The position numbers and the translations under genes are program-made. Below, piece by piece: positions 1 to 64,000 of a DNA stretch of 64,000 nucleotides (positions are counted from its first letter, which is position 1; the number at the start of each line of letters is the position of its first letter). The notes under the pieces were generated by a model, which worked only from the letters and a program-made list of their open reading frames with translations, made no database searches and was not told where the DNA came from. This DNA is from a virus, in the IMG/VR virus record IMGVR_UViG_3300037961_005010, positions 1 to 64,000 of that record; one strand, given 5' to 3'.

Positions 1-438
1 CCTTGGGATAGAGTAGTATCACGTTACTTCTTTGCAAAGAAAGTTATAGAAGTTGAAAAGAAAGAACCTGTTGGTAAGCACAAGGTAGATTCCTTTGAAC
101 ACTTTCTAGAGGAAAGATTTGAATGGGGTGATATGAAGTATATGTGGCATAGAGCCATTCGTGGCTGGTATCCAGCATATGATTATGTTACAGACAAAGA
201 AGGAAACATTAAGCCTGATATTCTAAGGTTTGAAAACCTTAACAGCGACCTATGTTTTTACTTCAACATACCTGAAATGACTCGTGCTAGAAATGTTACA
301 GCACTAAACCCAGGTACATATAAAGACTTGTATACGCCAGAAACTATTCAAATAGTTGCCGACTGGTATGCAAAGGACATTGAAACATTTGGATATGACT
401 TTGATACAGGTCCTACTAAAAATTATTGGAATGCATAA
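1..438 (+). CDS. Sulfotransferase family protein (Sulfotransfer_2-like), 5'-truncated by window edge
   Basis: Frame 1 is open from base 1 and reads PWDRVVSRY (the RxPxxRxxSxY 3'-PAPS-binding motif); later 'ILRFENL' and 'WYAKDIETFGY' are typical of this family. Confidence 0.75.
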   Translation, partial: PWDRVVSRYFFAKKVIEVEKKEPVGKHKVDSFEHFLEERFEWGDMKYMWHRAIRGWYPAYDYVTDKEGNIKPDILRFENLNSDLCFYFNIPEMTRARNVTALNPGTYKDLYTPETIQIVADWYAKDIETFGYDFDTGPTKNYWNA

Positions 439-923
439 TGACACAACATCCTGAGATGCATAGAAAACTATGGCTCGATGAGCTCATAAAAGAAAACAAC
501 TTTACACTTGGAGCTGAGCTTGGTGTGCATGAAGGCGTGACACACATGTACTTATTGGAAAATAATCCTGATCTAACAATGATCGGAGTTGATTTATATC
601 AAGGAAAGCAAGCAAAGCATTGGGATGTGGTTGCACCTAAGCTAGACAGTGTAGGTGACCGTTCTCGTTTTTACAAAGAAAATACTGCCTCTGCAGCAAA
701 ACATTTTAAAGAAGATGAGATTGACTTTGTATTCATAGATGCAGATCATTCTTATAGAGGTGTTAAAGCAGACATTCAAGCTTGGATGCCAAAAGTTAGA
801 GAAGGTGGTTACATCACAGGTCATGATTGTGACAACTCAGGAGTAAAAAAAGCTTTAGTTGAAATCTTTGGTAGTGATGGATATGAAACAGCTTGGGATG
901 AAGTGTGGTACGTACAAAAATGA
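438..923 (+). CDS. Class I SAM-dependent methyltransferase (Methyltransf_24-like)
   Basis: GAELGVHEG, GVD, DFVFIDADHSY, GGYITGHD motifs; ATG at 438 overlaps upstream TAA. Confidence 0.8.
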   Translation: MTQHPEMHRKLWLDELIKENNFTLGAELGVHEGVTHMYLLENNPDLTMIGVDLYQGKQAKHWDVVAPKLDSVGDRSRFYKENTASAAKHFKEDEIDFVFIDADHSYRGVKADIQAWMPKVREGGYITGHDCDNSGVKKALVEIFGSDGYETAWDEVWYVQK

Positions 924-1498
924 AGAACGTTTTTATTGATTTAGGCGCTGGCTCTGGCGATGATATAAAAGGTTACTATAAGTTAGCTTCAGACAATAAA
1001 AACCATGAAGTACATGCCTTTGAACCAAACCCCAAGCGTACAGCTGGTATTAAAAAAAGGTATCCAAACATAAACACATACACTGCTGCAGCTGGTCTCA
1101 AAGAAGGCACTGTAAAGTTATACTTAGGTAAGAGTCTTAATACAAGCTCTACTAATAAGAATAAAGTTAGCATAAGTACAGATAAATTCATAGAAGCACC
1201 AGTTATAGATATTCCAACATGGTTAAAAAATAACTTCACCACAGAAGACTACATTACAATGGTGATTGACATTGAAGGTGGAGAGTATGATTTGCTTCAA
1301 GGCATGTATGATGCAGGCCTTTGGAGTTGGATTAATGAAATGTATGTAGAGTTTCATGGAACAAAACTGAAGGGGTTTGATATGCAAATAGAAAACGATC
1401 TTACAGATAAATTGATTGAATTTTATGGCGATAACGTATACATTTTTCGTAAGCATAACCACGATCAATTTGTAAAGTTAAACGCAGAAGGTGCATAA
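920..1498 (+). CDS. FkbM-family methyltransferase
   Basis: FIDLGAGSG, HAFEPNP, IDIEGGEY, YVEFH motifs; ATGA overlap at 920-923. Confidence 0.8.
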   Translation: MKNVFIDLGAGSGDDIKGYYKLASDNKNHEVHAFEPNPKRTAGIKKRYPNINTYTAAAGLKEGTVKLYLGKSLNTSSTNKNKVSISTDKFIEAPVIDIPTWLKNNFTTEDYITMVIDIEGGEYDLLQGMYDAGLWSWINEMYVEFHGTKLKGFDMQIENDLTDKLIEFYGDNVYIFRKHNHDQFVKLNAEGA

Positions 1499-2115
1499 TG
1501 CTTGAACAATTATTGAATAAGTATGGGTCTGATAAAGCGAATAAGCATCACTATCATAAAGTCTATGAACCTGAATTTGATGGAATGCGTAACCTTCCTA
1601 TAAATTTTTTAGAGATAGGAATAGGCAAAGGGCAGAGCATCCAAGGACTTATTGATTTCTTTCCAAAAGCACAGTTTTATGCAATCGATACATTTGGTCG
1701 TATAGATCCAAAAGACATACCTGTTTTAAAGAATGAAAGAGTTAAGTGGGCTAGATGCGATTCAACTAAAACCAATACACGTGATCTTATTGATACCATC
1801 TGGAGTGATGTAAAGTTTGACATTATTATAGACAATGGTGTTCATACTCCCCGAGCCAATGGTCAAACTTTTAATGTCTTTTATCCTTTGCTCAATGATG
1901 AAGGCATGTATTTTGTAGAGAGTATGTGGCCATTACACCTGATGGATAAAGAAGAAATGAAACACCCTTGGATTGAGAAACATCCTGACAGGTATAATAA
2001 ATCAGAGATGGATTACTTTATGGAGCAAATTCCGTATGCTACAAAAGCTACAGAGTTTGACTTAAGATTCTCATCAGGTCATCCTGACAGTTACATTATA
2101 AAGATTGACAAATGA
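1498..2115 (+). CDS. Class I SAM-dependent (sugar O-)methyltransferase-like protein
   Basis: GSDK..HHYHKVY, FLEIGIGKG, FDIIIDNGVH, GMYFVE motifs. Confidence 0.7.
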   Translation: MLEQLLNKYGSDKANKHHYHKVYEPEFDGMRNLPINFLEIGIGKGQSIQGLIDFFPKAQFYAIDTFGRIDPKDIPVLKNERVKWARCDSTKTNTRDLIDTIWSDVKFDIIIDNGVHTPRANGQTFNVFYPLLNDEGMYFVESMWPLHLMDKEEMKHPWIEKHPDRYNKSEMDYFMEQIPYATKATEFDLRFSSGHPDSYIIKIDK

Positions 2116-2807
2116 AAGCATATGCAATAGTTGTAAAAGATAATCAGGTCTCTGAGAAGGGATATGAAAATCTAGTTAAAAGTTCTAAGAGTGTAGGCAA
2201 TAAATTTAAAGTCAAGAAGTTTGATGCTGTTACACCTAGATCAGTTGATAACATCATGATAGAATCTGAAGTAAAGTGGAACTATCCATGGGAAGGTGAG
2301 ATAACTGATTTTTCCACCGGCCTGACAAAGAAATCATACCCTACAAAAGATAAGAGAAAACGAATGGCTTGTTCTATGAGTCATTTTCTTTTATGGCAGC
2401 AATCTTTTCATGAGCAAGAACCAATCTTGATATTAGAACATGATGCTATGTTTACTAATCGTATAGATTTTGATATAATGAAAACTAAGTTTAAGATATT
2501 AGGGATAAACAACCCTTTAATGGCGACTCGTAAGTCTCATGATTATTATGATAAGATAGTAAAATCATATGATTCTTATCAATACGCGCCATACATAGAT
2601 CAAGATATAAAAGTTCCACAAGGTTTGGCAGGAAACTCTGCATACATAGTATCGCCACAAGGAGCTGAAAAACTTATAAGCTTGACATATGAACATGGCC
2701 TGTGGCCGAATGACGCTATAATGTGTCGACAACTAATAATGGGATTAGGTGTAACACGTAAGTTTTACACTAGAGTCCAAGGATTACCGAGTACAACAAC
2801 GCTATGA
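2112..2807 (+). CDS. Glycosyltransferase family 25
   Basis: FDAV, ACSMSHFLLW, ILILEHDA, AYIVSPQGAEKL, PND motifs. Confidence 0.8.
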   Translation: MKAYAIVVKDNQVSEKGYENLVKSSKSVGNKFKVKKFDAVTPRSVDNIMIESEVKWNYPWEGEITDFSTGLTKKSYPTKDKRKRMACSMSHFLLWQQSFHEQEPILILEHDAMFTNRIDFDIMKTKFKILGINNPLMATRKSHDYYDKIVKSYDSYQYAPYIDQDIKVPQGLAGNSAYIVSPQGAEKLISLTYEHGLWPNDAIMCRQLIMGLGVTRKFYTRVQGLPSTTTL

Positions 2808-3451
2808 ATTATTATGTAATACAAGTAGGTGATATACCTCAATCAGTACAAGCCGCTAAGAGATGCATTGAATCAGGTTACAGGCATGGAGTATCAATAA
2901 AGAAGTTTGATGCTGTTACGCCTCGTAACTGTGACATATACGAAGTTGCACGTATGAATGGAATAGATGTTGAAGGATTTAGAGAGGTGTACTCTCGATT
3001 TGAAAATTGCTTGGCAGCTTTTTTATCTCACTTCCAGCTATGGAAGATATCAGTTGAGCATCAAGAAGATCTTACTATATTTGAACATGATGCAGTGATA
3101 GTGAATCAACTAAACAGTGACATACCTTTCGACAAAGTTATGACACTAGGCAAACCATCATACGGACAATACAGAACTCCAAACTTTCTTGGTACAGGAC
3201 CACTTACACAAAAGGCATACTTCAAAGGTGCACATGCCTACAGCGTAAAACCTGCTGGCGCTGAAGAACTCATAAAACAAGCGAGAATAAAAGCAAGACC
3301 AACGGATGTATTCTTAAACATTCATACTTTCCCTTGGCTACAGGAAAATTATCCTTGGAAGGTGGAAGTAAAAGAATCATTTTCTACTATACAAAAGATT
3401 GAAGGCTGTAGAGCTAAGCATGGATACGGCGAAGGCTATGAGTTACTCTAA
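2804..3451 (+). CDS. Glycosyltransferase family 25 (paralog of upstream gene)
   Basis: KKFDAVTPR shared with the previous ORF; AAFLSHFQLW, IFEHDA, AHAYSVKPAGAEEL, PTDV. Confidence 0.8.
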   Translation: MNYYVIQVGDIPQSVQAAKRCIESGYRHGVSIKKFDAVTPRNCDIYEVARMNGIDVEGFREVYSRFENCLAAFLSHFQLWKISVEHQEDLTIFEHDAVIVNQLNSDIPFDKVMTLGKPSYGQYRTPNFLGTGPLTQKAYFKGAHAYSVKPAGAEELIKQARIKARPTDVFLNIHTFPWLQENYPWKVEVKESFSTIQKIEGCRAKHGYGEGYELL

Positions 3452-4043
3452 TCTATTCATCACAGCTTATGACAAAAGTAACGAGTGGATGCTCGAGTGG
3501 TTTCTTAGTAACTTTACCAAACATAATAATACTCCTATACTTCCATATGACTTTGACACGTTTAAAACTCCAGTTGATAGTTCAAAAAATTGGTTTAAAA
3601 AACCATTTGCTATGATAGACGCGGCTAAGCAAGCAGACAAAGTTTGCTGGATAGATTTAGATTGCCACGTTCAAGGATCTATAGACGACATATTTGACTA
3701 CATTGAACCTAATAAGCTTGCTATGGTAGAGGATTTACCGTGGAGCAATAGGAGAGGTGAACGCTGGCACAACTCAGGTGTAGTTGCATTTCAAGGTAGA
3801 CCTATGATATTAGACACTTGGGCAGCACAGGTATCACTATCACCAGACGTAGGTGATCAAGAAGTTTTACACTCAATAGTAAGACACGATATGAAAAGAC
3901 TTATAAACATAACTGACTTGCCTAGGAGATACAATACACTTCGTCTTGATGTAATAGATAATACTGTACCAAGTGACATGAAAGTTATGCATTGGACAGG
4001 TGCAAAAGGGAAAGAAAAGATTTGGAGTTTGATTAATGAGTAG
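3438..4043 (+). CDS. GT-A fold glycosyltransferase-like protein
   Basis: WFKKP, WIDLD (DxD), NSGVV, GDQEVL, YN, VMHWTG motifs as in GT8/GT77-like nucleotide-sugar transferases. Confidence 0.7.
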   Translation: MSYSNLFITAYDKSNEWMLEWFLSNFTKHNNTPILPYDFDTFKTPVDSSKNWFKKPFAMIDAAKQADKVCWIDLDCHVQGSIDDIFDYIEPNKLAMVEDLPWSNRRGERWHNSGVVAFQGRPMILDTWAAQVSLSPDVGDQEVLHSIVRHDMKRLINITDLPRRYNTLRLDVIDNTVPSDMKVMHWTGAKGKEKIWSLINE

Positions 4044-4641
4044 GGTGGCCCATATAATAGGAAATGGAAAATCGTCTGCAACATATAAGCCGGCTAAAGG
4101 ATTGAAAATAACATGTAACCTTCCTCCTTTCGAAATAGATAACGTTTACACTACAACTATCGTAGACTTTAAAATGTGTAAAGCTATAGATGAGGGAAGC
4201 GTTACTATACCAGGAGACTGGGTCCTAGGAGCAAGACCAAAGAAATATTGTGAAATGTTTCCTAGGTTCAGAATGAAATTTGCTGGACAAATGAAACAAT
4301 TTTATACACATCTTCCTAAGTATGCTCCAGATTTTACAGCGTTCAATTGCGGACACATGGCTACACACTACACTGCTAAAAAGTTAGGTGCTGATGAGAT
4401 ACACATGTATGGATTTGACACTATCTTTGCTTTTGATATTACTAGCACTTCAGATTTAGTTTTAAAGTCTGACAGACAAACAGGAAATACTCAAAGGTTG
4501 ACTAATAACTGGCGACCTATATGGGAAGGCATATTCAAAGAGTTTAAAGACACACAGTTTGTATTGTATTACTATAAAGAAGTTGATCCCTTAATCACAT
4601 TATCAGAAAACGTAGAGGTAAGAGTGGTAAAAAAGAAATGA
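4036..4641 (+). CDS. DUF115/GT29-like (Maf/sialyltransferase-like fold) protein
   Basis: HIIGNGKS, TCN, NCGHMA, EIHMYGFD motifs. Confidence 0.55.
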   Translation: MSRVAHIIGNGKSSATYKPAKGLKITCNLPPFEIDNVYTTTIVDFKMCKAIDEGSVTIPGDWVLGARPKKYCEMFPRFRMKFAGQMKQFYTHLPKYAPDFTAFNCGHMATHYTAKKLGADEIHMYGFDTIFAFDITSTSDLVLKSDRQTGNTQRLTNNWRPIWEGIFKEFKDTQFVLYYYKEVDPLITLSENVEVRVVKKK

Positions 4642-4742
4642 TAAAAGACAGCAGCGATAGAAATGATGATCCATGCGATGACATAACGGATCATAATAGG
4701 TTATCAGACTGGATCAGATACAAAAAACCTGTAAGTAATTGA
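4638..4742 (+). CDS. Small hypothetical protein (34 aa)
   Basis: ATGA overlap with previous stop; open frame MIKDSSDRNDDPCDD...; not in the ORF track. Confidence 0.3.
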   Translation: MIKDSSDRNDDPCDDITDHNRLSDWIRYKKPVSN

Positions 4743-4764
4743 TAACAAACGAAAATAAAAAACG

Positions 4765-4824
4765 TAAGTAGTTGATTTCAAACGAAACCTTTTCCTTTAC
4801 ATTCCTATTTTCTTATGGTATACT
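4765..4824 (+). promoter_or_regulatory. Early sigma70-type promoter with upstream IHF-consensus site
   Basis: TTTACA (4796-4801), 17 bp, TATACT (4819-4824); WATCAANNNNTTR on minus strand at 4765-4777, with a second copy at 4732-4744. Confidence 0.8.
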
Positions 4825-4854
4825 GCTTATATAAGGAATAAAAAGGAATCTAAA

Positions 4855-5118
4855 ATGGAAAATCTTGGAATCAACTATCTTAGTGCTAACGAAGCCGGAT
4901 TGATTATGCATATCGAAACTAGAAATGGTGAGATCATTCGCCGTGCTGATACTCTCGAAGATGGCATTAACTTAGTGGATAAATATGGATTAGCAGATAC
5001 AGTTATGGGTTCTTCTAGCATGGACTTCGGTACTGAAGAAGGATTCACTAAAGATTCTGGTCCAAAAGATTTCTGGAATGCAATCATAAAAGTTTCTCAA
5101 GCTAGGGGGTTAGTGTAA
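4855..5118 (+). CDS. Hypothetical early protein
   Basis: ORF with AAGGA SD directly after the promoter. Confidence 0.7.
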   Translation: MENLGINYLSANEAGLIMHIETRNGEIIRRADTLEDGINLVDKYGLADTVMGSSSMDFGTEEGFTKDSGPKDFWNAIIKVSQARGLV

Positions 5119-5474
5119 TGTATAGCGGATATCAGGAAAAATTGTTCAGTAATTCATGGGGTGTAAACTCTGGTTTTGAAACTGTACGTGATCAGCTCAA
5201 CGAGTTGATTCCACTTGAAGGTGCCTGTGAGAATCCACGAACTAAGAACAAAGCACTTGACAAGTTTCGTCGAGCTCAGAACGCTGCCTACGATCTTTTC
5301 AATAATGGCCTATGCAATAAGCGTGGTCTGTTCAACCAGATCTATGGATTTGCTCCAACAATGAGAGATACTGACAATGCTCGTCGCATGCAGTGGTCTC
5401 ACTGGGAGGATAGAGTCGAGGAAGTCTTGACTCCTATCATCATTGCTGCTGCTCTTGAACAGGGGATAAAGTAA
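5118..5474 (+). CDS. Hypothetical early protein
   Basis: Coupled start/stop; YDLFNNGLCN motif. Confidence 0.7.
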   Translation: MYSGYQEKLFSNSWGVNSGFETVRDQLNELIPLEGACENPRTKNKALDKFRRAQNAAYDLFNNGLCNKRGLFNQIYGFAPTMRDTDNARRMQWSHWEDRVEEVLTPIIIAAALEQGIK

Positions 5475-5747
5475 ATGTTAAAAGGAGAAACCATAGGGCA
5501 AATTGTGTTTCATATCATTGATAATGACATACACATGCCTCTCATAAAAGGTAAAGCCAATAGAGGTAATATAGAAGATCAGATCATTATCGGGCTTTAC
5601 TCACAAAAGATTCCACCTATCAACGGCAGTGATGTCGATATGATAGTGGAGCTAGTAGACGAGTTGATTGAGAATGACGCAGTCAACTTCGGTCGAGATT
5701 ATCTACAAAAAGGAATCAACAATGAAGAAAGAAGAGACCAATGCTAA
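5475..5747 (+). CDS. Hypothetical protein
   Basis: ORF contiguous with both neighbours. Confidence 0.6.
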   Translation: MLKGETIGQIVFHIIDNDIHMPLIKGKANRGNIEDQIIIGLYSQKIPPINGSDVDMIVELVDELIENDAVNFGRDYLQKGINNEERRDQC

Positions 5748-6217
5748 AAGTAAATCTAATTGCCTGTGTGATTGGGGCGAGCCTTGTAACGGCGCCTGTG
5801 ATGGCAGATGCTGTTAAGGCAGAAGTAAAAGATTACTACAAAACAGTCACTGAAATGGTACCGTACTACAAGACTGAGTGCGCTACGGTTGATGTTCCTA
5901 TCTATGGAACTACTACTCAACAAGGTAACGCCGCAGGTGGTGCCTTAGCTGGCATGATCATTGGTGGCATCTTAGGTAAAGGTGCAACTGGCGACGATAA
6001 AGGTGCAGCAGTAGGTGCAATCATGGGTGGACTAGTCGGAGCAGACAAAGGTGCAAAACCAAAGACTGGTCAGGTCATAACTGGTTATAGAAAACAAAGA
6101 CAGTGCCAGAAAGTAGAGCACTGGAGAAATGAACAGCGAAGAACTTATGACTATTCAACTATCTCCTGGATGGAGAACGGTCAAAGAGTCACATTGGAGT
6201 TCTTTAGACCAAACTAA
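5741..6217 (+). CDS. Glycine-zipper 2TM envelope protein with signal peptide
   Basis: N-terminal hydrophobic signal; GGALAGMIIGGILG...GAAVGAIMGGLVG glycine zipper; paired Cys. Confidence 0.7.
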   Translation: MLKVNLIACVIGASLVTAPVMADAVKAEVKDYYKTVTEMVPYYKTECATVDVPIYGTTTQQGNAAGGALAGMIIGGILGKGATGDDKGAAVGAIMGGLVGADKGAKPKTGQVITGYRKQRQCQKVEHWRNEQRRTYDYSTISWMENGQRVTLEFFRPN

Positions 6218-6234
6218 ATCATAGGAGGTGAGAG

Positions 6235-6564
6235 ATGGATCCCTTAACCATCGCCGCTATGCTACTCGTCGTAGCGTTGAATAACGGCATAGAAGAAAAC
6301 AAAGCAAAGATATCGTTTCAAGAAGAGCAGATCATATACCTAGAGTCTGAGGTTGAAGCGAATCAACAACTACTTCATGACTTGAACATGGCCATGGGAG
6401 CAGAAGTTCAAGCTCTAATCCAGCAAGACATGGCTCATGCAGGATCGATCTCAGCGGTAGGTGCTGAGTCAAACTTATCAGATCAAATGCTGATAGATAG
6501 AATAGATCGACTAAAAGAAAAGGTTGACTTTCTAGACAACAAGATCATAGAACTCTATGACTGA
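6235..6564 (+). CDS. Membrane-anchored coiled-coil hypothetical protein
   Basis: AGGAGG SD; hydrophobic N-terminus then heptad-like helix. Confidence 0.6.
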   Translation: MDPLTIAAMLLVVALNNGIEENKAKISFQEEQIIYLESEVEANQQLLHDLNMAMGAEVQALIQQDMAHAGSISAVGAESNLSDQMLIDRIDRLKEKVDFLDNKIIELYD

Positions 6565-6679
6565 GAAAGAGCCGATAAGATACTATGAGTGGATGCTTTG
6601 GAAACTGAGGCAAGAGCGAGAAAAAGATGAAGAGTTGGAAAGACCTGTACGACAGTCACAAGCTGACGATATTCGTTGA
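6557..6679 (+). CDS. Small hypothetical protein (40 aa)
   Basis: MTEKEPIRYYEWMLWKLRQ... fills the gap between two genes with overlapping ends. Confidence 0.4.
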   Translation: MTEKEPIRYYEWMLWKLRQEREKDEELERPVRQSQADDIR

Positions 6680-7451
6680 CATAAGTACGTACTGTAACGC
6701 AGGTTGTCCACAGTGTCACAGGACAGACTTCGAGAACGGAGGCCTGCGAAAAGTAGGTTGGCTTCCTCTCATCAGGTGGTCTCTTCAAGAGTTCAAGGAA
6801 GCATACGATCCAGAGCTCATCAGGCGTACTGACGGGTGGGAGATATGTGGCACTTGGGGCGACCCCATAATGTGTAAGGAGATGTATGAGATAGCCGAGT
6901 ACATCCTTACGATAAACCCTCGAACAGAACTCACGATAGACACAAACGGATCAGTCAGGCCTCTGAGCTGGTGGAAGAAGTTTGGAGAACTATCCTCTCT
7001 GTGCGTTGACAAGGGTATAATACGCTGTGACTTTGCGGTAGAGGGTATCAATCAAGAGATGCACGCTCACTATCGAAGACTCACTGACCTGAGTAAAGTA
7101 CTGGCTAACATGAAGGCCTTCACTGACGCAGGAGGTAAGGCCAAGGGGTTCTGCGTCGTACACAGACACAATCAAGACTATCTGCAAGAGATAATGGATC
7201 TCTGTCAGGCTCACGGAGCGATGACGGTAGACTACGTAGAGAACAATCGATTCTATGACGGGCCGAGCTTCGAGTTCACGAACGAGTACGATGAGATAGA
7301 CGAGATAGAGCAGATCAAGGGTGAGTACAAGAAGCCTAAGTACGTTCGAGACGCTCAGTCAGACTGGAAGACGAGAGTAGAGTTCAACCCCGCTCTAAAA
7401 GAAATGGTAGAGAAAGCGAGTCAGGTAGATGAAGAAGAAGACATACATTAG
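6627..7451 (+). CDS. Radical SAM protein
   Basis: CNAGCPQC (CxxxCxxC), CGTWGDP, DTNGS, FAVEG..H..YR motifs. Confidence 0.85.
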   Translation: MKSWKDLYDSHKLTIFVDISTYCNAGCPQCHRTDFENGGLRKVGWLPLIRWSLQEFKEAYDPELIRRTDGWEICGTWGDPIMCKEMYEIAEYILTINPRTELTIDTNGSVRPLSWWKKFGELSSLCVDKGIIRCDFAVEGINQEMHAHYRRLTDLSKVLANMKAFTDAGGKAKGFCVVHRHNQDYLQEIMDLCQAHGAMTVDYVENNRFYDGPSFEFTNEYDEIDEIEQIKGEYKKPKYVRDAQSDWKTRVEFNPALKEMVEKASQVDEEEDIH

Positions 7452-7749
7452 GTGCTCATGGATGGAGATGAGAAGAATACTCGTCAATCCAGACGGACAG
7501 GTCTGGCCGTGCTGCTACTTCTGCAACTCAAGTTTCAGCTCAGATCACGCTCGACCTGACAAGGACATGAACGAAAAAGTCTTTCAAGAGTACTATAAGC
7601 ACAAGGACGAGCTCAATCTCAAGAAGAACTCTATGGAGTCTATACTTAATCACGAGTGGTTCACGCAAACTCTGCCAGAATCATGGGAAAAAGAAGAGAC
7701 TCGAGTATCACATTGCCGTCGGTTTTGCGAACACTATGCAGAAGAATGA
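7429..7749 (+). CDS. Stand-alone SPASM/twitch Fe-S domain protein
   Basis: C...ILVNPDGQVWPCC...NL...C..FC pattern. Confidence 0.7.
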   Translation: MKKKTYIRCSWMEMRRILVNPDGQVWPCCYFCNSSFSSDHARPDKDMNEKVFQEYYKHKDELNLKKNSMESILNHEWFTQTLPESWEKEETRVSHCRRFCEHYAEE

Positions 7750-7800
7750 CAACTGCATATGAAATCTATACTAGATAAATAGACTAAAAAGAGGAAAGAA

Positions 7801-8061
7801 ATGGAAGATCTATTCGACTTTGGGTTCACAGCAGTAGACGAAGATGAACTCTCTGCAGTACAAGCAACGGCTCAAGAAGCCCTCGATGCCTCTCAAGCTG
7901 CTCTCTCTACTCAAGAAAAACTCGATAAACTATACAATGCTATTACACCTCTACTCACAAACCTCAAGGCAAACCCTGAAAAAGAGTATATTCTATGGCC
8001 TAATAGACTGGCTAAGGTAGAGCAATTCGAAACACACCTACAGAAGATATACCTCGGGTAA
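7801..8061 (+). CDS. Conserved T4-like phage hypothetical protein
   Basis: GAGG SD; FDFGFTAVDEDEL and NPEKEYILWPNR; late-promoter-like GATAAATA at about 7774-7781. Confidence 0.7.
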   Translation: MEDLFDFGFTAVDEDELSAVQATAQEALDASQAALSTQEKLDKLYNAITPLLTNLKANPEKEYILWPNRLAKVEQFETHLQKIYLG

Positions 8062-8211
8062 TAGTATATGCATATGAAACCAGTTGGGAAACTGCCATTC
8101 GGTCGCTCTCGCGGTTTCGCTACAAGTCCACCCTCAGTCCTCTCGCCATATCAGCCAGGCCCTCAGGTTCACCACCAACACCCAAACTATTTCAACCTTA
8201 TTACCTAACGA

Positions 8212-8297
8212 TATCAACAGGTTAGCAAAATAACGCATAAGTTATTGATTCTAAAGCAAACCTTTTCCTTTACATTTGGTTCATTCTGTGGTAGATT
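8212..8297 (+). promoter_or_regulatory. Early sigma70-type promoter with IHF-consensus sites
   Basis: TTTACA 8269-8274, 17 bp, TAGATT 8292-8297; IHF consensus at 8238-8250 (minus) and 8212-8224 (plus). Confidence 0.75.
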
Positions 8298-8323
8298 GCT
8301 ATTATACAGTTTAGGAGATTCAA

Positions 8324-8749
8324 ATGAAAGTTACCGTGATCCATATGCCACACCCATCTGCACCAGTAGACGAGGACGCTGTTCGAGTGGCAGAGGTCTC
8401 TATACCTGCAGAGATTAAGAGTGATACAGAGGCATGTGAATATGCTTACCACAGGACTCAAAACATTTTTGGTTCTTGGTCAATCAAAGATGGTAACGCT
8501 GATAACTGTGACAGTGTTAAGCGTATGTGCCCTTTACACGAAGGTGGCATGGGGTTACGTTCATCCATGATGGGTGATCATTTTATTGTGCATGGCGATA
8601 ATGCTTGGTCACATAACGAGCAGGGCGAGGTATATGAGTGTGCCATGCTAGGCTTTGAGTATAAGAACTCTATGATTCTTGTTGACTTCTTGTCTGAGCA
8701 GCAAGGAAAAGAGATTGCTTATGGAGTAGAGAGAGTGGAGTTAGTATAA
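8324..8749 (+). CDS. Hypothetical early protein (YodL-like RSxxxGD motif)
   Basis: AGGAG SD; TQN and LRSSMMGDHFIV. Confidence 0.6.
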   Translation: MKVTVIHMPHPSAPVDEDAVRVAEVSIPAEIKSDTEACEYAYHRTQNIFGSWSIKDGNADNCDSVKRMCPLHEGGMGLRSSMMGDHFIVHGDNAWSHNEQGEVYECAMLGFEYKNSMILVDFLSEQQGKEIAYGVERVELV

Positions 8750-8931
8750 TGGTAGTATATAGAGTGAGAGCCACGAACAGAACCGGGGCATTTTTCCAGG
8801 GTACCTATGAAGATAAGTACGAGGCGGATAAAATCCATAATAACCTGTATAACGAGGTGACCGCAGAGGGCGGCTATAAGTGGGGTACCGTGGAGACTAA
8901 AAAGGTGGAGATAGGTACCATCAGACCGTAG
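8749..8931 (+). CDS. Hypothetical protein
   Basis: TAATG coupling to the previous gene. Confidence 0.55.
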   Translation: MVVYRVRATNRTGAFFQGTYEDKYEADKIHNNLYNEVTAEGGYKWGTVETKKVEIGTIRP

Positions 8932-8945
8932 GAGAAAGGGGCTTT

Positions 8946-9072
8946 TAAATAATATTATTTAGAGGACCCAGCCTACCAGGCCTTAACTGGCTAATCCATT
9001 TATTGGGTTTCGAGAATTTTTTTCGAGAGGTTATCTGAAAAATTTTTTTCACAGGTAAAAAACCATCTCGAG
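8946..9072. repeat. Palindrome / inverted-repeat cluster in non-coding DNA
   Basis: Perfect 16-bp palindrome TAAATAATATTATTTA (8946-8961); TCGAGAGGTT (9023-9032) pairs with AACCATCTCGA (9061-9071) around TGAAAAA/TTTTTCA. Confidence 0.7.
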
Positions 9073-9106
9073 AGTCATTGCATAGATAGTATAGAGAGGA
9101 GAGACT

Positions 9107-9385
9107 ATGTTTAATAAATCGAATGAGATAGAGGACGACGGATTCATCACTGTGTACCCGAAGCTAGAGCACCCTCACATTGTAAAGGACGGTATACCAA
9201 AGCACGGATCTCCGCAGGATAGAGGCTCGGCTGATAGGTACTATGGACGTCCGTACGATCCACACTGGTATCCCGAGGGGACTGGTAAGGGGAGTCGTAT
9301 AGAGATGGCTCAGATGACTTCTAACCAGATAGTAGAGTATACCTGGGGATATAACAACGAGGAAGATCGGAAAGACTGGGGATGA
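9107..9385 (+). CDS. Conserved phage hypothetical protein
   Basis: GAGGAG SD; HGSPQDRGSADRYYGR motif. Confidence 0.7.
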   Translation: MFNKSNEIEDDGFITVYPKLEHPHIVKDGIPKHGSPQDRGSADRYYGRPYDPHWYPEGTGKGSRIEMAQMTSNQIVEYTWGYNNEEDRKDWG

Positions 9386-9633
9386 TAACGATAGAGTTCG
9401 ATCAAGACGAGACCTGTATTACTATCCTTGATAATACAGGTGAGCTCGAGGATATATCAGTGTTGCTCTATGACGACTATTGCCACATCAGGCAGTACGA
9501 TGAGAAGAGAGACAGGTTTGATGTCGTGACTATGACTGCTGAGATGTACCTCAAGCTCATGAAGGCTTGGAACCTCCCCGAAGGGGCCTACGATATCGTA
9601 ATGGCCCACAGAAAAAAAAACGTAAGTAGTTGA
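9382..9633 (+). CDS. Hypothetical protein
   Basis: ATGA coupling. Confidence 0.65.
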   Translation: MITIEFDQDETCITILDNTGELEDISVLLYDDYCHIRQYDEKRDRFDVVTMTAEMYLKLMKAWNLPEGAYDIVMAHRKKNVSS

Positions 9634-9682
9634 TTCTAAACGAAACAAAAAGGTTTACATTTGGTTTAAACTGTGGTAGTAT
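9623..9682 (+). promoter_or_regulatory. Early sigma70-type promoter with IHF-consensus site
   Basis: GTTTACA (TTTACA 9654-9659), 17 bp, TAGTAT 9677-9682 with extended TGTGG; IHF consensus 9623-9635. Confidence 0.8.
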
Positions 9683-9710
9683 AGTTATATCAAATGATAA
9701 AGGATATTAC

Positions 9711-9959
9711 ATGTCACAGATAGTACACCTCAGCGACGGAACAGCCATCAAGGCAGACGTAGTAGAGTCTTTTAACAAGGCCGTAGGATCAAAGGAGAAC
9801 TGGAACACAGACGGTTCAATGAACTGGAACTTTGTGGACTCTGACATTAATCTCGATCTAGGAGCGTTCTACTCAGCTGACTACCTATATGAGTGCTTTA
9901 ACGCCTTAGCTGACAGATATGGAATCGGGTGGAAAGATACTGTAAGGGAGAATGTATAA
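9711..9959 (+). CDS. Hypothetical early protein
   Basis: AAGGA SD then ATG at 9711; NWNFVDSD motif. Confidence 0.7.
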   Translation: MSQIVHLSDGTAIKADVVESFNKAVGSKENWNTDGSMNWNFVDSDINLDLGAFYSADYLYECFNALADRYGIGWKDTVRENV

Positions 9960-10357
9960 TGGGAAGAGTGGAATATACTTACGAGGATAACTTAATCAGC
10001 GACCTCCATAAAGATGCTCGTGGACACCGTCCGTCATACGGCTTTATGCTAATGTGGGACGATCTCTCTCCTGCTCAAAAGCAAGAGAAGTGGGATAGCC
10101 TCTGTGAAGAGATGGAGGAGTCCATCGAGATGGAGAAGCAGATGGAGAAGGTTTCTCTAGACGAGTTCAGAAAAACTCTCCGTGCAACTATGAAGACTAC
10201 TGGTACTAACTGGAAGCGAGCTCTGTTCTTCTTAGCTCAGGCTGAGGACATCAACATCGAGGATAACTCACAGGAGTTCTCTCACTTCTTATGGCGCCAG
10301 GGTATCGGCTACGAAGATCGCAATAAAATATGTAAACTTTATGAGGAGACTGTGTAA
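9959..10357 (+). CDS. Hypothetical early protein
   Basis: TAATG coupling; SDLHKDARGHRP motif. Confidence 0.7.
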   Translation: MGRVEYTYEDNLISDLHKDARGHRPSYGFMLMWDDLSPAQKQEKWDSLCEEMEESIEMEKQMEKVSLDEFRKTLRATMKTTGTNWKRALFFLAQAEDINIEDNSQEFSHFLWRQGIGYEDRNKICKLYEETV

Positions 10358-10602
10358 TGACTATCGCTACTACATATGATGAAAGAATGAACCTGATCAA
10401 GAAGATCGATCAGCGGCGTAAGAAGCTGGCCTCTGTAAAGAAGAGGACTCGTAAGGTAAGACCACCAAAGGTGGATCGATCCTTTATGGAAGTTCCAAAG
10501 GAGTCTAATATGTATCAGTGGACTGATGCGTCAAAGTACGCGAAGGAGTACTATGGCGAGACTCTTTATCATACGACTCGTTTCGATAACGACTGGGATT
10601 AA
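10357..10602 (+). CDS. Hypothetical protein
   Basis: TAATG coupling, GAGGAG SD. Confidence 0.65.
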   Translation: MTIATTYDERMNLIKKIDQRRKKLASVKKRTRKVRPPKVDRSFMEVPKESNMYQWTDASKYAKEYYGETLYHTTRFDNDWD

Positions 10603-10638
10603 AATGCGACGCGCCTCCGGCGCGAGAAAGAACTGATC

Positions 10639-10842
10639 ATGACTGTGTTTCCCGCAAGCCTCATAAATACAACAGGCCACTGGTTAGTAGGTACCGAGTG
10701 GCACTACGCGAAAGGAACAGTACGGATGGAGTCAGATGGCTTCAGCTGTTCTTGTCGCAAGAAAGCACGAGTACCGTGCAACCACATTAAAAATGTTAAG
10801 CTTCGTCTGTACGGAGTCTTTGACGAGAACTATAAGGAATAA
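10639..10842 (+). CDS. SWIM zinc-finger-like small protein
   Basis: FSCSC...PCNHI (CxC...CxH). Confidence 0.6.
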   Translation: MTVFPASLINTTGHWLVGTEWHYAKGTVRMESDGFSCSCRKKARVPCNHIKNVKLRLYGVFDENYKE

Positions 10843-10846
10843 TAGT

Positions 10847-11431
10847 ATGAGTGACAAAAAACCACCAGGGATGGGCCTTAGGCCACCCTATGCTAGTTTC
10901 AAATTAAGAGACGAGCAGATTCACCTCTTAGAGACAGAGATTGCAGCTGAGGTCGAGAAGGCCGGAGGATTAGAGCAAGGTAAGGTAGGAAACGTTGGAG
11001 ATGCGAGAGGCGAGATTCGAAGAAGCGAGATCTTGTTCATGCCTAATAACATAGCGGTCAATTCTTTTTGCCACAATATCTTTAGAGATGCTAACCGACA
11101 GCTCTACGGTTTCCACCTTGAAAAGATATGGGACTTACAGTACACTGAGTATGATGCTTCTTATGAAGGACACTATGACTGGCACTGTGACACTATATGG
11201 AACAGTAGTACGTGGTATCAGAGAAAGCTCAGTATGACTATTCAATTGTCTTCTAGCTATGAGTACGAAGGTGGAGAGTTTGAGTTACAGAACACACCGC
11301 TGCCAGCTACCTATCAAGACAAAGGTACTGTACTAATGTTTCCTAGCTACTTGAATCACAGAGTCTTGCCTGTAACAAAAGGAAAGAGAAAATCTCTTGT
11401 CGCTTGGATTGAAGGTCCTTTGTTTGTATAA
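10847..11431 (+). CDS. 2OG-Fe(II) oxygenase (prolyl-4-hydroxylase/PKHD-type)
   Basis: YDWHCD (HxD), RKLS, YEGGEF, FPS..NHRV.PV..G.RKSLV; ATG at 10847 after AAGGA. Confidence 0.9.
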   Translation: MSDKKPPGMGLRPPYASFKLRDEQIHLLETEIAAEVEKAGGLEQGKVGNVGDARGEIRRSEILFMPNNIAVNSFCHNIFRDANRQLYGFHLEKIWDLQYTEYDASYEGHYDWHCDTIWNSSTWYQRKLSMTIQLSSSYEYEGGEFELQNTPLPATYQDKGTVLMFPSYLNHRVLPVTKGKRKSLVAWIEGPLFV

Positions 11432-11437
11432 AAAACG

Positions 11438-11497
11438 TAAGTGGTTGATTTCAAACGAAACCTTTTCCTTTACATTTAGTTTAAACTGTGGTAGTAT
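11438..11497 (+). promoter_or_regulatory. Early sigma70-type promoter with IHF-consensus site
   Basis: TTTACA 11469-11474, 17 bp, TAGTAT 11492-11497; IHF consensus 11438-11450; the part from -35 to SD is nearly identical to the 9623 copy. Confidence 0.8.
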
Positions 11498-11528
11498 AGT
11501 TATATCAAATGATAAAAGGATATAAAAA

Positions 11529-11792
11529 ATGGGAATAGCTTTAAACACACTTATCGATCAAACAGCGTCTTACTGCACAGAAGCTAATGACAAAGAATTA
11601 AAAGCTATGTACAGAGATGACATGAGGTTATTTTCAGAAGTTGCGGTTGCAATAACTTTTGGTAATTTCAAAAAAGCTTCTAGTTATGTTGAAGCTATGG
11701 ACACCTCAGCACGTGAGCAAGTCGTCACAGCTCTTGTAGAAGACTTAGGTGCTGAATTAGTTGCAGAAAAATTTGGTTATGAGGTACGTTAA
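11529..11792 (+). CDS. Hypothetical early protein
   Basis: AAGGA SD after the promoter; MDTSARE motif. Confidence 0.7.
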   Translation: MGIALNTLIDQTASYCTEANDKELKAMYRDDMRLFSEVAVAITFGNFKKASSYVEAMDTSAREQVVTALVEDLGAELVAEKFGYEVR

Positions 11793-11797
11793 TAAAA

Positions 11798-11995
11798 ATG
11801 GTTAAGGTTGTACACTATGTCGGTTTCCGTGGAGATGAGTTCGTCCGAGCTTATCGATTGTGGGGTGGTCCTGCAATGATCCACAAGTGGAATGACGATC
11901 GTGTTATGACTGAGGTCGGAGATTCAGATGTAGTTATATTCGGTCCCAAGTATCGTTATAATAAGTGGGTATGGGATGCTTCATCTGATATGTAA
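11798..11995 (+). CDS. Hypothetical protein
   Basis: GAGG SD; HYVGFRGDEF motif. Confidence 0.65.
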   Translation: MVKVVHYVGFRGDEFVRAYRLWGGPAMIHKWNDDRVMTEVGDSDVVIFGPKYRYNKWVWDASSDM

Positions 11996-11998
11996 AAT

Positions 11999-12142
11999 CC
12001 TAGGTGTAATAGTAAGTTCCTGTACAGGGCACCGAGGTTGGTATAGCGGCTGGTACCAGTAAACCCAGACGGTTGCTGCATACGTTAAATGCAGATAGGT
12101 GGAGGGGCAACTGCAGAACGCCCCTCCTCTGATTAAAAGGAG
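11999..12142 (+). ncRNA. Putative structured cis-regulatory RNA (family not recognised)
   Basis: GC-rich intergenic stretch with several stems: 11999-12006/12030-12037, 12076-12081/12089-12094, 12101-12108/12120-12127. Confidence 0.45.
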
Positions 12143-12148
12143 ATTGTT

Positions 12149-12478
12149 ATGTCAATGCATATGATTCGTGGAATCCAAGTTCATGGTAAGTCTAAACTGA
12201 AGCGTAAGCCAGGTTGGAAAAAAGTTGTAGCTGAGCATGAAGCTTTTCTTAAAAAGATGGGTGTAAAGAACACCAAGTCAAACTATAGGGCAGAGCTACC
12301 TGATTACAGCACTGGTCCTAGGATGACATCTGACGCTATACCAGGCAATGGATCTAAAGTAAAAGCAAATGAATACACCGGTGACTATATCATTGGTATA
12401 GGCACTATGCACAAGTCTAACGCTGTGCCTGTTACTCGTAAGAAGGATGCCGAAGATATGGCAAAGATGAGAAGATGA
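12149..12478 (+). CDS. Conserved T4-like hypothetical protein
   Basis: AAGGAG SD; YTGDYIIGIGTMHKSNAVPV motif. Confidence 0.75.
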   Translation: MSMHMIRGIQVHGKSKLKRKPGWKKVVAEHEAFLKKMGVKNTKSNYRAELPDYSTGPRMTSDAIPGNGSKVKANEYTGDYIIGIGTMHKSNAVPVTRKKDAEDMAKMRR

Positions 12479-12822
12479 GTGGACTTACTCTAGCATTAGG
12501 ATTGTCTATGCATCTAGGATTTGAAGGTGACTATAATTCTATACATCCGCATGTGAGATGGGAAGATCCATCTTATATCGCGGGTGCTTATTTAAATAGT
12601 GAAAGCACAATAAGTGCGTATGTTGGACAGGAGTATAACTATGGAGAATTTGCAGTGGAGCTTGGATTGGTCAGTGGATATTATGATATTGCTGTTGCTC
12701 CTTTTATAAGAGGAAAGTATAAGAACTTTTTTATAGCGCCTGCTGCAGAAGCAGTTGGTGATTCGTGGAATGGTGGAATAGTAATAGGATTTGAAAAAAC
12801 TTTAACAAAAGGGAAAAAATAA
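12475..12822 (+). CDS. Small outer-membrane beta-barrel-like protein
   Basis: Alternating aromatic/hydrophobic strands (N..HP, AGAYLNSE, GLVSGY, IVIGFE). Confidence 0.5.
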   Translation: MSGLTLALGLSMHLGFEGDYNSIHPHVRWEDPSYIAGAYLNSESTISAYVGQEYNYGEFAVELGLVSGYYDIAVAPFIRGKYKNFFIAPAAEAVGDSWNGGIVIGFEKTLTKGKK

Positions 12823-13076
12823 TGGAACTTACAAGAGATGGATTAGCTAAAAGACTAAGAGAAACTAGAGCTAACATTATCTTTATCAAAGCAGATGGTA
12901 CTCAAAGAATCATGCACTGCACACTAATGAAAAAATTCTTACCAGAACAGATTGATGTAGAAGAATACATTTCAGACAAGTCTAAGAGTCAAGAAGCTTT
13001 AGCTGTATGGGACTTAGAGAAACAAGACTGGAGAAGCTTCAGACTAGATAGAATAGAAGAAATAATCTGGGCGTAA
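12822..13076 (+). CDS. WYL-like/SH3 beta-barrel protein (DUF2693 type)
   Basis: F.KADGT.R.M.CTL and VWDLEKQDWRSFR motifs. Confidence 0.75.
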   Translation: MELTRDGLAKRLRETRANIIFIKADGTQRIMHCTLMKKFLPEQIDVEEYISDKSKSQEALAVWDLEKQDWRSFRLDRIEEIIWA

Positions 13077-13107
13077 TAAATAATAGTATCTAATATAGGA
13101 GTTTACT

Positions 13108-13311
13108 ATGATTTTGATTTCTTCATTAACATTAAGTTGGATTCTCTTTTCTGCAGCCTCAGCTTGTGCATTTATGATTGGGTTGAACTGGACTAGAGCA
13201 TCTCAAGACGATATAATATCTCATACTATAATGTATATGGTAGACAACAACATGGTTAAATGGAGGAAAGACGAGAACGGCGAGATAGAACTACTCCAAT
13301 TAGATGAATAA
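13108..13311 (+). CDS. Small membrane protein
   Basis: AGGAG SD; single hydrophobic helix. Confidence 0.6.
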   Translation: MILISSLTLSWILFSAASACAFMIGLNWTRASQDDIISHTIMYMVDNNMVKWRKDENGEIELLQLDE

Positions 13312-13316
13312 AATGG

Positions 13317-13345
13317 TTTACATTTATCTCAAACTGTGGTAGAAT
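13317..13345 (+). promoter_or_regulatory. Early sigma70-type promoter without IHF site
   Basis: TTTACA 13317-13322, 17 bp, TAGAAT 13340-13345, preceded by AAACTGTGG as in the other copies. Confidence 0.75.
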
Positions 13346-13372
13346 AATATTATATGATGAAGGAGAGAGCCA

Positions 13373-13855
13373 ATGGCTATTCGTAAGAAGCGTAAACCAA
13401 TGTCACCGGAACAAAAAGCTGCTGCAGTTGAAAGACTAGCAAAAGCTCGTGAAAAGAGGATGAGAGAGAATCCTCCTAAATATAAAAACATTCACCCTAA
13501 TGCTTTGAATCGTCCAGAAGACGACCCATTTTATTTTCGTAAGATTCAGTCTTGGATCAAAACGCAAAAAGAATTACTAGCTGGTGCTAGAAAAATGGTC
13601 AGGCTGAAAGAGAAAAACGCAGAAACTAAAGTAGCACATATTCAAGCTTACATCAATAATCTTCAGAAGTATTTAAGTACTGGAGAATATGTTGATATGT
13701 TCTATGGTGAGTATCAGCAACATAAGATTCGTTATCGTTGCGTTGTTCCAGCATACGAAAAAGATGGTACACCTAAATATTCGTACGGTGTGTTTTATCA
13801 AGACTTAGGATATACGTACACAGGCTTAGATCCAGAAGTAGAAGAGGAAACATGA
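13373..13855 (+). CDS. Conserved T4-like hypothetical protein
   Basis: AAGGAG SD; basic N-terminus MSPEQKAAAVERLAKAR. Confidence 0.7.
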   Translation: MAIRKKRKPMSPEQKAAAVERLAKAREKRMRENPPKYKNIHPNALNRPEDDPFYFRKIQSWIKTQKELLAGARKMVRLKEKNAETKVAHIQAYINNLQKYLSTGEYVDMFYGEYQQHKIRYRCVVPAYEKDGTPKYSYGVFYQDLGYTYTGLDPEVEEET

Positions 13856-14082
13856 TAGAAGCAGAATTCATGAACAAATCAAAATTCAGTAAGATAGTTG
13901 AAAAACAAGTTTTGGATAAAAAGCTAGGTTACATTGATGCTGTAGTAGAAGCATGTAAGTTAACTAGCATTGATCCAGAAGATGTAAAAAAATTTATTTC
14001 TCCTGTTATAAAGGAGAAAATTGAAGCAGAGGCTATGAGTTTAAATTTCTTGCCTCGACAAAATACGTTATATTTTGAATAA
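13852..14082 (+). CDS. gp33: Late transcription co-activator gp33
   Basis: FS..VE...YIDAVV..C...IDPE.V...IS..IKEKIEAEA..LNFL; upstream of gp32. Confidence 0.85.
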   Translation: MIEAEFMNKSKFSKIVEKQVLDKKLGYIDAVVEACKLTSIDPEDVKKFISPVIKEKIEAEAMSLNFLPRQNTLYFE

Positions 14083-14089
14083 ATAGCTA

Positions 14090-14118
14090 TGTACAATACA
14101 GCACATATAATGTATAAT
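14090..14118 (+). promoter_or_regulatory. sigma70-type promoter for gp32
   Basis: TGTACA (14090-14095), 17 bp, TATAAT (14113-14118). Confidence 0.6.
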
Positions 14119-14155
14119 AATACAGTAATATTTCAGACATACGGAGAATATAAAA

Positions 14156-15067
14156 ATGTCATTCGAAAATTTAAAACGCAATCGCGGTAAAATCGATCAA
14201 CTGATTGCTGCAGCAGAAGCAACAGGCACACAAACTCAAACAAATAAGTATACAGACGATCGCATGTGGAAACCCACAGTCGATAAACAGAATAATGGTT
14301 ATGCCGTTATTAGGTTTCTTCCAGCTTCGGAAGGGTCAGACTTACCTTGGAATCGTTATTGGGATCATGGCTTTAAAGGTCCAACAGGTAAGTGGTACAT
14401 TGAAAGATCTCTTACATCAATTGGTCAACAAGATCCAGTCGGTGAGTTGAATTCTCGCTTATGGAACTCTGGTGTTGAAGCAGATAAAGAAACAGCTCGT
14501 CGTCAAAAGCGAAGACTTCATCATGTTTCTAACATTTATGTTGTAAGTGATCCAGGAAATCCTTCAAATGAAGGTAAAGTCTTCCTATATCAATATGGAA
14601 AGAAAATCTTCGATAAACTAATGGATGCAATGCAACCAGAGTTTGCTGATGAAGATCCTATCAATCCATTTGATTTTTGGAACGGCGCTAACTTCAAGTT
14701 GAAGATTCGTGATGTTGAAGGATATCGTAATTATGACAAGTCAGAGTTTGCTAACGTTTCTCCTCTATCAGAAAACGATGATGAGTTGGAAAAAATTTAC
14801 GATTCAATGCATGATCTTCGTGAGTTTACAGATCCTAAACACTACAAAACATATGATGAACTTCAAGCTAAATTACAATCAGTGATTGGTGGTGGAATCC
14901 TCGGTGGTGCACCAAAGATTGAAGATGAAATACGTTTAGGTGAAGAAACTCCAGCGCCGACAATTAAAGAAGTGCAACCAGCATCTTCTGCAGAAGAGAT
15001 ATCTACTTCCGAAGATGATGATACTATGTCATACTTTTCAAAATTAATTAATGATGATGCAGCCTAA
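14156..15067 (+). CDS. gp32: Single-stranded DNA-binding protein gp32
   Basis: DDRMWKP, GYAVIRFLP, HGFKGPTGKWYIE, YGKKIFDK, GANFKLK, NYDKSEF; acidic tail. Confidence 0.97.
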   Translation: MSFENLKRNRGKIDQLIAAAEATGTQTQTNKYTDDRMWKPTVDKQNNGYAVIRFLPASEGSDLPWNRYWDHGFKGPTGKWYIERSLTSIGQQDPVGELNSRLWNSGVEADKETARRQKRRLHHVSNIYVVSDPGNPSNEGKVFLYQYGKKIFDKLMDAMQPEFADEDPINPFDFWNGANFKLKIRDVEGYRNYDKSEFANVSPLSENDDELEKIYDSMHDLREFTDPKHYKTYDELQAKLQSVIGGGILGGAPKIEDEIRLGEETPAPTIKEVQPASSAEEISTSEDDDTMSYFSKLINDDAA

Positions 15068-16761
15068 TAAGGACCATGACTATTATCAGTGGTATTAGGA
15101 GTTCCACTGTTGTTTAATATAGTCTGATTTACTTTAGACTCATTGATATTATTTGTAGTCGGCGCCACTATTGGCATGTTACCTAATGGCATTGGCGCCG
15201 TCAAATATTCTGGCATCAGAGGATCAAAACGCCTTTCAAAAGGATTAATCACTGGTCCTAAATTAGGATTAGGTCCTTCTAATGGACTGGTTCTTTTAGT
15301 GAAGAGAGGACTAGTTCCAGCTCTTTGAGCTATCAGTTCAGATTCGGCAGCCATCTTTGTAGCAGCTCTGAGTCTTTCTTCTTTGTCTCTCTTTCTTAAC
15401 ATTTCCCCTATTTGTTTTATCTCACCTGGTTTTAGTTTTGATACGTCTTCAAACCCCATTTCAGGTAAAGTTACACTATGCATCTTTTCATAGTTCTGTA
15501 TTTGCTTTTGAAGATCAAGACTTTTAGGTTGATCATTTTCCATTAGTGATCTTACAAAATCAACGTATAGTTCTCTCAATCCACCTGTTATAGTACCATC
15601 TCCTAATTGATTAGGAAGAAGCATAAACTGAGCTGCCATTCCACCAGTACTTCCTAATATATTAAACATCTTAGTAAATATATTTCCAGGATACCTGAAT
15701 AGACGTTTATTAGAAGCAGCCATTGATCGAGATACTAGCTCTGCTGTTGTTTCATAAGGATTAAGCGCGCCTAGTGCGCCGACAGTTAAACCTTTATCGA
15801 ATCTTCGTAATATATTAGCTGCAGCAGGATTTGTCCTTCTACTTCCTGTTGAATTAAACTTTGGAAAACTTCTCATTGGAGCTTTTACAACAGATTTTGT
15901 ATCTATCTTCGGTGTATTAACATTAGCTGGATCAGGTAACTGAAGAGACGGAACCGATTTTAACATTTCACGAATAGCTATATCAGTCTTTACAAATCTA
16001 TTTTTATCAGTCAGGTTGATAAATCTTCCAGTACTTGGATCGAATTTTAACTTACCAATACTCGTTTGAACAGTTGGCCCTAACTTTTTTAATGATTCCA
16101 TAACAGAAGGATCTAATTTAACTATACCAGGTTTAACGTTTATATTAGCTATATCAGGTGTTACTGTTTTCTTTATTGAAGGATCTGGTTTTGTAGTTAA
16201 ATCAAAATTAGGAGAAATTTTTGGTGCTTTGATGGTAGACACAGATGTTTGAATAGATGGCGCTCTCAACCCTGATGATGTTCGAGTGTCAGGAGCAGCT
16301 GTGTTTTTAATAGACGCCACGTTTTTAGGCGTGAAGTTTCTGTTAGTAATTTTAGCTTTAGGATCTTTTGCGCCTAAAACTTTTGACGCCGACCCAGCTT
16401 CTATTCTTTCATCAAGAGTGGTCGCTATCTTGTAAGCTAAAGTACCACCTGCTGCTAAAAGAGCTGCTTGAGCAGCTTTAGTCATGATACCTAATGGAAT
16501 CCCTAAAACACCTAATCCTCCGGCTTTTAATCCTTGTGGCATCATATTAGCAAAGAAGCCTGGTCCAGATTTTTTATCTTTCTTTTTTTCTTCTAACTCG
16601 TCTAATCTTTGTCTTCTGTCAAACTGTATATCTTTAGCTATAGTGTTGTGTAAATCTTCTATAGCTTTAGTAGTTTGCCTTTGCTCAAGAATGAGTTCTT
16701 GCACAGTTTTTTCTGAAGCACTCTGTTTAAAAGCATCAGTTAATTGTTCTAAAGAGGCCAT
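15064..16761 (-). CDS. Putative tape-measure / baseplate hub protein (gp29 position)
   Basis: 565 aa, N-terminal coiled coil and Gly/Ala hydrophobic stretch, C-terminal APTTNN..NQT; downstream of gp26/gp51-like genes. Confidence 0.5.
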   Translation of the reverse strand: MASLEQLTDAFKQSASEKTVQELILEQRQTTKAIEDLHNTIAKDIQFDRRQRLDELEEKKKDKKSGPGFFANMMPQGLKAGGLGVLGIPLGIMTKAAQAALLAAGGTLAYKIATTLDERIEAGSASKVLGAKDPKAKITNRNFTPKNVASIKNTAAPDTRTSSGLRAPSIQTSVSTIKAPKISPNFDLTTKPDPSIKKTVTPDIANINVKPGIVKLDPSVMESLKKLGPTVQTSIGKLKFDPSTGRFINLTDKNRFVKTDIAIREMLKSVPSLQLPDPANVNTPKIDTKSVVKAPMRSFPKFNSTGSRRTNPAAANILRRFDKGLTVGALGALNPYETTAELVSRSMAASNKRLFRYPGNIFTKMFNILGSTGGMAAQFMLLPNQLGDGTITGGLRELYVDFVRSLMENDQPKSLDLQKQIQNYEKMHSVTLPEMGFEDVSKLKPGEIKQIGEMLRKRDKEERLRAATKMAAESELIAQRAGTSPLFTKRTSPLEGPNPNLGPVINPFERRFDPLMPEYLTAPMPLGNMPIVAPTTNNINESKVNQTILNNSGTPNTTDNSHGPY

Positions 16762-16763
16762 TT

Positions 16764-16889
16764 CTATCCACCTGCTTTTTGTTTATCTCTTAATTCTTCT
16801 AAATGATCTAATAATAATGTAACGTATATTTCTTTTTCCCAAGGTATCAAACTTTCAATGTCGGCCAAGGACCATTTATGGTGCTGCAT
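16764..16889 (-). CDS. gp51: gp51-like short baseplate hub/tail assembly ORF (possibly reached by -1 frameshift from gp26)
   Basis: MQHHKWSLADIESLIPWEKEIYV matches the short ORF that follows gp26 in T4-like marine phages; frame stays open up to 16952. Confidence 0.75.
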   Translation of the reverse strand: MQHHKWSLADIESLIPWEKEIYVTLLLDHLEELRDKQKAGG

Positions 16890-16942
16890 TAACGAAAAGT
16901 TGGTCTTATAGTGGTGCACCAAATTATCACCAGAAGACCATA

Positions 16943-17656
16943 TTAAAAAAAATCAGAAATATTCCTGATCATTAGCGAGTTATCATGACTACAGTGAGAA
17001 CATTTAAAGTTCACTTTCTTTTCAACTACTGGCATACCATCTAAGAAGTTCTTTAGTTTATCAAGCTGTTCCACACTCATTGATTCTATAAAAGCGTTCA
17101 CAGCATCTCTTGGTTCTTCTTTTACGTTTATTCTTTCTTCTTCAGTTAATATAGTATGCATACTGTCTGCAATCAAATCAAGCATTTTTTCTATTTCAGT
17201 TAGTTCAGTATCAAATATTTTGGTGCTATTGAGTGTACTTAACCAAGTTGGATATTTCATTTCAACTGAAACATTCTCTGTAAGTTCAATAACACCGTTT
17301 TCTGTAACTTTAGGTATTTCTATTTCATCTAAGTTTAAATCTAGTTCAGTATCTTTTTCACACTCTTCACAGGTTCCTATTACTTTAGATGTTTCTCCAA
17401 CAGATTTAGCTCTCACTTTAGTAAACATATATTCTACATCAAATAAAGTCAAATCATTTACGCTGAAGTTATCATCTATCACTGCGCTTAGTGTATCGAC
17501 CACGGCTCTTAATCCAGCTTTTACGTCTTTAGATTCATTAGCCATCATCAATATTTTTTCTTCTTTAACTAAGTATGGTCTAAATCTTACGTTTTGTTGT
17601 GTAGACGGTATAACGAGATCATACTTAGGTGTTTCATTCAATTTTGGTAGTGCCAT
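16943..17656 (-). CDS. gp26: Baseplate hub assembly protein (gp26-like)
   Basis: MALPKL..P.Y.L..PST, RPYLVKEEKIL, RAKSVGE, CxxC twice, ends DFF. Confidence 0.85.
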   Translation of the reverse strand: MALPKLNETPKYDLVIPSTQQNVRFRPYLVKEEKILMMANESKDVKAGLRAVVDTLSAVIDDNFSVNDLTLFDVEYMFTKVRAKSVGETSKVIGTCEECEKDTELDLNLDEIEIPKVTENGVIELTENVSVEMKYPTWLSTLNSTKIFDTELTEIEKMLDLIADSMHTILTEEERINVKEEPRDAVNAFIESMSVEQLDKLKNFLDGMPVVEKKVNFKCSHCSHDNSLMIRNISDFF

Positions 17657-17669
17657 GTTGTTGTTTTAG

Positions 17670-18197
17670 TTACCTCCAATTGCTATACGAAAGCTGGACA
17701 TTAATTTGTACTAATCCATTCTGTTCGCTTGTCAAATCTATTACGTTTAAAGTTGTAGGAAATGCTTCAAGCAGTTTAACTTCAGCTACAAGATTTTCTT
17801 CGTGATCTAATTGTTGCATAGTAACTGTTTCTGCATATTCGTTCTTATATCTTATTTCATATGAGTTTTGATTTAAAACTCTATTTTGCCAATCTTGAAA
17901 ATATCTTCTGATAGTGTATACATTATTCTCATAAAATGAAAGAGATACATCATCTTTCAAAAAACCTTGTGCCATCTTTTCGGACTTGATACCATATTGC
18001 CTGTCGTTAGTAGTTATTTGTCTACCAGGGAGCTGTGTAGCATTACACATTAAGTTTAAGATTCTTCCGTCTCTTTCACTAAAAGTATCTCCGCCTAAGT
18101 ACGCAGGTCGAGTTGGTAACTGTATCCTCCACAGATTATTTCTTGCTAATCCATAGCGAGCTGATATTGCGTTTTTAAAACTTTCTATTTGAAACAT
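17670..18197 (-). CDS. gp54: Baseplate tail-tube initiator (gp54-like, tube fold)
   Basis: GLARNN, C....LPG, F..WQ, L.EAFP, V..SY..W. Confidence 0.7.
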   Translation of the reverse strand: MFQIESFKNAISARYGLARNNLWRIQLPTRPAYLGGDTFSERDGRILNLMCNATQLPGRQITTNDRQYGIKSEKMAQGFLKDDVSLSFYENNVYTIRRYFQDWQNRVLNQNSYEIRYKNEYAETVTMQQLDHEENLVAEVKLLEAFPTTLNVIDLTSEQNGLVQINVQLSYSNWR

Positions 18198-18781
18198 TAG
18201 ACTGCTTTCCTAGAATCACTATAAACTTTAGTCTTAGAAGACTTTTGAAAATCAGCGGCAGGTAAGAAAGTAGCTATTTCCCATTCAGAAGGTGGGACAT
18301 AAGCAAATCTGCTTCTTACATGTTCATTTAAATAATGTTTATAGCATGGTTTAAAGTATTTCATTCTTGACGATCTTTTCAGCATGTTGTAGTTTAACAT
18401 AAATCTAGTAGATTCATCATATGTCATATTGTTTGTATTGTCCATTAGTGCATCTAAAAAACGAGCTCGAAGTAAAGGTGGAAGGTAATGAAGATTCAAA
18501 CCATAAAAACCACCTGGTGCTGAGTCAACTACAATAGCTAATGGAAAACTATCGTAATAAGGTAGAGTGCTTTTATTCTTAGGATCATAAAAGAACATGA
18601 ACATGCTACCAGGAACATTCCTGGCTTTTAGCTGAATTGGTTCTTCTCTCATCAAAGCAGCTCTGTTGTTAACAGATAATCTTTGAGCTTTTTGTCTAAA
18701 CCAATTTATAGACTGCCTTGTCCTAGGCTGTATTCCTGCTTTAAAAGCTTCTATCTCTAGTTGTTTAAATAAATTTGCCAT
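18197..18781 (-). CDS. gp2: DNA end protector protein
   Basis: FFYDPK.K.TLPYYD.FPL, GLNLHYL, CYKHYL. Confidence 0.92.
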   Translation of the reverse strand: MANLFKQLEIEAFKAGIQPRTRQSINWFRQKAQRLSVNNRAALMREEPIQLKARNVPGSMFMFFYDPKNKSTLPYYDSFPLAIVVDSAPGGFYGLNLHYLPPLLRARFLDALMDNTNNMTYDESTRFMLNYNMLKRSSRMKYFKPCYKHYLNEHVRSRFAYVPPSEWEIATFLPAADFQKSSKTKVYSDSRKAV

Positions 18782-18786
18782 GCTAT

Positions 18787-18794
18787 TATTTATA
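18787..18794 (-). promoter_or_regulatory. T4-type late promoter (TATAAATA)
   Basis: Exact consensus on the minus strand just upstream of gp2. Confidence 0.75.
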
Positions 18795-18796
18795 TG

Positions 18797-19282
18797 TTAT
18801 TTCTTCTTTTTCTTCTTTTTATATGGAGCGAGTGGTTTTAGGCCTTTAGGCTTTATGCCCATCTTCTCAAGAGTCTTTTCAGTCCATATCTGAAACTCCC
18901 AACCTCTATCTTTTGCAAAAGAGTTTGCTGCTTCCCACTTATTCATATTTTTTACATAAGTGAGTCCTTCGGTTATGTATCTTTTAGTTTGTTTTCCTGG
19001 ATATTTTGGAGGCTTTGTTTCTTTGTCTGGTTTTATTTCTATGAGAATAACTTTGCCAGTCTTAAACTTTACTTTTAAATCGACAAAATACCTATGATAC
19101 TTTTTATCTATTTCATAGTAATATGGTACAACTATTTCTTCAGAGCTCCATTCTGATATATTAGGATTCTCATCACACCATTTAAAGCAGTGACGTTCCC
19201 ACATTGATCTATAAATAACGTTAGATGGGTCGCCTCTATACTTCTTAATATTTTTGACTTTATATTTACCTTTATAGGTCAT
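18797..19282 (-). CDS. gp4: Head completion nuclease
   Basis: YKGKY..KN..KY.GDP..V.YRS.WE, WSSEE, HRYFVD, EIKP, N..KWEAA. Confidence 0.95.
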   Translation of the reverse strand: MTYKGKYKVKNIKKYRGDPSNVIYRSMWERHCFKWCDENPNISEWSSEEIVVPYYYEIDKKYHRYFVDLKVKFKTGKVILIEIKPDKETKPPKYPGKQTKRYITEGLTYVKNMNKWEAANSFAKDRGWEFQIWTEKTLEKMGIKPKGLKPLAPYKKKKKKK

Positions 19283-19290
19283 AATATCTT

Positions 19291-19321
19291 TATAAATAAT
19301 ACTAACACATTTCTATTTATT
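19291..19321. promoter_or_regulatory. Pair of late promoters for the divergent gp48 and gp4 genes
   Basis: TATAAATA (+) 19291-19298 towards gp48; AATAAATA (-) 19314-19321 towards gp4. Confidence 0.7.
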
Positions 19322-19333
19322 AAAGGTATTAAC

Positions 19334-20320
19334 ATGACGTTTGAACCAGACAGAAACATACCATATTATGCATATAACTATTACGGCAACTCTGATTTAG
19401 AGTTTCCATTAGTTGATCGAGATGAATATAAAGGAAGAGTCAAATTTCATGTTTATGAAACTAGACCACCTGAGTTCGAAAGATATGAAGACTTCAATGG
19501 TGTAGCTGTTCTTAGTGAAAAACAGCGGGAGGATTTTGAAAATTTTGAAGAAGCAGTTGGTAGTATAACCACAAGAGATAGAAACACTAGTAGAACTAAG
19601 CAAGGTGTTTCTAAAAGAAGAGACGTGCCAACTGGAAAAACATGTAGCATATATCTTCCTCAATCTGTTCAAATAACTGATGGAGTACAAATTGAGAATT
19701 TAGATCTAGGAGTAGTAGGAGCAGGTGTTGAAAGATTAGTAGGTTCTGGAACAGGCCCTATAGATGCTTTAATAAATGAAACAGGAAATGCTATAGCAAG
19801 CGTAGCAGATTTCTTGATGGCAAACGCTACGCAAGATACAGCTCGTGCAACAATGGCCAGACTTGCAGGTATGATACCTGGTGAAAAATATACAGGTGCA
19901 ATCCGATCTGCTTTAGCTACTACGCCTGCACCTAACACAAGAGCACTGTTTAAAGCAGTTAACTTACGAGAGTTTGCTTTTTCATTTAACTTCATACCTA
20001 AGACACAAAAAGAATCTGAAGAAATAAAAAAGATAATTAAATTCTTCAGATCAGAACTATATCCAGAATCAATCAGATCAGAAGGAAGTATTCCTTTAGG
20101 CTATAAGTTTCCAAACAAGTTTAAAATTTCTATTGAGTATGATGATAAACCAATTGCAACAGGGATCTTAAAGTCTTATCTAAGAAATTTTCAAGCGACT
20201 TATAACCCAAACAGTATGGCTATGTTTGAAACTGGAGACTTCCAAGAGATATCAATAACAATGAGTTTTGTAGAAGATAGAACTCTAGATAAAGACGATA
20301 TACTTAGCGGGAGATATTAA
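19334..20320 (+). CDS. gp48: Baseplate tail-tube cap
   Basis: IYLP, PN...LF....LREF.FSF.F.PK...ES..I..IIKFF, FP..F.I, ..SF.E. Confidence 0.85.
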   Translation: MTFEPDRNIPYYAYNYYGNSDLEFPLVDRDEYKGRVKFHVYETRPPEFERYEDFNGVAVLSEKQREDFENFEEAVGSITTRDRNTSRTKQGVSKRRDVPTGKTCSIYLPQSVQITDGVQIENLDLGVVGAGVERLVGSGTGPIDALINETGNAIASVADFLMANATQDTARATMARLAGMIPGEKYTGAIRSALATTPAPNTRALFKAVNLREFAFSFNFIPKTQKESEEIKKIIKFFRSELYPESIRSEGSIPLGYKFPNKFKISIEYDDKPIATGILKSYLRNFQATYNPNSMAMFETGDFQEISITMSFVEDRTLDKDDILSGRY

Positions 20321-21039
20321 TGCCTTATTTTATAAATTTTCCAGAAGTAGCGTATAAGTTTGGAAACGAATCAACTTTTAATGCTATTGAAAATATCGCA
20401 TCTTATGTAGACGTAATAGATTCTATAAAAGACCAATCAAGCTTTTATATAAAATATACAATATTAGATGGTGAGAGACCTGACATTTTATCTGAAAAAA
20501 TATATGGAACCTCTCGCTATTATTGGACATTTTATGCTATGAATGATAATATACGTAGACAAGGATGGCCTTTACCATATTCAGACTTATTGGCTAAAGC
20601 ACAGTTTGATTATCCTAACACCACAGTAGTAACAAGAAGTTTGATATTTGATAAGTTTGAAGTAGGAGATACAGTTTCTGGAAATACATCAGGAGCTCAA
20701 GGTACAATTTTAAGACGTAATCTAGATCTAGGTCAGATTATTGTTAAAGTGACTAACAATAAATCTTTTCAAGATAGTGAGATAATAACTGATGGAACTG
20801 ATACAGTTACAGTTCAATCATCATCAGCAGAACATCTATCAGCTCATCACTATGAAAACTCAGATGGAATAGTAGTAGATATAGATCCAGAAAATGGACC
20901 AGGTGGTTTATTAACCGAGGTGACTTATTTAGATAAGTACATTGAAGCTAATGATAACTTAAAAGAAATAAGAGTAATAAAACCAGAAAATATAAATCAA
21001 GTCGCTAGAGTATTTAAAGAGGCTCTAACAAGTGCCTAG
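20320..21039 (+). CDS. gp53: Baseplate wedge subunit
   Basis: YF..FP, Y.I.DGERPD.LS.KIYG...YYW, HHYE, ND..KEI.VIKP. Confidence 0.88.
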   Translation: MPYFINFPEVAYKFGNESTFNAIENIASYVDVIDSIKDQSSFYIKYTILDGERPDILSEKIYGTSRYYWTFYAMNDNIRRQGWPLPYSDLLAKAQFDYPNTTVVTRSLIFDKFEVGDTVSGNTSGAQGTILRRNLDLGQIIVKVTNNKSFQDSEIITDGTDTVTVQSSSAEHLSAHHYENSDGIVVDIDPENGPGGLLTEVTYLDKYIEANDNLKEIRVIKPENINQVARVFKEALTSA

Positions 21040-22369
21040 TCAACAACAAAATACGACCTCACCCTTTGATTTTGTTATTGAAGAGGTTACGATAACTGCA
21101 GATAGGTATGACTTTAAAGTCAATCTACACAGAGTTATAAGTGAAATAAATCTATATGAACATGTAGATAAACCATTTATAACAGGAAATATATTTTTTA
21201 AAGACAATGATAATCTTTTTAATGAAATAAACTGGCTTGGAACTGAAAAAGTTAGAATAGTATTGAGAACAGATGAAAATTCTTCATATGTTATGACTAA
21301 GGATTTCAGAGTAGAGAGAGTTAATCTAGGCGTAAAAACAAACGATAATACAGAAGCTTTTGTTATAGACATTGTAGAAGATCATGCATATCTTTCATCT
21401 CTCATAAATGTACAACAATCATATGAAGGATATCACGGCGAAATAATAGAACAAATATTAGACGACCATCTAAACAGAAAACTCCTGTATAAACCGGAAA
21501 CAGGTTTTAAAAAAGTTAGAACTATTGTTCCTAATTTAACTCCTTTGCAGGCTGCTAATTGGATTAAAGATGCTGCGCCAAATGCTTTTGGATCTCCGTA
21601 TTATCTTTTCTCAACTTTAACTGATAATTTTTTAAGACTTATAGATTTAGAAACTGTACTAGAAAATACTGCTATACATGGCGATAGGAAGTACATACAC
21701 TCTTTAACCTTTGGTCCTAACGTTTTATCTGATCAATATGATGAGATAGATGAAAGTTTTGTAATACAAGCTATGAAAACTGCTAACGTAAATGATTTAT
21801 TAAAGCTCGTAAGAAGAGGTTTTGTATCTGGAAAATTTACTTTTTTTGATATATTAAATGGTGATCGTTGGCAGGTTGAACATGATATAACTGAAACTTT
21901 TAATAGTATGATTGCTCGAAATGCTCTGTCTTCTTCTAAAGGCACCATAGATCCAATTTTCGATGAAGATGCTGGAATACAGGATTTTATGTCTAGAGAT
22001 TTAGATTACATATCTAACAGTCGAATATACACCGATTGGAATGACTTTAGTAGTTATCACGAAGGAAATGAACAATCATACTACAAGCAAAGAGTAACCC
22101 AACATGCTCTTAGACACTTTTTATTGAAGGCTCCAATAGATATCAATGTGCCTGGTAAAAACTTTTTAAGATCAGATAGAAATGTTTCTATTGGAAATAA
22201 AATTAATATTGAGTTTAGAATGTATGAAGAACAGCGCGGAGAAATGATAGACTATAAAAGATCAGGTGAATATTTTGTATATGCAGCCAGGCATAACTTT
22301 CAATCTAATAGATACACAGCAAACTTAAAGTGTGCTAAACTTGGTCAAGGAGTAGGGGTGGAAAGATGA
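21032..22369 (+). CDS. Baseplate hub protein (gp27-like position)
   Basis: Between gp53 and gp5; I.LYE.V.KP.ITG, I.VPG, SG.Y.V....H.F. Confidence 0.6.
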   Translation: MPSQQQNTTSPFDFVIEEVTITADRYDFKVNLHRVISEINLYEHVDKPFITGNIFFKDNDNLFNEINWLGTEKVRIVLRTDENSSYVMTKDFRVERVNLGVKTNDNTEAFVIDIVEDHAYLSSLINVQQSYEGYHGEIIEQILDDHLNRKLLYKPETGFKKVRTIVPNLTPLQAANWIKDAAPNAFGSPYYLFSTLTDNFLRLIDLETVLENTAIHGDRKYIHSLTFGPNVLSDQYDEIDESFVIQAMKTANVNDLLKLVRRGFVSGKFTFFDILNGDRWQVEHDITETFNSMIARNALSSSKGTIDPIFDEDAGIQDFMSRDLDYISNSRIYTDWNDFSSYHEGNEQSYYKQRVTQHALRHFLLKAPIDINVPGKNFLRSDRNVSIGNKINIEFRMYEEQRGEMIDYKRSGEYFVYAARHNFQSNRYTANLKCAKLGQGVGVER

Positions 22370-23250
22370 TGAAAGCTTTGAATCATGACTATTATGGCGA
22401 GGAGTTTCATTGGTTTCTAGGTAAAGTCACTAGTGATTCAGACCCTGAACATTTAGGTAGAGTACAGATCAGAGTGTATGGTGTGCACTCTCAGGATAGA
22501 ACATTATTACCAGATCATCATCTACCTTGGGCACAATGTTTAATTCCATCTACTGAAGGAGGAATTTCAGGAATAGGCCATCACGCTAAAATACTTCCTG
22601 GTGCTTTAGTGTTTGGTTTTTTCATGGATGGTAAGTCATCACAGGTTCCATTTGTATTAGGATCCATACATCATAAAGAGTATGGAGTAATGAATCAGAG
22701 CGAAGTTGAAAATTTAGAACAAAGACCAAATGAGTTCGATCCTAGAACTCCTTTATTTGAATCAAATCCTGTAGGATCTAATATAGACGATAATTTAGTA
22801 GGCGATAGCAATGCTGAAAAGATATTTAATTTCTTTACTTGTAATGGGTTTACTGCATATCAAGCAGCAGGATTTGTAGGAAACTTTTATGCAGAATCTA
22901 GCTTAGATCCAAAAAAAGTAAACCCTAACGATAAGGGAGAAAAGTCTGAAGGTTTAGCACAGTGGCGAGCCGATAGAAGAGAAAGACTTATTTCATATTC
23001 AAAAGAGTATAACTTACCGTATGACTCTTTAACAGCACAACTGAATTATGTACTCCATGAACTTGACAGTACAGAAAATAATGCGCTAGGAGAGATTAAA
23101 TCTTCTGGCACAGTTAAGGATGCAGCAACTGCGATTTGTAGATTTTATGAAAGGCCAGAGTTTAGAATAGTAAAAGGTGTATACACCTCTTCTAGTTTAG
23201 ATACAAGAGTAAACTCAGCTATAGACACATATAGAAGGTTTGCAAGATGA
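22366..23250 (+). CDS. gp5: gp5 N-terminal OB-fold fused to phage tail lysozyme domain
   Basis: WF.G.V...DPE.LGRV..R..G.H, LPWA, GFFMDG..Q.P.VLG; C-terminal AAG.VGN..AES, GLAQW, QL.YV..EL. Confidence 0.85.
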   Translation: MMKALNHDYYGEEFHWFLGKVTSDSDPEHLGRVQIRVYGVHSQDRTLLPDHHLPWAQCLIPSTEGGISGIGHHAKILPGALVFGFFMDGKSSQVPFVLGSIHHKEYGVMNQSEVENLEQRPNEFDPRTPLFESNPVGSNIDDNLVGDSNAEKIFNFFTCNGFTAYQAAGFVGNFYAESSLDPKKVNPNDKGEKSEGLAQWRADRRERLISYSKEYNLPYDSLTAQLNYVLHELDSTENNALGEIKSSGTVKDAATAICRFYERPEFRIVKGVYTSSSLDTRVNSAIDTYRRFAR

Positions 23251-24773
23251 TTAACGTAAAAATATCAATTTCAAGTTTGTTAGTAAACGAGTTATTGTCA
23301 AATGTGTTTGCTGTTGCTGAAGTTGGAAGATTTAAGATTCAGATAAACACCTCTACCAGAAAATATTCTGCTACAAGAAGAACTACTTTAGCTCAAACTT
23401 CTGGTCAGGTTGTAAATGGATTTCTTGGAATAAGCCAAACTAGAGATAACTTAGGTGTAGGAATAGAAACGTTTACACCTATTGTAAGGCCAACTACTAG
23501 CGTTCCTCAAGTAGGATCTCTTTTAATTGGAAACGTTTCTAATAGTTCTTCACTAGGTAATATAACTGGAGGAACTGTAGGAAATGGTGACTTAAATGAA
23601 GTAATTATGTCAGGATCGCCAAGATCAATTAAAACAGTTTTGACAGATGTAACAGGAACTAAGCCAAACTACTCTTCTGTAGTTGAAAGTACAGTTCCAA
23701 CAGATCTTCAAGATGTTGGGGAAGAATCTTATAATCAAATAGATGAAACTAATAACGGTGATACTACTGCAATAATTAATAATGTACAAACAGATATTCA
23801 AAGTTTTGGCTCATCGTTAGATAATTCAGTTGATAAAAAAGGAAGTGGTCTTTTAGATAACGTGGCTTTAGTTGGAAATGATTATGTAGAAACTGAAATA
23901 CGAAGTGTAACTCTTCCAGAAATTCCTCAAGAAATTATAACCGAAAGCACTACTAGTATAATTGTAGATAAAAAACCTGTAGATGCAATTGAGAAGATTA
24001 CTCCTTATAAAAGACCTGATGTTACTGTAGAAGAATTAGAAGATACGATAGTCAATATACCAACATCACCTAGTACTACAATAACTACATTTTCTCCAGA
24101 GACAGATGATTTTGGATCTACTACAGAAGAAATTAAAGAAGTAAATCCTAGCTCACCTCAACTATGGGAAGGAAGAAATACTGATTTGACAACTTATAAG
24201 TTCACAGAAGTTTCTTCTGTAGAAGAACTTGTAGCAGAATTCAGAGGTATGACTAGAGAAGTAACAGAGTTTGTTTTACATTGGACTGCTCATTTCAATA
24301 ATCAAGGTCATATTGGTGCTAAGGAAATCCATGAGATAGCTATTCAAAATCAAAAAGTAAAGTTTGATGGGTGTATGTATCACTATATAATAAAAAAGAA
24401 TGGCGTTATTGAAAGAGGAAGGCCTGTTAATATAAAAGGTGCGCACACTTTAAATGGTCATAACAATTTAAGCATTGCAGTAGCTTTTGTTGCAGGTTAT
24501 AATTGTAATAGCGGGAACTCAAATTACAAAAGTTTTATTAGTGCAGAGTCTATAACTCAAGCACAATACAATTCTTTTAATAATTGGTGCAAAGCATTCT
24601 ATGCAGTTTGGCCTGGAGGACAAGCTTTTGGTCATAATGACACTGATCCTGGAAGAAAAGTAGATCCTGGTTTTAATGTACCTGAATACGTAAAAACTAA
24701 ATTCTCTAAAGAAAACGTAATAGCTGCATCTCAAGGACCACTAACATCTCAACAGCTAACACTAATAGCTTAG
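23247..24773 (+). CDS. Virion protein with C-terminal N-acetylmuramoyl-L-alanine amidase (Amidase_2, T7-lysozyme-like)
   Basis: VLHWTA, YHYII, IERGRP...GAH, GHND, DPGF. Confidence 0.8.
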   Translation: MINVKISISSLLVNELLSNVFAVAEVGRFKIQINTSTRKYSATRRTTLAQTSGQVVNGFLGISQTRDNLGVGIETFTPIVRPTTSVPQVGSLLIGNVSNSSSLGNITGGTVGNGDLNEVIMSGSPRSIKTVLTDVTGTKPNYSSVVESTVPTDLQDVGEESYNQIDETNNGDTTAIINNVQTDIQSFGSSLDNSVDKKGSGLLDNVALVGNDYVETEIRSVTLPEIPQEIITESTTSIIVDKKPVDAIEKITPYKRPDVTVEELEDTIVNIPTSPSTTITTFSPETDDFGSTTEEIKEVNPSSPQLWEGRNTDLTTYKFTEVSSVEELVAEFRGMTREVTEFVLHWTAHFNNQGHIGAKEIHEIAIQNQKVKFDGCMYHYIIKKNGVIERGRPVNIKGAHTLNGHNNLSIAVAFVAGYNCNSGNSNYKSFISAESITQAQYNSFNNWCKAFYAVWPGGQAFGHNDTDPGRKVDPGFNVPEYVKTKFSKENVIAASQGPLTSQQLTLIA

Positions 24774-24782
24774 GAAGAAATC

Positions 24783-26810
24783 ATGGCAGAAGAAAATGAA
24801 GAAGACTTAACACTTGAACAACAATACGCTGCGTATGGCCAAGGGCGTATTAATTCTTTAGGTGTGACTGATAAAAATAATGTTGATCCATCATTAGAGT
24901 ATCCTAAGTATTCTAATGAATCCTCTGTTAATAGAGTAGCAAGAGGAGTTGGAATCAATAATTTAGATTTAAAGATTGGTCAACAAGGTGTTCCTTTAAA
25001 TGTTTCTCAAAAAGTTGGAACAATTTATCAAAGAGCAAAGATAGATGAAACTCCTTCCGGTCACGTAATAGAATTGAATGATACTCCAGCTGGAGAAAGA
25101 ATACTGATAAAACATAACACTGGAGCAGGTTTTGATATTAGACCGGACGGCGCTATAGTCACAAGTGCTAAGACAGACCAAGTTCAAGTAGTAGGAGCTG
25201 ATTACCATTTGGTAGTAGGCGGAGATGGAAAGCTTACTTATCACGGAAATTTAGATCTAAATGTTACAGGCGATTTGAATATGACAGTAGGCGGAAATTT
25301 CATATTCAAAGTTAAAGGTTCAATTGTAGCAGATGTACTTGGTTCTGTTACTAAAAAAGTTGTAGGGAATGTAAGAGAAACTATAAAAGGAATTTACCAG
25401 TCTATAAGATTAGGACAAACACTTCAAATTACTCTAGGTGGCTTTAGTAATTACGTTAAAGGAAGTTTTAAACAATTAATTCACGGAACTGCTGCTTACA
25501 ACCATAAGAACGACGTCAATTTCACAGGTGCTGAAGATCTGGATTTATCTGCAAATAGTGTTAACATTGCTGGTAGATCAATGTCAGTGTTTGGAGATAC
25601 CGGTACAATCGGCGGTGAAAACATAATAATGTACAATTACAACATGCATACGAAAAAAACAGTTTGGACTGAAACTATAGATGCTACAGCTGCTTATGCA
25701 AATACATTTCATGGCAGCTTGAACGGAACTGCAAATTTTTCTAAGAAAGCTGCAGTGGCAAGTGGTAAGTCTACAGGAGGTGTTCCTGGCCCAACTATTA
25801 ATTCTACTGCTAAAGATACTACTGCTACGGCTCTTCCAACTGGAATACTATTAAATGATTACTTAGATAATTCTAGTAAAGGCGTTAGAAAAGTAAACAT
25901 TGATGGTGATAGTGGAATAGCTAAAAGTATTGATCTGTCTTCTTTTAACGGTGATGTCATAGATAGAGATTTAGATCCAAGAGAAGTAAGAGCTAGGATG
26001 AAAGATCCAGCTAACTTAAACAACACAACGTTTGTTTCAAATCAAATATCAGAAGGTAAATTAAATCCTTCTTTTAAAAATTCAGCTCCTGGTGAAGTTG
26101 CTAGAGTTGTTACAACTCTTTCAACTACAAATGTAGGACAGACTGCGATTGGAAAGAATGATGATTATTGCAAAATGAGATACAGACAATCTCCTGGACT
26201 ATTAAAAGCAGGAACTTTTGATTTTGTAGTTGATCCTAAGTATAACCCCAACAACCTAACAGAAATAAATTCTAAAACAAGATTGCATAAAAACATACCA
26301 CTAGCAAGATTCTTAGGCGGTGAGGGTGACGCTCATAATTTAAATCATGTAACTGAACTAAGCACTAAAAAACAAATCGCAAGAAATTTAATTCTACAAG
26401 CAAATATAATGTCTTACTTCAATGATTTAGAATCAATGAATGGTTTTAACTTAGTAGTTTCTGAAGGACTGTACAAACCTTACGTAAGAGAAGTCATAAC
26501 TTCCGGCAGTGTTTTAGACTATCGATCTTCTGGTAGAGCTGTAGCTTATGAAATGTATCAGAACTCTACAGGTTTAGAATCTTTTGATAAGTTATTTGAA
26601 TTCGCTGAACTTGTAAAAGATTCATTTCAATATCAAGAGTTATCTTTAAGATATGATGAGTTCGATCCAAAAGATAGTGGTAAGTCTGCTCAACTGGTTA
26701 TTATCATGCCAGAAATGCCAGAAACTTTTACAGCAAACTATGATAGAAAATTAAGTACGTACTATAATGAAAATCTACAGAGTGACGAAGCTTTGGTAGA
26801 ATTGGTATAA
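24783..26810 (+). CDS. gp5: gp5 C-terminal part (spike beta-helix) with extra C-terminal domain
   Basis: ETPSGHVIELNDTPAGERI...H.TG followed by VxGD/N beta-helix repeats. Confidence 0.8.
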   Translation: MAEENEEDLTLEQQYAAYGQGRINSLGVTDKNNVDPSLEYPKYSNESSVNRVARGVGINNLDLKIGQQGVPLNVSQKVGTIYQRAKIDETPSGHVIELNDTPAGERILIKHNTGAGFDIRPDGAIVTSAKTDQVQVVGADYHLVVGGDGKLTYHGNLDLNVTGDLNMTVGGNFIFKVKGSIVADVLGSVTKKVVGNVRETIKGIYQSIRLGQTLQITLGGFSNYVKGSFKQLIHGTAAYNHKNDVNFTGAEDLDLSANSVNIAGRSMSVFGDTGTIGGENIIMYNYNMHTKKTVWTETIDATAAYANTFHGSLNGTANFSKKAAVASGKSTGGVPGPTINSTAKDTTATALPTGILLNDYLDNSSKGVRKVNIDGDSGIAKSIDLSSFNGDVIDRDLDPREVRARMKDPANLNNTTFVSNQISEGKLNPSFKNSAPGEVARVVTTLSTTNVGQTAIGKNDDYCKMRYRQSPGLLKAGTFDFVVDPKYNPNNLTEINSKTRLHKNIPLARFLGGEGDAHNLNHVTELSTKKQIARNLILQANIMSYFNDLESMNGFNLVVSEGLYKPYVREVITSGSVLDYRSSGRAVAYEMYQNSTGLESFDKLFEFAELVKDSFQYQELSLRYDEFDPKDSGKSAQLVIIMPEMPETFTANYDRKLSTYYNENLQSDEALVELV

Positions 26811-26813
26811 ATA
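26806..26813 (+). promoter_or_regulatory. T4-type late promoter
   Basis: TATAAATA upstream of gp25. Confidence 0.75.
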
Positions 26814-26831
26814 AAGTAAAAAGAGTTTAAG

Positions 26832-27275
26832 ATGGCTAGAAAAGCTTTTGCTAACGAAGATAAAGATCTAGGAATAAAAAGTTTACTATCCTCTCGTAGT
26901 GTAGACTACAAGGATATAGATCTTTCTTTTAACGTTAAAACATCTGGTGATGTCTATAAAAAAACTCATGCTGCAGCCGTTAAACAAGCTGTAAAAAATT
27001 TAATAATGACTAATTTTTTTGAAAAACCCTTCCAACCTTTCTTTGGAGGAAATATAACAGCTCTTATATTTGAATTATCTAATAATACTACATCTGATGA
27101 AATAAAAGAAAACATTACAAATGCTATTGAATACTATGAACCAAGAGCTAAAATATTAGACATAATAGTAAATGCTAATCCAGACAGTAATACCGTTTCA
27201 GTATCGATACAGTTTAAGGTTGTTAGCACAGAAGAAATAGTAATTCTAGAAACATCAATATCAAGGTTAAGATAA
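26832..27275 (+). CDS. gp25: Baseplate wedge subunit
   Basis: YKDIDLSF, AVKQAVKNL..TN..EKPF.P.FG, YEPRA. Confidence 0.93.
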   Translation: MARKAFANEDKDLGIKSLLSSRSVDYKDIDLSFNVKTSGDVYKKTHAAAVKQAVKNLIMTNFFEKPFQPFFGGNITALIFELSNNTTSDEIKENITNAIEYYEPRAKILDIIVNANPDSNTVSVSIQFKVVSTEEIVILETSISRLR

Positions 27276-27276
27276 A

Positions 27277-29121
27277 ATGGCAACAAATATTACATCAACC
27301 CAACTTGATTTTGGAGGAATAAAAGATAGGCTTAAAGATTATTTAGAAAGTAGAACAGAATTTACTGACTATGACTTTGAAGCTGCAGGTTTATCAAACA
27401 TCTTAGATGTTTTGGCATATAATACACACTTTAATGCTCTAACTGCCAATTTTTCATTAAACGAAGCATTCTTAAATACTGCTCAGCTTAGAAGTTCTGT
27501 AGTAAGTCATGCTGATGTTTTAAGTTTAAACATACGTTCAAAAACATCTTCTCAAGTTGCTTTAAAAGTTTCAGTAGATTTATCATCTGCATCACCTAAA
27601 CCTCCAACAATAACTCTACCAGAAAATAGTACTTTTACTGCTACAGTAGATGGTACTTCCTATTCATTTCATACAGTAGATAGTTATGATGCAGTTGACA
27701 ATGGAAGCGGTCTATATACTTTTAAAAATGATGACGGTGAAGAAGAAGTATTAGCTTATGAAGGTGAAATAGTTAACAAAACATTTTACGTTAGTTCTAC
27801 TGGAGAATACCAAGTCTATATAATTCCAGATCAAAACATAGATACAGCTACAGCAAAAGTTTTTGTATATGACTCTACTACATCTTCAGCGTACACTGAA
27901 TATACAAAAATGTCAGAAGCTATTACAGTAGATGCTAACTCTACATATTATAGATTAAAAGAAGCACCAAACGGTAATTTTGAATTAACTTTTGGTGATG
28001 GAGTTGTTTATGGTAAAGCTCCAACATCTGGACAGAAGATAGTAGTTAGATATGTCAGAACCGCAGGAGATGTAGCAAACGGAGCGAGTTCTCTTGCATC
28101 TACAGAAACTATAACAGTAAATAGTACTGATTACTCTTTAACTGTAACAACTCTTTCTAAATCTGTTGGTGGAGCAGAAAAACAATCAATTGAATCTATT
28201 CGTCAAGAAGCTCCTATAGCTTTTGCCTCACAGCAAAGATTAGTTACGCCTTTAGATTATGAATCACATATTAGATCTAATTACACTACTGTGTCTGGTG
28301 TAAAAGCCTGGAGCGGAGATCAGAATGTACCAATTGATTACGGAAAAATTTATATAAGCTTACAATTTCCAGATACTACAACCGCCTCGACAAAGGCAAC
28401 TGTTCAGAATCAAATACAAACTCAATTAATTGATCCTCTTTCTGTTACATCAGTAACCTCTGAGTTTGTTGATCCAGAAGATGTCTATTTAGAATGTGTT
28501 ACATCATTTAACTATGATCCAGATCTCACAGGTTTAACCGGAGCTAATATGGAATCTAGAGTTAGAAATTTATTGATAGCATATTTTAACACATATTTAA
28601 ACTCGTTTGATAAAGTATTTCGTAGATCTCAAATTCTTGCAGATATCGATGAACTAGATAATGCTATACTGTCATCTAAAATGGATGTTAAGGTGCAAAT
28701 GAGATTATCACCGACTTTTAGTGCTAGTTCTATTTCTTACGACATTAACTTTCCAATGCCAATATCAATTCCTGATGATGTAAATCATATAGTAAAGTCA
28801 GAAAATTACTATAACAGCAATGGTGTATTAGTTTTTGTAAGAAATAAATTAAACACAACTCAGTTAGAGTTAATAAATGCTGCTACTGGTGATGTGATAA
28901 CTAACAATATAGGTTCTTATAATGCTGCAAAAGGAATTGTAAAGTTAGATGATTTTGCTGCTACTTCTGTTCAAAGCGGAAACAGTTATATAAAATTTTC
29001 TGTTACACCTGCAAACCAAGCAGTGGTTAAACCTTTAAGAAATTATATTTTAAAAATAGACCAAGAGAAGATTAAATCAATTGGTTTAAAAGATGATCAA
29101 AATACGAAAGTATCACTGTAA
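27277..29121 (+). CDS. gp6: Baseplate wedge subunit
   Basis: LDF..IK..LK, FTDYDFE, LDVLAYNTH, AQLRSSVVSHA, FGDG..GK, Q.RLVT..DY. Confidence 0.95.
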   Translation: MATNITSTQLDFGGIKDRLKDYLESRTEFTDYDFEAAGLSNILDVLAYNTHFNALTANFSLNEAFLNTAQLRSSVVSHADVLSLNIRSKTSSQVALKVSVDLSSASPKPPTITLPENSTFTATVDGTSYSFHTVDSYDAVDNGSGLYTFKNDDGEEEVLAYEGEIVNKTFYVSSTGEYQVYIIPDQNIDTATAKVFVYDSTTSSAYTEYTKMSEAITVDANSTYYRLKEAPNGNFELTFGDGVVYGKAPTSGQKIVVRYVRTAGDVANGASSLASTETITVNSTDYSLTVTTLSKSVGGAEKQSIESIRQEAPIAFASQQRLVTPLDYESHIRSNYTTVSGVKAWSGDQNVPIDYGKIYISLQFPDTTTASTKATVQNQIQTQLIDPLSVTSVTSEFVDPEDVYLECVTSFNYDPDLTGLTGANMESRVRNLLIAYFNTYLNSFDKVFRRSQILADIDELDNAILSSKMDVKVQMRLSPTFSASSISYDINFPMPISIPDDVNHIVKSENYYNSNGVLVFVRNKLNTTQLELINAATGDVITNNIGSYNAAKGIVKLDDFAATSVQSGNSYIKFSVTPANQAVVKPLRNYILKIDQEKIKSIGLKDDQNTKVSL

Positions 29122-30086
29122 TGAAAACACTTAAGGACCTCAACCGCTTACCCATAGTGGTCAAAAAAAGTTTGGTAAAAGAAGTTTTACCATCTTATTT
29201 TGTAACTGAGTATCCTACTTTAATAACTTTTTTAGACGCTTATTATGATAATTTAGATAGTGATACTAACTTTGGTGATTTGATAAATGATTTAAATACT
29301 ATTAGAGATATAGAAGACAACACATTAAGACAACTTGACTTGATGTTTAAGGAAGTTGGTCTTGGAGTTTCACAAAATCAATTTACTACACCAAGAGAGG
29401 TTATAAGAGACTTCGCTGATTTTTTTAGAGTAAAAGGAACTAAGTTTTCTGCAGAAAGATTTTTTAGAACTTTTTTTAGAGAAGATGTAGAATTAGTATA
29501 TCCTAAAAATAATCTTTTTATAGTAGGCGAATCTGAAATTGGTTTGGATAGTTTGGATGTTTTACAAGATGGAGCTTTACATCAGTTCTTATCTGTGCTT
29601 GTAAAGGCACCAATATCAATAGCAACGTGGGAAAAGCTTTATAGACAATTCGTTCATCCAGCTGGTTTTTATCTAGGGGCAGAAGTTCTTGTGCTTACAG
29701 CACAAACTAATCCCTTAACTGCACCTGATGTAATATTAGATTCTGATGCAGGTAAAGTTGTATATGAAACATCTATAAACTTATTGTCTAACCTAACAGT
29801 AGACAATGATACAACACTTATTCAAACTATGGGTAATACATCATACATAACAGGTGAATCTGATAACGATCAACAATACATTTGGTACAACTTGGAGGGA
29901 CTTTTGGAAACAGATTCTTCATATACCGACAGAAACGCAGATTCAAGTCAAACAATATTTACCGTTAGGATGGAGCCTAACGTGCAAATTAGAGATTATC
30001 GCAATTTGACAATAGATAGTGGAAATCAAACATTTAGTGATATTTATGACGCTGTGCAAGCATCTTATGAACATTATGCAATTTAG
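29121..30086 (+). CDS. Baseplate wedge initiator-like protein (short gp7 homolog)
   Basis: F...YP....FL.AYY, FFRVKGT..S...FFR, FVHPAG; between gp6 and gp8. Confidence 0.65.
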   Translation: MKTLKDLNRLPIVVKKSLVKEVLPSYFVTEYPTLITFLDAYYDNLDSDTNFGDLINDLNTIRDIEDNTLRQLDLMFKEVGLGVSQNQFTTPREVIRDFADFFRVKGTKFSAERFFRTFFREDVELVYPKNNLFIVGESEIGLDSLDVLQDGALHQFLSVLVKAPISIATWEKLYRQFVHPAGFYLGAEVLVLTAQTNPLTAPDVILDSDAGKVVYETSINLLSNLTVDNDTTLIQTMGNTSYITGESDNDQQYIWYNLEGLLETDSSYTDRNADSSQTIFTVRMEPNVQIRDYRNLTIDSGNQTFSDIYDAVQASYEHYAI

Positions 30087-30089
30087 CAT

Positions 30090-30097
30090 TATAAATA
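30090..30097 (+). promoter_or_regulatory. T4-type late promoter
   Basis: TATAAATA upstream of gp8. Confidence 0.75.
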
Positions 30098-30145
30098 ATA
30101 CATAATAAATTGTGATATCACTGCAATTTTAATAGGACAAATAAA

Positions 30146-31504
30146 ATGGTAGCCGTAATAACTGATTTTTTTAAGAAAAGTATAGTACAAGATATCATTG
30201 ATGGTATTAATGATTCTAACGACAACTATTACATTGGTGTCGGTAGATCAGAGTATTGGGATAGTGCTGACAATCCCCCAACACCAGTCAATGATATGAG
30301 AGATATACGTGAATTCAGACAAAGCATGCAAGCAGTTAAAAAGATTCTTTCAACATCTTTTGCTGTAGCGAGAGTAAATTGGACAACTGGTACAACTTAC
30401 AGTCAATATGATGATACACAAGTTGGTCATCCATCTCCAAATTACTACGTTTTAAATCAAAACCATCAGGTTTATGTATGTTTAAGAACTGGAAGAGATG
30501 CGACAGGTGCAACTGTTCCATCTACAGTAGAACCAACTAATTCAAACAATCATGCTTTTGAAACTGCAGATGGTTATGTTTGGAAATTTATTTACACAAT
30601 CTCAGCACTAAGTGCTAATTATTTTCTTTCAGCTAACTATATGCCTGTAACTTATATTGCAGGTGAATTAGACTCAGACGCTACAGGAATTCAATTAAAG
30701 CAAAAAGAAATACAAGATACTGCTATTGGTGGAATGATTACATCAATTGTTGTTACTGACGGTGGATCCGGCTACACATCAAAACCAACAGTAACAATAA
30801 CTGGAAATAGTACTGATAGCGATTTTAACGTAACAGCATTTATAGATTCATCTACAAATACTGTTTCAAAAATAGAATTTGACAATGATTCGTCTACGCT
30901 ATCTTATCCAACAGGATTTGATTTTGCAGAAGTAACCATTACTGGTGGTGGTGGATCTGGCGCACAGGCAAGGCCTATTTTATCAGACCACAACGGAATA
31001 GGTCATGACGCAAGATCAGATCTAAAAGCTAATGGACTAATGTTGCACACTAAAACTGCTGGTAACCTGGATGATTTTATAATCTTACAAGATTTTCGTC
31101 AAATAGGTATTATCAAGAATCCTAAAAAGGGCGATGGTTCAGATTCAGATTTAACTGCAGAAACAGCAAATGCTCTTAAGTCAATGAGAATTGATCCAAT
31201 AACTTTAGCTTTTAATTCTGACAATGTTATCATAGGTGGAACCACTGGCGTAAAAGCTTGGGTAGATGAAGTAGATTCAGATATTCTTTACTATCACCAA
31301 AATGATTCTACAGGTTATGGATCTTTTCAAGTAGGAGAAACATTAACAGAATCAGATGGAACTGGAGATGGAACTATCGCTCAATTAATAGATAGCTCTG
31401 AGGTTGATCCATTTTCAGGTGAAGTTTTATACATCGATAATAGAACAGCTGTTGCTAGAACAGCAAATCAAACAGAAGATATTAAAATAATTCTTCAATT
31501 ATAA
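30146..31504 (+). CDS. gp8: Baseplate wedge subunit
   Basis: YYIG.GR...W, R.NWT.GT.Y..YDD, VY.CL, DGYVWKF.YT, FRQIGII.NP, SGE.LYIDNR, Q.EDIKIIL. Confidence 0.9.
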   Translation: MVAVITDFFKKSIVQDIIDGINDSNDNYYIGVGRSEYWDSADNPPTPVNDMRDIREFRQSMQAVKKILSTSFAVARVNWTTGTTYSQYDDTQVGHPSPNYYVLNQNHQVYVCLRTGRDATGATVPSTVEPTNSNNHAFETADGYVWKFIYTISALSANYFLSANYMPVTYIAGELDSDATGIQLKQKEIQDTAIGGMITSIVVTDGGSGYTSKPTVTITGNSTDSDFNVTAFIDSSTNTVSKIEFDNDSSTLSYPTGFDFAEVTITGGGGSGAQARPILSDHNGIGHDARSDLKANGLMLHTKTAGNLDDFIILQDFRQIGIIKNPKKGDGSDSDLTAETANALKSMRIDPITLAFNSDNVIIGGTTGVKAWVDEVDSDILYYHQNDSTGYGSFQVGETLTESDGTGDGTIAQLIDSSEVDPFSGEVLYIDNRTAVARTANQTEDIKIILQL

Positions 31505-31517
31505 GAGTAGATAAAAA

Positions 31518-34500
31518 ATGACAATTACGTATACCGAAAATATTTTTGAAACTCGATACAGAGACGATTACGCTGACAGTGATAACTTTCACCGCATTCT
31601 CTTCAATAAAGGGAAAGCTCTTCAAGCTCGTGAACTTACACAGTTACAAACTATCATACAAAAACAAATTGAAAGATTCGGGCGTAATATTTTTAAAGAA
31701 GGTGCTACAGTTATTCCTGGTGGAATAACATTAAATGATTACTATGAGTTTGTAAAACTAGATACTACATCTTATTCACTTCCATCTGATGGATCTATAG
31801 ATTCTGAAACATTTTTAGGTCAAACATCAGGTGTTAGAGTAAAAGTAATTGAAACTCAAGCTATAAGCGGGAGCGATCCAGCTACGCTATATGTATCCTA
31901 TACAAACACATTAAATGCTACCACTGGAGCTGATCCTATACGTTTAACTCCAGGTGAAGATATAGTAGGAATAAACACTGGTACAGTGCTTACTGTACAA
32001 ACAACAAATACTAGTTCTAATCCTGCCGTTGGTAAAGCAGTACGCTTTTCAGTAGGTCAAGGTTTCTACTTTGTAAATGGATTTTTTGTACAATCTCAAG
32101 CTCAGTCAATAGTATTATCAAAGTATTCGCCAACTGTTACAGTTGAAGTTGGATTTAAGGTAACACAGGACATTGTTACAGTTGATGATGATCAAAGTCT
32201 ATACGATAATTCTGGTGCTTTACCTAACACTACAGCAGCCGGTGCTGACAGATATAGAATAACATTAACTCTTACAACAAAAGATCTGATTGATTCAGAT
32301 GACACTTTTGTATATCTTGCTAAAATAAGAAATTCAGAAGTATTAGAAGCCGTGACTGGTTTCGATCAGTATGAAAAAATAAACGACTTATTAGCATTAA
32401 GAACTAAAGAAGAATCTGGTAATTATTTAGTAAGACCATTTAAGATATCATATGATTCAGATGATTCTGATGGAAGCATTCTTAAATTAAAAGTTAGTGA
32501 AGGTACCGCATACGTAAATGGCTATAGAGCTCATAGAGATATTCAGACAGTATTAGATGTAAATAGAGCTAGAGATACTTTAACTATAGAAAATGAAGTA
32601 GTGGCTGCAGACTATGGAAATTACGTTGTAGTTAATAACTTACTAGGGATACCTAACTATAGTTTAAATGATGAGTTAAACTTAAGAGATGACGCTACAT
32701 ATGGAACAGGCACAGATATAGGTACTGCTAGAGTAAGAGCAGTTGATGCTAATGCTGATGGCACATATAAAATATATCTTTTTAAAATAGAAATGAATGA
32801 TGGTTTTTATTTTAGGGATATACGATCAATTGGTAAATCTACAACTGATAACGCCCAGCTAGTTTTAGAAAACGGCGTGCCAGTTTTACAAGAAGCCGAT
32901 AAGAATATTCTATTGTTTAAATTGCCAAATGGTCGTCCTTCTAACATGACTGATGTTTCATTTCAAGTTCAAAGAAAATTCTTAGCAACAACTGATTCAG
33001 CTGGAACCTTGGGTCTATCTTTGTCAGGAATTGGAGAAACATTTTCCAATACATCAGATTGGATTGTAGCAGTTGACTCTAGTGGATCGATTGTAACTCC
33101 TACTATTTCTGGATCAGGTACAACTTCTGCTACTGTATCAGGTGCACCAACTAATACACAATTAGAATTTTTAGCTTATGTAAACAAAAGTCAAGCTTCA
33201 CAAAGAAATAAGACTGCAGATGAAACAATAGCTCTTGGTGCAATAGAGTCTGATGGATCTGGAATTGAATACGTTGACTTAGGAGTTGTAGATGTATATG
33301 ATTATGAATATATAAGAGCAGATTCAGCAGCAGGTCCTGATATATCTCATAAATTTAACTTAGACGGTGGACAAAATGATGCCTTTTATGATATCGGTCG
33401 ACTAGTTCTAAAATCTGGACAAACTGTTTCTGGTAACGTAGCCTATAAGATAAACCACTTTTTACACAGCGTATCAGGTGATTTCTTCAGCATCAATTCA
33501 TATTCAAGCATAAATTATGCAGACATACCAAAACATACATTAAAAGATGGAACAGAAGTAGATATAAGAGATTATATTGATTTTAGACCAACTATTAACT
33601 CAGCAGGAACTTTTACAGGTTCTACTGCTAGAGTAAATGAGTTATTAAAACCAACTGATCTTGTAACTGCAGACGTGACTTATTATCTTCCAAGGTTTGA
33701 TAAAATCATTATAGATGAACAAGGGATTATATCAGTACTTGAAGGTGTATCTTCACTAGAGCCTAAGTTTAAAGAAGTTCCAGACAATGCTTTAGAACTT
33801 TATAGAGTTAAAATGAATCCATACACTGATACTGAAAGTGATATGAGTTTTCAATTTATCGAAAACAAAGGCTACACTATGTCTGATATTGGTAAAATTG
33901 AAAAAAGAGTTGATCAGTTAGAAGAAGTTACTGCTTTAACACTGTTAGAATTAGATACAAATAGTTTAGAAGTATTAGATTCAGCTGGTAGTAACAGAAC
34001 AAAATCAGGATTTTTAGTAGATAATTTTGCAGATCACTATCATTCTGCTACAACATCTCAAGAATATAAAGCATCTATAAATCCACAGGATAAAACATTA
34101 CACCCTTCATTTGTAGAAAAGAACGTAGGTTTAGTTTATGATTCAGACAACTCTACAAACACTATAATTAAAGGTGACAATGTTTACATCAAATATGATC
34201 AAGAATCTTATATCCTGCAAGATCAAGTTTCAAGGACTGAAAATGTAAATCCATTTGCAGCAATACAGTTCAACGGAACAGTGATGCTATCTCCTTCTTC
34301 AGATGAGTGGAGAGATACTCAAAGAGCTGCAGATAGAGTTATTCAAGGTGGAACTAGACTTGATACGAATCAAGAACTTTTAAGAGAATCAATAAAATGG
34401 AATTGGAATGGAGTCGATCAAAACGGAACTGCTGTCGAAAGAGTTGTTACAAGTGAAACAATACGACAAGTTGTTGATGATAGAGTTATAGATGTAGCAG

Positions 34501-36470
34501 TAATACCATTTATGAGATCTAGAAAAGTCTTCTTCGAAGCATATGGTTTAAGACCCAATACTAAAATGATTCCTTTCTTTGATGAAGTAGATGTTTCATC
34601 TTGGTGTAAAAATGAAAGCTTTCAAAACATAAATTCAGGAAGAACTGAATATGGAAATACTCAAGCTAATGCTACTAGCCACCCTGACGGATCATCTAGT
34701 TTAACTTCAGATGCTGCAGGCAGATTAACTGGTTCATTCTTCATACCAAACACATCAGCTGTAAGATTTAGAACTGGTGTTAGAGAATTTACACTATTAG
34801 ACATCACTGCATACGATCCAAACAATGCAACAACTGTAGCTACTGCAGTATTTTCTGCTGAAGGTGCTATAAACACTAAGCAAAGAACAATTGTGTCTAC
34901 TAGGAGACCTCAACCTCCAAGACCACCTGCAAGAAATAGAAGAACAGATCCTTTAGCTCAATCATTTATGGTCCATGAGGATGACGGTCTATTTGCAACA
35001 AAGATAAGATTGTATTTTTCAAGTAAGTCAGATACACTTCCAGTTTGGATTCAGCTAAGGCCAATGGTCAATGGACATCCTTCATCTGATCAAGTTATTC
35101 CTGGTTCTACTAAAATATTGAATCCTTCTTCAGTAAATATCTCATCTGACGCTTCAGTTGCAACCGACTTTGAGTTTGATGAGCCTATTTTCTTGAGCCC
35201 TAACACTGAATACGCAGTAATAATACTAACAGATAACACTGACTATAATGTGTTTACTTCTAAGATGGGAGACTTTGTATTAAATTCTACAACAAAAAGA
35301 ATTACTAAACAACCATTCTTAGGATCTTTCTTTAAATCACAAAACGCTGCGACTTGGTCACCTGCTCAAGATGAAGATTTAGTATTTGAACTATTTAGAG
35401 CTGATTTCTCAACCACTGCTGCAGAAGCATACTTTGAGAATAGTTCACTGCCAAACAAATTATTAGGGATAGATCCTATAACAACTACAGGATCATCTGC
35501 AGTAATAAAAGTTGCACATAAAGATAATGGCTTTGTTGTAGGTGATGAGGTAACTATATCAGGTGTATCAGGAACAATAGGTGGGATTGCTGCAGCTGCA
35601 ATGAATGGAACAAAAACTATAACAGCTGTTGATGGTGAAGGATATACGTTTAATCATGGATCAAACGCTTCATCAACTCAAACCGGAGGAGGCTCGGCTG
35701 TGCTAGCTTCTGAAAATGCTATGGTTGATGTTCTATATCCATATATCGAAACACTAACACCTACAAAAACTTCTCTTCTATTCAATGGTAAGTTTCATAG
35801 CGGTAAATCATTAGCTGGTAGCGAAACACCATACGTTGAAGATGTAGCTCAAACAGCATTAAGTAATAAGGAAGAAAATTACTTTCAACGACCTAAGGTT
35901 GTAGCTAACTCTGCTAAAGAAACATCATTAGGCACATCTACTGCTAAGATATATGTTGATATGACAACTACAAATTCTTACGTCTCGCCTGTTCTAGATT
36001 TACAGAGAGCCTCGCTGGCACTAGTAAATAATAGAATTGATAAACAGGCTTCGGCAACTGCAACAGGATTTAACGTTCCTATTGATTATATAGCAGAAAC
36101 AGATACTAACCAAGGTAGTCACATTTCAAAACATGTAACTAAACCTGTAACACTTGTAAATGATGCTGTAGGATTAAAAGTTCTTATTGGTGCTAATAGA
36201 CCATCAACTGCAGATTTTCAAGTATATTATAAAACATTAGTAGATGATTCTAAATTAGATGATACTAATTGGGTTTTAGCAACAAGAGAAAGTGAAGTGC
36301 CAAGTGACGAAGATAGATCAATATTTAGAGATTATAGATACTTGATAGGTGGACAAGGTGGAGCTTTAAATCCTTTTAATACCTTTCAAATAAAAATAGT
36401 TTTTAGATCTACTAACTCTTCTAAGGTTGCAACTATCAAAGATTTGAGAGTAATTGCTCTAGGTGTATAA
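31518..36470 (+). CDS. Large virion structural protein, VrlC-like (DUF4815)
   Basis: Y.DD......FHRILF..G.ALQARELTQLQ, GADR, RT.EESGNY, YYLPR.D, YTM.DIGK.E.R, GF.VDNF, DPLAQSF, GSFFKSQN..TW, DLRVIAL. Confidence 0.9.
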   Translation: MTITYTENIFETRYRDDYADSDNFHRILFNKGKALQARELTQLQTIIQKQIERFGRNIFKEGATVIPGGITLNDYYEFVKLDTTSYSLPSDGSIDSETFLGQTSGVRVKVIETQAISGSDPATLYVSYTNTLNATTGADPIRLTPGEDIVGINTGTVLTVQTTNTSSNPAVGKAVRFSVGQGFYFVNGFFVQSQAQSIVLSKYSPTVTVEVGFKVTQDIVTVDDDQSLYDNSGALPNTTAAGADRYRITLTLTTKDLIDSDDTFVYLAKIRNSEVLEAVTGFDQYEKINDLLALRTKEESGNYLVRPFKISYDSDDSDGSILKLKVSEGTAYVNGYRAHRDIQTVLDVNRARDTLTIENEVVAADYGNYVVVNNLLGIPNYSLNDELNLRDDATYGTGTDIGTARVRAVDANADGTYKIYLFKIEMNDGFYFRDIRSIGKSTTDNAQLVLENGVPVLQEADKNILLFKLPNGRPSNMTDVSFQVQRKFLATTDSAGTLGLSLSGIGETFSNTSDWIVAVDSSGSIVTPTISGSGTTSATVSGAPTNTQLEFLAYVNKSQASQRNKTADETIALGAIESDGSGIEYVDLGVVDVYDYEYIRADSAAGPDISHKFNLDGGQNDAFYDIGRLVLKSGQTVSGNVAYKINHFLHSVSGDFFSINSYSSINYADIPKHTLKDGTEVDIRDYIDFRPTINSAGTFTGSTARVNELLKPTDLVTADVTYYLPRFDKIIIDEQGIISVLEGVSSLEPKFKEVPDNALELYRVKMNPYTDTESDMSFQFIENKGYTMSDIGKIEKRVDQLEEVTALTLLELDTNSLEVLDSAGSNRTKSGFLVDNFADHYHSATTSQEYKASINPQDKTLHPSFVEKNVGLVYDSDNSTNTIIKGDNVYIKYDQESYILQDQVSRTENVNPFAAIQFNGTVMLSPSSDEWRDTQRAADRVIQGGTRLDTNQELLRESIKWNWNGVDQNGTAVERVVTSETIRQVVDDRVIDVAVIPFMRSRKVFFEAYGLRPNTKMIPFFDEVDVSSWCKNESFQNINSGRTEYGNTQANATSHPDGSSSLTSDAAGRLTGSFFIPNTSAVRFRTGVREFTLLDITAYDPNNATTVATAVFSAEGAINTKQRTIVSTRRPQPPRPPARNRRTDPLAQSFMVHEDDGLFATKIRLYFSSKSDTLPVWIQLRPMVNGHPSSDQVIPGSTKILNPSSVNISSDASVATDFEFDEPIFLSPNTEYAVIILTDNTDYNVFTSKMGDFVLNSTTKRITKQPFLGSFFKSQNAATWSPAQDEDLVFELFRADFSTTAAEAYFENSSLPNKLLGIDPITTTGSSAVIKVAHKDNGFVVGDEVTISGVSGTIGGIAAAAMNGTKTITAVDGEGYTFNHGSNASSTQTGGGSAVLASENAMVDVLYPYIETLTPTKTSLLFNGKFHSGKSLAGSETPYVEDVAQTALSNKEENYFQRPKVVANSAKETSLGTSTAKIYVDMTTTNSYVSPVLDLQRASLALVNNRIDKQASATATGFNVPIDYIAETDTNQGSHISKHVTKPVTLVNDAVGLKVLIGANRPSTADFQVYYKTLVDDSKLDDTNWVLATRESEVPSDEDRSIFRDYRYLIGGQGGALNPFNTFQIKIVFRSTNSSKVATIKDLRVIALGV

Positions 36471-36676
36471 TGAAGTATATTAGTGTTGAAGGTCATTCTG
36501 ATCTTGTAAAAGATAAAAGAACAGGTGCCATATTGAATATTAATGCTGATTTTGAACAATTAAGGAAAAACAAACAAAAACGTAAACAGCAAGAACATGA
36601 GTTTGAAAAACTAAAAGATGATGTTAATCAGATGAAAGTTATGCTGGAACTAATAGCTAAGAAGATGGAAATCTAA
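36470..36676 (+). CDS. Small conserved hypothetical protein following VrlC
   Basis: VEGH..LV.D..TGAILN plus coiled coil. Confidence 0.75.
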   Translation: MKYISVEGHSDLVKDKRTGAILNINADFEQLRKNKQKRKQQEHEFEKLKDDVNQMKVMLELIAKKMEI

Positions 36677-36933
36677 TGGGTAGAAAAATTTATGTAGACT
36701 TAAGCGATACTTTTGACGCTCAAAGAGAAAAAATTAATATTTTATCTACTAACGTCGGTGACTTAGATAATTTAATTGTGCCATCAAATCAAGATTCTGA
36801 TTTAGTGGAAGCAATAAACTGGGTTTATAATAACGCCGTTGGAACAGAAGTTCGATCAGTATCTCTAAAACTCATAAACTCTTCAGGAACTGTAGTTAAA
36901 GAAATATTTGGTTTTGATTCTGCCGGAGCGTAA
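36676..36933 (+). CDS. Small virion/fibre protein
   Basis: DTFD..R.K.N, VGDL..L, DLV.AIN; C-terminal LKLINSSGTVVKEIFG. Confidence 0.6.
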   Translation: MGRKIYVDLSDTFDAQREKINILSTNVGDLDNLIVPSNQDSDLVEAINWVYNNAVGTEVRSVSLKLINSSGTVVKEIFGFDSAGA

Positions 36934-36938
36934 AGGTC

Positions 36939-37877
36939 ATGGCAGTTCGTAAACCATTAAAAATAAACTCTCAAAACGACCTAGAGGAAATGTCTACCGC
37001 TGAGATCGATGCAATCAAAGCGCGGATGATCTCGTTATGGGGTGCTAATCCTACAGTAACTCTTTCAGTAGTTGGTTCAGGTGGAAATCTTGGAACAATA
37101 ACAGATGAAAGATTATTAGCAGGACGTATAACTAAATCTTCTACTCCTGGTTTACCAAACACCGAAGTTTCTGTTCACACGATTGCATATTCTAGAATAG
37201 AGCAAACTGTAGATAGTTCTGTAACTCCATGTATTGATACTGATAACAGAGCGTATCCAGTTTACATGACTGATAGCGGGCATGTTAGATCCATGAACGA
37301 TTCTGATTTTCAAGATACATTTGTAAAGCCTGTTATAAACACATTAACATCTTCATCGATAACTCCAGAAGGTCAGGCTGGAACTTACTTCATAGCTTCA
37401 ACAAACTTAGCTTTAGATGCGGATTTAGTTTCATCAATTCCTGTTTTTGTAGATACTTTGGCCGATGCAGATGCTTTTACATCTGGTCCTATTGCAGAAG
37501 ATAGTGATCAGTTTATTATAGTAAATAGTTATTACTTACATAAATTAAGAACAGAACCTTTAACTAACTATGAAAATTTTGTTTTAATCGATAGCGATAA
37601 TCATTTAAGAGAAATGAATGATAGTGATAACGATCAACTAATGAATCACTGTCTCAAGTGGGCTACAGTTAGTTTACAAAATAATAAATTAAGATACTCA
37701 TACACTTCAGGAAATAGCCGCGGAACTGCGATGATAGATACTATATTGGATTCTGATAATGCAGTAATTAGAGAAGGCGAAGTATTAAATGAATATGCTG
37801 GTTATGATTATCAACAAGTTCCTGCAGGCGACCCAATAGTAAATCAAACACATTATTTGAGGATTGATAAAGTTTAA
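36939..37877 (+). CDS. Virion structural protein, paralog of 43930-44874
   Basis: MAVRKPLK start, GGNLGTITD.R, QAGTYFI, PVF.DT.AD, RYS.TSG..RG..M.DT. Confidence 0.7.
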   Translation: MAVRKPLKINSQNDLEEMSTAEIDAIKARMISLWGANPTVTLSVVGSGGNLGTITDERLLAGRITKSSTPGLPNTEVSVHTIAYSRIEQTVDSSVTPCIDTDNRAYPVYMTDSGHVRSMNDSDFQDTFVKPVINTLTSSSITPEGQAGTYFIASTNLALDADLVSSIPVFVDTLADADAFTSGPIAEDSDQFIIVNSYYLHKLRTEPLTNYENFVLIDSDNHLREMNDSDNDQLMNHCLKWATVSLQNNKLRYSYTSGNSRGTAMIDTILDSDNAVIREGEVLNEYAGYDYQQVPAGDPIVNQTHYLRIDKV

Positions 37878-37883
37878 TATATA

Positions 37884-38330
37884 ATGGCAATTTTTAGTAA
37901 TAAGATTATGAGTGTCAGATTTTTTGACGCTCAACAAACAATTATAGAAGTCCTTTATAAAGAAGGCGATCAAACCGTAGCATACGCTTTAGAAGTAGAT
38001 TGGGAATCTCAAGATTTTCATGACTTACTAGAAGAATATAGTTTAGAAGATATTGAAAGAGCTACTATAAAGAAGCGTAAAGCAAAAGTAGAAAAAAGAA
38101 AAAAAGAACAGAAACCGGTTGAGAAAAAAATAATATATGAAACATCTCAACTTTTCAACTGTTTAAATTTTTTAGATCAAAGATTTGATCCTGGTATCGT
38201 GTTTCAAATAAAAGCAGATATATTTAGAATACGCGGTATGACACAACTTCCAAAAAGTAAGATAAATAAAATTAAGAAAAGCAATGATGCATTAGAATTA
38301 ATGTATCTTTTGAAATTAGCTATGAACTAA
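37884..38330 (+). CDS. Hypothetical protein
   Basis: Full ORF between structural and enzyme genes. Confidence 0.65.
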   Translation: MAIFSNKIMSVRFFDAQQTIIEVLYKEGDQTVAYALEVDWESQDFHDLLEEYSLEDIERATIKKRKAKVEKRKKEQKPVEKKIIYETSQLFNCLNFLDQRFDPGIVFQIKADIFRIRGMTQLPKSKINKIKKSNDALELMYLLKLAMN

Positions 38331-38345
38331 AATACAGGATTTGTT

Positions 38346-39026
38346 ATGAAATTTCACACTGGCCCAGAGTGGGATGAGCGAGTTATAACATTAGAACCAA
38401 AAAGAAAAATTGGAGTACTATTATCTTCAGGTGTAGATAGTACAGTTCTTTTTAAAATGTTATGGGACAATTTTCCTACAATACAAATAAAAATATTTAA
38501 TGTTCAAACTAGTGAAAATCCTGAAAAACCTAAAATCACAGAAATATTAAAAAAATTAAGAATAGATTTAGACTTAGAGATAGTTGGCGAGTCAAGATGG
38601 AATTGGCCAATGAAATCGCACTATCCAAGACTATGTTTAGCTTTTCAAGAAATAAGAGATAATTACGACTGCGAGGAGCTGTATTGTGGGAATATACTGT
38701 CTCCTCATCCATATTTTTTTCCAAGATTTAACGAAACACAAAAAGGGATTCCTAAAAGAGTTTGGTTAACTAAAGATAAATTTTTAAAAAATCCTTTTGA
38801 GCATCTAGAAAAATATCACATCATTGATCTTGCAAGAAGAAATGAGTTTGAGTGGTTGCTTGATTATACTATATCATGCAACACTCATGCTGAAATTCCA
38901 TGTAAAGATTGCATGGGCTGTAGAGAATTAGAATGGGGTTATGAACAATTAGATAATCCTGTTGGAGTAAACTTAGACGATATGACTAAAGACGCAGTTA
39001 ATAAGTACGGTGATATAGGATGGTAG
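38346..39026 (+). CDS. QueC-like PP-loop ATPase with Cys4 zinc motif
   Basis: VLLSSGVDS (PP-loop), NPF.HL.K, TISC...PCKDCMGCRE. Confidence 0.7.
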   Translation: MKFHTGPEWDERVITLEPKRKIGVLLSSGVDSTVLFKMLWDNFPTIQIKIFNVQTSENPEKPKITEILKKLRIDLDLEIVGESRWNWPMKSHYPRLCLAFQEIRDNYDCEELYCGNILSPHPYFFPRFNETQKGIPKRVWLTKDKFLKNPFEHLEKYHIIDLARRNEFEWLLDYTISCNTHAEIPCKDCMGCRELEWGYEQLDNPVGVNLDDMTKDAVNKYGDIGW

Positions 39027-39574
39027 ATTTAAGAGAAAAATATAACGAAGCATCTAGATGGTATGAACAGAAGTATGTAAAAGGCGGATGGGTAAAAAAT
39101 CACTATATGAAAGATGAGCTTGATGCGTATAACTTTTGGATGGACAACAGAGAAGACGGCAAGATTATTTCTTTAGGCGTAGGTTCTGGACAAGATATTG
39201 AGATCTTAGGTAGTCCTGATCCTTCTAATTTTGTAGGTTATGATATATCTGAAGGTATGCTTAAAAATGCAATGATGAAGTTTCAAGCATACAATTTTTA
39301 TTTAAGAGATTGCAATGAAAAAATAAAAGATTCGTGTGACATATTAGTAAGTATGTTTGGAACTCCTAATTACATAGGACTAGAAAAGCTTTTAGAACAT
39401 TATGAAAATTTTGGTGCTAAACATGCGTTTTTTATTTTTTATGATGAAAATTACAATGATGGCATAGGAGAGAACTATCATAGATATACTATGGATCATC
39501 TTAAAGACAGATTATCTGAATTTAATCCTATAGTAAACACCTTAAATGAAAACTATTACATGGTAAAGTGGTAA
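39020..39574 (+). CDS. Class I SAM-dependent methyltransferase
   Basis: ISLGVGSG, GYDISEGML, DILVSMFG..NY. Confidence 0.75.
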   Translation: MVDLREKYNEASRWYEQKYVKGGWVKNHYMKDELDAYNFWMDNREDGKIISLGVGSGQDIEILGSPDPSNFVGYDISEGMLKNAMMKFQAYNFYLRDCNEKIKDSCDILVSMFGTPNYIGLEKLLEHYENFGAKHAFFIFYDENYNDGIGENYHRYTMDHLKDRLSEFNPIVNTLNENYYMVKW

Positions 39575-40272
39575 TGTTACAAATTATTGTGCATAAGTGG
39601 GGAGATTTCTATACAGAAAAATATATAGATTGCCTTAGAAAAAGTATCGATAAACACACCACAGTTGATTGGAACCTTACAGTTTTAAGAGATTATGAGT
39701 TGGGTTGGGATGTTTACAGCGAAAAGCATTTTAGAGGTGAAGGAAAGCCTGAAGTTGTTCAAGGTCCAAAGCTTGTCAATGGATATTATAATTATGATCT
39801 AGGAGGATTACCTTTATACAAAAAAATATATCCTTGGGTGCAGGACGAAAAAATAGGTAAAAAGAATGATGTTTTTATGTATTTAGATATTGATATGACT
39901 ATCAATGGTGATTTAAAATATTTTACAGAATTGAATTACGATAAACCATGGGTACAATATGATTACGACATCAATCCTCGTTTGCTAAAAAAAGATTACA
40001 AGAATCAAAACATAACCCCAATAAACACCTCAGTACTAACTTGGAAAAAAGGGCAGCTTAAACCTATTACAGATTTAATAAAAGATAAACCTGATGAAGT
40101 ATTTTTTACGTATAGAAGAGTAGACGCATATGTGTGGTATCAATTTGGAGTAAAAGATTTTTTTAATTATTTTCCAGTAGATAAAGTTGATTGGTATTAT
40201 AAAGGTACAAAATCATTAATAAGAAATTTAGCTGGTGAGTCTATTGAGTTGAAGGATGATGTAGTTGTTTAA
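39574..40272 (+). CDS. GT-A glycosyltransferase-like protein (KWG family)
   Basis: HKWGDFY..KY, YLDID (DxD), INTSVL.W. Confidence 0.7.
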   Translation: MLQIIVHKWGDFYTEKYIDCLRKSIDKHTTVDWNLTVLRDYELGWDVYSEKHFRGEGKPEVVQGPKLVNGYYNYDLGGLPLYKKIYPWVQDEKIGKKNDVFMYLDIDMTINGDLKYFTELNYDKPWVQYDYDINPRLLKKDYKNQNITPINTSVLTWKKGQLKPITDLIKDKPDEVFFTYRRVDAYVWYQFGVKDFFNYFPVDKVDWYYKGTKSLIRNLAGESIELKDDVVV

Positions 40273-41050
40273 ATATTTAAGAAAGTCTATAGGTTTAAAA
40301 TCCAAGAATAAAGTAATATGTGCAAAGTGGGGATCAATATACGATGACTCTTATGTAAATAAACTTTATGAAAAAGTTAAGAAGAACTGTTCTGTAGATT
40401 TTGACTTTGAGTGCTTTACTGAATTTGATGAATCTTGGGAAAAATACAAAAAGAAACATTATAGGGCATCAGTAGATCCTGATCATAGATTTGATACTAT
40501 TCAAAATGGTTATTATAGAGATGATTTTGGAGGCATACCACACTATCGTAAAATAACATTATTTAATGAAGATAGTAAATTTAAAAGTACAGATAGGATT
40601 TTATTTTTAGATTTAGACACTAATATAGAAGGTGACATAGGATATTTTTTTGAAGAATTAAATGATGAAAAACCTTACATAGTTTGGAATTACTGGTGGG
40701 ATGATCCATATTTCAAAGATGGCTATGAATGGAAAAGGCAATATCATATCACTAGGTGCCCGCTGTTTAATAGTTCAGTATTAAGATGGAAACCCGGTCA
40801 AAATAAACCCATATATAATTTTGTAAACAATAATTTAGATAAATGTTTTTTTACCTATCCTTCAATGGATACTTTTATGTTTCATCAGTTTGGTCCCTAT
40901 AGTTCCAAGGAAAGAGCTAACCATTTCCAATATTACAAGGAAGGTATAGTTACTACTAAAAGAGAACTAAAAGAAAATGAAAAACCTGGAATCATCAATA
41001 TGCTGGAAGGTATGACTTTAGAAGAGAAAAGAGATAATGTATCAAGTTGA
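40265..41050 (+). CDS. GT-A glycosyltransferase-like protein (KWG family, paralog of previous)
   Basis: CAKWG..Y...YV, FLDLD, FNSSVL.W; shares NGYY..D.GG.P.Y.KI with the upstream ORF. Confidence 0.7.
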   Translation: MFKYLRKSIGLKSKNKVICAKWGSIYDDSYVNKLYEKVKKNCSVDFDFECFTEFDESWEKYKKKHYRASVDPDHRFDTIQNGYYRDDFGGIPHYRKITLFNEDSKFKSTDRILFLDLDTNIEGDIGYFFEELNDEKPYIVWNYWWDDPYFKDGYEWKRQYHITRCPLFNSSVLRWKPGQNKPIYNFVNNNLDKCFFTYPSMDTFMFHQFGPYSSKERANHFQYYKEGIVTTKRELKENEKPGIINMLEGMTLEEKRDNVSS

Positions 41051-41669
41051 AGAAGTAGATGTAATACGTTTTTGTGATGTGCTGAGAGCACAAAGATATA
41101 AATCCGATTGGGAAGATTATTGGCAAAATTTGCATGATCAAATGCATGTGAATGAATTTAAAATACAAAAGTGGTGGGCTAATAAAATAGATCTAATAGG
41201 AAAAGAAGTTTCTATTTTAAATTCTGGCGCAGGTTTTTATTCGGTTCCAATGTGTTTCGAAAAAGGAGCTACTTTAGTAAGAACTTATGATATGTGCCCT
41301 GTTACTGATGAAATAGCATGGGAAGCTAATACACATTATCAACCAAACTATATACATTATGTTGAAGACGTAGTTTTTGATAGCCGTAAACTTAAGTGGG
41401 ATTTATCTGATGTTTATATTAATACAAGCTGTGAACATTCTTATCACATGAAAGATGTAATACCTGACGGTGTTGAAGCTGTTGTAAGTAGTAATAACTT
41501 AACAAAAAGAGGACATATAAATAAAGTCAACTCTATACAAGAATTAGTCAAACAATCAGGAATTACTGAAGTAAAGTTTCATGAAGAAATGACACTTGAA
41601 TACCAAGATGAATTAGGACCTAGAGAATATAAACAATTTTTTGTTTATGGATTGAAAGGCAAAAAATGA
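41037..41669 (+). CDS. Methyltransferase-fold protein (NTSCEH family)
   Basis: ILNSGAG, YD, INTSCEH, SNN...GHIN. Confidence 0.6.
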   Translation: MYQVEEVDVIRFCDVLRAQRYKSDWEDYWQNLHDQMHVNEFKIQKWWANKIDLIGKEVSILNSGAGFYSVPMCFEKGATLVRTYDMCPVTDEIAWEANTHYQPNYIHYVEDVVFDSRKLKWDLSDVYINTSCEHSYHMKDVIPDGVEAVVSSNNLTKRGHINKVNSIQELVKQSGITEVKFHEEMTLEYQDELGPREYKQFFVYGLKGKK

Positions 41670-42559
41670 AAAAGATAATCTTTTCTATATGCATAGACAT
41701 ACCTGAAATATTGCTTGACGAAACTGGCTATTCTAGACACTCTGGTAAAAATCCTTGGAGAGTTGGTAGAGCTGAAGAAACTAAAGACAAATTTGCGGCG
41801 TTTAAAAACTATTTGATGTGGACTCAAAAAGCATATGCTGACGAGATAGATGCAGATTATAGAATGTACTCTTATGATAAAGAGTTTATAGACTATTATG
41901 TTTATTGCAAATCTGTGCATGAAAATCTACCAATGTATCATATAATAAATTATTATAAAAATCATTTATTACAAAAATTATCATATGACTATGATGCTGT
42001 GTTTTATGTAGACATTGATGTTATACCCAGAACAGATGAAGATATTTTTAAAGTTCATGACATGAATTATCTGTATGCTAAAAATAATAATGATTTAGCT
42101 GAATGGGGTAAAAAAATGGACCTCACTAAATATAACAGTTGCGATAGAAATCCAGCTATAAAATATTGGAACTGCTACGCTTTATTATTAGAAGAAGGTT
42201 ACCATCCTGAAAATGACGTGATAAACACAGGCACTGTGATAGGAGGATCTGAAGTTATTCAATCAATGGATTGGATAGGTGAGTTTGAAGGATTGATCAA
42301 AAAATTAAAAGACTTGCAAGAGCAGAAAGTAACAATGTTTCCTGAAGCTATCTTTAGTAGATTTGCTTTTGATAATGAAACTATGTTTAGTTACTTGGTC
42401 AATTCTAAAAAAATAAAATATAAAAGTTTATCAGATGAATGGCACGGTAGATTACCTGATGATGAAATAGATCCTAGCCATAAAATGATTCATGCTATAA
42501 ACAAAAAGTTTGAGCTTATATGGCCAGAGGTAGATTATCAGGGAAGAAGTTTTACATGA
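41666..42559 (+). CDS. GT-A glycosyltransferase-like protein
   Basis: YA..I.ADY, YYK, FYVDIDV (DxD), INTG, DNET, W...H.INK. Confidence 0.7.
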   Translation: MKKIIFSICIDIPEILLDETGYSRHSGKNPWRVGRAEETKDKFAAFKNYLMWTQKAYADEIDADYRMYSYDKEFIDYYVYCKSVHENLPMYHIINYYKNHLLQKLSYDYDAVFYVDIDVIPRTDEDIFKVHDMNYLYAKNNNDLAEWGKKMDLTKYNSCDRNPAIKYWNCYALLLEEGYHPENDVINTGTVIGGSEVIQSMDWIGEFEGLIKKLKDLQEQKVTMFPEAIFSRFAFDNETMFSYLVNSKKIKYKSLSDEWHGRLPDDEIDPSHKMIHAINKKFELIWPEVDYQGRSFT

Positions 42560-43215
42560 AAATTTTCTGTTTAAGGATAGGTGATAAGTACGGTCCTGAA
42601 TATGAAGATTACATTAATAAAATGCTGGATGATTATGAAGTTGTTTGGATAAGAGAAGCAGTTAGTAAATCTATACCATTACAATGGAATAAAATACAGT
42701 TTATGAATTTAGATACCGATGATCCAATAGTTGTTTTGGACATAGATATAATCTTAAGAAAAGACTATAAAGAATTATTTGAATATCCGATTGAAAGAGG
42801 AGAGTTTCTTAGTATACCAGCTTGGTGGAATAGTAAATATCCTAAGTGGAAAATAAACGGAGGATTTCAAAAATACTATCCGAGAGATTGTAAATATATC
42901 TATGAAGCTTTTATGAAAAATCCAAAACATTGGATGATGCACTATATAAAGCAAGGACTAACAATAGGACCAGTTAACGGCGAACAGTTTTTTGTAGAAG
43001 AACATGTAAAAGATCATTTAGATTTAAAGTTAATTCCTAAGTCTTGGGTAACTAGATGGACTCCGGATGACACTATTAATAAGCACATAGAACTTAAGTG
43101 GGAAGAGTTTAATGATTCTAAATTAATAGAAGATGAAGAGTTTAATTCTGACATAAAACTTATACACTTCACTAGTTCTTTAAATAAACCTCATCTTACT
43201 TCTTTATGGAAATAA
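42556..43215 (+). CDS. GT-A glycosyltransferase-like protein
   Basis: CLRIGDKY..EY, WNK, VLDIDI, INGG, GEQ.F, LIHFT...NKP; ATGA coupling at 42556. Confidence 0.7.
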   Translation: MKIFCLRIGDKYGPEYEDYINKMLDDYEVVWIREAVSKSIPLQWNKIQFMNLDTDDPIVVLDIDIILRKDYKELFEYPIERGEFLSIPAWWNSKYPKWKINGGFQKYYPRDCKYIYEAFMKNPKHWMMHYIKQGLTIGPVNGEQFFVEEHVKDHLDLKLIPKSWVTRWTPDDTINKHIELKWEEFNDSKLIEDEEFNSDIKLIHFTSSLNKPHLTSLWK

Positions 43216-43239
43216 ACTTGATAAGCTCATCATAAAACA

Positions 43240-43247
43240 TATAAATA
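43240..43247 (+). promoter_or_regulatory. T4-type late promoter
   Basis: TATAAATA. Confidence 0.75.
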
Positions 43248-43276
43248 ATAAAAAAACACGTTTATAGAGGTATAGT

Positions 43277-43915
43277 ATGCCAAGAGTTTTAAGTTTAGAT
43301 GAAATGTTAAGAGATTCTGTAGACAGCGGAGATCTTATTGTCATATACGACGGATCAGCTGCTCAGGACGAGCCACTCCACAAAATAAAAGCTAGAGAGT
43401 TATCTAATGCGCTACAAAGTTTTGTAGACAGTGGAGATACTTTACACAGCGTAACAAACAACGGCAATACTACAAGTAATAGTATTACTGTTGGAGGTAT
43501 GACTGTTACTGGAGACTTACAAGTAGATGGTACTACTACAACTATAAACAGTACAGAAATGACTGTCAATGATAAAAATATTGTGTTAGCTGACGGTGCA
43601 GCAAGTGCCGCGGCGGCAAATGGAGGTGGCATCACCATAGATGGTGCTAACGCAACCATACAGTATAGTTCAGATAGCGATGTTTGGGCATTTAATAAAA
43701 ACGTAAAAGCTCCAAATTTACTATCTGATTTAAGTGGACAAACAACAGATAATTTATCTGAAGGTTCTACAAATTTATATTACACAAATAGTAGATGGGA
43801 TTCTGACTGGGATAGCGCTGTTGCTAGTAAACTTTCAGCAAAACTAATAATTTACGATTCTGCAAACGTAGCATTAAAAACAGTATATGGTTCACCCACT
43901 GGTTATGATGCCTAA
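43277..43915 (+). CDS. Tail fibre-type virion protein
   Basis: TL.SVT..GNTT, VTGDLQVDGTTTTINST...V.DKNI.L, TTDNLSEG.TNLYYT fibre motifs. Confidence 0.75.
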   Translation: MPRVLSLDEMLRDSVDSGDLIVIYDGSAAQDEPLHKIKARELSNALQSFVDSGDTLHSVTNNGNTTSNSITVGGMTVTGDLQVDGTTTTINSTEMTVNDKNIVLADGAASAAAANGGGITIDGANATIQYSSDSDVWAFNKNVKAPNLLSDLSGQTTDNLSEGSTNLYYTNSRWDSDWDSAVASKLSAKLIIYDSANVALKTVYGSPTGYDA

Positions 43916-43929
43916 TTAGGAGTTAAATT

Positions 43930-44874
43930 ATGGCAGTGAGAAAACCTTTAAAGTACGACGGAAGTGGTGGAATAAAACCTTTCTCCACTGGAGAAATTAA
44001 TGGGCTCATAACAAGAGCGATATATTCATTCAGTTTAGGTTCTGCTGTTACTCTATCTAGAGTTAATTCAGGAGGATCTTTAGGAAATATATCTGATACT
44101 CGAAAAACAGCTGGAGCTGCATTAACAAGCACAACCAGTACACCTCCTCAATCTTCAACTGATGACGTTGGAACAAATACTATAAATCATTCAAAAGTGA
44201 ATGAAACTGTAACTACAACTTCCAAACCTAGTAAACTCATGCCTCCGTTAGCTTATGCTACACCTGACGGTAATATAAAAGCTATGTCTGACGTTGATTA
44301 TTACGACACTATAGTTCATCCAGCTATAGATTTATTAGTTTCAGGATCTCTTACAACAAATCAAGCTGGTACTTACTTTATTTCAACAGCTACTAGTGTT
44401 TCAGGAGCTACGCTAGTAGATTCTAATCCAGTTTTTACTGATACTAGAGCTGATGAAACCTTGTATAGTGCTGGAGGAATTCCTGAAGATTTAGATCAAC
44501 CTAAAGTAATTCAACACTATTATTTACACGTACTAAATGGATCATCAGCAGATGTAACCAGACCATTGTGTATTTTAGATCAAAGTTCAGATCCTAACAA
44601 TGATCCTGGTAATTTAAGAGAATACTCTTTATCTGATTTAGATTTATATTTTAGAAATAGCATTAATTATTCAGCGTCTCAAGAAGTAGGTTATAGGATT
44701 AGATACTCATGGACATCTGGAACCACTAGAGGCTCTCTCATGCTAGACACGGCGTTAGATGGATCATCTTATAGAACTCTATTTGTCGATGCCGATGACT
44801 ATAGAGCACAAGAACATCCAGACGGTAATTCTACTGTAGTATCTAGTCATTCTTTGAAAATTTCTAAATCATAA
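43930..44874 (+). CDS. Virion structural protein, paralog of 36939-37877
   Basis: Shared motifs along the whole length. Confidence 0.7.
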   Translation: MAVRKPLKYDGSGGIKPFSTGEINGLITRAIYSFSLGSAVTLSRVNSGGSLGNISDTRKTAGAALTSTTSTPPQSSTDDVGTNTINHSKVNETVTTTSKPSKLMPPLAYATPDGNIKAMSDVDYYDTIVHPAIDLLVSGSLTTNQAGTYFISTATSVSGATLVDSNPVFTDTRADETLYSAGGIPEDLDQPKVIQHYYLHVLNGSSADVTRPLCILDQSSDPNNDPGNLREYSLSDLDLYFRNSINYSASQEVGYRIRYSWTSGTTRGSLMLDTALDGSSYRTLFVDADDYRAQEHPDGNSTVVSSHSLKISKS

Positions 44875-44877
44875 ACG

Positions 44878-44885
44878 TATAAATA
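44878..44885 (+). promoter_or_regulatory. T4-type late promoter
   Basis: TATAAATA. Confidence 0.75.
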
Positions 44886-44912
44886 GAATAAACAAGTTTA
44901 GAGAAAAATAAT

Positions 44913-45263
44913 ATGGCACATTACGAAGAAATCCAAATTGATCAAGGTGCTGATGTGGCGGTGGAAGTTCACCTTGTTGAGACTTGTGGACAAACAATAA
45001 AAGATTTGTCTGGTTACACTGCAGCCGCAAAATTAAAGAAAACATATACTTCAGATAGCGATGACACTACAGATTTTACTATTACTATAGTAGAAGACGA
45101 AGGCATTGTTACAATGTCTTTAACTAACACACAAACAGATGCTTTAAAAGCTGGAAGATATGTTTATGATTTAGAAATTATGACTACAGATTCTGATAAT
45201 GTGACGCTAATAGAAAGAGTATTAGAGGGACGGGCTGTTGTTACACCATCAGTTACAAAATAA
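44913..45263 (+). CDS. Conserved small virion protein (BppU-like Ig fold)
   Basis: IDQGAD, DLSGYT, GRYVYDLE, RVLEG...VTP.VT. Confidence 0.7.
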   Translation: MAHYEEIQIDQGADVAVEVHLVETCGQTIKDLSGYTAAAKLKKTYTSDSDDTTDFTITIVEDEGIVTMSLTNTQTDALKAGRYVYDLEIMTTDSDNVTLIERVLEGRAVVTPSVTK

Positions 45264-45269
45264 AAAGAT

Positions 45270-45719
45270 ATGACAGATAACAGAAACGGCTGCGCGCCGT
45301 GTGGAAACTCAAGATATGTACAATGCACGATCGTTAAAAAGGTTTGTGTAGGAACGCCAATTCGCGCGGTCACATCTTCTACTTCTTTATCTTTAAACGA
45401 TATAACTAATGTTAAACAATCTACTATAAGTTTAACAACTACAGCAGTACAACAAACTGCTGATTCATGGGCCATAACCATAGGAAATTTAGTAGAGTAC
45501 TTGGTTCAAATAAAAGTTGGATCAAAAATTCAAGCTTCGAAATTACTTGTATTACATAATGGAAGTTCAGCTAAATTAGTTGAATATGGTGTTTTAAGAT
45601 CAGATGATGATTTAGGAGATTTTTGCGCTGAGTTAGACGGTAGCAATGTTGTTTTAAAATTTTCTCCTACTTATGAGAACTCTGAAGTGAAACTTACAAG
45701 AATAGCAAATGAGCCATAG
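45270..45719 (+). CDS. Virion/fibre-associated protein
   Basis: EY.VQ...G..., LV.HNG....EYG, L.F.P fibre C-terminal-type domain; Cys-rich N-terminus. Confidence 0.55.
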   Translation: MTDNRNGCAPCGNSRYVQCTIVKKVCVGTPIRAVTSSTSLSLNDITNVKQSTISLTTTAVQQTADSWAITIGNLVEYLVQIKVGSKIQASKLLVLHNGSSAKLVEYGVLRSDDDLGDFCAELDGSNVVLKFSPTYENSEVKLTRIANEP

Positions 45720-45727
45720 GATAAAAG

Positions 45728-46339
45728 ATGAGTTGTAATACGTCAGAAAATTTTATACTAAAATCGGGTTTAGAAGTAGCAGATTCAGCTACTTTTAACG
45801 GCGTTGTTGATATATCCAATTTATCAGTTACTGATATCAATGGTATAGGTTTTCCAGATTCTGCAGGTGGAAGTGGTGACGTATTAATATCAGATGGAAC
45901 GTCTAACCTTACATATAGAGATGTTTCAAGCTTACTGTTCAACGCGATAAATGGTTCTAGCAACAGTAACTACATACTTAAAACTGATGGCTCCGGGACA
46001 ATGGAGTATGTTTCTTTAATTAACTTGCTTGTGCAGTTAGTAGGAAACTATGATTCTGGAGACATTATAAAAATTGATGGATCAGGTAATCTAGACTTTG
46101 ATTCCATTATAAATATATTATTATCAGCTCTAGGCGGGAATGGAAACCCTGATCAAGTCATAAAGACTGATGGATCTGGCAATCTTTCCTACGCAGATTT
46201 AGAAGATATTCTAGGATATAGGTTTAATCTCGGATCTGGTGCTGAAGACGGTGATTTACTTATTTACGATTCAGCAAATGAAGAATTTAGATTAAGCAGA
46301 ATATCGGAACAACACATAATTAACGGAGGCCAATACTGA
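45728..46339 (+). CDS. Tail fibre protein with four (K)TDGSGxLxY/F repeats
   Basis: SDGTSNLTY, KTDGSGTMEY, KIDGSGNLDF, KTDGSGNLSY; C-terminal INGGQY. Confidence 0.7.
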   Translation: MSCNTSENFILKSGLEVADSATFNGVVDISNLSVTDINGIGFPDSAGGSGDVLISDGTSNLTYRDVSSLLFNAINGSSNSNYILKTDGSGTMEYVSLINLLVQLVGNYDSGDIIKIDGSGNLDFDSIINILLSALGGNGNPDQVIKTDGSGNLSYADLEDILGYRFNLGSGAEDGDLLIYDSANEEFRLSRISEQHIINGGQY

Positions 46340-48126
46340 TGGCAACAATTATTAGAATAAAAAGGTCTAGTACCGCTGGGAATCCAGCAACGCTTGCTGC
46401 AGGGGAAATGGCCTATTCGAGTCTCGCTGGTGGAGTTAACAACGGCGGGGACAGATTATACATAGGTACAGGTACTGAAACGAATGGTGATGCAGCAAAT
46501 CATGAAGTCATAGGTGGTAAGTATTTTACCAGCATGATGGATCATGCACCTGGTACTTTAACAGCTAGCAGCGCAATATTAGTTGACTCTAGCTCAAAAA
46601 TAAACATGTTAAAAGTTGACAACATTCAACTTGACTCATCAACAATAGATACTTTGGACGGCAATGCCCTTAAAATGGGTCAGCAGGTCAATATGGAGTC
46701 TAACAAGATTATTAATCTTGGAACTCCTTCTGCTGGTACTGATGCTGCAACAAAAGCATATGTTGACGGAATAACTGGTGGTGGTTCTATTACACTTCAA
46801 GGTGCTGGTGATACTGGCACTGTAAACGTCAGCCTTGCTGATTCAGCTCTTTCCGTATTAGGTGGCACGGGCTTAACATCAACAGCTACAGGCACAGCTA
46901 TAACCGTAAATCTAGACAATACTGCTGTAACTGCAGGTAGTTATGGTTCTGCAACAAGTGTACCAGTACTTACAGTTGACGCACAAGGTAGAATTACAGC
47001 TGCATCAACAGCTTCAGTTTCATCAACTCTAAACGTAAAATCTGGTCAGGCTGGCGGTGATTCATCAGACATATCACTTATAGATTCTGCATTAACATTT
47101 GGAACAGGTACTGGTATTGATGTTTTTGTAAGTGGCGCAACTGTAACATACTCAGCTGAACTTGCTACTACATCAAATATCGGTGCGGCTTCATTTAACG
47201 GTAATGATTTTAATGTTGTAGCTGGCGCGGTATCTCTTTCAGGTAACATCGGTGGAGCATCAATTCCATTACAATTCTTAGTCGACGGCGGTGACAGCGC
47301 AGTTGCTTCTGGAGGTGCCATTACAATTAATGGTGGAGAAGGAATAGATGTTGTTGCTCCTACAGCTAACTCAATTAGGGTTGACGCTGAAGACGCTAGT
47401 ACGACTAACAAAGGTGTTGCATCCTTTGCAACAGCGAACTTTACAGTCTCTTCTGGAGCGGTTTCTGCTAAGGACATAACACTAGGTTCTACTACTTTAA
47501 GTTTAGGTGGTTCAACTACTACACTAGCAGGATTAACACAAATCGATGTTGACAATGTTAGAATCTTAGATAACACGGTTGGTTCTACAAGTGGAACACT
47601 CTTTATCGACCCAGCTCCTCTAGATTCTGATGCTGGTACAGTTATTGTACGAGGTGACTTACAAGTTCAAGGTACAACTACAACCATCAACTCAACAGAA
47701 GTTAATATCGGTGATAAAAATCTTAACTTGGCTGATTCAGCGGATAACAATGGAGAAGCTGATGGTGCTGGTCTTACAATCGGATCGAGTTCTTACACTG
47801 GAACTAAACCAGCATTTGTATACGACGGTGCTACCGATAGATGGGATCCAAACAAACCTTTAGATATTCCACACGCTTCACTAGACAGCGCAGTTTTCTT
47901 AAACGGTGTTGGACTTGGAGAAAGAATTGAAGATCATTTAGCCAATTCATTCTTACAAGCAGGCGAAGGTATCGATCTAAACTATGTCGATGGATCAAAT
48001 CAACTTACAGTTGCTGCCGAACTAGCTACAGTTTCTAACCCAGGTGTAGCATCATTTAGTTCTGATAACTTTACTGTCACAACCGGTGAAGTTACTATAA
48101 CAACAATAGACGGCGGAACCTTCTAA
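46339..48126 (+). CDS. Tail fibre protein
   Basis: IRIKRS...P..L..GEMAY N-terminus, DAATKAYVD, VTAGSYG..VD..GRIT, AT....G.ASF repeats, IDGGTF end. Confidence 0.85.
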   Translation: MATIIRIKRSSTAGNPATLAAGEMAYSSLAGGVNNGGDRLYIGTGTETNGDAANHEVIGGKYFTSMMDHAPGTLTASSAILVDSSSKINMLKVDNIQLDSSTIDTLDGNALKMGQQVNMESNKIINLGTPSAGTDAATKAYVDGITGGGSITLQGAGDTGTVNVSLADSALSVLGGTGLTSTATGTAITVNLDNTAVTAGSYGSATSVPVLTVDAQGRITAASTASVSSTLNVKSGQAGGDSSDISLIDSALTFGTGTGIDVFVSGATVTYSAELATTSNIGAASFNGNDFNVVAGAVSLSGNIGGASIPLQFLVDGGDSAVASGGAITINGGEGIDVVAPTANSIRVDAEDASTTNKGVASFATANFTVSSGAVSAKDITLGSTTLSLGGSTTTLAGLTQIDVDNVRILDNTVGSTSGTLFIDPAPLDSDAGTVIVRGDLQVQGTTTTINSTEVNIGDKNLNLADSADNNGEADGAGLTIGSSSYTGTKPAFVYDGATDRWDPNKPLDIPHASLDSAVFLNGVGLGERIEDHLANSFLQAGEGIDLNYVDGSNQLTVAAELATVSNPGVASFSSDNFTVTTGEVTITTIDGGTF

Positions 48127-48135
48127 TAATATAAC

Positions 48136-48160
48136 AGCCGGAGTTTTTACTCCGGCTTTA
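48136..48160 (+). terminator. Stem-loop (probable terminator or RNA processing site)
   Basis: AGCCGGAGT-TTTT-ACTCCGGCT perfect 9-bp stem; U-tail is short. Confidence 0.6.
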
Positions 48161-48186
48161 AACACTACCTTTTTTAAGGATTAAAA

Positions 48187-49695
48187 ATGACAAGTACTAT
48201 TAAGCTTAAAAAATCCAGTGTCTCTGGAAATAAGCCAGGCACAAGCGATTTAGAATATGGCGAATTAGCCATTAACTTCGCGGACGGCAAATTATTTTAT
48301 AAAAACAGCTCTAATCAAATTAGATCTTTTGTTGATTCAGGCCTCGTCCAATCTCTTTCTTTAGATAGTTCTGAAGTAATTAATCTAGTTGACTCAGCAT
48401 ATGTTCAAGCTAGACAGACAGTTTCCACATTCGATTCAGATTCAGTAACTAACTTAGTTGACTCAGCATATATTCAAGATAGGCAAATGGGTGTTGGATT
48501 TAACCTATATGAATATAATGCTACTGACAATCAAACTACATTTGAAGATTCAGATATAGCAGGAAATGTGTTATCTTATAGTCAAAATAATATTTTAGTT
48601 CACTATAATGGTGTTTTATTGTCAACGACTGAATATACAGCAACTGACGGATCTTCAGTTGTTTTAGACGATGCTGCTGATTCCGGTGCTATTATAATGA
48701 TAGCACGTTGGAAAGAAGGTGGCCAAGATAGTGCCTCTGGAAGTTCGGGCTCATATGGTGGAGGTGGATCTTCTGGTGGTAGTGGAAATGCTTGGAGTGG
48801 TGATAGAGGACTTATTGGTGGTGGTGAGACCGCAAACAATGGAACGTCAGTAAACGTAATTAATTATATTGATATTACAACTACAGGCAATGCTCAAGAC
48901 TTTGGCGATCTAACGGGTACAAGAGAATCTCTTGGAGCATTAAGTAATCAAACAAGAGGTGTATTTTGTGGTGGTAATTCCGATGGTGCGCGTTCAAATG
49001 TAATGGATTATGTAACAGTAGCGACTACAGGCAACGCTCAAGATTTCGGTGACCTTACGTCTACAAAAAACGCGGTGACAGCAAGTTCCAATGGTACAAT
49101 AGGGATAATTGCAGGTGGTCTTGGAAGTGGTAGCTACCCAAATAATTATAAAAATGAGATAGAAAGTATTACAGTTGCAACGACAGGAAACGCAACTGAT
49201 TTTGGTGACATGACTTATCAAGCTCAAATGCCAACTTCTTTTGCTGACGCAACAAGAGGTGTTATTGCAGGAGGATATAGCACAGCTGCAGCGGGCGATG
49301 TGACAATGAATTATATTACTTTTGCTTCAGCAGGCAATGCTCAAGACTTTGGAGATCTTTCTCAAGGAAGATATCGTTTAGGAAGCTGTTCCGATTCAAC
49401 TCGCGGCGTAACAGCAGGAGGTGGAACGGCTTCATCAAACGGTGTAAATACAATGGATTATGTAGCTATTCAAACAACAGGAAACGCAGTTGACTTTGGC
49501 GATCTTACACAAGAGCGACAAACAAGCGGAATGGCTAATGCTACACGTGGAGTTTTTGCAAGTGGTGATACTAATTCAACATTTTATAATGTTCTTGATT
49601 ATATAACTATTCAAACAACAGGAAACGCTGCAGATTTTGGAGACAATACTGATACATATGGCAAGACTGCTTCATGTTCTGGAAGTGCTTCATAA
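48187..49695 (+). CDS. Tail fibre protein: DS-repeat stalk + TGNAxDFGDL repeat propeller
   Basis: IKLKKS..GELAIN N-terminus, VDSAY repeats, six DY.TI.TTGNA.DFGD repeats. Confidence 0.8.
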   Translation: MTSTIKLKKSSVSGNKPGTSDLEYGELAINFADGKLFYKNSSNQIRSFVDSGLVQSLSLDSSEVINLVDSAYVQARQTVSTFDSDSVTNLVDSAYIQDRQMGVGFNLYEYNATDNQTTFEDSDIAGNVLSYSQNNILVHYNGVLLSTTEYTATDGSSVVLDDAADSGAIIMIARWKEGGQDSASGSSGSYGGGGSSGGSGNAWSGDRGLIGGGETANNGTSVNVINYIDITTTGNAQDFGDLTGTRESLGALSNQTRGVFCGGNSDGARSNVMDYVTVATTGNAQDFGDLTSTKNAVTASSNGTIGIIAGGLGSGSYPNNYKNEIESITVATTGNATDFGDMTYQAQMPTSFADATRGVIAGGYSTAAAGDVTMNYITFASAGNAQDFGDLSQGRYRLGSCSDSTRGVTAGGGTASSNGVNTMDYVAIQTTGNAVDFGDLTQERQTSGMANATRGVFASGDTNSTFYNVLDYITIQTTGNAADFGDNTDTYGKTASCSGSAS

Positions 49696-49704
49696 GGAAA
49701 CGTA

Positions 49705-49712
49705 TATAAATA
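49705..49712 (+). promoter_or_regulatory. T4-type late promoter
   Basis: TATAAATA. Confidence 0.75.
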
Positions 49713-49734
49713 TAAGTAAAAGTGAGAAATAAAA

Positions 49735-50484
49735 ATGCCAAGTTCAATAAATAGACATATTGCTAATTTAGCTCCAGCGATAGATAGTGCTAGTCCTGGT
49801 GATTTCTTAGGTATACATGATAATGGCGGCGGTAATTTTCATCATCAGATAGAAGCAGTTTTTGAAGTTGCGGCTAATGGATCATCTGCTTATACGTTTA
49901 CTGGATCTGGTTTTTCTTCAGGTGTAGATAACCCTACGTTATATCTTCAAAGAGGAGTAAAGTACAGGTTTAATTTAAATCAATCTGGACACCCATTTCA
50001 AATCAGAGTATCAGATGGAGGCAGTGCTTATAGCACTGGTGTAGTAAATAATGGTCAGAGCGGACCAGGAACAGTTACGTTTATTCCTGACATGGGTGCA
50101 CCAAACTCATTAGTTTATCAGTGTACATCTCATGCTGGAATGGTCGGCGACATTATCATTTTAGATAATACTTCATTCTTAGATTCAGCTGCAGCAACAA
50201 GTTTAATTGATTCTACATATGTAGCAGCCAGAGCTGGTGGCGCAGGTGGTGGTTTGGATTCAGCTGGTGTTACTGGAATAGTTGATTCAGCATATGTTGC
50301 TGCAAGATCTAGCGGCGGCGGTGGTGGTGGATCAGGATTCGCTACTGTTAACGTAGCATCTCAAAATTTAACATCCAACATAACAATAGCTGGAAATCAG
50401 AACGGATTATCAGTCGGACCGGTAATAATAGACAGTGGAGTTACAATCACCGTTAATGATGGTGCTAGATACGTGGTAGTTTAA
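49735..50484 (+). CDS. Fibre protein with cupredoxin-like domain and C-terminal docking-type motif
   Basis: NPTLYL.RG..Y.F, GHPFQI, YQCTSHAGM; LDSA repeats; C-terminal N.TI..N.LSVGP.IIDSGVTITV. Confidence 0.7.
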   Translation: MPSSINRHIANLAPAIDSASPGDFLGIHDNGGGNFHHQIEAVFEVAANGSSAYTFTGSGFSSGVDNPTLYLQRGVKYRFNLNQSGHPFQIRVSDGGSAYSTGVVNNGQSGPGTVTFIPDMGAPNSLVYQCTSHAGMVGDIIILDNTSFLDSAAATSLIDSTYVAARAGGAGGGLDSAGVTGIVDSAYVAARSSGGGGGGSGFATVNVASQNLTSNITIAGNQNGLSVGPVIIDSGVTITVNDGARYVVV

Positions 50485-50485
50485 A

Positions 50486-51646
50486 ATGGCTGGACCCTTA
50501 AAAAGCGACATCATTCAGGTAAACTCAGGAACTGATCCAGTAGAATTTCCTCAAGGAATTACGATCGATAACAAAGAGTTAAGCGATCCTAGTTTAGCTG
50601 TTTCAATTATAGATTCAACAGGATTTCCAGATAGCGCTGATTGGGTAAATGGCCAACTTTGGTACGATAGTGCTAACAGTCACATGAACATATACACTCC
50701 AGATGGTTGGAGAACATTTGCCGGTGGATATGCAGTTCCTAGAGATGTAGGTCCTAATAGTGGAGACAGAGCAATTGTCTTTAATGCTTCTTCTGGTACT
50801 GGTGCTAATTATGGAAATAAAATTGAGTACTTTGACATAACTTCCACAGGTAACGCAGCGTCATTTGGTATAATGACTACTGCTAATGGCCAGTCTGGGC
50901 CTCACGGTGCAATTAGTAATGGCACTTATTGTATTAATGCTGAAACAAGAGCTCCATCCACTGGTTATTATGAGCTTGAGTATGTAGTTTCAGCAACAAC
51001 AGGTAACGCTCAAGATTTTGGATCTTTAGCTAGTTTAGCTTATTCAGGAAAATCTGGAGTCAGCGATGGAGCTTCCGGATATTACACAGGAAGTAATCAA
51101 ACAACCTCACAAATAGAAACACTTAACCTTGCAACTCAAAGTGATGCATCACTTGATTCATACACATCAGTTAGAAAACAAAACGGAGCTGCTTGGGCAA
51201 CTATAACTGGAGCGAGAGGAATATGGGCAGGTGGAACCAGCTCTACTACTTACTCCAATGAAATGTTTTACTTAGCATTACCAATTGTGGCTAACTCTAC
51301 AGACCGTGGTGATTTGACAGTTGGAAGAAACTACCCTGTAGCAGGTGGAAATGACGACTATATGGTTATAGGAGGGGGGTGGACTGGTTCTGCCAGTAAT
51401 GTCATAGATTACACAACAATGGGAACTTCAGGAAACGCAGTTGACTTTGGCGACTTAACTGTTTCAAGATACGCTGGTTGTTCTACTAACACGACAAGAT
51501 CATGTTTTATGGGTGGTTATAACGGTTCAACTAGAGTTAACACTATAGACTATATAACTATAGCTACTCCGGGAAATGCTTATGACTTTGGAGATATGAC
51601 GGATGGTGGAAATCATGCTAGAGGTACTTCAGGAGCTGCGTCATGA
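50486..51646 (+). CDS. Short-adaptor fibre protein with TGNAxDFGDL propeller
   Basis: G.LWYDS...NIY..GW adaptor; repeat propeller. Confidence 0.75.
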   Translation: MAGPLKSDIIQVNSGTDPVEFPQGITIDNKELSDPSLAVSIIDSTGFPDSADWVNGQLWYDSANSHMNIYTPDGWRTFAGGYAVPRDVGPNSGDRAIVFNASSGTGANYGNKIEYFDITSTGNAASFGIMTTANGQSGPHGAISNGTYCINAETRAPSTGYYELEYVVSATTGNAQDFGSLASLAYSGKSGVSDGASGYYTGSNQTTSQIETLNLATQSDASLDSYTSVRKQNGAAWATITGARGIWAGGTSSTTYSNEMFYLALPIVANSTDRGDLTVGRNYPVAGGNDDYMVIGGGWTGSASNVIDYTTMGTSGNAVDFGDLTVSRYAGCSTNTTRSCFMGGYNGSTRVNTIDYITIATPGNAYDFGDMTDGGNHARGTSGAAS

Positions 51647-52845
51647 GTCAAGTTAGAGTAGAAAGAATAGTTTCACTGAACGACTCTGCTGCGCCGGATT
51701 TTCCTACTGGCTTTACCGTTACAGGACAAACTTTAGATGAGAAATATCCAAAAAACATATTTGTAAAAGGTGTCGTAGATTCATCTGGTACTCCTGAAGA
51801 TAGTAGTAGCGGGCTTTATTGGTGGAACGCAGATCATGATAGTGGAAAAGGTCTCCTTGCAGTTAATGTGAAGGGAAGTTGGATAGGTGTAACTAAATAT
51901 GTAGAACCTCCAGTTCCTACTCCAGGTTGGTTAGGAAATAGAGCTCACTTAGCAGGTGGAGCTTTTCCAAATGATAGTACTATACAATACTATGACATTA
52001 CTACACCAGGAAACTCTACAGACTTCGGAGACTTAACATCTAATTTTTGGGGTAAAGGTACAGCATCAAGTGGTACAACAATTGTAAGCGCAGGTGGAAA
52101 TAGATATGATGGAAGTTATACTACTGGAAATCAAATCGACACTTGGACTTCTGCTACTCCGGGAAATGCAACTGATTTTGGTGACTTAAGTCAAGGTAGA
52201 CAAGACGTCGCTGCTACAGGCGATGGAACCTATGGTATTTGGGGCGGAGGCAGAACTGGTAACTCTAGCACTACTTATGTAAATACTATAGACTATGTGA
52301 CAATAGCTTCCGCCGGAAACGCAGCAGATTGGGGAGATTTAACAATTTCAAGATGGGGTTTATCAGCAGGAGGAGATGCAACTCGAGGACTTTACATAGG
52401 TGGTAAGTATCCGTACGATTATGGTGGTTCCTCTCCAGATCCTCAACAATCTAATGTAGTAGATTATATTACATACGCAACAGCTGGAAACGCAGTTGAC
52501 TTTGGAGATATGTTAGAGGCACATGAGTTAGCTCAAAACGGAATGGTTACGTCTGCAACGAGATCTCTAAGAGGCGGAGGAGAAAACACATCAACTAGTT
52601 CTATAGAGTACTATACAACTGCAACAACCGGTAATGGTACTGACTTTGGAGATTTAACTGCTAATAGATATCATTTAGCAGGAGCAAGCAACGGAACTTA
52701 CGGAACATTTGCAGCAGGAACAACTGGAAGCTATTCAAATGTAATAGAATATGTAACAATAGCAACTACAGGAAATGCTATAGATTTCGGTGACACCTAT
52801 GCTGCTAAATACGCGCTTTCAGGCGCAGCGGGGAATGCATCATGA
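51643..52845 (+). CDS. Short-adaptor fibre protein with TGNAxDFGDL propeller
   Basis: Six repeats ending AGNAS. Confidence 0.75.
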   Translation: MSQVRVERIVSLNDSAAPDFPTGFTVTGQTLDEKYPKNIFVKGVVDSSGTPEDSSSGLYWWNADHDSGKGLLAVNVKGSWIGVTKYVEPPVPTPGWLGNRAHLAGGAFPNDSTIQYYDITTPGNSTDFGDLTSNFWGKGTASSGTTIVSAGGNRYDGSYTTGNQIDTWTSATPGNATDFGDLSQGRQDVAATGDGTYGIWGGGRTGNSSTTYVNTIDYVTIASAGNAADWGDLTISRWGLSAGGDATRGLYIGGKYPYDYGGSSPDPQQSNVVDYITYATAGNAVDFGDMLEAHELAQNGMVTSATRSLRGGGENTSTSSIEYYTTATTGNGTDFGDLTANRYHLAGASNGTYGTFAAGTTGSYSNVIEYVTIATTGNAIDFGDTYAAKYALSGAAGNAS

Positions 52846-53837
52846 GTAAATTAAAAGTAGATAAAATATTCGGATCAAATAGCACAACAAAGCCTAATTT
52901 TCCACATAGTCTTGTTGATGGTTCATCTAAATTAGGAGGCGGCAGTTTTGTTGCCGATACGAATGCAAATTTTCCACTTTCAGCCGAATCAGGTGGAACT
53001 AGCCTGGCTGGTGATTTCTTTTATGATACAACCTTTAACAATCTTTTTATGTACATAAACGACTCTATTGGCTATGAGAACATAAGTCTTACAGATTCTG
53101 CAGACGCCGCAGCCGGGCCTGGTTTGATTTATGTAGGTAAGGAGCAGTGGACTACGACTAATGGTAATACAGGAACTTTTACTTTTTCTAATTTGGATGA
53201 GGCAAACGGAACTAACTATACAGTACAAGCAGGAGACTTGATAGTTTTAGTTTTTGGTAGAGGTAATACATCTGGATACTACATTAGTAACACACCTTCA
53301 GACGAACTTGGTAACTTCACATTTCTATCCGGTGCTAAAATGGGAGGAAGTGATTCTTATGATCATGATCACGCTATATTCTACAGATACGTTACTGCTA
53401 GTGACATTTCAACTGGATCTGTAAGTCATCATCCTGATAACTACGGCACTCCTTCCTATCAAGCGTGCGCTTTTCACTTTTTAGTTTTTAGAGGTGTAAC
53501 TGGAATTGATAATGGAAAAGGCACCCAATATAACAATAATTCTCGTTATCAAAATACTAATTATAATCAGACAACTCTCGATGCCGCGGGTCAATTTATC
53601 ATTTTTTCAGCTGCTAATGGTTGGTACAGCAGTAGTGGAGTTCACACTACAGCTAGTTCAAATTATGAAACTGATCCTGGCCAAATTTCAAATTATGTTA
53701 ACGACACTGATGATATTAACATGCAGACTTGGATCTATAAATCGACTGCGGCTGAAACTTGGGGCAATCCTAGCTTTTCATCACCTTCAACCACATCATC
53801 ATCTGATTCAACACTAGTTTCATGCAGGGTGTACTAA
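52842..53837 (+). CDS. Short-adaptor fibre protein with a different (non-propeller) C-terminal domain
   Basis: Adaptor GDFFYD...YINDSIG...LTDS shared with neighbours; C-terminal GDLIVL..., FRGV beta domain. Confidence 0.7.
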   Translation: MSKLKVDKIFGSNSTTKPNFPHSLVDGSSKLGGGSFVADTNANFPLSAESGGTSLAGDFFYDTTFNNLFMYINDSIGYENISLTDSADAAAGPGLIYVGKEQWTTTNGNTGTFTFSNLDEANGTNYTVQAGDLIVLVFGRGNTSGYYISNTPSDELGNFTFLSGAKMGGSDSYDHDHAIFYRYVTASDISTGSVSHHPDNYGTPSYQACAFHFLVFRGVTGIDNGKGTQYNNNSRYQNTNYNQTTLDAAGQFIIFSAANGWYSSSGVHTTASSNYETDPGQISNYVNDTDDINMQTWIYKSTAAETWGNPSFSSPSTTSSSDSTLVSCRVY

Positions 53838-53838
53838 T

Positions 53839-55023
53839 ATGTCAACATTAAAAACAAATAAAATATCTGGAGTAGTTTTAACGACAACCGAAGCTCCGTT
53901 TGATGTTCAGATTGGGCCCAACTCTTTACCTCGAGCTTTTACAATAAATTTTACAGTAGATAGTACAGGTGCTCTACCTGATTCTGCTGGAGCAGGTGGC
54001 ACTGCTGAAATAGGACACTGGTTTTATGATTCTACAGGTGATTCTACTAATGACATTTTAAAGTTTTATGTCAATGATTCTATTGGCTGGGTTAACTTAG
54101 GTTTGACAGATTCTGCTGTGACAGCTGCCACCCCGGCCTCTTGGATGGGTGATAGAGCTCTTTTTCAACAAAGTACGAATCCTGCCAATCACGTAGACTA
54201 CTTGTCTATAGATACTCTAGGTAATGGAGCAGACTTTGGTGATGATTATTTAAACAGGAATTCATGTGCTGGAACATCAAATGGATCTAGAGGATTATTT
54301 TTTGGTGGAAACTCTAGTGGTTATTATACAAAAATAACATATTATACGATTGCTGTAGCAAGTAACTATACAGATTTTGGAAGTATGAACGCTCCGGGCT
54401 CACGATACGGGGATGCTGTAGGAGATGGTACATACGCAGTTGCAAGCAACGGTTACAGCACAAGCCATGCTGCTATGGATTATGTAACAGTAGCTACTAC
54501 AGGAAATGGAACGGACTTTGGAGATTTAACTGTACCTGGCACACAGTTAGCCGCTGCAAATGATGCGACCCGTGGTCTTTTTATGGGAAGATACTACGGT
54601 AGTACTCAACAAAGTGTTATCGACTATATAACAATTGCAACCCCTGGGAATGCTGTTGATTTTGGCGATCTTGCTACTCCAAGAACTCGATTAGCTATGG
54701 GGATTGGTGATGAAACATATGGTATATATGCTGGAGGTTATAACGGAAGCGCCCGTGAAGAAGACATAGACTATGTTACTATACAAACTCTTGGAAACAT
54801 GACAGCTTTTGGTAACTTAACTTCAATTAGAAGCCAATCGGGAACGGCTAACAGTCCAACAGTTGGAGGTACAGGCCGAGGCTTGTTTGCTGGAGGTTAC
54901 ACCACAACTCAAGTATCGTCTATAGATTATATAACAACTTCTTCTACAGGAAATGGTGCTGACTTCGGCGATCTAACTTATTCACTGAGTAATATAGCTG
55001 GTTGTGCTGGATCTAGTAGTTGA
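53839..55023 (+). CDS. Short-adaptor fibre protein with TGNAxDFGDL propeller
   Basis: MSTLKT.KI adaptor; six repeats. Confidence 0.75.
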   Translation: MSTLKTNKISGVVLTTTEAPFDVQIGPNSLPRAFTINFTVDSTGALPDSAGAGGTAEIGHWFYDSTGDSTNDILKFYVNDSIGWVNLGLTDSAVTAATPASWMGDRALFQQSTNPANHVDYLSIDTLGNGADFGDDYLNRNSCAGTSNGSRGLFFGGNSSGYYTKITYYTIAVASNYTDFGSMNAPGSRYGDAVGDGTYAVASNGYSTSHAAMDYVTVATTGNGTDFGDLTVPGTQLAAANDATRGLFMGRYYGSTQQSVIDYITIATPGNAVDFGDLATPRTRLAMGIGDETYGIYAGGYNGSAREEDIDYVTIQTLGNMTAFGNLTSIRSQSGTANSPTVGGTGRGLFAGGYTTTQVSSIDYITTSSTGNGADFGDLTYSLSNIAGCAGSSS

Positions 55024-55037
55024 ATTAGGAGTTAAAA

Positions 55038-56285
55038 ATGTCAACACTTAAAACCTCTAAATTATCTGGCATAGTAGACGCTAAGCTTGGGATTAAAGTA
55101 AACAATAGAAACTTAAAGGCTAACTTTCATGTAGATAGTTCTAGTGGTGCACCTTTGTCAGTAGACTCAGGAGGTAATGCTCAACCAGGAGACTATTTTT
55201 GGGATTCAGATAACAGTTCTTTAAAGGTTTACGTAAACGATAGTTATGGGTGGACTAATATTGGTTTGACAGATTCTTCAGGAGCAGGACCTTCAAACGC
55301 AGACACTGCATTTATATTAGGTGGAATCTATTACTTTTCATCTGGATCTGGAAATTGGAATGTGCCAGACAACAATATTGAACAGATTAATTTTGAAACT
55401 TTAGGAAACGCTACAGACTTTGCTGATTTTACTATTACAGGTACGACGGACCCTTACGGATATCCACGAAAAGGTGTTGCTGAAATAGTAGCTGGTGGCG
55501 ATCATAATAGAATTGTAATGGGCGCAGCTAGCGTTACAAATGTTAGTCATCAGACTGGTGACTTTGAAACTGGCATTGGCATACATTATATAACGTGTGC
55601 AACTGCAGCCAATTCAACTCAGTTTGGTAATTTACAATCAGCGTCATATCACAATGAAATGGGCGGTGATGGTGGAAATGGAGTTATGCACTTTAGAAAT
55701 ACTGGTAGTCAATCCTTTACTACTTTGCAACAAGTTACAATTCAAACAACTGGAGATGCTACTGACTTCATAGATTTACAAATGACAAATATGTCATATG
55801 GTGGAGTAAGCACAAACGATACTAGAGGCATTGCCTTTGGAGGTAGACGAAGCAATTATTACGAGTCTCACATAGATTATTTTACTCCTGGAAATGCATC
55901 AGTAGCAGCTGCTGACTTCGGTGATCTTATAACAGGTAATAATAAACCAGCAGTAACAAACGACAATTTAAATAGAACAGTTTATGCTGATATGTACCAA
56001 GGGACGCTTAGCTCAACATCTGGCTCAGTATCAAATACTATAAGCTATATTGACACTGCTACTCCGAGCAACGCTGCAGATTTTGGCGACTTAACAGTAT
56101 CACAGCAAGGTATGGGTGCTTCAGCCAGTAATACTAGAGCTGTATTTTTTGGAGGATCAATAAACACCGGAGTCAATGCTGATACTACTATATGCTACGT
56201 AACAATAGCTACGCCAGGTAACGCATCTGATTTTGGCGATTGCTCACCTAGAAGAGAAACGACTGGTTCTGAAGGAATAGGCTAA
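55038..56285 (+). CDS. Short-adaptor fibre protein with variant propeller (ends SEGIG)
   Basis: Repeats; propeller closely similar to 62735-63988. Confidence 0.75.
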   Translation: MSTLKTSKLSGIVDAKLGIKVNNRNLKANFHVDSSSGAPLSVDSGGNAQPGDYFWDSDNSSLKVYVNDSYGWTNIGLTDSSGAGPSNADTAFILGGIYYFSSGSGNWNVPDNNIEQINFETLGNATDFADFTITGTTDPYGYPRKGVAEIVAGGDHNRIVMGAASVTNVSHQTGDFETGIGIHYITCATAANSTQFGNLQSASYHNEMGGDGGNGVMHFRNTGSQSFTTLQQVTIQTTGDATDFIDLQMTNMSYGGVSTNDTRGIAFGGRRSNYYESHIDYFTPGNASVAAADFGDLITGNNKPAVTNDNLNRTVYADMYQGTLSSTSGSVSNTISYIDTATPSNAADFGDLTVSQQGMGASASNTRAVFFGGSINTGVNADTTICYVTIATPGNASDFGDCSPRRETTGSEGIG

Positions 56286-56315
56286 AAATTTAATTTTATT
56301 CTTTCATCATAACAA

Positions 56316-56332
56316 TATAAATACTATAAATA
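56316..56332 (+). promoter_or_regulatory. Tandem T4-type late promoters
   Basis: TATAAATA at 56316-56323 and 56325-56332. Confidence 0.75.
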
Positions 56333-56354
56333 AGAGAGAAGTTAGGAATAGAAA

Positions 56355-57974
56355 ATGGTGACAAACAGAAAGCTCGCTGACTTAGGTTCTGCAGTAGACA
56401 GCGCGGCTACTGGTAATTTTCTCACAGTTGATGATTCTGGAGGTAAGTTCAGATCGATAGCATACTCAGAGATAGCTAGTAGACCAACTGTTTTAGATTC
56501 AGCTGCAGCTCAAGCTATAATAGACTCATCTTATATTCAAGCGAGACAGACAGACGTAGGGCTAGATTCGAGTCAAATTACGAGTTTAGTCGACTCTTCA
56601 TACATCACTGCTAGACAATCTACAACAGGCTTAGATTCAGCCGGTGCACTTAATCTAGTAGACTCTGCATATCTCTCAGCAAGATCAACAACAGGTTTAG
56701 ACTCATCAAAAGTAACTAATTTAATAGACTCAGATTATATATCTGGAAAAGCTGCAGTAAATTCAGGTTTTAAAACTTTTACATATTTTGCTTCAGATGG
56801 GCAAACAGACTTTTCAGGATCTGATTATAACGGTGAGGTTTTGTCTTACACCGCAGATGGTATTATAGTCTGGCTTAATGGCGTGCAGATACTTGATACT
56901 GATGACTACACAGCTTCTAATGGAACAAGCGTTGCTTTAACGGCCGGTGCTGATTCAGGAGCAAGTTTAGTTGTAGGCAGCTGGGCGCTAGGAGGAAGTG
57001 GCAGTAGCGGTGGAGTTTTTTATGGAGACAGGGCTTTTATAGGTGATGGTACATCAGGTACTCCTGCTGATGGACAAGTAGATTACTTTGATATAACAAC
57101 TACATCAAACGCTGCTGACTTTGGAGATTTCCAAACCACCAGTACAAACACTATTAATCATTCATGTTCTGTAAGTAATGCTACAAATATAGTTTTTTAT
57201 GAGCAATCAACTAACGCAGGTAGTTCTAATGACTACCAAACAATATCAGTAATAACATGTGCAACTGTAGGGAACGCATCAGACTTCGGTGATCAGTATC
57301 ATTATAGGTATGGCTCTGGTGGTGCATCAAATGGTGTGACTGGAATGTTTGCAGGTGGTTGGGGTCGACCAGGATCAAACAGTGGAGCGACAGCTGCCCC
57401 ATTAGATGAGATTGATTATGTGACAATAGCCACGGCCGGAAACGCTACAGATTGGGGAAGTACTCTTTCATCTGGAAGATACGGAATGACTAATGCCGGA
57501 ATAAGCAATGCAGATAAAGCCGTATATGTAGGAGGTGCTATTGGCGCTCCATCTTATGCAGCTCAAAATACAATAGAAACTTTTACATGGACTGTCGGAT
57601 CAAGTGCTACAGATTTTGGAGATTTAACATCAGGAACTTTAGATCACGCATGTGCTCAAAGCACTACGAGAGGATTAATTGCTGGTGGTACATCTGGCAC
57701 TCTTAGTAACGCATATAATACTATAGAATACATAACAATAGCTTCTCCAGGAAATGCTACAGATTTTGGTGATTTGACTACAAACAAATCTAGAAATGCT
57801 GGGTGTAGTAACACGACTAGAGCAGTGTTTGGAGGAGGTTTTTCAGCTTCTCCTATAAATGAAGTAAACGTAATCGAGTATGTAACAATTGCAACTACAG
57901 GCAATGCTCAAGATTTTGGAGATTTGACTACAGTAAAAGACCGCTGTTTCGCTGATACTGGAAATGCGTCATAG
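56355..57974 (+). CDS. Long-stalk fibre protein: LDS/VDS repeats + propeller
   Basis: RKLADLG, four LDS..VDS.Y..AR units, GQT.F..NG..LSY domain, repeat propeller. Confidence 0.8.
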   Translation: MVTNRKLADLGSAVDSAATGNFLTVDDSGGKFRSIAYSEIASRPTVLDSAAAQAIIDSSYIQARQTDVGLDSSQITSLVDSSYITARQSTTGLDSAGALNLVDSAYLSARSTTGLDSSKVTNLIDSDYISGKAAVNSGFKTFTYFASDGQTDFSGSDYNGEVLSYTADGIIVWLNGVQILDTDDYTASNGTSVALTAGADSGASLVVGSWALGGSGSSGGVFYGDRAFIGDGTSGTPADGQVDYFDITTTSNAADFGDFQTTSTNTINHSCSVSNATNIVFYEQSTNAGSSNDYQTISVITCATVGNASDFGDQYHYRYGSGGASNGVTGMFAGGWGRPGSNSGATAAPLDEIDYVTIATAGNATDWGSTLSSGRYGMTNAGISNADKAVYVGGAIGAPSYAAQNTIETFTWTVGSSATDFGDLTSGTLDHACAQSTTRGLIAGGTSGTLSNAYNTIEYITIASPGNATDFGDLTTNKSRNAGCSNTTRAVFGGGFSASPINEVNVIEYVTIATTGNAQDFGDLTTVKDRCFADTGNAS

Positions 57975-57997
57975 TAAAGTTTAAAGGAAAGTAATAA
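57960..57997 (+). repeat. 38-bp gene-junction direct repeat, copy 1
   Basis: GGAAATGCGTCATAGTAAAG(T/C)TTAAAGGAAAGTAATAA, one mismatch to 62697-62734. Confidence 0.85.
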
Positions 57998-59553
57998 TGG
58001 GTTTAAGTAGAAAATTAGCTGATCTAGGTAAATTCATAGATTCTGCCGCCACGAGTGACTTCTTAACGGTTGACGATTCAGGCGGTAAGTTTAGAGATGT
58101 TTTATGGACAGAGATAGCTGGAAAACCAACTACTCTAGACTCTGCGGCTGCACAAGCGATTGTGGACTCGGCATATGTCCAGGCCAGACAAGTTGACGTA
58201 GGCCTAGACTCAGCATTAGTAACATCATTAGTAGACTCATCTTACGTTCAAGCAAGGCAGGGCGACGTAGGCCTAGACTCAGCAGGAATAACTGGAATTG
58301 TAGACTCAGCATATGTAAATGCTAGAATAACTTCTGGTCTCGATTCAGCTGGAACGATAAGCTTGGTAGACTCTACTTATGTAGATGCAAGAACAACTGC
58401 TAACTCAGGATTTAAGAACTATAGGTACACAGCAACAGCTGGTCAAACCGCGTTTACTAACTCAGATGAAAATGGTAGTGTGTTATCTTATTCTGGCGAC
58501 GCCTTACTTGTTTTTTATAACGGTGTTGTTCTGGAACCTACGGTTGACTATAGTACTTCAGGAAGTAACACTGTAACTTTGACAGAAGGTGCAGATTCTG
58601 GAGTTTCTGTGAACGTTGCAACGTGGACAATTCAATCAAGCGGCGGTAGTACCTCTTTTTGGGGTGGAGATAGGGGACTTCTTGGTGGAGGAGATACTGG
58701 AGGCTCGCCAGGAACTAATGTTATTGATTATTGGGATATTACATCATCAGGAAATGCTACTGACTTTGGTGATTTAGTTAGCTCAAAGCACAGTATGTCA
58801 GATGGTACTGGTAATACTACTCGAGGAGTATTTTGTGGAGGTTATGTCGGTTCAACGTTTACAACTGTAGATGAGATTGATTATGTAACTGTTTCAACAA
58901 CAGGCAACGCTCAAGATTTTGGCAATTTAACTACTGGATCATATGTAGGAGCTACAGCAGGTAATGGAACTTATGGTGTAACTGCTATAGGTTATGATAA
59001 TGGAGCTACTGTTGTAAATACTTTAGATTACTTTACGATTGCCACCACAGGAAACGCATCAGACTTTGGTGATTTAACAACAGCTAGATACGCAACGGCA
59101 GGAGCTGAAAACGGTACTTATTCGTTATACATGGGTGGACAGTCACCGATAACTAATGTCGTTGACTATATAACCGTAGCTTCTCCAGGAAATGCTACTG
59201 ACTTTGGTGATCTGACTCAAAGCCTTCGTGGTGGGGCGGCTTGTGCTGATGCTACTCGAGCGGTTGTTGGCGGTGGATTTGACAGTTCTCCAGGAAGAAC
59301 TAACGTGATGGAGTATTTTACTGTTGACACCCCAAGTAACGGCACAGATTTTGGCGATTTGACAAACTCTATCAATAGCTCCCATGCTTGCTCTAACACT
59401 ACTTATGGCACATGGGCTGGAGGTAGCGATAATTCTGGTTCGGTTAATGTTATTCAAATTGTGACTATTCAAACAGCAGGGAATGCTACTGATCACGGGG
59501 ATCTAACATCATCACGGAACGGCGGGGCAGCATGTTCAGGCGCCGCTTCATAA
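57997..59553 (+). CDS. Long-stalk fibre protein: LDS/VDS repeats + propeller
   Basis: Same architecture as 56355-57974. Confidence 0.8.
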   Translation: MGLSRKLADLGKFIDSAATSDFLTVDDSGGKFRDVLWTEIAGKPTTLDSAAAQAIVDSAYVQARQVDVGLDSALVTSLVDSSYVQARQGDVGLDSAGITGIVDSAYVNARITSGLDSAGTISLVDSTYVDARTTANSGFKNYRYTATAGQTAFTNSDENGSVLSYSGDALLVFYNGVVLEPTVDYSTSGSNTVTLTEGADSGVSVNVATWTIQSSGGSTSFWGGDRGLLGGGDTGGSPGTNVIDYWDITSSGNATDFGDLVSSKHSMSDGTGNTTRGVFCGGYVGSTFTTVDEIDYVTVSTTGNAQDFGNLTTGSYVGATAGNGTYGVTAIGYDNGATVVNTLDYFTIATTGNASDFGDLTTARYATAGAENGTYSLYMGGQSPITNVVDYITVASPGNATDFGDLTQSLRGGAACADATRAVVGGGFDSSPGRTNVMEYFTVDTPSNGTDFGDLTNSINSSHACSNTTYGTWAGGSDNSGSVNVIQIVTIQTAGNATDHGDLTSSRNGGAACSGAAS

Positions 59554-59565
59554 GGAAATAAAAAA

Positions 59566-61122
59566 ATGGCTTTTAGTAGAAGTAGAAAATTAGGTAACTT
59601 AGGTAAGTCGATAGATAGCTCGGCACTAAGCGATTTCTTAACGGTTGACGACTCAGGTGGTAAGTTTCGCGATGTACAATATTCCGAAATAACTGGAAAG
59701 CCTACTCTACTAGACTCTTCAACTCTTTCATCTCTCGTAGATTCATCTTATATTCAATTAAGACAAACTGATGTTGGAATTGATTCCGGTCAAATTACTA
59801 ATTTAGTTGACTCATCTTACGTTCAAGCAAGACAAGGTGCTGGTGGTTTAGACTCAGCTAAAACTACTAACTTAATTGACTCATCTTACGTAGCTGCAAG
59901 AATAACAGCTGGATTAGACTCATCTTCTACAATAAACTTAGTAGATTCAGATTATGTAGGAGCTAGAACATCTGCTAATTCTGGTTTTACATACTACAAG
60001 TATACATCAACAGCAGGACAAACTGCTTATACTGGTGCTGATGATAATGGAGAAACATTATCTTACAGTACATCTACTGACAATATATTAGTTTTTTATA
60101 ACGGCATTTTGCTCATACCAACAGATGATTATACAACTTCTGGTGGAGACACTGTAACTCTTACTACTGCAGCAGATTCTGGTTCTCCAGTGACAATAGG
60201 AAGATGGGCTGTTGCTGCTCCGGCCGGTAACTTTATATCTTGGGGTGGAGCTCGAGCTTTGACTTTTATGCAAGGACAAACTAACGGTGACGCGATAAAT
60301 TATTTTGCTATGGCAACACCAGGAAATGCTTCAACTTTTGGTACTACATCAGGTGTTTCAAACGATGGCGGTAGTGCAGTTTCTGACGCAACATATGCAG
60401 TGTTTGCCGGTCACACTAATAGTACATCATATGACGATGTTCAATATGTAACAGTATCTACACTAGGCAATACTTCTACTGGAATGGTTATAGATCCTTA
60501 TGATGACATGGGATCAGCTTCTGATGGTACTAATGCTTTTTATTTTGGTGGATATAGAACAAATCCTTGGTTAAACAAAATTCAAAAGTTTTCTATATCT
60601 ACATTTTCAGGAACGGCATCAGATTTTGGTGATCTAGTAGAAGGTTTACTAGGCCTATGTGGTTTTGGAAATACTGATAGAATCATAGCAGCTGGTGGCA
60701 GCGCATATGCAAACTTGTATAGAAACACTATACAATACTGGAACCCTTCATCATCCACAAACGCATCAGACTTTGGCGATTTAAATTTTAGTACACACAG
60801 TCTTGGTGGATGTAGCGATTTAACGAGAGGTGTAGTGGGAGGAGGTTATAATGGATCTTCATATGAAAATAGCTTAGATTATGTTACTATAGCGTCTACA
60901 GGTAATGCTACAGATTTTGGAGATTTAAACTATTCAAGATCAGGAACAAAATCTGCTGGAACTGATGGTGTATACGGCGTATTTGCTGGAGGTTATAACG
61001 GCAGTGCTAGAGATGACGGAATAAATAGAATTACCATTCAAACAACCGGAAACTCCACAGACTTTGGTAATTTAACTGAAGGTGGTTCAACGGCTTCTAC
61101 AACAGCAGGTAATGCTTCATAA
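59566..61122 (+). CDS. Long-stalk fibre protein: LDS/VDS repeats + propeller
   Basis: Same architecture. Confidence 0.8.
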   Translation: MAFSRSRKLGNLGKSIDSSALSDFLTVDDSGGKFRDVQYSEITGKPTLLDSSTLSSLVDSSYIQLRQTDVGIDSGQITNLVDSSYVQARQGAGGLDSAKTTNLIDSSYVAARITAGLDSSSTINLVDSDYVGARTSANSGFTYYKYTSTAGQTAYTGADDNGETLSYSTSTDNILVFYNGILLIPTDDYTTSGGDTVTLTTAADSGSPVTIGRWAVAAPAGNFISWGGARALTFMQGQTNGDAINYFAMATPGNASTFGTTSGVSNDGGSAVSDATYAVFAGHTNSTSYDDVQYVTVSTLGNTSTGMVIDPYDDMGSASDGTNAFYFGGYRTNPWLNKIQKFSISTFSGTASDFGDLVEGLLGLCGFGNTDRIIAAGGSAYANLYRNTIQYWNPSSSTNASDFGDLNFSTHSLGGCSDLTRGVVGGGYNGSSYENSLDYVTIASTGNATDFGDLNYSRSGTKSAGTDGVYGVFAGGYNGSARDDGINRITIQTTGNSTDFGNLTEGGSTASTTAGNAS

Positions 61123-61133
61123 GGGAATCATAA

Positions 61134-62711
61134 ATGCCAAACTATAGTAATAGAAGACTTGCAAACCTAGCTAATGCAGTTGACAGCGCTACTTCCGGAA
61201 ACTTTTTAACAGTAGATGATTCATCTCAAGGTAAGTTCTTATCTCCTGTGTGGAGTACACATATAACCAATGTGCCTAGTGGTCTTTTAGATTCTTCTTT
61301 AGCTCAAGGATTATTTGATTCTGCATATATTCAAGCTAGACAAACTGACGTAGGTCTAGACTCAGCATTAGTAACATCACTTATAGACACAACATATGTT
61401 CAAGCCAGAGCTGGAGGCGCTGGTTTAGATTCTGCAGCGGCAATTGCTCTTATAGACTCTGCGTATGTTGCTGCAAGATTAACATCAGGATTAGATTCTG
61501 CTGGAATTTCATCTATTATAGATTCAGACTACGCTGCAGCGAGAGTATCAGCCGGATCTGGATTTCAAATGTATGAGTACAAGGCAACTGCTGGACAAAC
61601 AGTATTTGACTCTACTGATGATAACGGAGAAACATTAGCATATGATGCAAATGGAATACTTGTATTTCTCAATGGTGTTTTATTACTAGACACGTTTGAC
61701 TACACCGCGTCAAATGGAACAAGTGTTACACTAACAGATAGTTCTGACTCAGGTGCTAATTTACAAATTATAAAATACGGTATTGCTACTAGTGGAGGTG
61801 GAACTAGTGCTTTATATTATGGTGATCGTGGACTTAGATTTGGTGGTTATGACACAGGCGTTGATCATTCAAATGTAATAGATTACTGGAACATAGCCTC
61901 CTCTACAGGAAACGCTGTAGACTTCGGCGATCTAACTCGAAAAAGAAGTTATATTGCTTCTTGTTCTAATGCATCTAGAGCTCTTTCATTTGGTGGTCAA
62001 TCATCTTCCCCCTTTGCTAGCGGATCAGATATAATAGATTATGTTACAATAGCCTCTACCGGCAATGCCACGGATTTTGGTGACATGCTTTCCGCGAGAA
62101 ACCGAGCAGCATGTGAAAGCAATGGAACAAGAGCTATTCATGGAGGTGGCACTGACGGAAGCAGTAATGTTAATACCATAGAGTATGCCACAATAGCAAC
62201 CACAGGAAACACTATTGACTTTGGTGATTTATCAGTAGCTAGAGAGCGTCTTTCGGCAGCATCTAACGGGTCGAGAATAGTTTTTATCGGTGGTCAGGCA
62301 GGCGGTTATTCCAACACTATGGATTATGTTACTGGCGATACTACAGGAAATGCGCAAGACTTTGGCGACCTTCTAACTCCTCTTAGTAACCACGGAGCTA
62401 CAGGAACAGGATCTGGAGATCGAGCTATAGTGTTTGGTGGCCTGGCCAGTGGTAGCTATCACAATGTTATTCAATATTTTCCTGTTTCAACAACAGGAAA
62501 CTCGTCAGATTTCGGAGACCTATTAGGAAATCACGCCTATGCTTCCGCTTGTTGTAATTCAACCAAAGCTCAGTTTGTTGGGGGTTACAATCCTGGTGAT
62601 ATAGACATAATACAACAAGTAACAATGGCTACTCTAGGAAACGCAACAGATTATGGAGATTTAACTGAAGCGGTGTATAGTTCTGGTGCAACTTCAGGAA
62701 ATGCGTCATAG
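61134..62711 (+). CDS. Long-stalk fibre protein: LDS/IDS repeats + propeller
   Basis: Same architecture. Confidence 0.8.
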   Translation: MPNYSNRRLANLANAVDSATSGNFLTVDDSSQGKFLSPVWSTHITNVPSGLLDSSLAQGLFDSAYIQARQTDVGLDSALVTSLIDTTYVQARAGGAGLDSAAAIALIDSAYVAARLTSGLDSAGISSIIDSDYAAARVSAGSGFQMYEYKATAGQTVFDSTDDNGETLAYDANGILVFLNGVLLLDTFDYTASNGTSVTLTDSSDSGANLQIIKYGIATSGGGTSALYYGDRGLRFGGYDTGVDHSNVIDYWNIASSTGNAVDFGDLTRKRSYIASCSNASRALSFGGQSSSPFASGSDIIDYVTIASTGNATDFGDMLSARNRAACESNGTRAIHGGGTDGSSNVNTIEYATIATTGNTIDFGDLSVARERLSAASNGSRIVFIGGQAGGYSNTMDYVTGDTTGNAQDFGDLLTPLSNHGATGTGSGDRAIVFGGLASGSYHNVIQYFPVSTTGNSSDFGDLLGNHAYASACCNSTKAQFVGGYNPGDIDIIQQVTMATLGNATDYGDLTEAVYSSGATSGNAS

Positions 62712-62734
62712 TAAAGCTTAAAGGAAAGTAATAA
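62697..62734 (+). repeat. 38-bp gene-junction direct repeat, copy 2
   Basis: See 57960-57997. Confidence 0.85.
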
Positions 62735-63988
62735 ATGAGTCAATACAGTGAAATAAGAGTTAACACTATAACAGATTCAACTGGATCTGTCGCTGTCGAT
62801 TTTGAAAATGGACTTACTATAGGAGGAAAGGCACTAGACGATTCAGGCGGAGCTATTCAATTAAATAAAATAATAGATTCAGCTGACGCGCCTTCAGATT
62901 CTGCTTCTTATTATGGCTTAATGTGGTACGACAGCGCTAACACTAGATTGAATATATACACTCCAATTGGTTGGAGAACAATAAGAGGTGATCAGGCTCC
63001 TAGCGGTGGTGGAGGTAGTTCGAACGCAACTCATGCTTTTGCTCTTGGTGGAACATACTACAACGGAAACTATTACGTTACCGCTGCAAATCACATTGAA
63101 ACATTAACAATAGCAACTACTGGTAACGCAACTGATTTTGGTGACATAACTGCTTCTGGTTCTATCGCACTAGGTATTTCAGAAATAGCAGCAGGAGGAG
63201 ATCATAGCAGAATCGTACTAGGTTCGGCGTTAGTAGATAACGGATATGGTAACGCAGGAGATCTTGCTAATGGTACCGGAATACATTACATAACTTGTGC
63301 GACCCCAGGTAATACTGTAGACTTTGGCGATCTTCCATCAGATTATTTTAATGAAAACGGAGGCGATGCTGGGGCTGGTTACATGCACTTTAGGTCCAAT
63401 GGATCTGGTAGCAGCACTAGTATTGTTACAGTTACAATTCAAACTACTGGAAACGCATCTGATCTAATAGATTTAAGTGGTGCGGAGGGATATTCATTTG
63501 GCGGTGTAAGTTCTAATGATACAAGAGCGCTTGCTTTTGGTGGAAGATATGGTAACGCTTTTGGTGTTGCAGTTGATTATTTCACTCCAGGAAATTCGTC
63601 AGTAGCAGCTGCTGACTTTGGTGATCTCTTGTTGGGTTCTAATAAACCAGCAGTAACAAACGACAATGTAAACAGAACAATTTATCACGAATCATATAAT
63701 GGCTCTGGATTTTCCTGGGGAAGTTTATCAAATACTTTAGCCTATCTTGACACAGCGACTTTAGGAAACGCAGTGGATTTTGGTGATTTATCATCGGCTA
63801 GACAAGGAGGAGGAGCTTCGGCCAATAACACTAGAGCTCTGTTTTTTGGTGGAGAATCAAATAGTTCAAGCGATAGCTATGCACACAATACGGTTGATTA
63901 CGTGACAGTAGCTACTCCAGGAAACGCTACAGACTTCGGTGATGTTTCAAGAAGAAGACAAACATGCGGTTCTGAGGGAATAGGTTAA
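62735..63988 (+). CDS. Short-adaptor fibre protein with variant propeller (ends SEGIG)
   Basis: N-terminus resembles 50486-51646; propeller resembles 55038-56285. Confidence 0.75.
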   Translation: MSQYSEIRVNTITDSTGSVAVDFENGLTIGGKALDDSGGAIQLNKIIDSADAPSDSASYYGLMWYDSANTRLNIYTPIGWRTIRGDQAPSGGGGSSNATHAFALGGTYYNGNYYVTAANHIETLTIATTGNATDFGDITASGSIALGISEIAAGGDHSRIVLGSALVDNGYGNAGDLANGTGIHYITCATPGNTVDFGDLPSDYFNENGGDAGAGYMHFRSNGSGSSTSIVTVTIQTTGNASDLIDLSGAEGYSFGGVSSNDTRALAFGGRYGNAFGVAVDYFTPGNSSVAAADFGDLLLGSNKPAVTNDNVNRTIYHESYNGSGFSWGSLSNTLAYLDTATLGNAVDFGDLSSARQGGGASANNTRALFFGGESNSSSDSYAHNTVDYVTVATPGNATDFGDVSRRRQTCGSEGIG

Positions 63989-64000
63989 GGAAAAAACTAA

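What the first reader, a model, noticed from the sequence alone, without database searches (positions are those of the whole stretch)
29121..63988. Candidate phage-encoded virion O-glycosylation system: Asp-Ser motif concentrated in outer virion proteins
Seen: the dipeptide D-S (mostly DSA/DSS/DSD/DSG/DST) recurs across mutually unrelated outer-baseplate and fibre proteins. Hand counts: 10 in gp8 (452 aa), 6 in the gp7-like protein (321 aa), 7 in 36939-37877 (312 aa), 7 in 43277-43915 (212 aa), and 11 in the first ~205 aa of 57997-59553 versus 1 in its ~300-aa propeller. Inner or non-virion proteins lack this: 2 in gp6 (614 aa), 0 in gp48, 1 in gp32. Because the motif appears in non-homologous proteins, it is not one expanded repeat. 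The same window encodes seven or eight glycosyltransferase-like genes, five methyltransferases and a sulfotransferase. Known: D-(S/T) is the O-glycosylation sequon of Bacteroidetes proteins, and some mycobacteriophages glycosylate their virions with their own GTs. Inference: DS is a sequon for a phage-built methylated/sulfated glycan that coats stalks and baseplate but spares the receptor-binding propellers.
Basis: partly seen in the sequence, partly recalled or inferred. Interest (0 to 1): 0.88.

Follow-up and report, generated by a model that had tools for sequence, protein, structure and literature searches.

The report
Asp-Ser motif in phage fibre stalks
The excess of Asp-Ser pairs in this marine T4-like phage's tail-fibre stalks and outer baseplate is real, but it sits mostly in a conserved, undescribed 22-residue stalk repeat and looks like a folding motif, not a proven sugar-attachment site.

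Summary
In 20 fibre ORFs DS occurs 131 times against 71 expected (z 8.2). SD is not enriched and DT is depleted.

Most of the signal is not independent. 77 of the 131 DS fall into five recurrent motif classes. 46 of them lie in a tandem repeat, G-Φ-DSAAxΦxLΦ-DSAYΦQARQ. Masking the five classes leaves 54 DS against 57 expected. The repeat recurs 746 times in the 120 best homologues and has no Pfam, PDB or literature match.

In gp8 and the gp7-like protein the excess is conserved across 79 and 65 orthologues. It is absent from T4, S-SM1, C48C1 and HTVC008M.

The extended motif Φ-D-S-small fits helix caps and strand-exit turns. It does not fit the Bacteroidota motif.

Glycosyltransferase-like genes do sit in the late fibre operon. 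That layout is already published for pelagimyophages, where it is read as host-surface modification.

The sequon idea survives several of its own tests but has no direct support. I put it at about 0.12 and a structural motif at about 0.65. The scan has noted similar sequon proposals on other phage DNA.

The parts
29121..30086 (+). gp7-like baseplate wedge protein (321 aa), 6 DS / 4 SD / 2.0 expected
   Evidence: Pfam PF23786 E 4e-13. Counts. 65 orthologues give DS 338 / SD 209 / expected 162.7.
30146..31504 (+). gp8 baseplate wedge protein (452 aa), 10 DS / 9 SD / 3.9 expected. DS at residues 39, 176, 234 and 377 is kept in 42-49 of 51 orthologues.
   Evidence: Pfam PF09215. Profile match to T4 gp8 1n7z and to 9f4a. 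Conservation. AF2 pLDDT 87.3, with all 10 DS in loops or at element ends.
31518..36470 (+). VrlC-like giant structural protein (1650 aa), not DS-enriched: 11 DS / 17 SD / 11.6 expected
   Evidence: 61 orthologues give DS 531 / SD 569 / expected 454.5. The name comes from the homologous S-SM1 and HTVC008M annotations.
36939..37877 (+). Structural-module protein of unknown family (312 aa), 7 DS / 5 SD / 2.7 expected. Five of the 7 DS are Φ-x-DSD.
   Evidence: No Pfam or PHROG match. 6 orthologues give DS 27 / SD 27 / expected 14.7.
37884..43215 (+). Enzyme cassette inside the fibre operon. It holds a 148-aa unknown, a QueC/Asn-synthase-like ATP-pyrophosphatase (38346-39026), a methyltransferase-like gene (39020-39574), GT-A-like genes 39568-40272, 40265-41050 and 42520-43215, an unknown (41037-41669) and a GT8-like gene (41666-42559).
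   Evidence: Pfam, PHROG and NCBIfam results. Iterative profiles join 39568, 40265, 42520 and 3399-4043 in one family of 32 members. Atlas features score 0.99 to GT8-bearing clusters and 0.97 to NDP-sugar-transferase clusters.
43277..43915 (+). Fibre-related structural protein (212 aa), 7 DS / 4 SD / 2.7 expected
   Evidence: PHROG tail-fibre and structural families. Counts and contexts.
48187..63988 (+). Tandem array of paralogous fibre genes, each a DS-rich N-terminal stalk plus a C-terminal β-propeller built on a GNAxDFGDL blade motif. The array continues to 66912 beyond the window.
   Evidence: Sequences. AF2 of 57997-59553 gives an all-β C-terminal half at pLDDT >90. Weak Kelch matches. 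Stalk and propeller counts.
58135..58395 (+). Four tandem units of the roughly 22-residue DS repeat (residues 47-133 of 57997-59553), two DS per unit
   Evidence: D48, S49, D57, D94, S95, D103 and S104 are invariant in 54 aligned homologues.
56493..56753 (+). The same repeat array in paralogue 56355-57974 (residues 47-133)
59710..59970 (+). The same repeat array in paralogue 59566-61122 (residues 49-135)
61287..61547 (+). The same repeat array in paralogue 61134-62711 (residues 52-138). One unit has DT in place of DS.
1..4641 (+). First sugar-tailoring cluster. It holds a partial sulfotransferase-like ORF, three methyltransferase-like genes, two GT25 genes, one GT8/Nucleotid_trans-like gene and one unknown with a very weak MptE/DUF115 match.
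   Evidence: Pfam results. The PF01973 match at 4318-4425 is only 11.8 bits. The PF01501 match at 3606-3749 is 15.9 bits.
30090..30097 (+). T4-type late-promoter motif TATAAATA, 49 nt upstream of gp8. It is the last such motif before the cassette. The next ones are at 41516 (inside a cassette gene) and 43240.
   Evidence: There are 12 matches in the window against 9.2+/-3.0 expected, so the motif count alone is not significant. No + strand terminator-like site lies between 34849 and 45990.

Best explanation
The DS excess is the footprint of short structural motifs of the form Φ-D-S-small, which this phage lineage uses again and again in its outer tail proteins.

In the fibre stalks the motif occurs twice per unit of a previously undescribed tandem repeat of about 22 residues, G-Φ-D-S-A-A-x-Φ-x-L-Φ-D-S-A-Y-Φ-Q-A-R-Q. 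There Asp/Ser most likely cap and staple short helices. This step is inferred from the sequence pattern and a low-confidence model.

In gp8, the gp7-like protein and the β-sandwich domain of the stalks, DS sits where a β-strand or helix ends and a turn begins. This is shown on a confident model for gp8.

The many copies arose by duplication of repeat units and of whole fibre genes, not by independent gain. The propellers lack DS because their Asp and Ser are fixed in other blade motifs.

The glycosyltransferase cassettes are a separate feature: the 'host recognition cluster' already described in marine T4-like phages. Their target, whether the host envelope or the virion, is not settled here.
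For: 1. 77 of 131 fibre DS fall in five recurrent motif classes. Masking them leaves 54 vs 56.9+/-6.7.
2. In the stalks the next most enriched dipeptides include RQ, AR, VD, LD, SA and YV, all of which are parts of the same repeat.
3. In 746 repeat units from the 120 best homologues, Y (93%), R (85%) and L/I (85%) are about as conserved as the unforced upstream D (80%) and S (86%).
4. Φ at both -1 and D+4, the hydrophobic-staple spacing, occurs in 49 of 167 outer DS against 13.7 expected. Elsewhere in the genome it is 13 of 92 against 10.6.
5. The AF2 helices of 57997-59553 span 49-64, 75-87 and 96-110. They begin at, or up to three residues after, the first DS of each unit.
6. In the gp8 model (pLDDT 87.3) all 10 DS are in loops or at element ends, and two of the four conserved ones sit in tight hairpins.
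7. At gp8 residue 39 the solved T4 gp8 has W-SS-NE and 9f4a has W-SD-NE, so it is a polar loop there too.
8. Other exposed proteins are not enriched: VrlC, 43930-44874, paralogue 64000-65241, sheath, capsid and portal.
9. DT is depleted: 36 vs 69.7.
Against: - The stalk model has pLDDT below 50, so the helix-cap reading rests mainly on sequence pattern.
- The second DS of each unit lies inside the predicted helix, not at its start.
- Some motif classes used for masking (any DS in the first 35 residues, any DS after W/Y) were defined after looking at the data.
- DS excess in gp8 is conserved and specific to one clade. It is absent from four relatives that also lack an in-operon enzyme cassette in the stretches read. 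A purely structural reading explains this only as lineage history.
- Loops are also where a modification would sit.
- A repeat can be both structural and glycosylated, as in AIDA-I-type adhesins (recalled, not from a call).
Confidence: 0.65

Rival explanations
1. Φ-D-S-small is the acceptor motif of a cytoplasmic, late-expressed phage glycosyltransferase system (cassette 37884-43215, perhaps with cluster 1-4641). This system O-glycosylates stalk repeats and outer baseplate loops before assembly, leaving the receptor-binding propellers bare.
For: - There is directional excess of DS over SD in the fibres and the gp8 family.
- The context is well defined: -1 is hydrophobic in 60% of sites against 29% background, and +1 is small in 91% against 49%.
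- DS is in loops or at element ends in gp8.
- Stalks have 74 DS vs 21 expected and propellers 6 vs 21.
- GT-A-like genes lie between structural genes, with no late-promoter motif or terminator-like site separating them from gp8.
- Enzyme homologues lie within 3-5 kb of VrlC in 16 of 22 DS-rich loci, and directly upstream of DS-repeat fibres in L086-L089, L092, L111 and L112.
- Four DS-poor relatives lack an in-operon cassette in the stretches read.
- There is a precedent in mycobacteriophages (Freeman 2023, seen only as cited in passages).
Against: - No chemistry has been done.
- No residual DS excess remains outside the recurrent motifs.
- VrlC, sheath and capsid are not enriched.
- DT is depleted.
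- The gp7-like protein stays DS-rich (1.83x) where gp8 is not (1.26x), and their O/E values correlate weakly (rho 0.23, p 0.08, 59 loci).
- Co-occurrence is not significant (16/22 vs 3/6) and amounts to roughly one phylogenetic contrast.
- C48C1 has sugar-nucleotide genes and a weak GT8-like ORF but no DS excess.
- No recognisable protein-O-glycosyltransferase family was found. The only hint is an 11.8-bit MptE/DUF115 match.
Confidence: 0.12
2. The DS and DSD sites are ligands for metal ions (for example Ca2+) or form inter-chain hydrogen-bond ladders that stabilise the trimeric stalks and the baseplate periphery in sea water.
For: - DSD is frequent in the baseplate set. Five of the 7 DS in 36939-37877 and several in gp8 and the gp7-like protein are DSD.
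- 45728-46339 has a weak EF-hand-like match and repeated DGSGN loops.
- D at +1 occurs in 30 of 167 outer DS.
Against: No canonical Ca-binding pattern such as DxDxDG was recognised in the repeat consensus. In the stalks the residue after DS is mostly Ala or Ser. No structure is available to show coordination.
Confidence: 0.1
3. The host's own Bacteroidota-type general O-glycosylation system modifies these proteins at D-(S/T)-hydrophobic sites.
For: Only the shared D-S core. DSA accounts for 54 of 167 sites.
Against: - That system acts in the periplasm on non-cytoplasmic proteins, uses both Ser and Thr, prefers L/I/V after the acceptor and loses activity with Gly (PMC12871550, passages).
- Here L/I/V follow in 6 of 167 sites and D or G in 52 of 167. 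DT is depleted.
- The nearest cultured relatives infect SAR11, Methylophilales and cyanobacteria.
Confidence: 0.01
4. The excess is a by-product of amino-acid composition or chance.
For: In this genome's five outer-baseplate ORFs DS equals SD, and z is only 3.5 among 400 dipeptides tested.
Against: - Within-protein shuffles give z 8.2 for the fibres and 12.8 for the stalks.
- 79 gp8 orthologues have DS 543 vs 257 expected, with four columns at least 80% conserved.
- The rest of the genome is DS-depleted.
Confidence: 0.02

Closest known systems
Host recognition cluster (HRC) of pelagimyophages and cyanomyophages (Zaragoza-Solas et al. 2020, mSystems, PMC7029224; passages read)
   Same: Both have a hypervariable island between VrlC and the neck genes that mixes tail-fibre genes with glycosyltransferases, GT8 being the commonest family. 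Here the island runs from VrlC (31518-36470) to gp13 (genome 68219). The gp13 identification is by 43% identity to the C48C1 adaptor. The island holds the cassette and the fibre array.
   Different: The paper reads the transferases as modifiers of the host O-chain and, in the passages I read, does not mention a DS motif or this stalk repeat. No CsgG homologue was found in this 65%-complete record. gp6 is only 35% identical to HTVC008M, so membership of the pelagimyophages proper is open.
Mycobacteriophage virion glycosylation (Freeman et al. 2023, Cell Host Microbe; known here only from citing passages in PMC12619734 and PMC12801897)
   Same: In both cases phage-encoded glycosyltransferases are linked with structural proteins, so the idea that a phage sugar-coats its own virion has a precedent.
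   Different: There the glycans sit on C-termini of capsid and tail-tube subunits. Here the candidate sites are internal Φ-DS motifs of fibre stalks and baseplate wedge proteins, and capsid and tube are not DS-enriched. No chemistry exists for this phage.
General O-glycosylation of Bacteroidota, motif D-(S/T)-(A/L/V/I/M/T) (review PMC12871550; passages read)
   Same: Asp directly precedes the candidate Ser, and Ala is common after it.
   Different: That system is periplasmic, lipid-linked and restricted to non-cytoplasmic proteins. Thr is accepted, L/I/V lead at +1 and Gly abolishes glycosylation. Here DT is depleted, L/I/V follow in 6 of 167 sites and D or G in 52 of 167.
Helix N-cap with hydrophobic staple, and Asx/ST turns (textbook protein-structure motifs; recalled, not from a call)
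   Same: Both show a Φ-[D/S]-x-x-x-Φ spacing, with small or polar residues after the cap and Asp/Ser at turn entry. The spacing is present in 49 of 167 outer DS against 13.7 expected. DS is at strand or helix ends in the gp8 model.
   Different: No experimental structure of the repeat exists. The stalk model is low-confidence, and one DS per unit is predicted inside a helix.
Autotransporter adhesins AIDA-I/TibA, whose repeats are glycosylated on Ser by the cytoplasmic heptosyltransferases Aah/TibC (recalled; also named in earlier scan notes)
   Same: It is a working example of a cytoplasmic enzyme glycosylating Ser residues that sit in a short structural repeat of a fibrous protein. This is what the sequon reading would work like.
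   Different: No heptosyltransferase relative or heptose pathway was looked for or seen here. The repeats are unrelated in sequence.

Membership tests
Bacteroidota general O-glycosylation substrates | The acceptor is Ser or Thr after Asp, with both used and only a slight Ser preference | tested here: not met
   DT is depleted: 36 vs 69.7 expected in the fibres, and O/E 0.68 in 52 gp8 sequences. The feature is taken from PMC12871550.
Bacteroidota general O-glycosylation substrates | The residue after the acceptor is preferentially L, I, V, T, A, S or M, and Gly is not tolerated in B. fragilis | tested here: not met
   The +1 residue in 167 outer DS is A 54, S 34, D 30, G 22, T 12 and L+I+V 6. 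The AILVMT set makes up 43% against 39% background.
Bacteroidota general O-glycosylation substrates | The substrates are non-cytoplasmic (signal peptide or membrane) and the glycan is transferred in the periplasm | not testable with these tools
   No signal-peptide predictor was on hand. Tailed-phage virions assemble in the cytoplasm (established knowledge).
Bacteroidota general O-glycosylation substrates | The host belongs to Bacteroidota | tested here: inconclusive
   The host is unknown. The nearest named phages by gp6 are C48C1 (no host given), Pelagibacter HTVC008M, Methylophilales Melnitz and Synechococcus phages.
Phage-encoded virion glycosylation (mycobacteriophage type) | Glycosyltransferase genes are encoded by the phage next to structural genes | tested here: met
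   Cassette 37884-43215 lies between structural genes. Its GT-A-like members are supported. GT25 genes lie at 2112-3451.
Phage-encoded virion glycosylation (mycobacteriophage type) | Glycans are carried on C-terminal parts of capsid and tail-tube subunits | not tested
   I did not examine the C-termini. Capsid (genome 79280-80608) has DS 3 vs 2.0 expected and tube (74371-74904) has 0 vs 0.5.
Phage-encoded virion glycosylation (mycobacteriophage type) | There is chemical proof of glycan on virion proteins | not testable with these tools
   This needs virions or recombinant protein and mass spectrometry.
Host recognition cluster of marine T4-like phages (PMC7029224) | A variable island lies between VrlC and the neck genes and contains tail fibres | tested here: met
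   VrlC-like is at 31518-36470. The fibres run from 43277 to genome 66912. gp13, gp14 and gp15 lie at genome 68219-70686, by 43-55% identity to C48C1 proteins.
Host recognition cluster of marine T4-like phages (PMC7029224) | Glycosyltransferases, mostly GT8, lie inside the island | tested here: met
   Enzyme homologues are present in 19 of 28 related loci that have at least 3 kb after VrlC.
Helix N-cap / hydrophobic staple motif | Hydrophobic residues sit at N' and N4 around a D/S/T/N cap | tested here: met
   49 of 167 outer DS have both, against 13.7 expected. In the unforced first half of the 746 repeat units, position -10 is L/V/I/F in 78% and position -5 is V/I in 47% and T in 34%. The second half was selected by a pattern that already required these residues, so it does not count.
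Helix N-cap / hydrophobic staple motif | A helix actually starts at the motif in a structure | tested here: inconclusive
   The AF2 helices 49-64, 75-87 and 96-110 begin at, or up to three residues after, the first DS of each unit, but pLDDT is below 50 over residues 1-136. No solved relative exists.

The most novel reading that the evidence does not exclude
A widespread clade of uncultured marine T4-like phages uses late-expressed, soluble GT-A enzymes encoded inside the fibre operon. These enzymes O-glycosylate serines of a Φ-D-S-small motif, which is stamped twice per unit on a 22-residue stalk repeat and on surface turns of gp8 and the gp7-like protein. The result would be sugar-coated fibre stalks with bare receptor-binding propellers. 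This would be a cytoplasmic, sequon-directed virion glycosylation system in Gram-negative-infecting phages.
Probability: 0.12. Interest if true: 0.8.

Novelty: new member of a known kind. Interest (0 to 1): 0.35.

Why it matters
If the structural reading holds, the useful product is descriptive. It defines an undescribed and abundant stalk repeat: 746 units in the 120 best homologues, and 439 proteins at E<=0.001, with no Pfam, PDB or literature match. The repeat marks the adaptor or shaft part of a large family of marine phage fibres and separates it cleanly from the propeller tips. That helps annotation and host-range work on uncultured phages.

If the minority reading holds, it would be the first sequence-defined acceptor motif for phage-encoded virion glycosylation outside the actinobacteriophages. 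It would also change the published view that the glycosyltransferases of the host recognition cluster act on the host envelope.

Either way, co-expressing one stalk with the cassette is a cheap and decisive test. It would also speak to the many similar motif-plus-glycosyltransferase proposals in this scan.

Tried and rejected
**Composition or chance.** Rejected by within-protein shuffles and by the orthologue families.

**A general property of T4-like outer baseplate or fibre proteins.** Rejected. T4 gp8 has 3 DS vs 1.6 expected, gp10 4 vs 3.5 and gp12 1 vs 2.0. S-SM1 gp8 has 4 vs 3.4 and VrlC 10 vs 15.1. C48C1 gp8 has 3 vs 2.7. HTVC008M gp8 has 4 vs 4.1.

**Known repeat family.**
- Pfam found nothing on the window paralogues.
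- Pfam found no family for the repeat in 6 repeat-rich homologues. One of the six had only three sub-threshold matches to unrelated families.
- The PDB sequence search gave only a chance-level hit, E 0.0068, to glucose-6-phosphate isomerase.
- tblastn of the stalk against 50,697 phage records matched only the β-sandwich part (residues 117-210) in pelagiphage and roseophage fibres, not the repeat. HTVC011P's fibre has 2 DS vs 4.4 expected.
- Zero papers contain the string DSAYVQAR.

**Concerted shift of all outer proteins in one clade.** Only weakly supported. The gp7-like protein stays at 1.83x where gp8 drops to 1.26x, and rho is 0.23 with p 0.08.

**Co-occurrence with glycosyltransferases.**
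- PF01501 searches of five related records gave only sub-threshold matches, in 3 of 5.
- The locus-level test gave 16 of 22 against 3 of 6. It sees only 3-5 kb after VrlC and depends on homology to this window's own enzymes.

**Curli CsgG as a pelagimyophage marker.** Not found in this 65%-complete record, which is uninformative.

**Maf/DUF115-type protein glycosyltransferase in 4036-4641.** There is only an 11.8-bit match against a 34.6-bit cut-off, and nothing in Pfam at E<=5. I treat it as a lead, not a finding.

**Late-promoter argument.** TATAAATA is not over-represented in the window as a whole: 12 matches vs 9.2+/-3.0, and 21 of 100 shuffles reach 12. Only the intergenic placement before structural genes is suggestive.

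**Supplements.** Supplementary files of papers were closed. Fig. S1 of PMC12871550 and the gene tables of PMC7029224 may hold relevant detail that I did not see.

Full report
**What the window is.** The window is the first 64 kb of a single 121,083-bp virus record that CheckV estimates as 65% complete. It is a T4-like myovirus. gp32, the baseplate hub and wedge proteins, gp5, gp6, a gp7-like protein and gp8 are recognised by Pfam. Downstream genes match the neck, terminase, sheath, tube, portal and capsid proteins of phage C48C1 at 43-73% identity. By gp6 the nearest named phages are C48C1 (39%), Pelagibacter phage HTVC008M (35%), Methylophilales phage Melnitz (34%) and Synechococcus phages (31-34%). 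The host is unknown.

**Check of the observation.** Positions are listed. Results of 500 within-protein shuffles:

| Group | DS observed vs expected | SD | DT |
|---|---|---|---|
| 20 fibre ORFs (43277 to genome 66912; 7,748 aa) | 131 vs 71.2+/-7.3 (z 8.2) | 63 vs 72.4 | 36 vs 69.7 |
| 5 outer-baseplate ORFs (29121-37877; 2,820 aa) | 36 vs 20.9 (z 3.5) | 37 vs 21.1 | n/a |
| Remaining 117 ORFs | 93 vs 119.9 | n/a | n/a |

- In the outer-baseplate group DS and SD are symmetric, because many sites are Φ-DSD.
- In 10 propeller-bearing paralogues the stalks hold 74 DS against 21.1 expected. The propellers hold 6 against 21.3.
- The pattern of 'stalks and outer wedge rich, propellers and inner proteins poor' is therefore real.
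- VrlC, the largest outer protein, is not enriched: 11 vs 11.6.
- Sheath, tube, portal and capsid are not enriched either.

**Where the DS sit.** Reading the contexts shows that the fibre genes are paralogues built from shared modules.
- Five genes carry four or five tandem units of a repeat of about 22 residues: 56355, 57997, 59566, 61134 and genome 65254. 48187 and 49735 carry it partly. Each unit has two DS.
- A second stalk family shares an N-terminal ΦDStGxPDSA...WYDSxN module. Its members are 50486, 51643, 53839, 55038 and 62735, with 64000 and 45728 as weaker members.
- I sorted the 131 fibre DS into classes: 46 in the tandem repeat, 17 in the first 35 residues, 9 after an aromatic residue, 5 in an ADSG loop, and 54 others.
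- Masking the first four groups leaves 54 DS against 56.9+/-6.7 expected. The whole excess is carried by recurrent motifs. Two of these classes were defined after seeing the data, which inflates this result somewhat.
- DS ranks 4th of 400 dipeptides in the fibre group. DF (z 11.1), FG (8.3), YV (8.1) and GN (7.9) come from the propeller blade motif and from the same stalk repeat.
- In the stalks alone DS is first (z 12.8). Among the next most enriched are RQ, AR, VD, LD, SA and YV, all of them pieces of the repeat.

**The repeat elsewhere.**
- A search with the first 210 residues of 57997-59553 found 439 proteins at E<=0.001 among 4,964 candidates of 284-907 residues, nearly all from marine metagenomes.
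- In the 120 best I counted 746 units, with DS 2,209, SD 594 and 723 expected.
- The consensus is G-[LV]-D-S-A-A-[TVI]-[IT]-x-L-[IV]-D-S-A-Y-[VI]-Q-A-R-Q.
- In the half not forced by my search pattern, D is 80% and S 86% conserved. That is about the same as Y (93%), R (85%) and L/I (85%).
- Six DS pairs of 57997-59553 are invariant or at least 90% conserved in 54 aligned homologues of 41-67% identity.
- No Pfam family covers the repeat. No solved structure matches. No paper in the library holds the string DSAYVQAR.
- In IMG/VR the repeat appeared only in loci that also carry this phage group's fibre or structural neighbours, or in loci made up only of giant fibre genes (L106, L110). It was absent from the other fibre loci found through a different shared motif.

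**gp8 and the gp7-like protein.** These do not contain the stalk repeat.
- In 52 aligned gp8 sequences (47-90% identical) the mean is 8.4 DS against 4.25 SD and 3.3 expected.
- DS is the only D/S-type dipeptide with columns conserved in at least 80% of sequences. There are four such columns and ten more at 20-80%.

Counts in 81 IMG/VR loci:

| Protein | Orthologues | DS | SD | Expected |
|---|---|---|---|---|
| gp8 | 79 | 543 | 301 | 257.3 |
| gp7-like | 65 | 338 | 209 | 162.7 |
| gp6 | 58 | 107 | 115 | 200.2 |
| gp25-like | 44 | 8 | 38 | 32.8 |
| VrlC | 61 | 531 | 569 | 454.5 |

- The gp8 excess depends on lineage. At 39% identity or more it is 2.31x. At 38% or less it is 1.26x.
- It is absent in T4, S-SM1, C48C1 and HTVC008M.
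- The gp7-like protein stays at 1.83x in the low-identity group. The two proteins' ratios correlate weakly: rho 0.23, p 0.08, 59 loci.

**Structure.**
- The AF2 model of gp8 is confident (pLDDT 87.3). All ten DS lie in loops or at the last residue of a strand or helix.
- Of the four conserved sites, 234 and 377 sit at tight β-hairpins. 39 is in a long loop. 176 is in the loop before helix 181-192.
- At site 39 the solved T4 gp8 reads W-SS-NE and entry 9f4a reads W-SD-NE. This loop is polar in phages with no known virion glycan.
- The model of 57997-59553 is confident for the β-sandwich and the propeller, but below pLDDT 50 for residues 1-136. The helices it draws (49-64, 75-87, 96-110) begin at, or up to three residues after, the first DS of each unit and run through the second.

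**Sequence context.**
- The residue before DS is hydrophobic in 60% of 167 outer sites, against a 29% background.
- The residue after DS is A, S, D, G or T in 91%, against 49%.
- Hydrophobic residues at both -1 and D+4 occur in 49 of 167 sites against 13.7 expected. For DS elsewhere in the genome the figure is 13 of 92 against 10.6.
- That spacing is the hydrophobic-staple and N-cap pattern of helix starts. D-S-(D/S/G) is also typical of type I and Asx turns. Both statements come from my own knowledge of protein structure, not from a call.

**The enzymes.**
- Cluster 1-4641 holds two GT25 genes above the Pfam cut-off, a GT8/Nucleotid_trans-like gene below it, an FkbM and a Methyltransf_24 methyltransferase above it, a weaker third methyltransferase, and a sulfotransferase-like fragment below the cut-off.
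- The cassette 37884-43215 had almost no direct HMM hits.
- Iterative profiles built from related loci join 39568-40272, 40265-41050 and 42520-43215 with 3399-4043 in one family of 32 members.
- Protein-language-model neighbours name 41666-42559 as GT8-like (score 0.99) and 40265-41050 as a nucleotide-diphospho-sugar transferase (0.97).
- This gives seven glycosyltransferase-like genes, two of them solid. It also gives four methyltransferase-like genes, two solid.
- TATAAATA motifs lie just upstream of gp48, gp25-like, gp8, 43277, 44913, 49735 and 56355. None lies between 30097 and 41516. No + strand terminator-like site lies between 34849 and 45990. The cassette is therefore probably read with the late structural genes. 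This is an inference, and the motif count in the window is not above chance.
- Homologues of the cassette lie within 3-5 kb after VrlC in 19 of 28 related loci. They also lie directly upstream of DS-repeat fibre genes in seven further loci.
- This layout is already in print as the 'host recognition cluster' of pelagimyophages and cyanomyophages. The authors note many glycosyltransferases there, mostly GT8, and argue that they modify the host O-chain to block co-infection (PMC7029224, passages).

**Weighing the two readings.**

For the sequon:
- DS exceeds SD.
- The context is well defined.
- The sites are exposed.
- Late-operon transferases are present.
- Four DS-poor relatives have no in-operon cassette in the stretches I read.

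Against the sequon:
- No excess remains outside recurrent structural modules.
- Other positions in the repeat are equally conserved.
- VrlC, sheath and capsid show no enrichment.
- DT is depleted.
- The shift between gp8 and the gp7-like protein is not concerted.
- The co-occurrence test is non-significant: 16 of 22 DS-rich against 3 of 6 DS-poor loci.
- No recognisable protein-O-glycosyltransferase family was found.

The Bacteroidota analogy fails on the motif and on cell biology. That system modifies only non-cytoplasmic proteins in the periplasm, accepts Thr, prefers L/I/V after the acceptor and does not tolerate Gly (PMC12871550, passages). Here L/I/V follow DS in 6 of 167 sites and D or G in 52.

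A repeat can be both structural and glycosylated, so the sequon reading is not excluded. I give it about 0.12 and a purely structural motif about 0.65. The rest goes to metal or inter-chain bonding variants and other readings.

**Earlier notes of this scan.** Notes on this genome already flagged the cassette, the first cluster and the paralogue array. A note on another genome flagged the same (V/I)DS(A/D)Y(V/I)xAR motif. Many other windows carry 'sequon plus glycosyltransferase' proposals with different short motifs: 888 notes hold the search words, and eight were shown. I took two paper leads from them (PMC7029224, PMC12871550) and checked both in the text.

**Verdict.** What is new is modest: an abundant, undescribed stalk repeat of marine T4-like phage fibres, and a lineage-specific Φ-D-S-small motif in gp8 and the gp7-like protein. 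The glycosyltransferase-rich fibre island is already known. The question of what those enzymes modify remains open and can be tested by co-expression and mass spectrometry.

Noticed in passing
window 48187-63988, continuing to genome 66912: At least 12 propeller-bearing fibre paralogues lie in tandem: 48187, 50486, 51643, 53839, 55038, 56355, 57997, 59566, 61134, 62735, 64000 and 65254. Each has blades built on an IDYVTIATxGNAxDFGDL motif. The propellers are strongly depleted in DS, 6 vs 21.3 expected in the 10 paralogues scored.
   Followed up: partly
window 3399-4043, 39568-40272, 40265-41050, 42520-43215: These four genes belong to one divergent GT-A family (32 members in the related loci) that Pfam barely detects. 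One copy lies in the first cluster and three lie in the fibre-operon cassette.
   Followed up: partly
window 6627-7451 and 7429-7749; genome 106117-106851, 107106-107966, 107929-108303: Radical-SAM paralogues and a small partner protein occur at three places in this genome. In relatives (L089, L092, L112) their homologues sit inside the enzyme cassette next to the fibre genes.
   Followed up: no
window 4036-4641: The ORF gives a very weak match to PF01973 (MptE/DUF115), at 11.8 bits against a cut-off of 34.6. To my recollection this family includes flagellin glycosyltransferases (Maf). It is a lead only.
   Followed up: partly
window 18797-19282 (- strand): A TnsA-like endonuclease N-terminal domain protein (PF08722, E 2.6e-18) sits inside the baseplate/tail module. 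Its C48C1 counterpart in the same position is annotated 'head closure'.
   Followed up: no
window 30146-31504 compared with genome 79280-80608: gp8 is only 35% identical to C48C1's gp8, while capsid, portal and large terminase are 67-72% identical. The outer wedge proteins therefore evolve much faster than the core.
   Followed up: partly
L085 29948-39991 (phage C48C1, CDS0201): This 3,347-residue protein is made largely of R-T/S-R-x-S-T/A-Y-x-G-T-Y-type short repeats and is DS-poor (8 vs 14.8 expected). It shows that a related phage builds its fibre from a different short motif.
   Followed up: no
L106 and L110 (IMG/VR contigs): Giant proteins of 4,605 and 4,592 residues carry 121 and 120 DS (32 and 26 SD) and 9-10 full repeat units. 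They are the most extreme carriers of the motif that I saw.
   Followed up: no
window 57997-58626, residues 117-210: The β-sandwich domain after the repeat is shared at 33-49% identity with tail-fibre proteins of Pelagibacter, Roseobacter and Limnohabitans podophages. This hints at module exchange among phages of marine and freshwater heterotrophs.
   Followed up: partly
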